Shown here piece by piece: positions 1-32,000 of a stretch of DNA of 32,000 bases. The stretch covers positions 1,620,001 through 1,652,000 of the forward strand of contig NC_007517.1 of NCBI RefSeq assembly GCF_000012925.1, given 5' to 3'. The translations under genes were made by a program, and so were the position numbers. Below the pieces are notes generated by a model that did no database searches, had not been told where the DNA came from, and saw nothing but the letters and a program-made list of their open reading frames with translations. Source of the DNA: Geobacter metallireducens GS-15 (GTDB taxonomy: Bacteria; Desulfobacterota; Desulfuromonadia; Geobacterales; Geobacteraceae). The stretch's first letter is position 1, and each line of letters starts with the position of its first letter.

Positions 1-728
1 TTGATGGCCACAATATTGTACGTTGCCCGGTTTGAAATGGCCCAGTTGATTCCTGCGATAACCAGGGCATCGGAAGAGGTGCCGTCGGGATTGAACACGT
101 CGAGAACGGCTAGTTTCGCACCGGGAGCGACACCGGCGACAATACCGGCCACGTTGGTGCCGTGGCCCAGGTCGTCCAGGGCGTTGTCGTTGGTGGCAAT
201 ATCCACCGATGCCGCCACCTTGCAGTCGGCCGGAACCCCCGGCGCGGTGCAGGAGCCGAAGGCCGGCAGCGTATAGTTTATCCCGCTGTCGATTATCGCC
301 ACGGTTGTGCCGCTGCCGGTTTTCCCGATGGCGGCGAGTGGGGGCTGGCCGATGAGGGGGAGGCTCTCGGCGAGATGGGGCCGGAGGACGCGGTTTTCGT
401 ACACAGCCTGGATGCCGGGAGCCGTCAGGAGACGGTCAAGGGCCTTTGTGGATCGAATTCTGGCGAAGAGCATCGGCAGGTGGGAGTAATCTGTTACCAC
501 CTCTCCCCCCTCGGCCCTGAGTGCGCCGATAACGTGGGATTTGGCAATGGCACCCTCATCGAGCAGGATCAGCATCTCCTGGGGAGCGCCGGACGAAAGC
601 CGTTGCCGCATGCCCGGTGGTTCAACGGGCGCAGCGGCAGCGACTGACGCGGGGCTTTGACTGAAAAGGGCGGCAAGGAATGTGGCGGCGAGGATTTTCC
701 GGATGACGGGAAGACGATGTGCGGGCAT
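1..728 (-). CDS. Subtilisin-like serine protease (peptidase S8), N-terminal 242 codons; the gene continues past the window start
   Basis: Not in the ORF track because it runs off the edge. My reverse-strand translation from the ATG at 728-726 reads MPAHRLPVIRKILAATFLAALFSQSPASVAAAAP (signal-peptide-like). It continues to GTTVAIIDSGINY (subtilase Asp box) and DDLGHGTNVAGIVAGVAPGAKL (His box), with no stop down to position 3. GGAG lies 6 nt upstream of the ATG. The Ser box would lie outside the window. Confidence 0.85.
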   Translation of the reverse strand, partial: MPAHRLPVIRKILAATFLAALFSQSPASVAAAAPVEPPGMRQRLSSGAPQEMLILLDEGAIAKSHVIGALRAEGGEVVTDYSHLPMLFARIRSTKALDRLLTAPGIQAVYENRVLRPHLAESLPLIGQPPLAAIGKTGSGTTVAIIDSGINYTLPAFGSCTAPGVPADCKVAASVDIATNDNALDDLGHGTNVAGIVAGVAPGAKLAVLDVFNPDGTSSDALVIAGINWAISNRATYNIVAI

Positions 729-842
729 GACAGTCTCCATTTGGCGGGAGGATTGATTCATGCTTAAGAATGGCAGATGAAGTTCTCTTCGGTGTTACGA
801 CGGGGCCGAAAGTGTGTGAATGTGCGTGGATTTTGGGTGGGA

Positions 843-865
843 GCGGCCCCTGTGACAGGGGCCGC
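843..865 (-). other. Perfect GC-rich hairpin between the PEP-CTERM gene and the S8 protease gene
   Basis: gcggcccctg (843-852) and caggggccgc (856-865) form a 10-bp perfect stem with a 3-nt loop, 9 nt downstream of the stop at 874. No U-tract follows on either strand, so it is not a canonical intrinsic terminator. It could be an RNA-stability or processing element. Confidence 0.5.
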
Positions 866-873
866 CATGGAGG

Positions 874-1419
874 TCAAGACTGGCGCTTGCGCCGGATGCC
901 GGCGAGGCCCGCAAGTCCCGAGCCCATGAGGAAGAGGGCAGGGGGGACGGGGACGGTGGTGGCGTTGGCGGGTGTTATGACCGTAACGATCCCTGGGCCG
1001 CTTGGGGCGACCTCGGTGATAATAGGGGGGAGTGGTTGTTGGGTGAAGAATGCGCTCATGCTTCGTATGCTGCTTGAACCTATCGTCGCCATGCGGCTTC
1101 CGCCGGCGCCGAAGGTGTCCGATGTGTCGAAGAAGAATCCCTGGGAGTAGGAGAGTTGGGTGAAGGTAAAGTCCATGGGTTCCACGACGGTCACGATGCC
1201 GGTTTTTTCAGCTGGAGCAATGACGGTGATGATCCCCTTGTCCTTTCTATCTTCAATCGGATTGATGACAGTGAGAATGGCGTTGCCACCGCTCAGGCTC
1301 TGGTTCAGGCCGGGAAGCTTAACATCAGCGCTTGAGGAGAAATCGGTGTATGCCGCCAGGGCATTGCCGGCAAGTCCGAGCAGGAGGGCCGCGGCGATTG
1401 TGGCGGTGATTGTTTTCAT
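874..1419 (-). CDS. PEP-CTERM sorting-domain secreted protein (181 aa)
   Basis: Track ORF 874..1482, trimmed to the internal ATG at 1419 (MKTITATIAAALLLGLAGNALA is a signal peptide). GGAGGA lies 5 nt upstream. The C-terminus TTVPVPPALFLMGSGLAGLAGIRRKRQS has the PEP-CTERM layout: a Pro-rich motif, a hydrophobic helix and a basic tail. The motif [AG]I[ILV]TV[IV]xP recurs four times internally. Confidence 0.85.
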   Translation of the reverse strand: MKTITATIAAALLLGLAGNALAAYTDFSSSADVKLPGLNQSLSGGNAILTVINPIEDRKDKGIITVIAPAEKTGIVTVVEPMDFTFTQLSYSQGFFFDTSDTFGAGGSRMATIGSSSIRSMSAFFTQQPLPPIITEVAPSGPGIVTVITPANATTVPVPPALFLMGSGLAGLAGIRRKRQS

Positions 1420-1443
1420 TGGTTCCTCCATGATCCGGAATGG

Positions 1444-1472
1444 AAAAAGAGGGGCCTCGGTCGAGGCCCCTC
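1444..1472 (-). terminator. Rho-independent terminator downstream of the PstS-like gene
   Basis: gaggggcctc (1449-1458) and gaggcccctc (1463-1472) form a 10-bp perfect stem with a 4-nt loop. On the minus strand a UUUUU run follows (A-run 1444-1448). It sits 26 nt after the stop at 1498 and only about 24 nt before the next start codon. Confidence 0.7.
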
Positions 1473-1497
1473 GAAGATACACCGCAGGTGGGCGGGG

Positions 1498-2802
1498 TTA
1501 GGGAAGCTGCGGGTTGATGGCACCGAGAAGATAAGGATACTCGGCTTCAGAGCCCTTGAAGAACTTCATCTCGTCCTTGGTGGCCCAGTACTTGGCCTTG
1601 GTGGCGGGGACGTTGGCCGGGCTGGAGGCGTAAGCTACCAGAGCGTCGACTACCGGGCGCTGTGCAAGGGAGGTGCGGGCAGCGTCCTCATAGACCCACT
1701 GGGTGGTCCAGAAATCGTAGACGCCGTTGCGGATGCTGTAGCGGGTACCGAAGTGGCCGTTGTACTTGACAGCCTTCACGTTCTGGCTGGTGCCGGCCGC
1801 ACCAACGGTCTGGTCGGCGTCTGCATAGCCTATGGCGCCGATTGCGGAGCCGGAGGGGGTTGCGGTGCTGTTACCGTTTACGCACTTGATGAGGTCGGTG
1901 GAGCCTTCGTTGAACCAGACGGCGCCGGGGTTCTCGAAGCTGGCGAGGCCACTACCCCAACCATTGCCGCGGACCACCGAGAAGTCGAGGGCTGCTGCTG
2001 TGCCGGATCCGGCGTGGCGGAGGCACGCAACAACCGGTTGAGCCGTGAAGTAGCCGCCGAAGTCGGACCAGTCGGCTATCGTGCCAGAGAATATGGATAC
2101 CGCCTGGAGGCGGGTAATGTTGTCGATTGTGCTGGCAGCACCGCAGGATCCGGCTGTACCGCCGCAGTCGGCGTCGCTGGCGCAGTATTCCCCGGACATG
2201 GCCCCGGCAGCGGTGGTGCACTTCTTGGCAGTTACGGCATTGTTCACAAAGAAGCCGAAGGGGACAACGAGGGGATTGTAAGAAGTGAGGCCGGAAGCAT
2301 TCTCGCCGGTCAGGACGTTATCAACAAGACCGCCGCCAAGGGGGCCGAACTTCTGGCCATGGCTCTCCTGAACAAAAGCCTCGCCGGATACGTCGGACGC
2401 CCCGAGGGTAATGGTCTGGCAGGTAAGGGTGTTGGGAGCGGTGACCGAGTCGGCCATTTTACGCTGGTAGGCGTTGGGGCAGCCGTCGGGGTTGGTGGTC
2501 CCCTTCAGGGAGCGGACCGACTCATAGGAGGCCTTGGAGGAGTAACGAATGATTACGTCGTTGCCGCCGAAACCGGAACAGGCCTTACCGGAAGTAATGC
2601 CGTGCTTTTTGCTGCTGTCTTCTGCCTTGGTGATGGAGGTGCATCCTTTGGCGGTGAGGAAATTGGAGGCTGCTGTGTTCCAGAAGAGGTATTGGGCGGA
2701 GGCACCGTAGATGTTGATATCGACGGTGGCGGCCTGGGCAATGGCGGCGGAGGAAAGGACCGCCGCTGCAGCGACCATGGTCTTGAGGGTTTTCTTCTTC
2801 AT
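1498..2802 (-). CDS. Secreted periplasmic-binding-protein-like protein (PstS / PBP_like_2-type fold), 434 aa
   Basis: Signal peptide MKKKTLKTMVAAAAVLSSAAIAQA. The motif order resembles PstS-family proteins: INIYGASAQ, IIRYSSKAS, LGASDVSGE, LVVPFGFFVNN, ITRLQAVSIFSGTIADWSDFG, ACLRHAGSGTAAALD, IGYADAD. AAGGAG lies 9 nt upstream of the ATG. Ten Cys are present, including a Cys-rich insert (CTTAAGAMSGEYCASDADCGGTAGSC, nt 2143-2220). The ligand is unknown. Confidence 0.65.
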   Translation of the reverse strand: MKKKTLKTMVAAAAVLSSAAIAQAATVDINIYGASAQYLFWNTAASNFLTAKGCTSITKAEDSSKKHGITSGKACSGFGGNDVIIRYSSKASYESVRSLKGTTNPDGCPNAYQRKMADSVTAPNTLTCQTITLGASDVSGEAFVQESHGQKFGPLGGGLVDNVLTGENASGLTSYNPLVVPFGFFVNNAVTAKKCTTAAGAMSGEYCASDADCGGTAGSCGAASTIDNITRLQAVSIFSGTIADWSDFGGYFTAQPVVACLRHAGSGTAAALDFSVVRGNGWGSGLASFENPGAVWFNEGSTDLIKCVNGNSTATPSGSAIGAIGYADADQTVGAAGTSQNVKAVKYNGHFGTRYSIRNGVYDFWTTQWVYEDAARTSLAQRPVVDALVAYASSPANVPATKAKYWATKDEMKFFKGSEAEYPYLLGAINPQLP

Positions 2803-2828
2803 TGCATTAGTCTCCTTATGTATTGGTT

Positions 2829-2852
2829 ATCCCCCCGGGTGACCGGGGGGAT
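2829..2852 (-). other. Perfect GC-rich hairpin between PEP-CTERM gene B and the PstS-like gene
   Basis: atccccccgg (2829-2838), gtga loop, ccggggggat (2843-2852). No U-tract follows. Confidence 0.5.
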
Positions 2853-2863
2853 TGATGCTGTGC

Positions 2864-3601
2864 TTACTGCTTCTTGCGGCGGATACCGACGAGTCCGAGG
2901 AGGCCTGAGCCCATGAGGAAAAGTGCAGGAGGGACTGGAACGTTCGACGCTACCTGGGTACCGCCAGTGGAAAGGGTCTTTATGGTGACCTGTTTGGCGC
3001 CGGCAGCACCGGAGGTAAGGCTCGGGTTGTCCCAGAAGAAAAGGTTCTGCTTCGCTTCACCGCCCGTGGCAAGGGCGGCAAGGTTCATTTCGCCGTTAGC
3101 GACGGTGTACGTGGTGTTGAACTTGCCTACCCTGGTGCCGTTGCCGTCAAGTTTGTTCCAGTAGGAAGATGGGTTGGCCATTGCAAGCGTTACAGTTGAA
3201 GTGGCAGATGGTGCATAAATTCCGAGAGTATTAGATATCATTGAACTGGTAGTGCCCCACTGAGTAGTGGCAATGCTCTGTGTGTCGGTCTTGCTGGAGA
3301 GCCAGAGGTCCTTGTTGGCGACGTTCACGGCATAGTATGCAACGTTGAGGTTGGACAGCGCCGAGGTGGCCAGTGCGCCCCCGAGGTAGGAGTCGGCACC
3401 GGCGCCAAGAGTTACTGGACCATTCTTAGCGGCTGCGATGATGTCTTGAACTTTGCCGAGGTCGGTGGCAACTTCCGTCATCACGGTTTTATCGTACACT
3501 ACCCGAACAAGGTGATCCTGCTCAAAGTACGCCATGGCATTCCCGGCCATTGCTGCAGTCATCAGTGCGCCCGCGAGAAGGGCAATCATCTTCTTTTTCA
3601 T
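2864..3601 (-). CDS. PEP-CTERM sorting-domain secreted protein (245 aa)
   Basis: Signal peptide MKKKMIALLAGALMTAAMAGNAMA. The C-terminus SNVPVPPALFLMGSGLLGLVGIRRKKQ is almost identical to the tail of the 874..1419 protein. AGGAGGA lies upstream of the ATG. Confidence 0.85.
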   Translation of the reverse strand: MKKKMIALLAGALMTAAMAGNAMAYFEQDHLVRVVYDKTVMTEVATDLGKVQDIIAAAKNGPVTLGAGADSYLGGALATSALSNLNVAYYAVNVANKDLWLSSKTDTQSIATTQWGTTSSMISNTLGIYAPSATSTVTLAMANPSSYWNKLDGNGTRVGKFNTTYTVANGEMNLAALATGGEAKQNLFFWDNPSLTSGAAGAKQVTIKTLSTGGTQVASNVPVPPALFLMGSGLLGLVGIRRKKQ

Positions 3602-3794
3602 TTTCTTGATCCTCCTGAGTTCGATAATGTTTGGGTGTGTCCTGCGTGTTGGTGCTGCTTCGACGTCCTGTCAGTTCCATTACCGCCCCAGGCAACCCGG
3701 CCATCCATCGGCCGGATTCGCCTTCTGACGTATACCGGCGTTGGCTCGTGCGGGGCTCCTCAACGTACCTTCAGGTACGCCTCCGTCGCCTCCT

Positions 3795-3895
3795 CCTCGC
3801 CGCCTTGGTCTCCGTCAAAAATCGAATCCGTCTCGTGGACCCGTAGGCTTTCCGTCACACGGTTACCCGTGTTTTGGCCTTTACTGGTGCATCGT
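3795..3895 (-). promoter_or_regulatory. Candidate GEMM-I class riboswitch (c-di-GMP / cGAMP type) in the leader of the PEP-CTERM cluster
   Basis: The minus-strand RNA reads GUAAAGGCCAAAACACGGGUAACCGUGUGACGGAAAGCCUACGGGUC...GACCAAGGC. As I remember it, the Vc2 GEMM-I core is AGGGCAAACC-stem-GAAA-stem-GGGACGCAAAGCCUCCGG. The element here has a 6-bp hairpin capped by the GNRA loop GUAA, followed by GACGGAAAGCCUACGG. The two departures from the consensus (G to C before CAAA, and C to G in ACGCAAAGCC) are complementary to each other. CCU/AGG and GGUC/GACC can close a second helix, but I could not fold the interior of that helix cleanly. Confidence 0.5.
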
Positions 3896-3988
3896 CGAAG
3901 GCGCGGGGCCTTCGTGTAATACCGTCCGGTATACGGTCTTTTCCTTTCAACACCTCCTTTCATGAGTTTGGGCCGGGCAGACGGCAAC

Positions 3989-4031
3989 AAAAAAGCCCGC
4001 ATCAGGCGCCATGGGCGCTCGTGATGCGGGC
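3989..4031 (-). terminator. Rho-independent terminator of the small YezD-like gene
   Basis: gcccgcatca (3995-4004) pairs with tgatgcgggc (4022-4031), and an inner gcgcc/ggcgc stem extends the helix. On the minus strand UUUUUUGUU follows (A-run 3989-3994). Confidence 0.8.
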
Positions 4032-4133
4032 TTTCCGTTTCCTGTCCGGCAGGTCGGCAAAGTACCCGGCGTTATTGGGTTAATCGTGTAATGCGTTTAC
4101 GCTATTGAAGCGGTTTTTCCAGGTTCCCGGTCC

Positions 4134-4376
4134 CTAGTCCCCGGCCCTGTTGAAGCTGATTTCCTCGAACTTCTCGATTCGGCCGATACCCCCCTGGCTG
4201 AAATTTACCTTGATGTAGCCGGTGAATTCATTGCTGGAGAGGTCATTGAGCATATCAACCAGCCGCTGGTATTTCTCGGACCGGCTGAGCCTCAGGATTT
4301 TTCCGTTCTGCCGTTCCACGTTCAATGTCGTCTCCGCTCTTCCCTTGCAATGCCTCTCGGTTTTGGCCTTTGCCAT
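4134..4376 (-). CDS. Small conserved-looking hypothetical protein (80 aa), possibly YezD/DUF2292-like
   Basis: Track ORF. GGAG lies 8 nt upstream. The C-terminal segment FTGYIKVNFSQGGIGRIEKFEEISF resembles the G-x-I-x-I...G-x-I-x-x-IEK-x-E pattern I associate with DUF2292. The gene has its own promoter-like element and a strong terminator. The family call is from memory only. Confidence 0.55.
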   Translation of the reverse strand: MAKAKTERHCKGRAETTLNVERQNGKILRLSRSEKYQRLVDMLNDLSSNEFTGYIKVNFSQGGIGRIEKFEEISFNRAGD

Positions 4377-4404
4377 GTGACGCGCTCCAGCTTAGCAGCG
4401 GTTT

Positions 4405-4433
4405 ATTACAGGCAAACGAAAGATTCATGACAA
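4405..4433 (-). promoter_or_regulatory. Sigma70-like promoter for the 80-aa gene
   Basis: The minus strand reads TTGTCA, then a 17-nt spacer (tgaatctttcgtttgcc), then TGTAAT. Each hexamer matches its consensus at 5 of 6 positions. The -10 ends about 28 nt upstream of the ATG at 4376. Confidence 0.45.
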
Positions 4434-4760
4434 TTAGTTTAAATATTTTTATGGACGTCCCGGTTCCGTTTCGACCCGGCCAGATGGAACGAAGCGGGAC
4501 TCTAGCAGCGGATTGTTGCGAGTCAATGACAGTTCTTTGAAATTTTGATGAATTGCGCCGGAAAAGAGAGGGCGAAAATCCCTGTTGCGGCAATAATCAA
4601 TAATTTCAAATCATTAGACTGATTTCACGATTTGGCCGGCAAGATAAAGCCGGTTTTAAGAAAAAATCATCATGTCCGAAGCGAATCTGTAACAAACAGC
4701 TGATAGGGTGCGTCGGTCCGTGAGGGTGCCGATGGATGAGCTGAAAGGCGAGGTAGTCAT

Positions 4761-5570
4761 ATGTATAGATATGCACGTAAGTATGCTTTTACTGTCGTTG
4801 CCGTGGGTCTGGTCGCAGGTTGCGCCGCTCCGGAGAGGGGCGGATTGATCAAGGCCGGCGACCCGGTGCGGGTTACTTATACCTGCTTCGACGGTACCGG
4901 TGCCCTGGCGGCAACCAATGTCCGGGAAGCGGCGGGAAACAACGGAGTCAAAAAGGGGCCGCTTTTTCTTCCTTCCCGTGATTATTCACCCCTGCAACTC
5001 ACGGCAGGAACCAGGCCCGAGGCGAAGGACAGGGGTGTTGACGACGAACTGGCAGCCGGCCTGGCCGGGGCGGTGGTGGGCAAGGGAGTCGGCGAGGTGG
5101 CAAGCGTTGAACTGGCCGGCGGCCCCCTGGAAGGACTGTCCGGCGGAGACCGTTACCTGAAGATGGCCACGGTCCGCAAAAGAGCCAAGGAGCTGCGGCT
5201 GGGGAGGGAGGAATATCTCACCAGGACCGGCCGCGAGCCGGAGAAAGGGCGCAGGTTCGTGCTCGATCCGGCCCTGCCGGGGATAGTCGAAGAGGTTACC
5301 GACAAAGAGGTGGTCATCCGTTTCCCCCTCCCCGACGGGGGCGTGGTGCAGACCCCCTTCGGACCGGGCACTGTGCGGGACGGGGGCGACCAGTGGGAGA
5401 TCGTCATCGATGCCGCCGTGGGGCGGATCGTGCGAAGCGGCCCATTGGCGGGAAGGATCAGCGACGTGAACGAGCGGTTCTTTACCATCGACTACGGCTA
5501 TCCCTTTGGCGGTGAGTCGCTGCGGTGCGACGTGAAGGCGGAGAGGTCGGAGCAGGTGGGGAAACGCTGA
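4761..5570 (+). CDS. Lipoprotein, SlyD-like FKBP-type peptidyl-prolyl isomerase (269 aa)
   Basis: Lipobox VGLVAGC. FKBP N-terminal strand GDPVRVTYTCFDGTGALAATN. A long insert-in-flap-like middle region. C-terminal FFTIDYGYPFGGESLRCDVKAE corresponds to the DFNHPLAG-x-L-x-F-x-V motif of SlyD/FKBP proteins. Confidence 0.7.
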   Translation: MYRYARKYAFTVVAVGLVAGCAAPERGGLIKAGDPVRVTYTCFDGTGALAATNVREAAGNNGVKKGPLFLPSRDYSPLQLTAGTRPEAKDRGVDDELAAGLAGAVVGKGVGEVASVELAGGPLEGLSGGDRYLKMATVRKRAKELRLGREEYLTRTGREPEKGRRFVLDPALPGIVEEVTDKEVVIRFPLPDGGVVQTPFGPGTVRDGGDQWEIVIDAAVGRIVRSGPLAGRISDVNERFFTIDYGYPFGGESLRCDVKAERSEQVGKR

Positions 5571-5590
5571 GAGACAAGGGAGCGGCCACG

Positions 5591-6811
5591 ATGAACAGAA
5601 CAGCCACGTCAAAAATAGTTGCCATGATGCTTGTTGTCGCGGTGGCCATCCCGGCCCTGGCGGCTGAACCACGGAATGGGGAGTCGGCCGGGGCCGATGC
5701 GGTCCTGACAAAAGCCATCGAGGATGCGCTCGGCAATGGCACGGGCTCCGTCACTGTTGACCTGCCGCAGGCTGAAGGGAAGGCAAAAGCCGGCGATCTC
5801 GTGACGCTCCGCTATACCATGACCACGGCCGACGGTGCCCTGGTGGCAACCACCGAGGAGTCGGTGGCCGCTGACAAGGGGCGCCCGCGCTCCGTGGCAT
5901 TCACGGCCCGAAGCCGCTACCGCCCCGAAGAGATCGTTGCCGGCGGCGAAGGGAATCTTCCGGGGGTGGCAGAGGCGGTCATCGGCATGGCACCGGGGGA
6001 AAAGAAGCATCTGTCTCTCTCCGCCGACAAGGCGTTCGGTGCCCGTGACCCCCAGCGGGTCGTCACCATGGCGACGGTGAAGAGTCTCCCCCGGACAGTC
6101 GCCATTCCGGCGGCTGACTACGTGAAGAATTTCGGTGCCTTGCCGGTGGTGGGAAAGGAACTTCCGGTGGTTCCCTATTTTCCGGCCAGGGTCATCGAGG
6201 TGACCGAGCAGCAGGCAAAGCTGCAACTCCTCGCCAGGGACGGCGAGCGGTTCACCGAAAGCTTCGGCGCCGTGGAGACGAAGGTGGATGGGGAGTCGGT
6301 GAAGATCCGTCTGGTCCCCACCATCGGCGCTCCCTTTGAGTTCCGTGGGGCACGGGGGACCATCACCGCAGCCGGCGAGGAAAACTTCACGGTGGATTTC
6401 AACCATCCCCTGGCCGACCGGAGTGTGGTGCTCGATCTTGAAGTGGTTTCGCTGACCAAAGGGGAGAAGCTCGCGGCCATATCCGTTCCGTGGCTCGAAA
6501 ATCACGATCAGGGGCTTGAGAAGGCGAAACAAGAAGAGAAGCCCGCAGTGCTGGTCCTCTACGCCGACTGGTGCCAGTGGTGCAAGAAGCTCTTTGGCGA
6601 AACCGCGGAGGATCCGCGGATAAAGGCGGTTTCCGACCGTTTTGTCTGGATACGGGTGAACTCGGACAAGGAGAAGGCATACAAGGAACAATACGGCCAG
6701 GACGGCTATCCGCTGATCGTACTCCTCGACCGGCAGGGAAAGGTGGCGAAGAAGCTGGACGGCTTCCGCGATGCCGCCGGCCTGCGGGAAGAGCTGAATG
6801 CGCTGCTGTAG
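5591..6811 (+). CDS. Secreted SlyD-like FKBP PPIase fused to a C-terminal thioredoxin-fold domain with CxxC (406 aa)
   Basis: Track ORF 5525..6811, trimmed to the ATG at 5591 (MNRTATSKIVAMMLVVAVAIPALA is a signal peptide, with AAGGGAG upstream). FKBP motifs: GDLVTLRYTMTTADGALVATT, GMAPGEKKHLSL, FTVDFNHPLADRSVVLDLEVVSL. The C-terminal segment KPAVLVLYADWCQWCKKL...GYPLIVLLDRQGKV is thioredoxin-like; the WCQWC codons are at 6569-6583. Confidence 0.8.
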   Translation: MNRTATSKIVAMMLVVAVAIPALAAEPRNGESAGADAVLTKAIEDALGNGTGSVTVDLPQAEGKAKAGDLVTLRYTMTTADGALVATTEESVAADKGRPRSVAFTARSRYRPEEIVAGGEGNLPGVAEAVIGMAPGEKKHLSLSADKAFGARDPQRVVTMATVKSLPRTVAIPAADYVKNFGALPVVGKELPVVPYFPARVIEVTEQQAKLQLLARDGERFTESFGAVETKVDGESVKIRLVPTIGAPFEFRGARGTITAAGEENFTVDFNHPLADRSVVLDLEVVSLTKGEKLAAISVPWLENHDQGLEKAKQEEKPAVLVLYADWCQWCKKLFGETAEDPRIKAVSDRFVWIRVNSDKEKAYKEQYGQDGYPLIVLLDRQGKVAKKLDGFRDAAGLREELNALL

Positions 6812-6859
6812 TTCACAGACTCCTCCATTCAATTCAATGATCTGAAAGGCTTACCGACC

Positions 6860-8527
6860 ATGACCACTATATTTCCGCCGATACCCGACCGGTTGCGGCC
6901 CCTGCTTCGTATTGCCTTCATGTGTGGGATCCTCGCCACTCTGCCGATTCTCTGCGATGTGTATGCCGCCGACGAGCCCCCTGCCGCCCGGGACGAAGCA
7001 CGCCCGGAAGAGGCCGCGGAGCCGGCGGCAACCTCCGCTCCCGCCCCCGCGGAACAGCCGGTAACTTTTGCGATTACCACCATACTGGTGGAGAGGAATA
7101 CCCTTTTCGCTTCGGACAGATTGCAGGAGGTGATGGCCCCCTTCGTGGGTGACGGCAAGACCGCCGATGACGTGGAAAAGGCCCGGGAAGCGCTGGAGAA
7201 ATTCCACCACGATCAGGGCTATCCGACGGTGATCGTGAACATCCCCGAGCAGTCGGTGGAGGAAGGGATTATCCGGCTACAGGTGGTCGAGCAGCGGATC
7301 AATACGGTTACTGTCACGGGTAACCGTTATTTTTCACGGGAAATGATCCTAGGAAAATTCCCCTCGCTCCAACCCGGCGGGATCCCCCATGTTCCGACCC
7401 TCCAGGCCGAGTTCACCAAGGCGGGACGGAATCCGGACCTCAAGATCACGCCGGCCATGGCGCCTTCCAGGGAAGTGGGGTATGTGGACGTGGAGCTGAA
7501 GATAGAGGAGAAGCTTCCCCTGCACGGCAGCCTGGAGCTGAACAACCGGTCGAGCCACGACACCTCCGCCCTGCGGCTCAATGGAGCCATCCGCTACGAC
7601 AACCTCTGGCAGCGGGAGCACTCCGTCGGGCTCCAGTACCAGACCGCACCCGAGAAAACACGGGAGGTCCAGATCCTCTCCGGCTCCTACGTCCTTCCCG
7701 ATCCGTGGCATGACGACCGGCGGATCGTCTTCTACGGCGTCTGGTCCGATACCAATACCTTTGCGTCCCTTGGGGATATGCAGGTTCTCGGTAAGGGAAT
7801 CATCGTGGGTGGGCGGTACCTGATTCCGCTTGCAGGCAAGGGCCTTTACAACCACAGCGCCACCCTGGGCATCGACTACAAGAGGTTTGACGAGAGTGCC
7901 GGGTTCAAAACTCGCGTAAGTTACCTGCCGCTGTCAACGGCCTACGATGCGTCGCTTCAGGATTCCACCGGGTACACCCTCTTCAACGCCGGTCTCAATT
8001 TTGCTTTCCGGGGCGCGGTGACGGACCAGTCGGAAATGGCCGTCAAGCGCTCCGAAGCCAAGGGTAACTATCTGGCCGCCATCCTTGGGCTGGAACGGCA
8101 GCAGAAGCTTCCCCTCGGCATGGGGCTCCGCGCGCGGATTGACGGACAGCTCTCCAGCGAACCGCTTATCCCCAACGAGCAGTTCGTGGCCGGCGGCATG
8201 GACAGCGTGCGGGGGTACAAGGAGAGCGAGGCCCTGGGCGATAACGGCTTCCATGGCACCGTTGAGCTTCGGGTGCCTGACATTACTCTGGGAAGCGCCA
8301 TGAGCATGACCCCCTACGTTTTTTACGACATGGCAGCCGTCGAGCTGAAAAAGCCCCTTCCCGGCGAGAACCGCAGCCAGACCCTCCAGGGCACCGGGGC
8401 CGGCGTGCGGGGGATGCTGTTCAAGTTCCTCGAATACCAGGTCGATTTCGCAGTTGCCCTCTCCGATTCGGACCGGATCAAGGAAGGGGACCAGCGGGTG
8501 CATTTCAGGGTCAGCTGCGCGTTCTAG
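6860..8527 (+). CDS. TpsB outer-membrane transporter of a two-partner secretion system (ShlB/FhaC/HecB family, Omp85 superfamily), 555 aa
   Basis: The POTRA-like N-terminal region reads FAITTILVERNTLFASDRLQEVMAPFVG...IIRLQVVEQRINTVTVTGNRYFS. The conserved loop-6 motif is present (GMDSVRGYKESE). The C-terminus ends in F (RVSCAF). The gene lies immediately upstream of a TPS-domain protein. An alternative start at M21 (nt 6920) is possible. Confidence 0.9.
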   Translation: MTTIFPPIPDRLRPLLRIAFMCGILATLPILCDVYAADEPPAARDEARPEEAAEPAATSAPAPAEQPVTFAITTILVERNTLFASDRLQEVMAPFVGDGKTADDVEKAREALEKFHHDQGYPTVIVNIPEQSVEEGIIRLQVVEQRINTVTVTGNRYFSREMILGKFPSLQPGGIPHVPTLQAEFTKAGRNPDLKITPAMAPSREVGYVDVELKIEEKLPLHGSLELNNRSSHDTSALRLNGAIRYDNLWQREHSVGLQYQTAPEKTREVQILSGSYVLPDPWHDDRRIVFYGVWSDTNTFASLGDMQVLGKGIIVGGRYLIPLAGKGLYNHSATLGIDYKRFDESAGFKTRVSYLPLSTAYDASLQDSTGYTLFNAGLNFAFRGAVTDQSEMAVKRSEAKGNYLAAILGLERQQKLPLGMGLRARIDGQLSSEPLIPNEQFVAGGMDSVRGYKESEALGDNGFHGTVELRVPDITLGSAMSMTPYVFYDMAAVELKKPLPGENRSQTLQGTGAGVRGMLFKFLEYQVDFAVALSDSDRIKEGDQRVHFRVSCAF

Positions 8528-8542
8528 CAACGGGAGAAGGAT

Positions 8543-11500
8543 ATGAGCAGGAAACATTCAATCGAAACCAGATCCATCGCCCTCTTCATGGCGACGACCA
8601 CCGCGCTGTCGCCGGTGCTGGCCAGCGCCCAGGGAGTGCCCCGCGCAGCATCGCAGACAACCGGTGTCCCCCGGGCCGCAGCCGTCCAGAGTTCGGGTAT
8701 CCCCCGGGTCCTGTCCAATCTCATTCCCCCCACGGCCACGACTCTGCCGCAACTCAAGCCTGGCGGGGTTCTGGCCAATGCCGCGGTCGACACAACCGGC
8801 AATCTCCTTACCGTGAACCAGAGCGCCGACAAGGCGGTCATCGACTGGAACTCCTTCAACGTCGGCCGGGACGCCACGGTCCGGTTCAACCAGAACAAGG
8901 AGTGGTCGGCCCTTAACCGGATCTGGGATGCCAACCCGAGCCAGATCTTCGGAACCGTCAAGGCCGACGGGAAGATCTACCTCATCAACCGCAACGGGAT
9001 TCTCTTTGGCAAGGATGCGCGGGTGAACGTCAACTCCATCGTTGCATCGTCGCTCCACATCACAAGGGAGAACTTCGATAAAAGCCTCCTGAAATTCAGC
9101 AATCAGCAGGGGACTCCGGATGCCCCTGATGTGGCCATGCAGACCTACACGGCCGGTGCCGTGGCCAACGACGGTCAGATAACCACTGAAAAGCAGGGTG
9201 CCGCGATCCTCATGGGCTCCCAGGCTGAGAACCGCGGGGAGGTCGTTTCGCCTGAGGGTCAAATCGGCCTCGCGGCCGGCGATGAGGTGGAGCTTGCCCC
9301 CGACGAGAGTGGCAAGCGGCGGTATCTCGTGAAGGTTACTGCCAATCCGGGTGTTGCCGTGAACCGGGCCGAGGGGACCATGACGGCCGACTCCGGCGTC
9401 ATCGGCATGTATGGCCGTCAGGTCGTTCAGGACGGCACTGCACGGGCCGTTTCCGCCATCAAGAAGAATGGCGTCATCGAACTTCTGGCCACCGACTCAA
9501 TCTCGTTGGGAAAGGGGAGCAGAACGGAAAGCCCCGTTTCCGCTTCCTCTGAAACGGCCCATGAATCCTTCGAGTTCAAGGGGGGCGACATCCAGCTCAA
9601 GGGTCTCATGCCGGTGGTGGATACGGCGCCGGACGGCCCGCGCGTGCCGGTGAAGCGGATCGACATTGAGGGAACGGTTTCGGCCCCGTCGGGGAGCGTG
9701 GTTCTCGAAGCCGATGAGCGGGTTTATCTGTCAAATGGCGCCAGGGTTGACGTGAGCGGGACCGAGGTCAATCTCGCGGCCGACGCGAACCGGATCGAAT
9801 TCACCTACACCTCCGAGATCCTGAAGGACGAGTTCACCCAGAAGAGTGGTTTCCTCAAGGGGAAGACCGTCTCCATCGACGCCCATCAGGGGGCGAGCAT
9901 CGGTGATGTTTCCGGCGAACTGGGAAAGCGGGAGAAGACGGCCCTTGAACGAGGCGTGACCGGTGGCGATATCGCGATATCGGCCCGTTCGGGTGATGTC
10001 ATTGTCCGGAATGGGGCGGAGTTGAACTTTTCCGGCGGCAAGACCAACTACGCTGAAGGGAGCTACACCACCACCCGGCTTACCTCCCAGGGGAAGGAAT
10101 ACGACATTGCCACGGCTCCCCGGGAACTGGTTTACGATGGCCAGATCACCAAGGAGTCCTTCCATGCTGCCCACTCCGAAGGTGCCGATGCCGGCAGTCT
10201 CGTCATGGTGGCGCCCCGGATGGCGATGGACGGCTCCATGAAGGGTTCGGTCACCCGGGGGGTATTCCAGACGCTGCAGGCCGAGCCGGTGAACGGAACC
10301 GGCAAGCAGTCGGCCAAGGGGCGAAAGCTCCCCCTTGCCGGTACTGCAGAGTTCGGACAGAAGTCCACCAACCAACCCCCCGACGCCGAAGACGCCGTGC
10401 TGGGCGATACGGTTATCGCGGCGAATGTCGCACTGCTTCCGGCGGATTTCACCGACGACAGCGACCTCGCTGCCCAGCGCAGCGCCACCTACCTGCCGGC
10501 AGCTACCATCAATGACTCGGGAATCGGGACGCTGCGAGTCAGCTCCAACACCACCATCAAGACCGACCAGGGAGCAGTTGTCCAGCTCCAGCCCGGCGGG
10601 GAGCTGTCGTTGACGGCCCGTAGCATCGTTCACCAGGGTAACATCGACGTTGCCGGCGGCACGGTGAACCTGGTGACCCAGAACAACGTCACCAATTACG
10701 AAACCCTGGGGGGGGAGGCAAATCCAAAGGCAGCAGCGGTTGCCGATGAAGGGATCACCATTGCCTCGGGAAGCGTGATCAGCACCGCCGGTGATGTGCT
10801 CGACAACGGACCGGCGGTAAGGGTGAAGACTCAGGGAATGGAGGCCGTCAGGACCAACGGGGGGACGGTGAAGATATTCGACCGGACCGCCAAGGGGCAT
10901 GGTGTGGATGTGGCCACCGGTTCAAGCGTTGATGTGAGCGGCGGTCACGTGATCGACACGAAAGGAAAGGTAACCGGGGGCGATGCCGGTTCGGTGTCCA
11001 TCCAGGGGGAGCGGGTCAACCTCGATGGCGATATTGCCGGTTACTCCCTCGTGGGGAAAAAGGGTGGCGGCATCAGCGTCCACGCCGGCGAGGTGGTGGT
11101 TGCCGCTAATCCTTCCGCCATAAGCAACGACGGCACAAAGACCGTCATCGCAGACGACCGGTTTGCCGGCTCCGGCTTCAGTTCCATCGAATACAAGGCC
11201 GAACGGAACCTGACCGTGGCGGAAGGGGCGAACCTTGCCCCCTCGGCTGTGAAGGAATTCACCTCTACCCGTGGTGGCAGCAGAGTGGCCCGCAGCTCGG
11301 TAAGCGACGATCTTGTGGGTCCGTCGAAAGTGAAACTTGCGGCCGGCGCCAACCTGGACCGCAACGATCCGACGGCGGTCCCCAGCGTGGATGACGCCAA
11401 GGTCGTCATCGCGCAAAATGCCACGATCAAGACCCCGTATTCCGGCGAGATTTCCGTGTCGGGACCGGAAGTGGATGTGGCCGGAACCCTCTCGGCAGCG

Positions 11501-14500
11501 GCCGGGAAGATAACCCTGACCGCCAAGTCCCGTTCCGTCATCCTGCGGCCCACGGCCCGCATCCTGGCGCCCGCTTACCTGAAGGCGGACCTGAAGCCGC
11601 TGATGCCCAACCTTCCCCTGGGGCATACGGCTTACGATGCCGGCACCGTACGGGTGGAAGGGGTGAGCCTGAACCTCATGCCTGGCGCCATTATCGACGT
11701 GTCCGGTTCCGCCCCCGCCACCAGCTACGCCAGGACCGGCAGGGGCGCCGTCATCGCCCGGACCGTTGCCGGCGCGCCGGGCGAGGTTCAACTCGTCTAC
11801 TCCGACCCGCTGCAGCCCGAAAATCTCGTTGGTGCCGACTTCCGGTCTGCCGCGTTCCTGCCCGGCCTGCGGGGGGGCTCCTTCTCGCTCCTTTCCCAGA
11901 GCATCGAGCAGGGGCTGTCGCTCCGCGGAGATGAGCTTGCGCGGCTCGCCGCCGCCGGCTTCGATTCGTTCTCATTTACCAGCAAGAAATCCCTCACCTT
12001 TTCGGATGATGTGAACCTGACAGCCGGCAGGAAGATTCTTCTCGACGCGCCGGAGATGATCGGCACCGACGGCCGTTCCGTGGCCCTGCGGGCACCCTGG
12101 CTGGTACTGCGCAATACCCTTGCGGGCGATGACCCCTCCGTGCGGCAGGCGGCGACCGGGAGCGGCATCCTGACCCTGAGCGGCGACTGGCTCGACGTGG
12201 ACGGGGCCGTGACCCTTTCACGCTTCGACGCAGTAAGCGCCGATATCCGCAACGACATCCGCCTTTTCGACCGGACCTATTCCCTGGACGGGACCAACTG
12301 GAAGTGGCACGGCTCCCTTGTGGTGCCGGGTAACCTCTCTCTCAAAGCCGACCGGATCTACCCGGCCATGCACTATCTGGACCCCGCCTATCCGTCGCGG
12401 GGGATGGTGCCGTCGGACTTCGCCGTGAAAGCCGGGCGCGATATCACCATCCTCCCCGCGACGGTCCGCAGCACTCTGCCGGTTCCTTCGGCCGGGGGGG
12501 CGCTCCTCTTTCAGGCCGGAGGCAACATTATCCAGCAGGGGACTCTCGCCGCGCCGGCCGGCACGATCAGACTGGAGGCCAATCCCGACACGGGGCGGGT
12601 TTATCTGGGCGCGGGGAGTGTCACCACCGTCAAGGGTGAGGGGATGGTCCCCTTCGGGGAAGTCCACGAACTCTACTGGGAGCTGGTGGACAAGAACAAC
12701 CCGAAACTCCTCGGCAACAAGATAACGGCTGCCCCTGACAAGGAGATAAGCGCCACCGGGAACGAGGTCATCGTCCGCGACGGTGCGGCCCTTGATCTCT
12801 CCGGCGGCGGCACCCTTTACGGTTACCTGTTTCAGCCGGGGCTCGAGGGGAGCAGCGACCCCCTCGGCAAGGCGGGGCGATATGTGATTCTTCCCGACAA
12901 TTCGGTCTCGCTCCCCGGAGACCGGGTCTACCTGGAAGGGAGCGACCTCCTGGCGGCTGGGTACTACACCCTGCTCCCCGTGCAGTATGCATTTCTTCCC
13001 GGAGCACTGGTCGTGACCGACACCGGCAAGGCCATGAACCCCGGCGAACGGACAAAGAGCTGGGACAACCATACCATTGTCGTCGGAAGTGTCAGCAGGG
13101 ATGCTACCTCCCTTGGCACCACGAAACTCACCGGCTTCGAGGTGAGGCAGGCGGCCGACGTGCTCCGGGAGGGGAACTTCACCGTTGCCTCCCTGGAGGC
13201 GGGTGATGCCGGCTCTCTCTCCCTCAAGGGAAACAGCACCGTCGTCGACGGGAACGTCTCGGCCCGTCCCCTTGCGGGCTACCAGGGCGGGACGCTGGAA
13301 CTGAGCGGCAGGAACGTCAACGTCCAGTCGACGCGGGTTCCCCTGCCAGCCGGCTTCGGCGCGGGGAACCCCCTTGAGGCCCTTCCCGACAATCTCCGGG
13401 ACCGCCTCTTCGTGACTGCGGACTTCCTGAATGGCGGGTTCAGCCGTGTGACGCTCGGTGACACCACCAAGGCCGACACCGTTACGGTCGAGAGTGGCAG
13501 CTCCATCGCCGCCGGCGGCATTACCCTGGCCGCGAAGAACTCCGTCATCCTCGGCGAGGATGTGAATCTCTCTGCAACGAAAAGTGCCGGAGACGGTGTC
13601 GTCGCCATTGTCACGCCCACCGGCGATGCGGTTCTCGGTGCCGGCTCAACGGTCAAGGGCGAGGCAGGGGTGACACTCGATGCCCGTACCCTGGAGCTTC
13701 AGGAAACCGACGCCAAGAAGCAGGCCGGAATCGATGCCCGGGGAGGAACGCTTACCCTGGCCTCCGATACCATCCGGTTCACCGAGGGTGATGCAGTGCC
13801 AGCGGAAAAGGGATTCCATGTTACAGAGAAGCTCTGGTCGGCCTTTGGCACCGCCGATTCCGGTGCCGGCAAAGCCCCGGAAGAAATCGTCATCAAAGGG
13901 CGGTCGGCGGTTGCCTTCACCGGCAGCCGCACCCTGAATGCAGCCGGTGACATGGTTATCGATACGCCGAGGATCACCGCTTCAGGAGGGGAGGGAAGCG
14001 CCCCCACAATAACGGCCTCGGCCCGGAATCTGACGTTGCGCAACACCGGCAGCCAGTCGACGGATGCCTCGCTTGCGGATACCGCGTCCCTCACCATGGC
14101 GGCCGACACGATCACGGTGGATGGGGCACGCTACGATGCAGCAGCCAAGAAGGTGACCGGCGGTGACCTCCGTTTCGACGGCATGGCCTCGGTGAAGTTT
14201 GAGAGCAAAGGCGATGTGACGTTCCGGGGCAAGGGGAGCCTGGCCACGGATGGTGACCTTACCCTCTCTGCCGGTCGAGTGGCGACCGCCTACCAGAGGG
14301 ACGGGATGACGCCATACATTCCCGCCGATTTCGCGGTAAAGGGTGGTGGTGCGGTAACCGTCGCCAAGGGTGAAAGATCGGTGGAGAGCCCGGCTTCGCC
14401 TCCCCCGGGAGGCTCCCTTGCCATCGAAGGGAGGTCGGTGAGCCAAAGCGGCACTATTGATGTTGCCGGCGGTCGCCTTGCCATTACCGCCACCGGCGCG

Positions 14501-17500
14501 GGAGACACTGACGGCATCAGGCTGGAGAATGGTGCGAAGATTCTGGCACGGGGAACCGCTGACGTTGCCGGCGGCATGGTGGCCCTGAAGGCCGATGCGA
14601 AAGATGTGCGGATTGAGAGTGGCGCGCTGGTCGACGTTTCCGCCGGTGCCCAAGGGGATGCGGGGAGCGTATCCCTGACGGCGGAGAAGGGGCAGGTCGT
14701 GCTTGACGGGATCGTCAAGGGCGCGGCCCGGGGCACCGGTCGGGGCGGTTCGCTCGCCATGGACGGTTCGGTTGCCGATTTCGGCACCGTTGTCGACACG
14801 GCAACGACAGGGGGCTTCACCGAAGCGGTCGGTGCCAGAATCCGCACCGGCGACGTGACGGTGGCCTCCGGCAAGACTCTCACAGCCCGTTCCGTGCAGG
14901 TTTCCGCCGACAGCGGCGACGTAACGGTGAACGGCACCGTGGACGCCTCCCATGCCACGGGTGGCGGGCGGGTGGAGCTTTTCGCCGGCAGGAACGTGAC
15001 AGTGGCTTCCGGAGGCTCGGTAACGGCGAAGGGGACCGGCACGGGCGCGTCGGGTGGTGACGTGACTCTCGGCAGCGCCGCCAGGAGCACCACGGAGATT
15101 GCCGCCGGCACCGTGCCCGGAAAGGTGATCGTCGCATCAGGCGCTACGGTGGACGTCTCCGGCAACGGCGGCCAGGGGGGGACGGTTCTTCTGCGAGGCC
15201 AGTACGACGCCGCAAAACGTGACGTGAACATCGATGTCGGCGGGCAGGTGAGGGGGGCGCGGGAGATCGTCGCCGCCGGTGTTGCCGTGAAGGAATATAC
15301 CGGCGACAAACAGGTGATGGCCACCGACACCACCTCGTGGAAGACCGAGGCCGACAGGGTGATGGCCAATGCCGCCGCCATCCGCACCCGCCTCGCCGGC
15401 GCCATGGACAACGACGCCAAATCTGTCTTTCAGTACCGCCCCGATGTGGAGGTCCGAAGCACCGGCACCATGACCATGAAGAACGACCTGGACCTGACCA
15501 CCTGGCGCTACAACGGTCAGCCTGGCTACCTGACCCTGAAAGCGGAGAAGGATCTGGTTCTCGAAAAGAAGATCGTCGATCACCCGACGGCAAGCCTCAG
15601 ATCGCTTGTCAGTTCCACCGCCGCTCCCTCATGGGGCGTCAGGATGGCGGCGGGCTCTGACCGGGCCGGCGCCAATCCGCTGGCGGTGAAACGGGGGACC
15701 GGTGACCTGAAGTTCACCACCGACGGTTCGCTGGTCTACAGCGAGAGCGGAGCCGTGGATTTTGCTTCGGGCCGGGATACGGTCATCGCCAAGGGGGTGA
15801 AGAGCATCCCCAGCTACATGACCAACTTCAACCTGAAATACAACCTTGCCGCCTACACCGGGAATATCCGGGGGAATGTGGGACGGAACCTTTCCCTTGA
15901 GGGGGGAACGGCCATCCAGTCGGCGGCGGGGAACATCGGCATCGACATTGCCGAGAGCCTGGTCAACAAGGGAGCCATCAGGACCACGGGCGAATACCAG
16001 GGGGCGATCCTGGCTGACGGCACCCAGCCGGGTTTCTTCGATTACTGGAATTTCGGGGAAGGCGGGAATATCGCCATCCGCGCCGGCAAGACGGTCGAGG
16101 GGACCATCGCCAAGGACAAATCCTGGGACAACTCCTACCAGAACACTGACCTGGTCACCCGTGACCTCATCCCCCGTTTCTGGGCCGCCAACTATACCGG
16201 CAGTGCCACCACTCCCCAGACCGAGGGAATTGCCGCCATGGGTGGCGGCGACGTCACCGTGGCCGCTGGCGGCGGCATGACGGGACAGATGGGGACTTTC
16301 GGCAAGGGGAACCTGACGCTCACCAGCGGTGGCGACCTGAAGGGACGCTTCCTCGTGAAGGAGGGTACAGGAAGCCTCACTGCCGCCGGCAACTTCGGCG
16401 CACCGCCGGCCAATGCCGCCAAGCTGACGGACAATCCTCCCGAAACGGTGCTGGAACTCTTCGACGGCAGATTCAACGTTAAGGCCCAGGGTGACGTGGA
16501 ACTGGGGACCGTCAACAATCCCACCGTCAGCAACAAGGCGTTCAGCAAGTGGAACCTCTCCTATGGCGAAAACGCAGCGGTGAGTCTCGGGTCGAGTACC
16601 GGCAACGTCTCCTACTACGGCACCGGCGCTTACACCAACTACGGCAACGACTCGAACCGCCGCAACCTGGAGAAGATTCTCCCCGGCACGGTTGAGATGA
16701 ACGCCGCCGGCGACATCCGTCTCGACAGCGACATGTACCTGGCGCCGTCCCGTACCGGCAATCTCGTCATGAATGCCGGAGGCTCCGTTGACGGTTCCCC
16801 TGTTGACCCCCGCAGCGGCGTCAAGGCCAAGGCTCTCATGTCGGACCAGTCCCCCGACGATTACTACGGCCCGAGCACCGTTAACACCATCGACCGGGTC
16901 AAGACCCTGAGCAACGCCGCCCTCCATGCCGCAGTGCCGGTGCACGGGAACGACAGCACGAAAATTCAGGTTGCTGCCGATGGTGATATCCGGAACCTGG
17001 ATTTCATTCTGCCGAAATCGGCGATGCTGGCCGCCGGCCGCGACATCAGCAACGTCTCCTTCAAGGGGCAAAACCTCCGTGGCAGGGAGACCGACGGGAA
17101 CACCGGCGTGGTCACCTACAGCGGGGACGTTACCGAGATCAGCGCCGGACGCGACATCGTGATGCAGGAGCGCCGCTCGATGAACGGCGCCGACATCAAG
17201 ACCGGCACCGGATTCGATGTGGCCGGACCGGGGGCCTTTGTGGTCCGGGCGGGGCACGATATTGACCTGGGCAACAGCCGTGGCATTCAGGCCAACGGCA
17301 ATGCCGAGAATCCGGCACTGCCCAACAAGGGAGCAGACATCCTGGTAACAGCCGGGTTGACGGCGAACATTCCTCCCGGTGACGAAGACAACTATTTTAC
17401 GTTGCTGAAGTATGCGGCACTCCTTGCCCAGACAAAACTGACGGAGCGGAGCGGCATACTACAGGAGGCTGAAAAAGCATTCCTCGTCGATCCTTACATG

Positions 17501-18442
17501 AACAAGGATGAAATCGTTTCAGATCCCCCCAAATATGCTGTCGGCAAGAAGTACTACGATCTTCTCTGGCAGTTGCGAGATGCCGGCCAGCAGGAGATTG
17601 TTGCCGCTGTCAGGGAGAAGGTCATTGTCCCGTTCACGGGTAACCGCTCCACAGGGGGCGGCGGCAATGTCGACATGGCGTTCTCAGAGATCAGTACGAG
17701 CGCTGGAGGAAATGTTTCGGCGTTTGCCGGCGGTGACTTGAACGTGGGGAGAACGGCAAAATCAAACAATTCCGACAATACCGGCATCTATACCTCCAAT
17801 GGGGGGAACGCGAACATTTTTGCAGTCGGTGATGTGAACGTGAATGAGTCACGCCTCATGACGTTCCGGGGAGGAGATATCACGGTCTGGTCCGATGAGG
17901 GAGACATCAACGCCGGCCGCGGCTCGCGGACCGCCATCAGCGCCAAGCCCCCGCGGATCTCTCCGATAAAAGATGCGGACGGAACTATCACCGGTTACCA
18001 GCTGGTGTTCACCCCACCTGCCCTGGGGAGCGGCATGCGTACCGTAACATACGGTGACGATGCGCCGCCTCCGGGAGGCATTTACGCCATGGCCCCCAAC
18101 GGTGTCTTCGATGCCGGCGAGGCCGGTGTTTCCGGTGGTCGTGTGGCCGTTCTTGCCAATGCCGTTCTGAACGCCGGAAACATCAAATCGCTGACCGGAG
18201 CAATGACAGGAGTTCCTGTCTCGGCCTCCGCCGTCAGCCTCGGCGGTCTGAGCGGCTCAAGCAGCCTCACCGAAAGTACCAAACAGGCGGAAAAAGCCGT
18301 TGGCGGCGCGGATAAGGAAAAATCGAGCCAGTCGCTGATCAAGAAGGATGAAACGTTCGTCACCTCATGGCTCGACGTGAAGGTAATTGGCTTCGATTCG
18401 GAAGATGGCAACGAAAAAGACAAGAAAAAGCAGGAGATGTGA
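8543..18442 (+). CDS. Giant TpsA exoprotein (filamentous-haemagglutinin-family), 3299 aa
   Basis: Signal peptide followed by a TPS secretion domain: NLLTVNQSADKAVIDWNSFNVGRDATVRFNQ, DANPSQIFG (NPNL-type box) and IYLINRNGILFG (NPNGI-type box). Thousands of residues rich in G, S, T, V, D and N follow, typical of a beta-helix. GGAGAAGG lies upstream of the ATG, and the gap to tpsB is 15 nt. I found no Cys on reading the full translation. Confidence 0.95.
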   Translation: MSRKHSIETRSIALFMATTTALSPVLASAQGVPRAASQTTGVPRAAAVQSSGIPRVLSNLIPPTATTLPQLKPGGVLANAAVDTTGNLLTVNQSADKAVIDWNSFNVGRDATVRFNQNKEWSALNRIWDANPSQIFGTVKADGKIYLINRNGILFGKDARVNVNSIVASSLHITRENFDKSLLKFSNQQGTPDAPDVAMQTYTAGAVANDGQITTEKQGAAILMGSQAENRGEVVSPEGQIGLAAGDEVELAPDESGKRRYLVKVTANPGVAVNRAEGTMTADSGVIGMYGRQVVQDGTARAVSAIKKNGVIELLATDSISLGKGSRTESPVSASSETAHESFEFKGGDIQLKGLMPVVDTAPDGPRVPVKRIDIEGTVSAPSGSVVLEADERVYLSNGARVDVSGTEVNLAADANRIEFTYTSEILKDEFTQKSGFLKGKTVSIDAHQGASIGDVSGELGKREKTALERGVTGGDIAISARSGDVIVRNGAELNFSGGKTNYAEGSYTTTRLTSQGKEYDIATAPRELVYDGQITKESFHAAHSEGADAGSLVMVAPRMAMDGSMKGSVTRGVFQTLQAEPVNGTGKQSAKGRKLPLAGTAEFGQKSTNQPPDAEDAVLGDTVIAANVALLPADFTDDSDLAAQRSATYLPAATINDSGIGTLRVSSNTTIKTDQGAVVQLQPGGELSLTARSIVHQGNIDVAGGTVNLVTQNNVTNYETLGGEANPKAAAVADEGITIASGSVISTAGDVLDNGPAVRVKTQGMEAVRTNGGTVKIFDRTAKGHGVDVATGSSVDVSGGHVIDTKGKVTGGDAGSVSIQGERVNLDGDIAGYSLVGKKGGGISVHAGEVVVAANPSAISNDGTKTVIADDRFAGSGFSSIEYKAERNLTVAEGANLAPSAVKEFTSTRGGSRVARSSVSDDLVGPSKVKLAAGANLDRNDPTAVPSVDDAKVVIAQNATIKTPYSGEISVSGPEVDVAGTLSAAAGKITLTAKSRSVILRPTARILAPAYLKADLKPLMPNLPLGHTAYDAGTVRVEGVSLNLMPGAIIDVSGSAPATSYARTGRGAVIARTVAGAPGEVQLVYSDPLQPENLVGADFRSAAFLPGLRGGSFSLLSQSIEQGLSLRGDELARLAAAGFDSFSFTSKKSLTFSDDVNLTAGRKILLDAPEMIGTDGRSVALRAPWLVLRNTLAGDDPSVRQAATGSGILTLSGDWLDVDGAVTLSRFDAVSADIRNDIRLFDRTYSLDGTNWKWHGSLVVPGNLSLKADRIYPAMHYLDPAYPSRGMVPSDFAVKAGRDITILPATVRSTLPVPSAGGALLFQAGGNIIQQGTLAAPAGTIRLEANPDTGRVYLGAGSVTTVKGEGMVPFGEVHELYWELVDKNNPKLLGNKITAAPDKEISATGNEVIVRDGAALDLSGGGTLYGYLFQPGLEGSSDPLGKAGRYVILPDNSVSLPGDRVYLEGSDLLAAGYYTLLPVQYAFLPGALVVTDTGKAMNPGERTKSWDNHTIVVGSVSRDATSLGTTKLTGFEVRQAADVLREGNFTVASLEAGDAGSLSLKGNSTVVDGNVSARPLAGYQGGTLELSGRNVNVQSTRVPLPAGFGAGNPLEALPDNLRDRLFVTADFLNGGFSRVTLGDTTKADTVTVESGSSIAAGGITLAAKNSVILGEDVNLSATKSAGDGVVAIVTPTGDAVLGAGSTVKGEAGVTLDARTLELQETDAKKQAGIDARGGTLTLASDTIRFTEGDAVPAEKGFHVTEKLWSAFGTADSGAGKAPEEIVIKGRSAVAFTGSRTLNAAGDMVIDTPRITASGGEGSAPTITASARNLTLRNTGSQSTDASLADTASLTMAADTITVDGARYDAAAKKVTGGDLRFDGMASVKFESKGDVTFRGKGSLATDGDLTLSAGRVATAYQRDGMTPYIPADFAVKGGGAVTVAKGERSVESPASPPPGGSLAIEGRSVSQSGTIDVAGGRLAITATGAGDTDGIRLENGAKILARGTADVAGGMVALKADAKDVRIESGALVDVSAGAQGDAGSVSLTAEKGQVVLDGIVKGAARGTGRGGSLAMDGSVADFGTVVDTATTGGFTEAVGARIRTGDVTVASGKTLTARSVQVSADSGDVTVNGTVDASHATGGGRVELFAGRNVTVASGGSVTAKGTGTGASGGDVTLGSAARSTTEIAAGTVPGKVIVASGATVDVSGNGGQGGTVLLRGQYDAAKRDVNIDVGGQVRGAREIVAAGVAVKEYTGDKQVMATDTTSWKTEADRVMANAAAIRTRLAGAMDNDAKSVFQYRPDVEVRSTGTMTMKNDLDLTTWRYNGQPGYLTLKAEKDLVLEKKIVDHPTASLRSLVSSTAAPSWGVRMAAGSDRAGANPLAVKRGTGDLKFTTDGSLVYSESGAVDFASGRDTVIAKGVKSIPSYMTNFNLKYNLAAYTGNIRGNVGRNLSLEGGTAIQSAAGNIGIDIAESLVNKGAIRTTGEYQGAILADGTQPGFFDYWNFGEGGNIAIRAGKTVEGTIAKDKSWDNSYQNTDLVTRDLIPRFWAANYTGSATTPQTEGIAAMGGGDVTVAAGGGMTGQMGTFGKGNLTLTSGGDLKGRFLVKEGTGSLTAAGNFGAPPANAAKLTDNPPETVLELFDGRFNVKAQGDVELGTVNNPTVSNKAFSKWNLSYGENAAVSLGSSTGNVSYYGTGAYTNYGNDSNRRNLEKILPGTVEMNAAGDIRLDSDMYLAPSRTGNLVMNAGGSVDGSPVDPRSGVKAKALMSDQSPDDYYGPSTVNTIDRVKTLSNAALHAAVPVHGNDSTKIQVAADGDIRNLDFILPKSAMLAAGRDISNVSFKGQNLRGRETDGNTGVVTYSGDVTEISAGRDIVMQERRSMNGADIKTGTGFDVAGPGAFVVRAGHDIDLGNSRGIQANGNAENPALPNKGADILVTAGLTANIPPGDEDNYFTLLKYAALLAQTKLTERSGILQEAEKAFLVDPYMNKDEIVSDPPKYAVGKKYYDLLWQLRDAGQQEIVAAVREKVIVPFTGNRSTGGGGNVDMAFSEISTSAGGNVSAFAGGDLNVGRTAKSNNSDNTGIYTSNGGNANIFAVGDVNVNESRLMTFRGGDITVWSDEGDINAGRGSRTAISAKPPRISPIKDADGTITGYQLVFTPPALGSGMRTVTYGDDAPPPGGIYAMAPNGVFDAGEAGVSGGRVAVLANAVLNAGNIKSLTGAMTGVPVSASAVSLGGLSGSSSLTESTKQAEKAVGGADKEKSSQSLIKKDETFVTSWLDVKVIGFDSEDGNEKDKKKQEM

Positions 18443-20253
18443 TGAGCACACCTGAACGGAGGAGCATGATGAACAGCAGGATGTTTGGGCGTTTTGCGCG
18501 GGTGACGCTGGCAGCGGCGGCGCTGGTGATGACGGTGGCCGCGGTGCGGGCCGAGGCGTGGTGGGACGAGAAATGGCAGCAGCGGCGCAAGATCACCATC
18601 AATACGACGGCCCAGGGAGCGGAAGTGAAGGAGGCGGTTGCCGATGCGGCGGTGCTGGTCCGGCTCCACACGGGGAACTTCAGCTTCACCACCGCGAAGC
18701 CCGACGGTTCCGACGTCCGCTTCGTGAGCGGCGACGACAAGACACCCCTCAAGTTCCACTTCGAGATGTACGACGCGAAGAAGGAGATCGCCCTTGCCTG
18801 GGTGAAGGTGCCCCAGGTGGCGCCCAACTCGGGCCAGAACACGATCTGGGTGTACTACGGCAACAGTGGGGTCCAGGCGGCCCAGGACGTCGGCGGCACC
18901 TACGATACCCCCCAGGCACTGGTCTACCATTTCAGCGAGACCCAAGGTGCGCCCCAGGATTCCTCTTCGTATAAGAATCACGCGAAGGAGTTTGCCGGCG
19001 GGCTCGGCGCGCCGGCCCTGATCGGCGGCGGCGCAACGTTCAAGGGGGCGGAGCGGATCGTGGTTCCGGCGTCGCCGTCGCTTTCGTTCCCCAAGGGCTT
19101 CTCCTTCTCTGTCTGGGTGAAGCCGGCCCAGCTTCAGGGTGAGGCCCATCTCTTCTCGTGGGGTGACGGCGCCCAGGGCATCGTAGTGGGCCTTGATCAA
19201 AATGGTGCTGCCTTCGCCCGGGTGGGGCAGGCCGCTACGGGCCGGACCCAGCCTCTGGCTTCCCAGAAATGGCACCACCTTGCCGTGGCTGCGGAGCCGG
19301 GCAAGCGTCTGGCGATCTACCTCGACGGCCGCGAGGCCGCATCGTCGGCCATGCCGGCCTCTATGCCCGCGCCGGCGGGCGATGCATCCATCGGCGGCGG
19401 CGCCCAGGGGGGTAACTTCTTTGCCGGCGAGATGGATGAGGTGACCCTGGCCAGTGTGGCCCGCTCGGCCTCGTGGTTTGCCGCCGCTGCCGGAAGCCAG
19501 GGGCAGGAGGGGAAACTGGTGTCGTTGGCCCAGGAAGAGGCAGGGGGCAAGGGAGAGGCCGATCTCACCATCCATCTGATGAAGGTCATTGCCAAGAGCA
19601 TCACCCTGGACGGCTGGGCCATCATTGGCCTCTGTACCTTCATGCTTTTCCTGGCCGCCGGGGTCTTTGTCTATAAATTTCTGGCCCTGCAGAAAATTGT
19701 CAAGGGGAATGAAATGTTCCTCGAGAGCTTTGGCGAGCTTCACGACCCCCTGGCCCTGGAGGACACGGACGATGATCTGAAGCATTCGTCCATGTACCGG
19801 ATCTACCAGGCCGGGAAGATCGAAATCGAGCGGTGGCTCGCCCGCCAGAGCGCGGATAAGGAGATAAGCAGCCTTTCTCCCTCTGCCCTCAATATCTTCC
19901 GGTCGTCCCTCGACAAGGCCAATGTCAAGGAAAAGCAGAACCTCTCCTCCTGGCTCATCGTCATGACGCTCGGCATCTCCGGCGGGCCGTTCTGGGGGCT
20001 GCTCGGCACGGTCTGGGGGGTCATGAACACCTTCGCCAGCCTTGCCGAATCGGGCGAGGCGAACCTCACGGCCATCGCCCCGGGGGTCGCCTCGGCCCTG
20101 GCCTGCACCCTCTTCGGCCTCTTCGTGGCCATTCCCGCGCTCTTTGCCTACAGCTACCTGACCAACCGGATGAAGAACCTGAACGCCGACACCCACGTCT
20201 TTATCGACGAATACGCGGTGAAGGTTGAGGGCGTCTACGGAGAGAGAGCATGA
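18442..20253 (+). CDS. MotA/TolQ/ExbB-family proton channel with an N-terminal periplasmic DUF2341 + LamG (concanavalin-like) extension, 603 aa
   Basis: Track ORF 18367..20253, trimmed to the ATG at 18442. That ATG overlaps the TpsA stop (TGATG) and has GGAG 5-6 nt upstream. Signal peptide FARVTLAAAALVMTVAAVRAEA.
- DUF2341-like: WWDEKWQQRRKITINT...DGSDVRFVSGDDKTPLKFHFEMYD...ALAWVKVPQV...IWVYYGN.
- LamG-like: FSFSVWVKP...WHHLAVAAEPGKRLAIYLDG...FAGEMDEVTLA.
- ExbB core: GGPFWGLLGTVWGVMNTF...IAPGVASALACTLFGLFVAIPALFAYSYL. Confidence 0.85.
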   Translation: MSTPERRSMMNSRMFGRFARVTLAAAALVMTVAAVRAEAWWDEKWQQRRKITINTTAQGAEVKEAVADAAVLVRLHTGNFSFTTAKPDGSDVRFVSGDDKTPLKFHFEMYDAKKEIALAWVKVPQVAPNSGQNTIWVYYGNSGVQAAQDVGGTYDTPQALVYHFSETQGAPQDSSSYKNHAKEFAGGLGAPALIGGGATFKGAERIVVPASPSLSFPKGFSFSVWVKPAQLQGEAHLFSWGDGAQGIVVGLDQNGAAFARVGQAATGRTQPLASQKWHHLAVAAEPGKRLAIYLDGREAASSAMPASMPAPAGDASIGGGAQGGNFFAGEMDEVTLASVARSASWFAAAAGSQGQEGKLVSLAQEEAGGKGEADLTIHLMKVIAKSITLDGWAIIGLCTFMLFLAAGVFVYKFLALQKIVKGNEMFLESFGELHDPLALEDTDDDLKHSSMYRIYQAGKIEIERWLARQSADKEISSLSPSALNIFRSSLDKANVKEKQNLSSWLIVMTLGISGGPFWGLLGTVWGVMNTFASLAESGEANLTAIAPGVASALACTLFGLFVAIPALFAYSYLTNRMKNLNADTHVFIDEYAVKVEGVYGERA

Positions 20254-20657
20254 AAGCGCCTGCCGATGACATGGATGAAACGGTCGAGATAAACGTCGTA
20301 CCGCTCCTGGACCTGGCCTGGAACCTCCTGGTGGTGTTCATGATCGTGGTGACGGCGTCGGTCCAGGGGATCAACGTGAACCTCCCCAAGGCGAGCGCGG
20401 CCGCCGGGAAGATCAAGCCGAGCACCAAGGCGATCACCGTCGCCTCCGAGGGGACCATCTACCTGGACAGCGTGCCGGTGACTTTGGCGGAGCTTGAAAC
20501 CTATTTGCGCCAGGCAAAGGCCAGCGATCCGAACCTGCCGGTGGTGGTGCGCGGCGACGAGAAGGTTGAGTACAAGAGCATCGTGGAGGTGCTCGATCTC
20601 CTCTCCAAGCTGGAAATCAGCCAGTTGGGGCTCGTGACCCAGAAACTGGTGAAGTAG
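20250..20657 (+). CDS. exbD: ExbD/TolR-family biopolymer transport protein (135 aa)
   Basis: ATGA overlap with the preceding gene. INVVPLLDLAWNLLVVFMIV forms the single TM segment. INVNLPKAS...TIYLDSVPVTLAELETYL...PVVVRGDEKVEYKSIVEVLDLL follows the ExbD pattern. Confidence 0.9.
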   Translation: MKAPADDMDETVEINVVPLLDLAWNLLVVFMIVVTASVQGINVNLPKASAAAGKIKPSTKAITVASEGTIYLDSVPVTLAELETYLRQAKASDPNLPVVVRGDEKVEYKSIVEVLDLLSKLEISQLGLVTQKLVK

Positions 20658-20670
20658 CGGAGGAAGACCA

Positions 20671-21399
20671 ATGGCAACGCACAAGAAGAAAAAGCCCCAG
20701 CTGAAGAATTTTTTCGTCCCGGCAGCGGTGGTGCTTGTCATCATCGGCGGCATCGGCTTCGTGGCCAAGGTGATGCTGACCGATACCGGCGCTCCCCGGA
20801 AGAACAAGATCACCACGGTATCACTCGTGAAGCCGCCCGAACAGCCCAAGGAGAAGCCCCCCGAGCCGGAGCCCCCCAAGGAGATGCCAAAACCGCAGCA
20901 GATTGAGACCCCCACCATGGCCCAGCCCGATTCTCCCCAGCAGGCGAGCCAGGCACCGGACGACGGTCCTGCGGCCGGAAGCGATCTGGGGGTCGACGGC
21001 GAGGGGGGGGCTGGCTCCGACGGTTTCGGCCTCGTGGGGAAGAAAGGCGGCCGCGCCATAACCCTCGGCGGCGGGGGAGGCGGCGGAGGCGGCATGAACC
21101 GGTTGTCGCTCCTTGCCAGGTACGGCTGGTACACGAAAAAGGTGCAGGACGAGATCCGGGGCAAGGTGAAGTCGCTTCTGAACGACAACGGCGGTTTTCC
21201 CAAGGGGAAACTCCAGGCCGTGGTCAAGCTGACGCTCGATGCGAGGGGGGTGGTGGTGGATCATCGCATTGTCGGATCATCGGGCGATACCCGCATGGAT
21301 GAGGCGGTGCGCAAGTCCCTCGGCTTGATCCGGATCAGCGAGGCCCCCCCTGCGGATATGCCCCGGACCATGACCATCAAGATATCGTCCCTGGGATAG
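20671..21399 (+). CDS. tonB: TonB-like energy-transducer protein (242 aa)
   Basis: N-terminal TM anchor FFVPAAVVLVIIGGIGFV. Pro/Glu/Lys-rich spacer PPEQPKEKPPEPEPPKEMPKPQQ. A run of nine Gly. The C-terminal domain KLQAVVKLTLDARGVVVDHRIVGSSGDTRMDEAVRKSL...PPADMP has TonB-C topology. GGAGGAAG lies upstream of the ATG. Confidence 0.75.
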   Translation: MATHKKKKPQLKNFFVPAAVVLVIIGGIGFVAKVMLTDTGAPRKNKITTVSLVKPPEQPKEKPPEPEPPKEMPKPQQIETPTMAQPDSPQQASQAPDDGPAAGSDLGVDGEGGAGSDGFGLVGKKGGRAITLGGGGGGGGGMNRLSLLARYGWYTKKVQDEIRGKVKSLLNDNGGFPKGKLQAVVKLTLDARGVVVDHRIVGSSGDTRMDEAVRKSLGLIRISEAPPADMPRTMTIKISSLG

Positions 21400-21444
21400 G
21401 GACAACTCACTTATTTCTATTGAACAATGAACGGAGGCTTTGTA

Positions 21445-23412
21445 ATGAAACGTACCATCACCCGCCTGACCAGCGCGGCAGCACTCGTCACCCTCATGGC
21501 CGCCGCGCCGGCCCTCGCGGTGGAGACGTCGCCCGTTGCCGCCAAAATGGCCGGGATCGGCGAGCTTATAAAGCTCCTCAGGGAGAAGGGGGTCATTTCG
21601 GAAGAGGAGGCCGGCACCCTTGAGCGGCGCATTGCCGGCGAGGAGAAAAAACAGCCCGTAACCCCGCCTGAACTAGCCGTAACGGCCGATGCCGGTGCGG
21701 CGGAACAGGTGAAGCTGACCTTCGGGGAAGCCTCCGACCTGATCGGCGCCATGAACGACCAGGGGATCATCAGCACCGAGGAAAGCCTGGCTCTCAAGGA
21801 ACGGCTCTATGAAATCCGGAAGGAGGCCAAGGGGAAGCTGGATTCCCCGGTGCCGGCAATGGAACGGAAAGAGACCGCTGATATCTTCGCGGGAACCGCC
21901 ATCGAGTACCGACGCTCCACCAAATCGGAGCAAGAGGTGGCGGAAATGGTCGCCGCAGCCCGCGGAATCGGCCTCGTGAGCAGGGAAGAGTCATCCAGCC
22001 TCATGGCCCGCTACCGGGCGAAGGCAGCCACCGACCAGCTTACCGGCGCCATGATCGACGAAGTCAACAGGGGAGTCGGCGAGAGCATTGACCGGAGGGT
22101 GACCGAGGAGATGACGAAAGTGGACAAGCTGGGCGACAAGTTCGCCAAGCTTCCCGAGTGGCTCAACCGCTTCAAGTTCTCGGGGGATATCCGGCTGCGG
22201 TATCAGGGGGATTATTTTGCCAAGGGGAATACAGGGGAAAACTCTTATCCAAGTCCACTGAAAGCAAATACTTTCTCGCCGCTCACACAGGGGAATACGA
22301 TAAATACAACACATGACCGTCAACGTCTTCGCATAAGGGCTCGGCTGGGGGTTAATGCAAAGGTCAATGATCAGGTTGATGCGGTCATAAAGCTGGCCAC
22401 CGGGAACGACAAGGACCCTGTTTCAACCAATGATACCCTTGGTAATAGCTTCAACAAGCACGGTTTTTTATTGGACTTGGCCTTCTTGCAATATAAGCCT
22501 GTATCCGGCCTTACCCTTTGGGGCGGACGAATGCCAAGCCCCTGGTTCTCCACCGATCTGGTCTGGGACCCCGACCTGAATTTTGAGGGGGTTGCTGCTA
22601 CGTATGCTATGCAGTTGAGCGATTCATTTGGTGGCTTCTTGACTGCGGGAGTGTTCCCTCTTCAGGAATTTGAGTATTCCCAGAGAGACTCATGGCTGTA
22701 CGGGGCGCAGGCGGGAGTGGAATTCAAACATGGAGACGACATATCCGCGAAAGTGGGAGTTGCCTATTACCACTATGAAAACATGAAAGGCAAACATAGC
22801 GAAAGTCTCAATCAAGCAATAAATGGTCCTTTTCATGCTGATCTTAGGCAGGCCCAGAAAGGTAATACGGTATTTGATCAAAATATGAATTTCCCGACTT
22901 ATTATGATGATAAAGGGAATCTTCAACTTACAAATTATGTTCCTGCTCTGGCCTCGAACTTTAAGGAACTCAACGTCACTGCCGCCGTCGATTTCGGCTT
23001 CTGGGACCCGATTCATTTCGTGTTCATGGGCGATTATGTGAAGAACCTCGGCTTTGACCTGGACGAGGCCCGGAAGCTGACCGGCGATAATCTGGTCAAG
23101 GACGATTCCACCGGATACCAGGTGGGACTTGCGGTGGGCCACCAGACTGTCACGAAACCGTGGGAGTGGAAGAGTTACCTCTTTTACAAGAAACTGGGCG
23201 CCGATGCGGTCTACGACGGGTTCACCGATTCTGACTTCCACTTGGGCGGCACCAACGCAAAAGGGTGGATTCTCGGCGGGGATGTGGGGATACTCAAGAA
23301 CTTCTGGCTCTCCACCAAGTGGCTGACCGCCAACCAGATAACCGATACTCGTGACAAGCCCGGCCCCTTTGATGTTGACGTCTTCCAGTTCAACCTCAAT
23401 GGCAAGTTCTAA
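21445..23412 (+). CDS. Outer-membrane beta-barrel (putative porin-like) protein with a helical N-terminal extension (655 aa)
   Basis: Track ORF 21427..23412, trimmed to the ATG at 21445 (GGAGG 7 nt upstream). Signal peptide MKRTITRLTSAAALVTLMAAAPALA. From FKFSGDIRLRYQGDYF onward the sequence shows alternating amphipathic strands, and the C-terminus is FQFNLNGKF (terminal Phe). No Cys. I did not recognise a plug domain. Confidence 0.7.
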   Translation: MKRTITRLTSAAALVTLMAAAPALAVETSPVAAKMAGIGELIKLLREKGVISEEEAGTLERRIAGEEKKQPVTPPELAVTADAGAAEQVKLTFGEASDLIGAMNDQGIISTEESLALKERLYEIRKEAKGKLDSPVPAMERKETADIFAGTAIEYRRSTKSEQEVAEMVAAARGIGLVSREESSSLMARYRAKAATDQLTGAMIDEVNRGVGESIDRRVTEEMTKVDKLGDKFAKLPEWLNRFKFSGDIRLRYQGDYFAKGNTGENSYPSPLKANTFSPLTQGNTINTTHDRQRLRIRARLGVNAKVNDQVDAVIKLATGNDKDPVSTNDTLGNSFNKHGFLLDLAFLQYKPVSGLTLWGGRMPSPWFSTDLVWDPDLNFEGVAATYAMQLSDSFGGFLTAGVFPLQEFEYSQRDSWLYGAQAGVEFKHGDDISAKVGVAYYHYENMKGKHSESLNQAINGPFHADLRQAQKGNTVFDQNMNFPTYYDDKGNLQLTNYVPALASNFKELNVTAAVDFGFWDPIHFVFMGDYVKNLGFDLDEARKLTGDNLVKDDSTGYQVGLAVGHQTVTKPWEWKSYLFYKKLGADAVYDGFTDSDFHLGGTNAKGWILGGDVGILKNFWLSTKWLTANQITDTRDKPGPFDVDVFQFNLNGKF

Positions 23413-23415
23413 CTC

Positions 23416-24720
23416 TTGCAACGGGTGTCCACCGCACCAATGAAATGGCGCTCCATGCTGGACCGTGCCGCCGTCCGGGGTCTTCGCTCCGGGCGGCGGT
23501 GGCGGCCTCTCATTAACCGACGGATGGTCACGGGGTGGCTCGGCCGCCGCTACGAGGCCCTCTACGCCAGCCGCCGCCGCATCTTCGGCGCCAACTTCCT
23601 GAGCGGCCTCCTGATCGCCTTCTCGGTATTCTTCCTGGGGCAGACCGGGATATTTGGCGCTGTTCTCGATTTTTTCATCCGGCTCCTGCTGACCGCGAAG
23701 CTCATGCTGCTGGAGCGGCGTCTCATGCCGATGCCGTTTCTTCCCACCGCCGCCTCCTTCGTTACGGTCGTCGCCGCCGCGGCGCTCATCTGCACTCACG
23801 TCCGCTCCGTGGCAGTGGTGGTGGCGCTCAATGCCATCCTGTGCGTTGCCATTATCGGCATCAATCTCTTCGTGCCGATTCCGTTTCCCCTTCCCCTCGG
23901 CACGGTGCCGGTGGTGCTCCTCATCACCCTTGGCGCCCTTCTCGACTGGCTCCTGGAGCGCCGTCTGCTGCGGCGCCGCTCCACTCTTTCCGCGGAGCGC
24001 CAGGAGACCAGTTTCACGATCCTGCGTCACATAGCCCATAGCGTGAACCCCACCATCCAGATGGCGCTGGCGCCGCTGCGGGATCTGCACGACCACCTGG
24101 AGCGCCGCAGCCTGACGGGCGATATCATCGGCACCCGCCGCGACGGCAGCGCAGAGCGGGTGGAGGACGCCCTTGCGGCCACGGAGCTGGGGCTGCGGCA
24201 GATACGCGAGATACTGGACACCACGGAGGATCTTTTCGGCAACAGGATCGAGGATCGTGATTTTGAAGAGGTGGACCTGCGCGAGCTTTTCGCCCGGGAA
24301 ATCATCCCGCTCTTTCCCCACCCCCGCTTCTCTCTCCGGACCGAATTCAATTGCGTGAATACCGTACGGCTCCATCGTCCTTCCTTTGTGCAGGCGGTGA
24401 AAAACCTCATCCGTAACGCCGAGGTCCACGGCTTTCCCCCTGGCTTCCAGCGTGATGAGGGGCTCTGGGTGAGATTCTCCATTTCGCGGACGGTGAAGGA
24501 GATCGTCATCGACTACGAGAACAACGGCCTCCCATTTCCCCTAGGGTTGAGGACAAAAGACTTCCTCGCCTTCGGCACCAAAGGGAAGGGGAGCCCGGGC
24601 AAGGGGCTCGGCGGCGCGTGGGTTGCCAAATTCATTGAGATTCACAACGGCACGTTCAGCAAGTTGGGGAATGATCCGGTACGCTTCCGGATGACATTGC
24701 CGAGGAGGCGGGTGACATGA
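23416..24720 (+). CDS. Membrane-bound sensor histidine kinase (GHKL ATPase) with a multi-TM N-terminus (up to 434 aa)
   Basis: About five hydrophobic helices, then a putative phospho-His region SFTILRHIAHSVNPTIQMAL. The N-box is VKNLIRNAEVHGF. The G-boxes are VIDYENNGLPF and GTKGKGSPGKGLGGAWVAKFIEIHNG. The start is uncertain: TTG at 23416 (3 nt after the porin stop) or ATG at 23440, and neither has a clear SD. Confidence 0.8.
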   Translation: MQRVSTAPMKWRSMLDRAAVRGLRSGRRWRPLINRRMVTGWLGRRYEALYASRRRIFGANFLSGLLIAFSVFFLGQTGIFGAVLDFFIRLLLTAKLMLLERRLMPMPFLPTAASFVTVVAAAALICTHVRSVAVVVALNAILCVAIIGINLFVPIPFPLPLGTVPVVLLITLGALLDWLLERRLLRRRSTLSAERQETSFTILRHIAHSVNPTIQMALAPLRDLHDHLERRSLTGDIIGTRRDGSAERVEDALAATELGLRQIREILDTTEDLFGNRIEDRDFEEVDLRELFAREIIPLFPHPRFSLRTEFNCVNTVRLHRPSFVQAVKNLIRNAEVHGFPPGFQRDEGLWVRFSISRTVKEIVIDYENNGLPFPLGLRTKDFLAFGTKGKGSPGKGLGGAWVAKFIEIHNGTFSKLGNDPVRFRMTLPRRRVT

Positions 24721-25670
24721 GCGAGGGATGCGGCATTGCGCTCACCATGCTGATTATCGATGATGACGAGCGGTACGTGGACGCCCTTTTCCGCGACGCC
24801 CGAAGGGCCGGGATACGGCTTCTGCACGCGGGAAGCCTGGAGGAAGGGAAGCTGGTGGTCGAAGGTGTCGATGGGGCCGGCATCTGCGGGGTAATCCTCG
24901 ACGTGGAGTGCTATAAGCGCCGCGACGACGCAACCCCCGATTCCAGCTTCATCATCGCCGCCACCAAGTATTTCACCGAGAAGGCCCCCCATCTCCCGGT
25001 GGTGGCCCTGACCGGCGTTCAGGCGCTCTTCGACCGTTACGTGAAGGATTTTGCCGGCATCTGGCAGGTCTACAAAAAGGGACGCGACGAGTCAGCCATG
25101 TTCGCGCACCTTCGGCAACGGGCGCTGGAGCTTGAGTGGGTGAAAGTTGCCGGGCGTTATCCGGATGTTTTCCGGGTGGTGGATACGTACCTCGGTGCCG
25201 ACACCCGCCAGGCGCTCATGGACTGCCTGTTGACCATGGACGACGGCACTCCTGCCCGCATCCGGGGGAATCTGGCCAACCTGCGGAGCATCCAGGAGAA
25301 GCTCTACATCGTTCTCCACCGCCACCGCCCCGACATGGTGCCGCGCCGGTTCATCTACTACGAGCATGGCGACCAACCCCTCAAGAGCGTGAACGTGGCC
25401 GCCATCCTGGAGCACCTGAAAGGGAACTTCGACATGCGGAGGCAGCAGATTCAGGGGGAGGTATTCCTCCACTACCGCTCTCCCCTCTACCGCTTCTCGG
25501 AGCTGGTCTACCGGGTCTCCTCCGACGGCATCCATGCCATCGACGAAGACAGCGCCGACAAGCCGACCCGCTACACCGTTCAGGCGGTGGCCAATGCCTT
25601 GCTTGAGCTTGTCCTCTGGTTCGGGAGGGTGGCGGGGGAGGGGAGCATTGAATGTACCGGGGTACGTTAA
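24717..25670 (+). CDS. Response-regulator receiver protein with an unrecognised C-terminal output domain (317 aa)
   Basis: ATGA overlap with the kinase gene. The receiver residues occur in order: LIIDDDE (acidic pair), GVILDVE (phospho-Asp candidate), VVALTG (Thr), VYKKG (Lys). Residues from about 135 to 317 match no DNA-binding or enzymatic output domain that I recognise. Confidence 0.75.
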   Translation: MSEGCGIALTMLIIDDDERYVDALFRDARRAGIRLLHAGSLEEGKLVVEGVDGAGICGVILDVECYKRRDDATPDSSFIIAATKYFTEKAPHLPVVALTGVQALFDRYVKDFAGIWQVYKKGRDESAMFAHLRQRALELEWVKVAGRYPDVFRVVDTYLGADTRQALMDCLLTMDDGTPARIRGNLANLRSIQEKLYIVLHRHRPDMVPRRFIYYEHGDQPLKSVNVAAILEHLKGNFDMRRQQIQGEVFLHYRSPLYRFSELVYRVSSDGIHAIDEDSADKPTRYTVQAVANALLELVLWFGRVAGEGSIECTGVR

Positions 25671-25770
25671 TGCGTGACTTGGGGGCCAGGGTGGAGTCGG
25701 CTTTATGGATGTCAGGATGCGGGAAAAGTAGAGAGTTTCACGATACCGGTTGTTTCAGGAGGTGATCGCC

Positions 25771-25863
25771 ATGTACTGTTCCGTGTTTCGCCAGTATGGT
25801 CTCCACGGCAAGTCAAAATCATGCCGGAAGTGCGAAAACTGCCCCCGTCATCTGAAGCCGTGA
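25771..25863 (+). CDS. Candidate small Cys-rich protein (30 aa): MYCSVFRQYGLHGKSKSCRKCENCPRHLKP
   Basis: Below the size cut-off of the track. AGGAGG (25757-25762) lies 8 nt upstream of the ATG. Four Cys, including CxxCxxC. About 100 nt downstream of the response-regulator gene on the same strand. Confidence 0.3.
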   Translation: MYCSVFRQYGLHGKSKSCRKCENCPRHLKP

Positions 25864-26109
25864 GGGATGCTCAACGGGCGTAGAGATGATTGCAGGGGTG
25901 AAGGCAGAGGAAGTCGTCGCCGAACAGTATGGCATGGCTGCAGGTCGGTGGTGATCCAGCCTCAATCCTGCAGTAGAACAGATTGGTGTTCGGGGTTCTG
26001 ACGGTCTGACACTGATTATGGCCTGAAATTGTTATGTCCATACGGTAAGGCTAGCATGGCCAAGTGTGTTCGGTGTGACTATTGCGCAACAGTTGTCTGT
26101 ATTGCTACG

Positions 26110-26147
26110 AAAAAACCCGGACCGGGAAATCCCGATTCGGGTTTTTT
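26110..26147. terminator. Bidirectional rho-independent terminator
   Basis: aaaaaacccg (26110-26119) pairs with cgggtttttt (26138-26147), with an inner cggg/cccg stem. A-runs and T-runs flank both sides. It lies about 40 nt beyond the stop of the minus-strand gene at 26188. Confidence 0.75.
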
Positions 26148-26187
26148 CGTTGGCAGATGCCTCTTACTACCATATTCCGAATAGCTT

Positions 26188-27978
26188 CTACTGCGCCTTG
26201 ACGAAGATCGGGTTGCTGTAGAACCAGAGATCGTCCCAGGCCATGTCGGCAGTGTTGGTGCCGGGGGTGTTGAGCAGCGGATTGCCGGCGGCGTCGGTGC
26301 CGTAAACGATTTGGGTGCCGGTCGGGTCCATCTTTTTCACGTCATAGCCGAGATTGGTGCCGCGAATGCGGAAGAATATGTCGTTCTCGACCGCCGGCAC
26401 AGTGAAGGTCATGGTGGTGTACCCTTCAGCGTCGGTGCTCCAGGAAGCGGCGTCAAAGGTCTTGACCACGCCGGCCACGGTGGTGTCGATGACATTGAAC
26501 GCGGGGTTCGGGGTCACATTGTCAGCCATGAGCTTGCTTGCCCTGGTCGGGTTGATCCGTCCCTGGATCAGCTGGACGTGGTGCACCGACGGGGCCTTGC
26601 ACTGGTAGTCGGCAGAGGCGTTGACGCCGGCCTGGCAATTGTTGGTTGCCGGTGTTTTGAAACGGATCTTGACGGTGATCTTGTCTCCCTTCTCGACGGG
26701 GAGGGTTTCGCCCATGGTGGCGTTGTTGTAGCCTTGGGCTGCTTTCTTGTCCGGGGCGGCCCCGTGGAAGACCCTGAAGTCCAGCTCGTTGATCAGGTCG
26801 CCATGGACGGAAAACGCGTTCCCCGACCGCAGGCCGGCGACGACCTCTTCCTGAGAGTAGATGCCGTCATCATCGAGATCCTTCACCTTCACGTGGGTCT
26901 TGAGATACTCGCCCGGCCAGAAATCGGCGCCGGCATCGTTATGGAAATCGGAGCTGGCAAAGTTGAAGAAATACCTGCCGTCGGCCAGCAGGTTATCCCA
27001 GAGCCCGCCGACTTCCGCAATGTATTTGCCGGCTCCGCCATAGGTGCCGCCCCCACAGGCGCCGGTGCCGAACTCGCCGCGGTTGGCAGCCTTTTCGTGA
27101 CCGGGGATTCCCTCAAAGCCGAAGGCGACGGCGGGGCCGTTGTCGTTCATGTCGCGGAATGCGGCGATGGACCAGGCGTTAACGCCGCAGCCGGCCCGTT
27201 CCACGTGGGCCGGAATTATCCAGCCGGTGGCCGGATAGTTTGCCTGCATCCACCTGACCGCGTCGATGGTCTTATTGTGGAGGGCGTTCAGGGCCAGTAC
27301 CGCGGAGTAGTCGGGGGCCGTGTATGCGCTGTTCTGGAGCTTTCCTTGCCACCCCATGGTATCGGCCGTGGCGGTAGTGGCGGTGCCGTCGGAATCGGAC
27401 TTGTCGAAGCGGTATTCGAACTCGGCGATGGGGCGGGCATCGGCGGCAGCGATGCCGGTGCTGCTGTGCTCATGCCCCGGCGGGTTCCACTCCATGCCGG
27501 TCATGGCGAGTTTGTCGGGGTAGTTGGCGCGGATGCCGAGGAGCCAGTCGTAGGCCCCCAGGTAGGCCGGGCCGGTGTAGCCCGGGATGTCAGAGGTGCG
27601 AAGCAGGGACTGCCAGCGCCACATGTTGGCCGGCGCCGCTGCGGGGTTGGGATCCCCGACGGAGGGGAGGGAAGCAAATGTCGTCCACTTGTTGCCGAAT
27701 CCGTCCCGGTTCCGGACTCCGCCATGCTCGGAGTTCGCCTGGAAGTCGAGGCCGAAGCGGAACCCCTGGGGCATGACCCCTTTTTTCCAGGGAGCGGTTC
27801 TGGCTGCCGCCGCGGGTACGCCGGGTGCGTCCAGGTCGTTCATGGTGTAGCTGCCGTCGGTGAAGTAGGTATGCTGATGGAAGTCGCCGGTCATCCACTT
27901 CTCGGCGGCAAGGGCGTTGCCGGCGGTAATCACGGTTACCGCCAGTGCTGCAGCGAGCGCTTTACGATTGCCTGTCAT
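26188..27978 (-). CDS. Secreted PHP-domain-like metallo-phosphoesterase family protein (596 aa)
   Basis: Signal peptide ALAAALAVTVITAGNALA. GDFHQHTYFTDGS resembles PHP motif I (HxH...DG). Later His/Asp motifs occur at ANSEHGG, PPGHEHSS, IPAHVER and ASSDFHND. GGAGGA lies 9 nt upstream of the ATG. The family call is moderate; the substrate is unknown. Confidence 0.6.
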   Translation of the reverse strand: MTGNRKALAAALAVTVITAGNALAAEKWMTGDFHQHTYFTDGSYTMNDLDAPGVPAAAARTAPWKKGVMPQGFRFGLDFQANSEHGGVRNRDGFGNKWTTFASLPSVGDPNPAAAPANMWRWQSLLRTSDIPGYTGPAYLGAYDWLLGIRANYPDKLAMTGMEWNPPGHEHSSTGIAAADARPIAEFEYRFDKSDSDGTATTATADTMGWQGKLQNSAYTAPDYSAVLALNALHNKTIDAVRWMQANYPATGWIIPAHVERAGCGVNAWSIAAFRDMNDNGPAVAFGFEGIPGHEKAANRGEFGTGACGGGTYGGAGKYIAEVGGLWDNLLADGRYFFNFASSDFHNDAGADFWPGEYLKTHVKVKDLDDDGIYSQEEVVAGLRSGNAFSVHGDLINELDFRVFHGAAPDKKAAQGYNNATMGETLPVEKGDKITVKIRFKTPATNNCQAGVNASADYQCKAPSVHHVQLIQGRINPTRASKLMADNVTPNPAFNVIDTTVAGVVKTFDAASWSTDAEGYTTMTFTVPAVENDIFFRIRGTNLGYDVKKMDPTGTQIVYGTDAAGNPLLNTPGTNTADMAWDDLWFYSNPIFVKAQ

Positions 27979-28260
27979 TGAATCCGTTCCTCCTCGTTTT
28001 TGGCTGCGGGTATTCCCGTGATGTGACTATGCCTTGTGGTTATGTCGGTTTCATGGCAATTGACTAACAATTTGCTGATATATATCGGGACGTGAACCGG
28101 ATTGCAGGGGCGGGCCGCATGCTTGCAGGCAGGGCGGATGAGGCAAAAAAGTAACGCAGAATACTCCTGTCTGTCATGATGCCATGCTAGGTTGTCGGCT
28201 GACTGCTGGCCGGACATCGGCCGGACTGATTTATAATTCCACCCTGCAAGGAGAACACCC

Positions 28261-28641
28261 GTGTCGGACAAACCGCAAGTTACCTTCAAGTACATCTTCA
28301 CTTACGATTACAACCCGGCCTACGTGAACGGCGCCCATGGCGGCGTATCGCCTCGCGGCGACCTGGTGGTCAATTTCTATCTGGAGCGTCCGCCGCTCCC
28401 CAACGAGATCACTCACGAAATCAACCCCAACGGCACGGTCGGTGCGGAGACGGCTGTCGAGCCCGACGACTTCGCCCAGAGTCTCGTGCGCTTTGTCCCC
28501 TCGGGCATTGTGCTCAATCACCAGACCGCCCGAGAGCTCCATCACTGGCTGGGGGAGAAGGTCAGGGAGATGGAAGCCATCGAGCAGCACAAGTCGGCGA
28601 TGCGCACTCAGCAGGGTGAAGGCGATGGCCCCGCACATTGA
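28261..28641 (+). CDS. Hypothetical protein, DUF3467-like (126 aa, GTG start)
   Basis: AAGGAG lies 7 nt upstream of the GTG. AYVNGAHGGVSPRGDLVVNFYLERPPLP and VRFVPSGIVLNHQTARELHHWLGEKVREME resemble the two conserved blocks I recall for DUF3467. Confidence 0.5.
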   Translation: MSDKPQVTFKYIFTYDYNPAYVNGAHGGVSPRGDLVVNFYLERPPLPNEITHEINPNGTVGAETAVEPDDFAQSLVRFVPSGIVLNHQTARELHHWLGEKVREMEAIEQHKSAMRTQQGEGDGPAH

Positions 28642-28671
28642 TGCCAGTATGTAATTACGTAAGTACAAATA

Positions 28672-28704
28672 ACCCGCGGGGATAGTCTCTGTGGGTTTTT
28701 CTTT
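28672..28704 (+). terminator. Probable rho-independent terminator after the DUF3467-like gene
   Basis: acccgcgg (28672-28679) pairs with ctgtgggt (28689-28696). The stem is 8 bp including two G-U pairs, with a 9-nt loop, followed by tttttcttt. Confidence 0.45.
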
Positions 28705-28725
28705 GCCCATTCAAGGAGATGAATC

Positions 28726-28878
28726 ATGAAATGTCCCAAATGCAAAGCAACGGTCGGCATTCATCTGGCTGAATTCACCCTCTTGACCCATTCCGACGCC
28801 TGCGGCATACATTGTTATATCTGTGGCTACTGGCAAAATGCCGGCCTGAAGCGGGTTAAACGCCGTCCGGCGGAATGA
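28726..28878 (+). CDS. Candidate zinc-ribbon mini-protein (50 aa): MKCPKCKATVGIHLAEFTLLTHSDACGIHCYICGYWQNAGLKRVKRRPAE
   Basis: Below the track cut-off. AAGGAG lies 6 nt upstream of the ATG. The CPKC ... CYIC pair has zinc-ribbon spacing, and the tail is basic. It sits 30 nt upstream of the M28 peptidase gene. Confidence 0.4.
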   Translation: MKCPKCKATVGIHLAEFTLLTHSDACGIHCYICGYWQNAGLKRVKRRPAE

Positions 28879-28908
28879 AGTCGGGGTGGCAGCGGAGGGA
28901 GAAGAGAA

Positions 28909-29826
28909 GTGCGCGAGCATGACGAAGGGCTGTTGAACGGCATTACCCCGGACCGCATCCGCGATCACATCAGGGCTCTCGAAGGAGTCCGCCATCCCTT
29001 GGCAGCGCCCGAAGCCCTGGAGCGGGCAGCCGGATACATCCGGGAAACCTTCGGCTCCCTCGGCTACCCGGTGGCGGATCATCTCTTCATGGACGGCGGT
29101 CGCGAGTTCGCCAATATCATCGCTACCCATACCGGGGGGAGCAAATCGGGCCGGCGGGTGCTGGTGGTCGCCCACTACGACACGGTCACCACCACGCCCG
29201 GGGCCGATGATAATGCCAGTGGCGTGGCGGTGCTCCTGGAACTCGCCACCATCCTGAAGTGTCTCAGATTCGAGCGTTGCCTGCAGTTCGTGGCCGTAAC
29301 CCTTGAAGAAAACGAAGATGAGCACAACCCTCGGGACTTGGGAACCCGTGGCAGCAGGGCACTGGCGGCCCATGCGCGAAGGGAGGGGTGGGAGATCGAA
29401 GGAGCGGTGGTGCTGGAATCGGTGGCCTATGCCGGCGACGCCGTTGTTCAGCGAACTCCCGCGGGCATTCCGTTCACGGTTCCCGCTACGGGGAATTTCA
29501 TCGGGGTGATCGGCAACGAAGCGTCCCGGGGCATGGTGGACCGTTTCGGGCAGGCAGTCGGGAGTCGTGAAGCCGGGCTCCCCTGGGTGCCCCTGGTTGT
29601 CCCCGGAAACGGCGGGCTTTTGCCCGATTCGCGCCGCTCCGACCATGCGCCGTTCTGGGACCACGGCTACAAAGCCATCATGCTGACCGATACCACGAAT
29701 TTCCGCAATCCCCACTACCACCAGCCGAGCGACACCCTGGAGACTCTGAACCTCGATTTTGCGGTTCAGGTCTGCCGGGCGACCGCGGCCCTTCTCCTGG
29801 ACATCGCCAAGGCCTCAGAGCCGTGA
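28909..29826 (+). CDS. M28-family metallopeptidase (aminopeptidase-like), 305 aa, GTG start
   Basis: VLVVAHYDTVTTTPGADDNASGVAVLLELA (metal-ligand Asp region), LEENEDEH, and SDHAPFWDHGYKAIMLTD are the M28 hallmark blocks. Confidence 0.85.
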   Translation: MREHDEGLLNGITPDRIRDHIRALEGVRHPLAAPEALERAAGYIRETFGSLGYPVADHLFMDGGREFANIIATHTGGSKSGRRVLVVAHYDTVTTTPGADDNASGVAVLLELATILKCLRFERCLQFVAVTLEENEDEHNPRDLGTRGSRALAAHARREGWEIEGAVVLESVAYAGDAVVQRTPAGIPFTVPATGNFIGVIGNEASRGMVDRFGQAVGSREAGLPWVPLVVPGNGGLLPDSRRSDHAPFWDHGYKAIMLTDTTNFRNPHYHQPSDTLETLNLDFAVQVCRATAALLLDIAKASEP

Positions 29827-29977
29827 GGTTTCACTTTCAATTGTTACAATTTTCGCTCTCCCCTTGCTAATCGCTCGACCTCTGATACCTGTTACATCTG
29901 AGAGGCGCCGTAACCCGTTCGCAACCGAATGCTTCCGTCCACGAACCCGAAGCCCCCGGCGTCTCCGGAGGTGAGCC

Positions 29978-31018
29978 ATGGCCAGACCGTCAGCGCCGCC
30001 GATGCGTGTCCATGGGGATGAGCTGCTCTACGCGGCTCGCAAGATACTGAATATCGCCCCGGGCATAAGGGGATATGGCCGTATGGTTTCCGCGCTGCTT
30101 CCCTGCCTGACCGGTGTCGGCTGCCTCTACCAGGCCGTTGCCACGGCCCTTGACCGGCGCAGGTATCCGCCTCCCGGAAGGCTCCTGAAGATCGGCGGCA
30201 CCGACGTGCATTTCCACGCGACCGACCGGCGCGGTGCGCCCACTGTTGTTCTCGAAACAGGGCTGGGGGGGATGTCTTCCGCCTGGGGATGGATTCAGCC
30301 CGAAGTTGCCAAATTCGCCCGGGTCGTCTCCTATGATCGTGCCGGTCTCGGTTGGAGCGCCCCCGACGATCTCCCCCGGACGGCGCTCACCGTGACCCGG
30401 CGGCTCCGGGCACTGCTCCATGACGGAGAGGTCGAGGGCCCCTATGTGCTGGTCGGCCACTCCATGGGGGGTATGTTCATGCGTTTTTTTGCCGATCAGT
30501 ATCCCGGGGATGTGGCCGGGATGGTGCTGATTGATGCCGCCCACCCAGATCAGCACAGAAGAAGCCCGGCAATCCGCCGGCACATGAGTTCCGGTTTCCG
30601 GATGCTGAGAGGTGTCCCGCTTCTGGCAGGGCTCGGGTATGTCCGCATGACCGGCTTTTTCAGTTCCTGGGCCGTGGGATTGCCCGAGCGTCATGCCGCG
30701 GAGGCGGAGGCGTTTCTCTCTTCCTACACCCATTTGAAAACCACCCGCGACGAGTCCCTTGCCTGGGATGCCGTATGCGCCGAGGTCCGGAGCACCGGAC
30801 GACTCGGCGACAGGCCGCTGGCAGTGGTCAGTGCGGGAAAGGATGTGCTTCCCGGTTCCCATGAGCTGCAGTCGGAGCTCGCCGCCCTCTCTTCGCGCAG
30901 CATCCACCTCACCGTGGAAGGGGCCGACCACGTCACCCTCGTTACCCATCGTCAGCATGCCATGGCGGTTGTCGACGCAATCCGCCAGGTGGTGCAGATG
31001 GCCGACCGCGAACGATAA
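29978..31018 (+). CDS. Alpha/beta-fold hydrolase (346 aa)
   Basis: GGAGGTGA lies 3-5 nt upstream of the ATG. PTVVLETGLGGMSSAW (oxyanion region), YVLVGHSMGGMFMRFFA (G-x-S-x-G nucleophile elbow), LIDAAHPD, and GADHVTL (catalytic His region). Confidence 0.85.
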   Translation: MARPSAPPMRVHGDELLYAARKILNIAPGIRGYGRMVSALLPCLTGVGCLYQAVATALDRRRYPPPGRLLKIGGTDVHFHATDRRGAPTVVLETGLGGMSSAWGWIQPEVAKFARVVSYDRAGLGWSAPDDLPRTALTVTRRLRALLHDGEVEGPYVLVGHSMGGMFMRFFADQYPGDVAGMVLIDAAHPDQHRRSPAIRRHMSSGFRMLRGVPLLAGLGYVRMTGFFSSWAVGLPERHAAEAEAFLSSYTHLKTTRDESLAWDAVCAEVRSTGRLGDRPLAVVSAGKDVLPGSHELQSELAALSSRSIHLTVEGADHVTLVTHRQHAMAVVDAIRQVVQMADRER

Positions 31019-31181
31019 AGGAATCTCCTGCCCAATGCCGTTTTCCGATCGTGAACCCTGCCTCAGTAACTCAGACGTGGCAGAGAGTACACATTCCCGA
31101 AGCACCGCCCCGTTATGCTTTTGTGGCTGATAAAGAGCATGGGGATGGACGGCGGATCATACTCCAGAGGATACTTTCATT

Positions 31182-32000
31182 ATGCAGACAATCGTGGATT
31201 TACTTGAGGAGAGCTGCCGCAGGTTTCCGGACAAGACGGCTCTTCGTTGCAAGAATGGGGGGAGGTGGCAGGATGTTTCGTACAGAGATTTCAGGATCGC
31301 TTCCGACAGGATTGCCACGGGCCTCGTGAATAGCGGTTTCAGGGCCGGCGACCATGCGGCGCTTCTGGCGCCGTCGTCCCCCCGGTGGATGATGGTCTAC
31401 CTGGGAATCCTGAAGGCAGGGGGAGTCGTCGTTCCCGTGGACAAGGAGCTCAAGAGTCTCGAACTGCGGCACATCCTCTCCGACAGCGGGGCACGGGTGC
31501 TCTTTACGGAACGTTCTTCCCTTGAGACTGTCCTGGCCATGGGGGAGGACGTCCCCGCTCTCGACCTGATCGTAACGCTTGACGGGGGGAACGGAAATAG
31601 GGGAGGGGACGAAGACGAAACAAGCGGGGAGCAGCCGGATGACAGCCTTCAACTCCATCACGAGAAGAGTCCCATGATGGGAACCCTGGCCAGGCAATTC
31701 AACGAGCTCCTCGATGCCGAGGCTTCCGGAGATGCGTCGGGACAGGGGGCGGGACTCACGGGTAGCGCCGGGGCCGGAATAGCTGCCGATCAAGTGAAAA
31801 TCCTCCCCTACGAGAAGCTCCGTGGCACAACCGCCATCTCCCCCAAAGGGCCGAGTCCCCTGGATACCGCCATCATCCTGTACACGTCCGGCACCACCGG
31901 CCGCTCGAAAGGGGCCATGCTGAGCCACGCCAACATCACCTCGAACATCCTCGCGACCAGCGCTCATTTCAATCTGGACGAGCGGGTACACACCCTGTCG
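31182..32000 (+). CDS. Long-chain-fatty-acid--CoA ligase / AMP-dependent synthetase, N-terminal 273 codons; continues past the window end
   Basis: Not in the track because there is no stop in the window. My translation from the ATG at 31182 reads MQTIVDLLEESCRRFPDKTALRCKNGGRWQDVSYRDFRIASDRIATGLVNSGFRAGDHAALLAPSSPRWMMVYLGILKAGGVVVPVDKELK. The in-frame AMP-binding signature AIILYTSGTTGRSKGAMLSHANITSNI starts at about 31869. Confidence 0.9.
   Translation, partial: MQTIVDLLEESCRRFPDKTALRCKNGGRWQDVSYRDFRIASDRIATGLVNSGFRAGDHAALLAPSSPRWMMVYLGILKAGGVVVPVDKELKSLELRHILSDSGARVLFTERSSLETVLAMGEDVPALDLIVTLDGGNGNRGGDEDETSGEQPDDSLQLHHEKSPMMGTLARQFNELLDAEASGDASGQGAGLTGSAGAGIAADQVKILPYEKLRGTTAISPKGPSPLDTAIILYTSGTTGRSKGAMLSHANITSNILATSAHFNLDERVHTLS

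Follow-up and report, generated by a model that had tools for sequence, protein, structure and literature searches.

A conserved gene cluster joining a two-partner secretion pair, an ExbB/ExbD/TonB-type motor and a Porin_5 protein in Geobacter metallireducens

RESULTS

A ten-gene block between strong terminators

The window, i.e., the whole stretch of 32,000 nucleotides of Geobacter metallireducens GS-15 DNA that was analyzed, contains ten closely packed plus-strand genes (g1 to g10), with three minus-strand genes (u1 to u3) to their left. The features and the evidence for them are as follows.

1498..2802, minus strand: u1, secreted protein of 434 aa, divergent PstS-like periplasmic-binding fold (sub-threshold profiles)
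2864..3601, minus strand: u2, PEP-CTERM (exosortase-sorted) surface protein, recurrent neighbor (TIGR02595)
3989..4031: left-flank bidirectional intrinsic terminator (folding and terminator scan)
4134..4376, minus strand: u3, 80-aa protein, recurrent neighbor (tblastn)
4761..25670, plus strand: ten-gene block, g1 to g10
4761..5570, plus strand: g1, lipoprotein-like divergent FKBP/SlyD-type chaperone, paralogue of g2 (BLASTP, lipobox)
5591..6811, plus strand: g2, periplasmic FKBP-type prolyl isomerase with a thioredoxin-like domain and a CQWC motif (Pfam, signal peptide)
6860..8527, plus strand: g3, TpsB transporter of the Omp85 family (Pfam, similarity to PdtB)
8543..18442, plus strand: g4, giant exoprotein TpsA, 3299 aa (Pfam)
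17870..18220, plus strand: DUF3739 region of TpsA (Pfam)
18356..18394, plus strand: extreme C-terminal strand motif of TpsA, FVTSWLDVKVIGF (pattern and alignment)
18442..20253, plus strand: g5, ExbB/TolQ-type proton-channel subunit with DUF2341 and LamG (Pfam, AF2, Foldseek)
20250..20657, plus strand: g6, ExbD/TolR subunit (Pfam ExbD, 90.7 bits)
20671..21399, plus strand: g7, TonB/TolA-like energy transducer (Pfam TonB_2, 46.7 bits, cut-off 22)
21445..23412, plus strand: g8, Porin_5 outer-membrane protein (Porin_5 E 5e-131, AF2)
23416..24720, plus strand: g9, polytopic membrane protein with a divergent histidine-kinase-like ATPase domain (sub-threshold HATPase_c)
24717..25670, plus strand: g10, 317 aa, translationally coupled to g9 (ORF)
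26110..26147: right-flank intrinsic terminator (folding, followed by U6)

The ten plus-strand genes of a preliminary description were borne out, with intergenic gaps from g1 to g10 of 20, 48, 15, -1, -4, 13, 45, 3 and -4 nt; the g8-g9 gap becomes 27 or 39 nt with the ATG starts at 23440 or 23455. Some of the genes overlap translationally (TGATG, ATGA). The strong terminators placed on both flanks by that description are real: the left hairpin (3985-4045) folds with -33 kcal/mol on the plus strand and -35.4 kcal/mol on the minus strand (z -5.5 and -6.1), and the right one (26100-26155) with -33.7 kcal/mol (z -6.95). The statement that no terminator lies inside the block was nearly right, as three scanned stretches gave 7, 15 and 6 terminator-like matches versus approximately 5.4, 9.3 and 7.2 in shuffled sequence, but within tpsB a single hairpin, at 7304-7327 (-15.7 kcal/mol, z -3.8), precedes a U-run.

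A secretion pair, a motor with a lectin-like module and a predicted stalked porin

The core of the block extends from g3 to g8 and encodes TpsB, TpsA, a DUF2341-LamG-ExbB fusion, ExbD, a TonB_2 protein and a Porin_5 protein. TpsB matched the Pfam families POTRA_2 (53.8 bits) and ShlB (76.2 bits). The 3299 residues of TpsA include no Cys; its TPS domain (residues 80 to 311, 92 bits) resembles the structures of EtpA, HMW1 and HxuA, and DUF3739 occupies residues 3110 to 3226 (115 bits). The C-terminal ~250 residues, including DUF3739, are conserved up to the proteobacterial homologues, the last 240 being 33% identical to those of a Klebsiella plasmid remnant and 27% to those of Methylosinus. A structure search found no solved-structure relative of this region.

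At its very C terminus, TpsA has a strand motif, FVTSWLDVKVIGF, and after it a charged tail of 15 residues, both acidic and basic. The amphipathic-core pattern of this motif was found in 135 of 148 TpsA C termini, with the aligned consensus D-F-x-x-K-W-L-D-V-K-V-I-[DSG]-F. The counterparts are SVITVQVLGF in Pseudomonas aeruginosa PdtA and SIITVEVLGY in Methylosinus, and even "orphan" TpsA copies that have no neighboring motor (L094, L111) retain the motif. It is a candidate docking tag; it could also serve some other purpose.

The g5 protein starts with a signal peptide and an N-terminal periplasmic lectin-like module (Pfam DUF2341 and Laminin_G_3), which precedes the MotA_ExbB domain. Its AF2 model (pLDDT 81) predicts beta-sandwiches at residues 47 to 337 and a helical body at residues 374 to 599, and Foldseek matched it to TolQ/ExbB (target-normalized TM-score 0.74 to 0.85) as well as to lectin and carbohydrate-binding modules. 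Elsewhere, the DUF2341-LamG two-domain unit occurs in up to 25 repeats, in proteins of up to 7,867 residues. The g6 protein carries its transmembrane Asp within the sequence VVPLLDLAW, and g7 encodes an N-terminal transmembrane helix, Pro-rich and Gly-rich spacers and the TonB_2 C-terminal domain. TolQ/TolR scores exceed ExbB/ExbD scores for this motor. The predicted motor looks functional, since it retains both the transmembrane Asp of ExbD and the helices conserved in TolQ/ExbB.

In the AF2 model of g8 (pLDDT 83), residues ~30 to 234 form helical hairpins and a long helix, i.e., a predicted periplasmic stalk, and residues 243 to 654 a predicted 16-strand barrel. The alignment revealed a repeated hairpin motif in the stalk, LLxxKGvIsxEEa, and a profile search detected no peptidoglycan-binding domain there. 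The best Foldseek match was OmpM1 of Veillonella (E 4.5e-19); others included the general trimeric porins MOMP, Omp35 and OmpF, as well as DcaP and OprO. The model contains neither a plug nor a classical TonB box. By this model, g8 is predicted to be a stalked 16-strand porin and not a TonB-dependent transporter.

Upstream of the core, g1 is similar to the FKBP part of g2 (BLASTP E 4e-19 across 236 residues). It has a lipobox, LVAGC, and no Pfam or NCBIfam match in profile searches. The g2 protein has a signal peptide and matched FKBP_C (30.2 bits, cut-off 21.1) and Thioredoxin_7 (48.9 bits). Downstream, g9 and g10 had been described as the block's own two-component signaling pair, an assignment with weak support. 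The HATPase_c score of g9 (24.1 bits) is below the Pfam cut-off of 26.4, and its similarity to the solved kinases PrrB, DivL and KdpD reaches only E 0.002 to 0.005. For g10, profile and structure searches gave no family or structure match, with a receiver domain only at E ~1. The homologues of both co-occur in the same four related loci only (L008, L018, L100, L101). The two genes are lineage-specific accessories, outside the conserved system.

To the left, beyond the coordinates of the preliminary description, u1 is a recurrent neighbor of the cluster, with homologues beside it in 17 other loci (tblastn). It scored 22.7 bits with PBP_like_2, below the cut-off, and 36.6 bits with TIGR02136 (PstS family), far below the cut-off. 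The u2 protein matched PEP_CTERM TIGR02595 (17.1 bits, cut-off 16) and, weakly, XDP1/PepA; its homologues adjoin u1-like genes in 12 other loci. Matches to u3 of 41 to 66% identity were found by tblastn in 12 related loci, and profile searches gave no family match for it. In several lineages, PEP-CTERM proteins, exosortase EpsH and sugar-metabolism genes are located in or beside the cluster.

The core is conserved across several phyla

The search with g5 yielded 80 species-level genome loci; 71 of these contain TpsA, 61 Porin_5 and 54 TonB, and absences are mostly due to short flanks. TpsA adjoins the motor gene in 71/76 genome loci. Conversely, we picked 80 metagenome loci by the TpsA C terminus alone, and a motor gene followed in 56 of the 62 that were informative. 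Where at least 6.5 kb of downstream sequence was available (n = 42), we found an ExbB-like gene in 39 loci, ExbD in 37, TonB in 37 and Porin_5 in 35. The TpsA-motor adjacency spans Desulfuromonadota-type lineages, Syntrophobacterales, Nitrospirota and Alpha-, Beta- and Gammaproteobacteria, and loci of Methylosinus and of Klebsiella plasmids carry this set too. A single NC10 locus contains the motor and porin genes, with TpsA absent from its flank. Linkage also persists through rearrangements: TpsB is directly upstream of the motor gene in six loci (L043, L050, L067, L070, L074, L079), and TpsA is downstream of the motor in three (L067, L076, L079). The synteny check is thus clearly positive in both directions, in keeping with the earlier proposal that the TPS pair, the ExbB/ExbD/TonB-like genes and the barrel form one unit. 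It shows that six proteins have been passed on as a set: TpsB, a TpsA of giant size with a DUF3739 C terminus, an ExbB/TolQ-type protein with a lectin-like periplasmic module, ExbD, a TonB/TolA-like protein and Porin_5.

These data bear on the reading that two independent systems are mere neighbors, one being a usual TPS adhesin operon and the other an extra Ton/Tol paralogue serving distant transporters. Many genomes encode several TonB/ExbBD paralogues that act in trans, and 6 of the 62 TpsA copies had no motor gene downstream. Such a reading is nevertheless very improbable and, because of the synteny data, close to refuted: it fits poorly with an adjacency kept across the lineages listed above despite changes in gene order, with the translational overlaps, and with co-transcription of the homologues in P. 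aeruginosa, where one promoter drives phdA, pdtB, exbB2D2, tonB4 and PA0696-PA0701 (PMC4971064).

The core six proteins are usually accompanied by a periplasmic prolyl-isomerase chaperone, the sole recurrent extra. Pseudomonas and 26 genome loci have one of the SurA/PpiC type; the FKBP type is that of the window and of four loci (L050, L067, L076, L079), where g1/g2 homologues (cluster c21) adjoin or sit near TpsA or TpsB. This recurrence agrees with the dedicated periplasmic foldases proposed earlier, and the existence of two nonhomologous forms suggests a need for a chaperone.

The preliminary description could not match the block to a described system. Its counterpart is the P. aeruginosa cluster pdtA-phdA-pdtB-exbB2-exbD2-tonB4-PA0696..PA0699: by Pfam, the architecture of the core is identical, gene by gene, to that of PA0690-PA0696. 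In tblastn searches, the window matched PdtB (E 2e-72, 32% identity), ExbB2/PA0693 (E 6e-117, 38%), ExbD2/PA0694 (E 8e-40, 54%) and PA0696 (E 1e-67, 34%). On this sequence evidence, the Geobacter lineage has in this block its own version of a conserved envelope system, which has been described in P. aeruginosa as PdtA/PdtB plus ExbB2-ExbD2-TonB4-PA0696.

Possible roles of the motor

Our preferred reading, which we hold tentatively, is that the dedicated g5/g6/g7 motor couples energy to late export or surface retention of TpsA. Sec would bring the Cys-free TpsA into the periplasm, where the FKBP-type chaperones g1 and g2 would hold it unfolded, and TpsB would thread it outwards, N terminus first. 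The inner-membrane motor g5/g6 would move g7 by means of the proton-motive force, so that the C-terminal domain of g7 could reach the outer membrane and dock by strand addition onto the C-terminal strand tag of TpsA or the helical stalk of g8. The cell could thereby retain the fiber by its periplasmic end, pull on it or let it go. In that case, folding alone would not drive the late step of export or surface retention of a passenger of 3000 to 4000 residues; this step would be coupled to energy. Against this reading, TPS secretion has been reconstituted with no energy supplied (PMC5422565), the g8 model contains neither a plug nor a classical TonB box, and single tonB4, PA0696, tpsA and tpsB mutants showed unchanged virulence in zebrafish, an assay blind to secretion (PMC2729926).

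A role in nutrient uptake would suit the phosphate regulation and the PstS-like neighbors equally well. TpsA, at the surface or secreted, might bind or hydrolyze a scarce nutrient, most plausibly a source of phosphorus. The motor and TonB-like protein would then act on the porin and not on secretion, gating or driving uptake through the Porin_5 channel. The P. aeruginosa cluster, PA0690-PA0701, belongs to the PUMA3/VreI and PhoB regulon, is among the sets most strongly induced by phosphate starvation, and adjoins the Hxc secretion system and alkaline phosphatases; PdtA, PA0696 and PA0698 increase jointly when phosphate is limiting (PMC9769906). The Methylosinus cluster, like that of the window and the 17 other loci, is flanked by divergent PstS-like proteins, the Porin_5 fold is that of a diffusion porin, with OprO among the structural matches, and in HxuCBA a TPS protein is already known to feed a TonB-dependent importer. 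However, the predicted plugless 16-strand barrel differs from every known TonB-dependent transporter, and porins require no energy. The PstS-like scores are far below the family cut-offs, such neighbors occur in a minority of loci, and scavenging leaves the repeated recruitment of prolyl isomerases and the C-terminal tag of TpsA unexplained. We consider this role rather unlikely.

Alternatively, fiber, stalked porin and Tol-like motor might act together as an anchor across the envelope, tethering or tensioning a cell-surface fiber or an exopolysaccharide matrix, by analogy with the Agl-Glt focal-adhesion complex and with outer-membrane tethering by OmpM. The best structural match of g8, OmpM1, is a porin for outer-membrane attachment that carries a periplasmic stalk, and the motor's higher scores with TolQ/TolR, the lectin-like DUF2341-LamG unit on its ExbB-like subunit, also repeated in giant proteins, and the PEP-CTERM, EpsH and sugar-metabolism neighbors would be in line with adhesion. 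Those exosortase and exopolysaccharide neighbors are lineage-specific, though, with none seen at the Pseudomonas locus, and the g8 stalk has no detectable peptidoglycan-binding domain. We consider such an anchor unlikely.

Comparison with known systems

The block adds an example to a widespread kind of cluster, already known yet unexplained, that was first noticed in P. aeruginosa; the motor of the P. aeruginosa cluster is still termed uncharacterized in the literature. The new details are the lectin-like periplasmic module on ExbB, the predicted stalked 16-strand porin and the conserved C-terminal strand motif of TpsA. Both clusters encode a TPS+DUF3739 TpsA, TpsB, DUF2341-LamG-MotA_ExbB, ExbD, TonB_2, Porin_5 and a prolyl isomerase, and the window genes, closely packed, are probably co-transcribed like those of P. 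aeruginosa. The order before the motor is TpsB-TpsA in the window and pdtA, phdA, pdtB in Pseudomonas. The PA0697-like coiled-coil protein, the YbjN protein and the PpiC isomerase of Pseudomonas have no counterparts in the window, which instead encodes a pair of FKBP-type proteins and a thioredoxin domain. The regulators differ too: the window has the histidine-kinase-like g9, and g10, but no VreAIR or LysR; we propose that regulators are interchangeable add-ons, g9/g10 in the window and VreAIR, PhoB and LysR in Pseudomonas.

The hxuCBA locus of Haemophilus influenzae had been taken as the only link between TPS and TonB. The P. aeruginosa cluster is another, and Llamas et al. 2009 noted the association of TPS, exbBD and PA0696 as conserved. 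As in HxuCBA, a TPS pair is linked genetically to a TonB-energized outer-membrane step, but HxuC is a classical 22-strand TonB-dependent receptor whose motor is encoded elsewhere, whereas the window has the motor in the locus and a predicted 16-strand porin.

With FhaB/FhaC, HMW1 and CdiA/CdiB, the window pair shares an NPNG-type TPS domain, a POTRA-bearing Omp85 transporter and a Cys-free passenger. In FhaB and CdiA, a functional C-terminal part stays periplasmic during export. Classical TPS systems have no dedicated inner-membrane motor, and their secretion is regarded as energy-independent. The subfamily of the window differs from them by its DUF3739 C terminus with the strand tag and, in many members, by a very short segment before POTRA1.

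Like TonB-ExbB-ExbD and TolQRA, the motor combines an ExbB/TolQ-type body, the ExbD/TolR transmembrane Asp and a Pro-rich transducer with TonB_2. Known homologues of such a motor body have a 5:2 stoichiometry. Unlike in TonB and Tol-Pal systems, its ExbB-type subunit bears an extra lectin-like periplasmic module of ~330 residues, and the locus encodes no TonB-dependent receptor, TolB, Pal or CpoB.

As in OmpM1 of Veillonella and DcaP of Acinetobacter, the predicted 16-strand barrel of g8 follows an extended helical periplasmic N-terminal region, although sequence comparison detected no similarity to either. In contrast with this comparison pair, g8 has no SLH domain, its stalk consisting of one to several LLxxKGvIsxEEa helical hairpins. 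Finally, TonB/Tol-type motors perform nonimport tasks in Oar-dependent PopC secretion and in the Agl-Glt gliding complex of Myxococcus. Lacking a TPS pair and any sequence kinship to the window past the motor family, these systems share with it the idea that a motor of the ExbBD/TolQR type can act on protein export or adhesin display at the outer membrane.

Organization of the ten-gene block

The ten consecutive plus-strand ORFs (g1 to g10) were found at window positions 4761 to 25670 as the preliminary description had placed them, and the gaps that it listed were exact: 20, 48, 15, -1 (TGATG), -4 (ATGA), 13, 45, 3 and -4 nt. The 3-nt gap between the porin gene g8 and the kinase-like gene g9 lengthens to 27 or 39 nt if later ATG starts are used. 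Family scans upheld the domain assignments made for g2 to g8, with g2 being an FKBP-type isomerase fused to a thioredoxin-like domain. No family match was found for g1, but it carries a lipoprotein-type signal and is paralogous to the FKBP portion of g2 (E 4e-19).

Strong terminators flank the block, with a hairpin of -33.7 kcal/mol on the right and a bidirectional one of -33/-35 kcal/mol on the left. The accompanying claim that no terminator lies within the block was very nearly correct; candidates numbered 7, 15 and 6 in three stretches versus approximately 5.4, 9.3 and 7.2 in shuffled sequence. One hairpin inside tpsB (window 7304-7327; -15.7 kcal/mol, z -3.8) has a 9-bp stem and then UAUUUUU; it might act upstream of tpsA as a partial terminator or attenuator, or have arisen by chance. 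A search by eye for a Pho box upstream of g1 yielded only an unconvincing match, CTGTAACAAACAGCTGAT, at ~4698-4715. Just beyond the right terminator, the minus strand at window positions 26188-27978 encodes a 596-aa secreted protein with a weak match to CehA/McbA-type metallohydrolases. Its homologues are found downstream of the cluster in four homologous loci (L012, L017, L144 and L165), a recurrence that may reflect ordinary synteny of close relatives.

The TPS pair and the motor genes are inherited together

The block had been proposed to represent one conserved unit, as opposed to a two-partner secretion (TPS) pair and motor genes that assort independently. Using the ExbB-like protein g5 as a query, we found 158 relatives and collected 80 species-level genome loci, mapped the ten window proteins on these loci and clustered all ORFs found there. 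The order TpsA, ExbB-like, ExbD, TonB-like, Porin_5 was held in nearly all loci with sufficient flanking sequence. Among the 76 loci with a called ExbB-like ORF, TpsA was present in 71, the porin in 61 and the TonB-like protein in 54, and TpsB was seen whenever the 10-kb flank extended past the giant tpsA gene. Among the lineages represented are Geobacteraceae, Syntrophobacteraceae, Smithella, Desulfobacterales, Nitrospirota/Thermodesulfovibrionia and NC10. Other loci show a variant order with TpsB immediately upstream of the motor gene; in some of these (L067, L076 and L079), TpsA is found downstream of the accessory genes instead. The gene set therefore survives rearrangement.

For the converse test, we scanned metagenome contigs with a profile of the TpsA C terminus. 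The ExbB-like gene was present in 56 of the 62 loci with at least 2.5 kb of downstream sequence. Where at least 6.5 kb was available (n = 42), we found the ExbB-like gene in 39 loci, ExbD and the TonB-like gene in 37 each, and Porin_5 in 35. Synteny thus holds in both directions, and the components belong together: TpsB, TpsA, the ExbB-like protein, ExbD, the TonB-like protein and Porin_5 form the core of one inherited unit. That two independent systems merely happen to be adjacent is nearly excluded by these data, and we regard it as very improbable.

Tractable organisms that have the cluster are Pseudomonas aeruginosa and Geotalea uraniireducens Rf4, a cultured bacterium with a complete genome; Geobacter pickeringii likewise possesses homologous motor and porin genes. 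On a Klebsiella pneumoniae plasmid (L087; NZ_CP065459.1), the TPS half appears decayed, since positions 2469-5247 hold only a C-terminal remnant of TpsA and a TpsB split over two frames, neither of them annotated. The downstream set of that locus (motor, porin, YbjN, isomerase and LysR) is intact.

A counterpart in Pseudomonas aeruginosa

The preliminary description could not match the block to a described system. Full-length relatives of g5 with the same neighbors are encoded on Methylosinus and Klebsiella plasmids, and a search from the Klebsiella protein led to a 615-aa P. aeruginosa protein. The genes around it encode a 4180-aa TPS+DUF3739 protein, a DUF772 protein, POTRA_2/ShlB, DUF2341-LamG-MotA_ExbB, ExbD, TonB_2 and Porin_5, followed by a 220-aa protein, YbjN, Rotamase, a 141-aa protein, LysR and AraC. 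This context matches PA0690-PA0701a, and the PUMA3/VreI regulon of P. aeruginosa includes the PA0690-PA0701 genes (PMC2729926).

Genes of the P. aeruginosa cluster
PA0690: pdtA (TpsA)
PA0691: phdA
PA0692: pdtB (TpsB)
PA0693: exbB2
PA0694: exbD2
PA0695: tonB homologue (tonB4)
PA0696: putative outer-membrane porin
PA0697: unknown
PA0698: YbjN family
PA0699: PpiC-type isomerase
PA0701: LysR-type regulator

The proteins align at E 8e-40 to 6e-117 (PdtB with g3, 2e-72; ExbB2 with g5, 6e-117; ExbD2 with g6, 8e-40; PA0696 with g8, 1e-67). Given these alignments and the shared context, the window block is thus a Geobacter-lineage member of this cluster.

Knowledge of the P. aeruginosa genes dates back to 2009, and both phosphate limitation and infection induce them strongly. 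The joint occurrence of PUMA3, TPS, exbBD and PA0696 homologues in several proteobacteria has already been noted (PMC2729926). A single promoter drives phdA, pdtB, exbB2D2, tonB4 and PA0696-PA0701 (PMC4971064), and PdtA, PA0696 and PA0698 rank with the most enriched proteins when phosphate is limiting (PMC9769906). In zebrafish, single mutants of tpsA, tpsB, the tonB homologue or PA0696 did not differ in virulence from the wild type (PMC2729926); these assays, the sole relevant phenotypes on record, are uninformative on secretion. As late as 2020, the motor was termed uncharacterized; in 2022, the functions of PA0696 and PA0698 were still given as unknown. Our literature search found no mechanistic study of DUF3739, DUF2341, tonB4, exbB2 or PA0696.

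Accessory and regulatory genes vary among lineages

Two accessory proteins are frequent near the core but not universal: of the 80 genome loci, 35 encode a small coiled-coil protein whose N terminus has a hydrophobic segment, and 26 encode a SurA/PpiC-type isomerase. The former shows a weak relationship to PA0697 (E 3.5e-8). The window gave no tblastn match to a PA0697-like coiled-coil protein, YbjN or a PpiC-type isomerase. In their place it has the two FKBP-type proteins g1 and g2, encoded upstream; in four other loci, homologues of these adjoin TpsA or TpsB or sit close by. The prolyl isomerase thus comes in two forms that are not homologous, FKBP-type in the window and SurA/PpiC-type in other loci, which argues for a need for periplasmic chaperoning.

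Further genes lie upstream of the block, in divergent orientation:

1498-4376, minus strand: genes for a divergent PstS-like secreted protein, a PEP-CTERM protein and an 80-aa protein

Homologues of the three accompany the cluster in 17, 12 and 12 other loci, respectively, and sometimes lie between the porin and TpsA (L067 and L079); they may represent a lineage-specific extension of the system. The gene for the exosortase EpsH directly follows that of the SurA-like isomerase in G. uraniireducens Rf4 (L171; CP000698.1, 12923-13921) and lies within or beside the cluster in L043 (where the TonB-like gene precedes it and the porin gene follows), L097, L136 and L139. PEP-CTERM protein sorting is thus tied to some versions of the system. 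EpsH was rejected as a general partner, and is considered lineage specific, because it is present in only five loci.

The weak point of the preliminary description was its "two-component system". The HATPase_c match of g9 falls just under threshold (24.1 bits for a cut-off of 26.4), with no HisKA match and with solved kinases at E 0.002-0.005. Its 317-aa partner g10 has no detectable receiver domain: the single sequence gave no Response_reg match at E up to 5, and a profile from 4 homologues reached receiver structures only at E ~1. Only four related loci contain the g9/g10 pair. The regulators of the cluster are clearly interchangeable, with VreAIR and LysR in proteobacteria; no vreAIR-like genes were found among the window ORFs examined.

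A conserved C-terminal strand motif in TpsA

The TpsB protein g3 is an Omp85-family transporter (POTRA_2, 53.8 bits; ShlB, 76.2 bits) whose gene ends 15 nt before tpsA. For PdtA/PdtB, TpsB-dependent export was reported by Faure et al. 2014, as related in PMC7035377. The N-terminal TPS domain of g4 scores well above cut-offs (PF05860, 92 bits for 33.5; TIGR01901, 72 bits for 29.1), contains an NPNG-type motif that we read as LINRNGILFG, and matches the TPS-domain structures of EtpA, HMW1 and HxuA. The protein has 3299 residues and not a single cysteine, yet the thioredoxin-like domain of g2 (window 6500-6811), of which TpsA is the presumed client, carries a CQWC motif. No tandem DNA repeats were detected in tpsA.

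In TpsB (window 6860-7070), a 30-aa Pro/Ala/Glu-rich segment separates the predicted signal-peptide cleavage site from POTRA1; in several members of the subfamily (L050, L143 and L166), the aligned spacer has only ~5-15 residues. FhaC is known to have an N-terminal plug helix and linker. Judging from the alignment only, these elements may be absent from the members in which the segment before POTRA1 is so short.

The N-terminal TPS region and the last ~250 residues of TpsA are conserved as far as the proteobacterial homologues. The C terminus consists of DUF3739 repeats (in g4, 115 bits, residues 3110-3226), a Ser/Ala/Gly-rich linker, an amphipathic strand motif and an acidic tail, which in the window protein is mixed acidic/basic. 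Sequence searches for the DUF3739 region found no relative of solved structure. The core pattern of the strand motif is present in 135 of 148 TpsA sequences, with the aligned consensus D-F-x-x-K-W-L-D-V-K-V-I-[DSG]-F; its PdtA counterpart is SVITVQVLGF. TonB-family C-domains bind short strands by strand addition, and the putative tag appears similar in form to such strands, which provides a lead.

TpsA copies of the same type lacking a downstream motor gene were also observed (L094, L097, L111, L149, L150 and L154), and at least L094 and L111 have kept the strand motif. These copies fit the extra tpsA copies served in trans in Rhodopseudomonas and Janthinobacterium (Llamas et al. 2009).

The motor and the porin

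All three motor proteins exceed Pfam cut-offs: g5 combines DUF2341, Laminin_G_3 and MotA_ExbB, g6 is ExbD, and g7 has a TonB_2 C-domain. In the AF2 model of g5 (pLDDT 81), a signal helix is followed by two beta-sandwich domains (residues 47-337) and then by a helical body that superposes on TolQ and ExbB (TM-score normalized to the target, 0.74-0.85). The predicted beta-sandwich part resembles lectin or carbohydrate-binding modules. The transmembrane Asp is kept in ExbD, and no variation in the conserved TolQ/ExbB helices was seen among 53 homologues; to judge from these residues, the motor possesses what is required for function. By score, it is slightly closer to TolQ/TolR than to ExbB/ExbD. 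At E <= 1e-30, the DUF2341+LamG unit itself (periplasmic part of g5, window 18553-19551) matched 1,090 cluster representatives. Many are giant proteins of 2,000-7,900 aa (up to 7,867), in which as many as 25 copies stand in tandem. The unit is thus a general module whose reuse as a repeat is widespread in giant proteins.

The porin g8 (Porin_5, E 5e-131; nearest named relative in Geobacter grbiciae, 84% identity) has no relative of solved structure detectable by sequence search. Its AF2 model (pLDDT 83) shows three helical hairpins, a long helix and then a 16-strand barrel. The best structural match is OmpM1, a stalked outer-membrane attachment porin, followed by general trimeric porins (MOMP, Omp35 and OmpF) and DcaP. 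The hairpins share the repeated motif LLxxKGvIsxEEa, and their number differs between homologues. Their likeness to a SHOCT domain, seen by eye only, was not significant (E 0.19).

With 16 strands and no plug, the modeled g8 is ruled out as a classical TonB-dependent receptor. The barrel thereby weakens the idea of HxuCBA-like scavenging in which the motor energizes the porin, an idea that the phosphate regulation and the PstS-like neighbors support; we consider it somewhat unlikely. A trans-envelope tether or matrix machine finds support in the OmpM1-like fold, the TolQ-like motor, the lectin-like module on g5 and the PEP-CTERM/exosortase neighbors; we judge this reading unlikely.

A model for energy coupling

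Type V secretion is the textbook case of outer-membrane protein export that needs no energy source. In one TPS subfamily, which ranges from Geobacter and Nitrospirota to P. aeruginosa, the locus nearly always encodes a proton-driven motor as well. This linkage suggests either a possible exception to the energy-free rule or that TPS proteins can be part of an energized envelope machine.

We favor, tentatively, a model in which the periplasmic end of the giant fiber is where the motor would act, by way of the TonB-like protein; the target of the motor is what we infer here. The isomerases would hold the unfolded TpsA chain, the TonB-like protein would act on the C-terminal tag directly or through the porin stalk, and a late step of export, retention or release would be energy coupled. 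A broader proposition, which we find doubtful, is that of a phylogenetically widespread, distinct TPS class coupled to the proton-motive force, in which a TolQRA/ExbBD-TonB-like motor bearing a lectin-like periplasmic module would grip the tag directly or via the stalked porin and would power or gate the last export step, surface retention, release or retraction. If true, type V secretion would not be universally energy independent. The coupling of type Vb secretion to the proton-motive force is a question of real interest that has become directly testable. Our analysis adds comparative evidence that the components belong together, as well as testable parts: the TpsA tag, the porin stalk and the ExbB lectin-like module.

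Comparison with known systems

The window has the ExbB/ExbD/TonB complex of TonB-dependent transport but not its 22-strand plug receptor with a TonB box, the only barrels in the block being TpsB and Porin_5. TolQ/TolR of the Tol-Pal system are the best matches of the motor, but under equivalog cut-offs, and neither TolB nor Pal was found among the window proteins scanned. PdtA of P. aeruginosa, like g4, has a TPS domain and a C-terminal DUF3739, and PA0693, like g5, fuses DUF2341 and LamG to an ExbB-type subunit (38% identity over 609 aa). In both clusters, ExbD, TonB_2 and Porin_5 are encoded directly downstream, the likeness of the TonB proteins being at the domain level only. In contrast, the PA0697-like, YbjN and PpiC genes downstream of the P. 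aeruginosa porin are all missing from the window, which has g1 and g2.

As far as the searched literature shows, several aspects have not been described: the breadth of the cluster, which spans Desulfuromonadota-type lineages, Nitrospirota, NC10 and Alpha-, Beta- and Gammaproteobacteria as well as Klebsiella plasmids; the predicted lectin-like module on ExbB2-type proteins in this cluster context; the modeled stalked-porin fold of Porin_5; and the putative C-terminal tag of TpsA. The cluster itself has been on record in P. aeruginosa since 2009, with a motor that was never explained, and the window block is a new member of it.

Follow-up and report, generated by a model that had tools for sequence, protein, structure and literature searches.

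The window, which is the whole 32,000-nucleotide stretch of Geobacter metallireducens GS-15 DNA analyzed here, contains an exbB/tolQ-like gene whose product bears a large, predicted periplasmic head. The neighboring genes include a two-partner secretion (TPS, type Vb) pair, that is, a TpsB with POTRA and Omp85/ShlB domains and a TpsA with a TPS domain. The features are as follows.

1498–3601, minus strand: gene pair encoding a PEP-CTERM protein (2864–3601) and a PstS-like secreted protein (1498–2802), from weak Pfam matches
4761–6811, plus strand: a pair of predicted periplasmic FKBP-type proteins ahead of tpsB; the second carries a fused thioredoxin (Pfam FKBP_C and thioredoxin)
6860–8527, plus strand: tpsB, Omp85-type TPS transporter (Pfam POTRA_2, ShlB, and Omp85)
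8543–18442, plus strand: giant tpsA, 3299 aa, with an N-terminal TPS domain (Pfam 7.5e-26) and a C-terminal DUF3739 (2.9e-33)
18347–18394, plus strand: conserved TpsA C-terminal tail motif D.F..SWLDVKVIGF (alignment A3, 21 orthologues)
18469–20253, plus strand: exbB/tolQ-like gene with predicted periplasmic head, 594-aa precursor (ORF and Pfam)
18469–18558, plus strand: predicted signal peptide with an A-x-A|WW signal-peptidase I site (conserved cleavage-site residues)
18703–18969, plus strand: DUF2341 domain, aa 88–176 in 603-aa numbering (PF10102, E = 1.1e-20)
19057–19473, plus strand: LamG/concanavalin-A-like lectin domain, aa 206–344 (PF13385, E = 6.9e-21)
19609–20250, plus strand: predicted three-TM channel core, 5:2 motor A subunit (PF01618, E = 5e-26; TM1 at about 19609–19683; MotA_ExbB match 19885–20184)
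20250–20657, plus strand: exbD/tolR-like B subunit (Pfam ExbD, 1e-25), whose start overlaps the exbB stop (ATGA)
20671–21399, plus strand: TonB/TolA-like protein with an N-terminal TM segment, a Pro/Lys/Glu-rich spacer, a conserved Gly-rich motif, and a TonB_2 C-terminal domain (Pfam 3.6e-12)
21427–23412, plus strand: Porin_5 outer-membrane protein (Pfam Porin_5, 5e-131)

TpsB, which scored 1.8e-14 for POTRA_2 and 4e-21 for ShlB, has orthologues in the same clusters elsewhere, and TpsA also matches NCBIfam adhes_NPXG (6e-21). The tail motif of TpsA follows a Ser/Gly/Ala linker, precedes an acidic/Lys tail, and is a candidate β-strand handle, judging from its sequence. The ExbD-like subunit retains the TM Asp, in VPLLDLAWNLL, and its orthologues were found, with 57–83% identity, in all clusters with downstream sequence. 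The TM segment of the TonB-like protein, FFVPAAVVLVIIGGIGFVAKVML, contains no His, and none is conserved across the 73 orthologues from which its consensus was built, meaning that the SHLS motif (His20) of TonB/TolA is absent.

In the AF2 model of the Porin_5 protein (pLDDT 82), helical hairpin repeats and a helix of 55 residues lead into a barrel of about 16 strands, and the N terminus carries one to three hairpins of the type EALI.LL..KG.I..EEA. As modeled, the barrel is open and lacks a plug. A sequence search against PDB chains gave no match, and the best structural match in the PDB was the outer-membrane-attachment porin OmpM1 (E = 2e-18, TMt 0.73, where TMt is the target-normalized TM-score). 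OmpM1 of Veillonella parvula and DcaP of Acinetobacter are porins with a periplasmic coiled-coil stalk, and Porin_5 likewise would place a barrel of about 16 strands after a long helix, but it lacks an SLH domain and has the helical hairpins instead. A TonB-box-like motif occurs at the N terminus of 14 of 68 Porin_5 orthologues and is absent from that of the window.

The two FKBP-type proteins are possibly chaperones; homologues lie upstream in two other clusters (L081 and L086), and SurA-like PPIases exist in others. The PEP-CTERM/PstS-like pair was found by tblastn in or beside 9–10 other clusters, including the Nitrospira clusters with head-less motors described below, and the PstS-like gene once sits between tpsA and exbB. 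One locus (L022) has PBP_like_2 upstream, and a solute-binding protein, ABC permeases, and an ATPase downstream of TonB. Exosortase, PEP-CTERM, and polysaccharide genes adjoin several clusters.

Start codon of the exbB/tolQ-like gene

The reading frame ending at 20253, as proposed in an earlier reading of the sequence alone, was confirmed, whereas its start probably requires revision. In that sequence-only reading, the gene began at 18442 (603 aa), where an in-frame ATG (18442–18444) shares its A with the TGA stop of tpsA (18440–18442), and it was supposed that ribosomes are handed over from the 9.9-kb tpsA to fix a low stoichiometry. The TGATG overlap does exist, with AGGAG at 18432–18436, 5 nt upstream of the ATG; an in-frame ATG 24 nt upstream of ATGATG is also present in close relatives, and gene callers predict products of 602–603 aa in four of them. 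Comparison, however, favors 18469, which we chose from the conserved Shine-Dalgarno sequence and the signal-peptide length in relatives. GGAGGAG at 18458–18464 is followed by ATGATG, which provides in-frame starts at 18466 and 18469, and two relatives (L001 and L003) have GGAGGAG, a 4-nt spacer, and then the start, as in the region of 18469. In six relatives (L001–L004, L007, and L008), a candidate start lies 30–31 residues ahead of the invariant A-x-A|WW site, which matches 18469 or 18466 here. A relative with 86% identity (L161) keeps the element CGGAGGAxCATGATGAACAGC, but its eight codons upstream of ATGATG diverge, with four of the five codons from the upstream ATG to the Shine-Dalgarno element encoding different residues; its TpsA stop lies inside the upstream extension, and a start at the upstream ATG would mean an 11-nt overlap. 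The G. pickeringii orthologue is annotated as 593 aa, the shorter form, in RefSeq and as 600 aa in GenBank. Moreover, the interval between the upstream stop codon (that of TpsA at most loci, of TpsB at four) and the mature N terminus is 88–570 nt across relatives, and thus ribosome hand-over is not a feature of the family. The sequence evidence indicates that exbB more likely starts 24–27 nt downstream of 18442 with its own Shine-Dalgarno sequence, and coupling to tpsA through the shared A, with the stoichiometry it was thought to fix, is unlikely. A 4-nt ATGA overlap joins exbB and exbD (20250–20253).

Exported head and channel core

The mature protein is predicted to begin with WWDEKW at 18559, within the conserved N-terminal motif AWWD.KW..R. 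Around the cleavage site, all 18 homologues compared have A39, W40, W41, W45, and R48, and A37 reaches at least 90% conservation, whereas conservation of the signal region is low (0.44) relative to the mature head. The signal peptide, together with the ExbB topology, shows at the level of sequence prediction that the head is exported to the periplasm. Pfam searches gave DUF2341 (1e-20; 74.3 bits against a cut-off of 23.4), Laminin_G_3 (7e-21; 75.4 against 27.6), and MotA_ExbB (PF01618, 5e-26; aa 482–581; 91.3 against 22.9), all above their cut-offs, and so bore out the three-domain architecture recognized earlier. The boundaries given then were roughly right, except that the Pfam DUF2341 match, at 18703–18969, lies about 100–150 nt downstream of the 18559–18870 first assigned.

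DUF2341 is the most conserved part of the head: across residues 30–170 (594-aa numbering; mature N terminus through DUF2341), conservation among 87 homologues reaches 90% or more in 60 of the 141 columns. The head as a whole is nearly as conserved as the channel (32–61% versus 38–68% identity). The AF2 model (pLDDT 79.5) comprises an N-terminal signal helix, two β-sandwich domains, and a helical channel core, and Foldseek matched the LamG domain with AbnA domain 4, a trans-sialidase lectin domain, and the receptor-binding domain of BoNT. A weak match to the TafC fimbrial family (E = 5e-6) was far below the family cut-off. The whole head (query residues about 1–330) recurs with 25–32% identity as a cassette repeated 3–25 times in proteins of 900–7,900 aa, and by this sequence relationship it is an adhesin-type cassette. 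The sequence-only reading placed DUF2341/LamG combinations in pilus-associated proteins such as MshQ, and the view that this combination is typical of pilus or adhesin proteins broadly holds, both from the repeated cassette in giant proteins and from the placement of DUF2341 in PilY-type pilus-tip adhesins (PMC4858521). The giant surface or pilus-associated proteins share the entire cassette with the headed ExbB, which, in contrast, would hold a single copy that is joined to a membrane motor and lies in the periplasm, not on the cell surface.

The headed ExbB family has at least 633 homologues, the best 120 of which all carry the three Pfam domains. In the AF2 model, the core helices span residues 380–423, 496–528, and 533–590 (594-aa numbering), TM1 and TM2 being separated by a large cytoplasmic loop, and the core superposes on cryo-EM chains of TolQ/ExbB with TMt of 0.74–0.84 (about 0.8). 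GLLGTVWGVMN and ALACTLFG, which contain the polar Thr of TM2 and TM3, are invariant in the homologues and align with GLFGTVWGIMN and ALIATAIG of Acinetobacter baumannii TolQ; we take these Thr residues to be equivalent to E. coli T145 and T178. The sequence comparison shows the key residues of the motor to be conserved. By both sequence and fold the core is slightly nearer TolQ than ExbB, and the protein scores below the NCBIfam equivalog cut-offs of both TolQ (TIGR02796; 113.3 versus 221 bits) and ExbB (TIGR02797; 70.9 versus 206.2 bits). The three-TM fold, the TM2/TM3 Thr motifs, the TM Asp of the B subunit, and a third gene with a TonB/TolA-type C terminus are thus common to this set, ExbB-ExbD-TonB, and TolQ-TolR-TolA, while the extra 340-aa exported head with its signal peptide and the genetic tie to TPS genes distinguish it from the E. 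coli Ton and TolQ-TolR-TolA systems. A study of MotAB evolution (PMC12505986) described “generic ion transporter” Exb/Tol-like A subunits with an N-terminal DUF2341 appendage and flagged them as having no assigned function. The headed ExbB belongs to the same architecture class, but the passages on these subunits give no genomic context and include neither the TPS linkage, the Porin_5 partner, nor the TpsA tail motif.

Linkage with two-partner secretion genes across phyla

TPS genes (tpsA or tpsB) lie directly upstream of the headed ExbB gene in 25 of 26 informative genome loci, and wherever the sequence continues, the same loci encode ExbD, the TonB_2 protein, and the Porin_5 barrel downstream. 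These loci belong to Desulfuromonadota, other Desulfobacterota, Nitrospirota, a Pirellulales bin, and others. In the reverse search, seeded with TpsA C termini, a headed ExbB was found downstream in 63 of 68 metagenome loci, and all five parts were found in 39 of 45 loci; the remaining 5 of the 68 related TpsA genes have no motor nearby. Full-length TpsA orthologues (27–39% identity) precede the headed ExbB in other phyla, and the isolate genomes of G. pickeringii (CP009788.1) and Desulfobulbus elongatus DSM 2908 (L017) have the same gene order. The headed motor is therefore linked with the TPS pair in both directions across phyla, which makes the proposed link to the giant TpsA stronger than could be known from one sequence and is the opposite of an architecture always neighboring TonB-dependent receptors and never TPS genes. 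No Plug or TonB_dep_Rec domain was found in the cluster genes scanned (window, L006, L019, L022, L031, L038, L161, and L162), and no TolB, Pal, OmpA-family protein, or CpoB among the neighbor genes scanned, where a Porin_5 gene exists instead.

TpsB-TpsA is followed by an ExbB-ExbD-TonB_2 set without the head in 17 of 50 loci; the taxa are Nitrospira, Verrucomicrobiota, and a few further bins, and these head-less sets group in one part of the neighbor-joining tree. Porin_5 and the long form of TpsA accompany the head, and both are missing from the head-less relatives. The TpsA proteins linked to head-less motors have analogous terminal motifs (GRVTVILP and RGVVIQVDVKP), so that every motor-linked TpsA ends in a linker-tethered β-strand motif.

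These patterns bear on the idea that the protein is an ordinary ExbB/TolQ paralogue that merely shares the TPS operon, with the head as a passive decoration such as a peptidoglycan or glycan anchor and the adjacency lacking any mechanism. The channel core is indeed typical of TolQ/ExbB, and several Ton paralogues per bacterium are common. However, the linkage holds in both directions across phyla despite rearrangements of gene order and gaps of up to several hundred nt, the protein falls below both equivalog cut-offs, no TonB-dependent receptor or Tol-Pal gene was found among the cluster genes scanned, and the head is strongly conserved. We therefore disfavor this explanation as very improbable.

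Possible roles of the TPS-linked motor

The reading we prefer, with a probability of roughly 0.6, is that the gene product is the proton-channel (A) subunit of a Ton/Tol-type 5:2 motor that is dedicated to TPS rather than serving classical TonB-dependent receptors, and that works within an envelope system of TpsB, a giant DUF3739 TpsA, and an OmpM-like Porin_5, as judged from sequence and models. The adjacent ExbD-like subunit and TonB/TolA-like protein would be its motor partners, while TpsB, the ~3,300-aa TpsA, and Porin_5 with its long periplasmic helical stalk would form the core of the envelope system. The ExbB pentamer would place five DUF2341+LamG cassettes around the exit of ExbD as a periplasmic collar, which might dock the motor to a partner. 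Because the head co-occurs with Porin_5 and long TpsA and the head-less relatives lack both, this partner would most likely be the Porin_5 stalk, or else a part of TpsA lying in the periplasm, or its glycan; the sequence-only reading had likewise inferred that the head may bind the TpsA fiber or a glycan. The TonB-like protein would then transmit the proton-motive force to the TPS apparatus, for which the most plausible handle would be the linker-tethered C-terminal β-strand of TpsA, gripped as TonB grips a TonB box, and force applied in this way could keep the TpsA fiber in place, pull it, or let it go. The TpsA tail could equally well be a ligand of the POTRA domains.

Several observations count against a dedicated motor: the lack of His, and hence of the SHLS motif, in the TM segment of the TonB-like protein; the 5 of 68 related TpsA genes without a nearby motor; the PstS-like and ABC-transporter neighbors, which fit uptake at least as well; and the reconstitution of other TPS systems without energy (PMC5422565).

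Uptake is the basis of a rival explanation that we regard as doubtful but worth weighing, in which TpsA captures a substrate, Porin_5 serves as a TonB-gated channel, PstS-like and ABC proteins accomplish import, and the head binds the substrate or a glycan. Its precedent is HxuA/B/C, where a TPS pair functions with a TonB-dependent transporter (PMC5422565; PMC4873976), and it agrees with the PstS-like binding protein in or beside 10 clusters, with the position of that gene between tpsA and exbB in one of them, with the transporter genes of L022, and with the lectin fold of the head. The modeled plug-less barrel, however, resembles general or attachment porins rather than TonB-dependent transporters, the TonB-box-like motif is confined to 14 of 68 Porin_5 orthologues and is not in that of this window, Porin_5 does not accompany the head-less TPS-linked motors, and the conserved tail of TpsA would be left unexplained. 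HxuA-HxuB-HxuC of Haemophilus influenzae is the only operon found in our literature search that joins TpsA/TpsB to the Ton pathway (PMC5422565); it encodes a plugged TonB-dependent receptor and uses the housekeeping ExbBD-TonB, whereas the present cluster has its own motor, a plug-less Porin_5 as modeled, and a ~3,300-aa TpsA with DUF3739 and the C-terminal tail motif.

In Myxococcus Agl-Glt and Bacteroidota GldLM-SprB, a proton-driven 5:2 motor acts across the periplasm on a complex in the outer membrane and on a large surface adhesin, and by analogy the present motor might move or tension TpsA for surface motility, aggregation, or a biofilm matrix, possibly together with exosortase/PEP-CTERM and exopolysaccharide. 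The giant fiber, 5:2 motor, TonB-like linker, and outer-membrane barrel correspond to the components of Agl-Glt; several clusters have exosortase, PEP-CTERM, and polysaccharide genes beside them, and the head is an adhesin-type cassette. The logic would be the same, but the non-motor parts lack homology and the adhesin here would be a type Vb substrate; no Glt or Gld homologue was seen in the clusters scanned, the host taxa are not known to include gliders, and the argument is purely one of analogy, so we consider this role improbable.

Returning to the dedicated motor, a more specific and tentative form of it, possible but held with much less confidence, is that a type Vb subfamily is energized by the proton-motive force: the ExbB-ExbD-TonB-like motor might grip the TonB-box-like C-terminal strand of TpsA to drive, arrest, anchor, or retract a fiber tens of nm in length, and in the giant version the pentameric head and the stalked Porin_5 might form a trans-envelope scaffold. 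The usual teaching is that type V secretion, and with it the two-partner pathway, operates without ATP or an ion gradient (PMC5422565). The TPS linkage suggests that secretion by this route, although regarded as energy-free, can be connected to a motor, and a dedicated motor questions the energy independence of this TPS subfamily. A TPS pair tied across phyla to its own Ton-like motor bears on how a very large TpsA is moved, held, and released, a question that can be tested directly in cultured strains of Geobacter and Desulfobulbus. The clusters also give a concrete context to DUF2341 on ExbB-like proteins, to DUF3739, and to Porin_5, and a dedicated motor would give Ton/Tol motors a new class of client beyond TonB-dependent receptors and Tol-Pal.

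The headed ExbB protein and its gene series

The three-domain architecture proposed for the headed ExbB by the sequence-only reading was confirmed by profile search: in the 603-aa reading of the product, Pfam profiles identified aa 88-176 as DUF2341 (E=1.1e-20), aa 206-344 as Laminin_G_3 (6.9e-21) and aa 482-581 as MotA_ExbB (5.3e-26), with scores far over the curated cut-offs in each case. An invariant A-x-A|WWD cleavage site ends the signal peptide directly ahead of the head, which is placed in the periplasm because the N-terminus of ExbB/TolQ is periplasmic; a pentameric headed ExbB would thus display five heads. In the AF2 model, built on 87 homologues (pLDDT 79.5), two beta-sandwich domains come after a signal helix and are connected by a short linker to a helical core, and the core compares with cryo-EM chains of TolQ/ExbB at target-normalised TM-scores (TMt) of 0.74-0.84. 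The LamG part of the model resembles carbohydrate-binding jelly rolls, such as AbnA domain 4, the trans-sialidase lectin domain and the botulinum toxin receptor-binding domain. The motifs GTVWG in TM2 and ACT in TM3 are invariant in the homologues and are found at the aligned positions of TolQ, and ExbD retains its transmembrane Asp.

For the headed form, a search of a 5.8-billion-protein collection returned at least 633 matches, the best 120 of which are 574-625 aa long, are 50-99% identical and without exception carry the same three Pfam domains. Annotations among the matches listed include "DUF2341 domain-containing protein," "biopolymer transport protein ExbB" and "flagellar motor protein MotA." A passage in PMC12505986 notes that some Exb/Tol-like A subunits have DUF2341 appended at the N-terminus, with its function unknown, and we found no other paper that mentions the architecture. 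When the head alone was searched, profile-free, against 1.84 billion representatives, 24,082 proteins were obtained at E≤1e-3 and 1,082 at E≤1e-30. The single-copy matches of ~600 aa (38-50% identity) are ExbB fusions, and the whole ~330-aa unit recurs at 25-32% identity as 3-25 repeats in proteins of about 900-7,900 aa. DUF2341 and Laminin_G_3 alternate in all five multi-copy proteins scanned, and certain multi-copy proteins additionally carry FG-GAP, InlB B-repeat or CarboxypepD_reg domains. Because the unit recurs in this way, the head can be regarded as a cassette for binding that was taken over from large surface proteins. Within the ExbB family, 60 of the 141 columns of the N-terminal head block, which includes DUF2341, are at least 90% conserved. 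DUF2341 has also been assigned to PilY-type pilus-tip adhesins (PMC4858521). In public data, the tandem cassette (P0241-P0390) occurs in thousands of proteins, and these giant surface proteins thus make up a very large class, most of which has received no study.

In the window, the gene belongs to a same-strand run with very short gaps that extends from an FKBP gene through two ORFs past Porin_5.

Features of the gene run
4761-5570, plus strand, FKBP gene
5525-6811, plus strand, FKBP-thioredoxin gene
6860-8527, plus strand, tpsB
8543-18442, plus strand, tpsA (3299 aa)
18347-18394, plus strand, TpsA C-terminal tail motif
18469 (probable start; in-frame alternatives 18466 and 18442) to 20253, plus strand, headed exbB
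20250-20657, plus strand, exbD
20671-21399, plus strand, tonB-like gene
21427-23412, plus strand, Porin_5 gene
23416-25670, plus strand, two ORFs beyond Porin_5

Of the two ORFs past Porin_5, one encodes a membrane protein of 434 aa that matches HATPase_c weakly and the other a 317-aa product, and their junctions are 3-nt and overlapping. These ORFs are not core parts because their conservation is confined to close relatives (L084 and L085; 49-60% identity). Promoter and terminator scans of 6000-25900 performed no better than on shuffled sequence.

Linkage of the motor to two-partner secretion genes

A neighbourhood scan that took one genome per species located genes for the headed protein, full-length or truncated, at 30 loci (L001-L030), in Desulfuromonadaceae and Geobacter, Syntrophobacteraceae, Desulfobulbaceae, Desulfosarcinaceae, Desulfarculaceae and Nitrospirota, and further in NC10, Pirellulales and WOR-3 bins. 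Neighbours were called by comparing the proteins of the window with these loci in tblastn, and upstream sequence was readable in 26 of them. At 25 of the 26, either the giant TpsA has a full-length orthologue (27-39% identity across about 3,300 aa) that ends just upstream of headed exbB, or TpsB, its transporter in two-partner secretion (TPS), lies directly upstream; of the four loci with the latter arrangement, three have TpsA farther upstream, and in L018 the contig ends. Genes for ExbD, the TonB_2 protein and Porin_5 come next wherever the sequence runs on, with the sole exception of L022. As to TPS genes upstream, this locus was counted as uninformative rather than contrary, with just 1.1 kb of upstream sequence, which holds a PstS-like gene such as lies between tpsA and exbB in L131. 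L014, the one remaining locus of the 26, was rejected as a TPS-less counter-example: in place of the first ~80 residues, its ExbB ORF (9716-11572) has a CarB-like N-terminus joined in frame, so that the MAG contig is probably an assembly chimera or a rearrangement. In the complete genome of G. pickeringii (CP009788.1, 1,693,063-1,714,865), the order is TpsB-TpsA(DUF3739)-ExbB(head)-ExbD-TonB_2-Porin_5, followed by an exosortase, a SurA-like PPIase and sugar-nucleotide genes. Desulfobulbus elongatus DSM 2908 also has the cluster, and Geotalea uraniireducens Rf4 yielded a Porin_5 homologue only. An extra gene occupies the gap in loci with tpsB between tpsA and exbB; in L019 (6267-7895), it encodes a 542-aa WG-repeat protein.

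The reverse test, in which the independent TpsA C-terminus seeds IDAGEAGI and G[DNS]INAGRGS were run against metagenome contigs, recovered headed ExbB in 63 of the 68 loci whose sequence extends 1.5 kb or more downstream, and head, channel, ExbD, TonB and Porin_5 all together in 39 of the 45 that extend 6.5 kb or more; headed ExbB is locally absent at five related TpsA genes (L083, L097, L112, L148 and L159). The link to TpsA, previously drawn from adjacency in one window, therefore emerges far stronger from both directions. The survey also gave the opposite of a motor always beside TonB-dependent receptors and never beside TPS genes, because the linkage is to TPS, with no TonB-dependent receptor or Tol-Pal gene, TolB/Pal included, among all cluster genes scanned. 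In NCBIfam, the channel is nearest to TolQ (113 bits) and then to ExbB (71 bits), far under both equivalog cut-offs, and these scores, together with the lack of receptor and TolB/Pal genes among the cluster genes scanned, led us to reject membership of the classical Ton or Tol-Pal systems.

The same scan gave 50 channel-only loci (L031-L080), mostly from Verrucomicrobiota and Nitrospira, that encode a head-less ExbB of 259-268 aa. A TPS pair adjoins the head-less motor in 17 of the 50, from Nitrospira, Verrucomicrobiota and a few other bins, usually in the order TpsB-TpsA(about 1,300-1,560 aa)-ExbB-ExbD (e.g., L038 3401-12028 and L031 3412-11845). Those loci that were checked also have a TonB_2 gene, and the pair of L073 lies on the strand opposite to the motor. 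Porin_5 is absent from these head-less TPS-linked systems, and the head co-occurs with long TpsA and with Porin_5. In a neighbour-joining tree of channel domains, the TPS-linked head-less channels occupy one part, and two other head-less clades have no TPS linkage; TPS linkage of a Ton-like motor is, therefore, a heritable trait of particular motor lineages.

The start of exbB and its junction with tpsA

The TGATG overlap of the tpsA stop with the ATG at 18442, from which the sequence-only reading proposed a ribosome hand-over, does exist and has AGGAG 5 nt upstream. A second ribosome-binding motif, GGAGGAG at 18458-18464, precedes ATGATG (18466 and 18469), and in L001 and L003, the start is preceded by GGAGGAG with a 4-nt spacer, an exact match to 18469. 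Comparison with relatives favours this downstream start: a candidate start lies 30-31 residues ahead of the WW site in L001-L004, L007 and L008, and RefSeq likewise lists a shorter form of the G. pickeringii orthologue. In the 86% identical relative L161, the element CGGAGGAxCATGATGAACAGC is kept, only one of the five codons that separate the upstream ATG from this element still encodes the same residue, and the TpsA stop falls within the extension upstream of the conserved ATGATG. Across the family, the mature N-terminus lies 88-570 nt beyond the preceding stop codon, which belongs to TpsA in most loci and to TpsB in four, and several hundred nt of intergenic DNA often precede headed exbB in relatives. 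The overlap itself stands, but the junction survey and the L161 comparison rule out shared-A coupling as a family feature, and the hand-over mechanism is, judging from sequence conservation, probably wrong. Genes lie close together in this lineage, and re-initiation at exbB may occur. The true tight coupling within the operon is the ATGA overlap of the exbB stop and the exbD start (20250-20253).

TpsA tails, Porin_5 and the proposed use of motor energy

The window's TpsA carries a TPS domain and a C-terminal DUF3739, and its conservation from end to end sets it apart from CdiA-type polymorphic toxins. Near the C-terminus, a Ser/Gly/Ala linker of about 50 aa connects a conserved block to the motif D.F..KWL.V.V..F, after which comes an acidic/Lys tail; in the window, the strand reads WLDVKVIGF. 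In head-less systems, 12 of the 16 tails read (Verrucomicrobiota and relatives) finish with GRVTVILP or a close variant, and four of five Nitrospira tails finish with RGVVIQVDVKP, each motif being preceded by a low-complexity linker. A short, linker-tethered, predicted beta-strand motif thus closes motor-linked TpsA proteins, both at the C-termini of L031-L077 and in the giant family (KWL.V.V..F plus acidic tail). Tethered strands of alternating hydrophobic residues are bound through beta-augmentation by TonB, TolA and also POTRA domains, and the tail is therefore the best candidate for a handle. The TonB-like protein begins with a TM anchor in which the His of SHLS is missing, and continues with a Pro/Lys/Glu spacer, a Gly-rich motif that is conserved and, at aa ~150-242, a TonB_2 domain.

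The Porin_5 model (AF2, pLDDT 82) is a plug-less barrel of about 16 strands, with helical hairpins and a 55-residue helix ahead of it. A sequence search of the PDB gave no match, and only fold comparison was informative, the best match being the outer-membrane attachment porin OmpM1 (E=2e-18), with DcaP also matched. The N-terminal region carries one to three copies of an EALI.LL..KG.I..EEA repeat among orthologues; in the window (21427-22170), three E.LI.LL..KG.IS.EEA helical hairpin repeats, which we take to be SHOCT-like, precede the long helix. The TonB-box-like motif [VILMT]4P is enriched in the Porin_5 N-terminus (14 of 68 orthologues vs 3.0±1.7 in shuffles), although as a general feature it was ruled out, for it occurs in certain lineages only and not in this window.

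Secreted and periplasmic proteins recur by the clusters. In the window (1498-3601, minus strand), the gene for a PEP-CTERM protein of 245 aa is paired with one for a secreted PstS-like protein of 434 aa, and the pair is found in or beside 9-10 other TPS-motor clusters, the head-less Nitrospira ones included; L104 and L117 have the PEP-CTERM gene placed between tonB and Porin_5. Exosortase (EpsH-type) genes are inside or adjoin several clusters (L006 15810-16868, L083 3965-4879 and L162 15132-16136), and together with the sugar-nucleotide neighbours they hint at a link to PEP-CTERM/EPS systems. Genes for periplasmic PPIase-type chaperones also recur, namely FKBP and FKBP-thioredoxin in the window (4761-6811), L081 and L086, and SurA-like proteins in a Nitrospiraceae bin (L006 19665-20705) and G. 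pickeringii (L162 16391-17359). The main rival explanation, an Hxu-like capture-and-uptake system, draws support from the recurrent PstS-like protein and from the ABC-transporter genes in L022, but is made less likely by the plug-less porin and the existence of TPS-linked motors with neither head nor porin.

The best reading, on the basis of gene linkage, is that a TPS-based envelope system has its own dedicated Ton/Tol-type motor, of which the headed ExbB is the stator subunit. As to how the energy of the motor is used, we infer that the TonB-like protein might grip TpsA by its periplasmic C-terminal strand, which leaves the cell last, and might then hold, pull or release the TpsA fibre, and that the pentameric head might dock the motor to the Porin_5 stalk or to a periplasmic part of the long TpsA. 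According to a TPS review (PMC5422565), no energy source powers type V secretion, and literature searches on DUF3739, Porin_5/PF16930, TPS with ExbB/TonB, and Geobacter with hemagglutinin found nothing describing a TPS-motor system. The headed ExbB is already catalogued as a protein class but uncharacterised; at the system level, the association of TPS with a motor appears to be undescribed, and it is open to testing in cultured strains.
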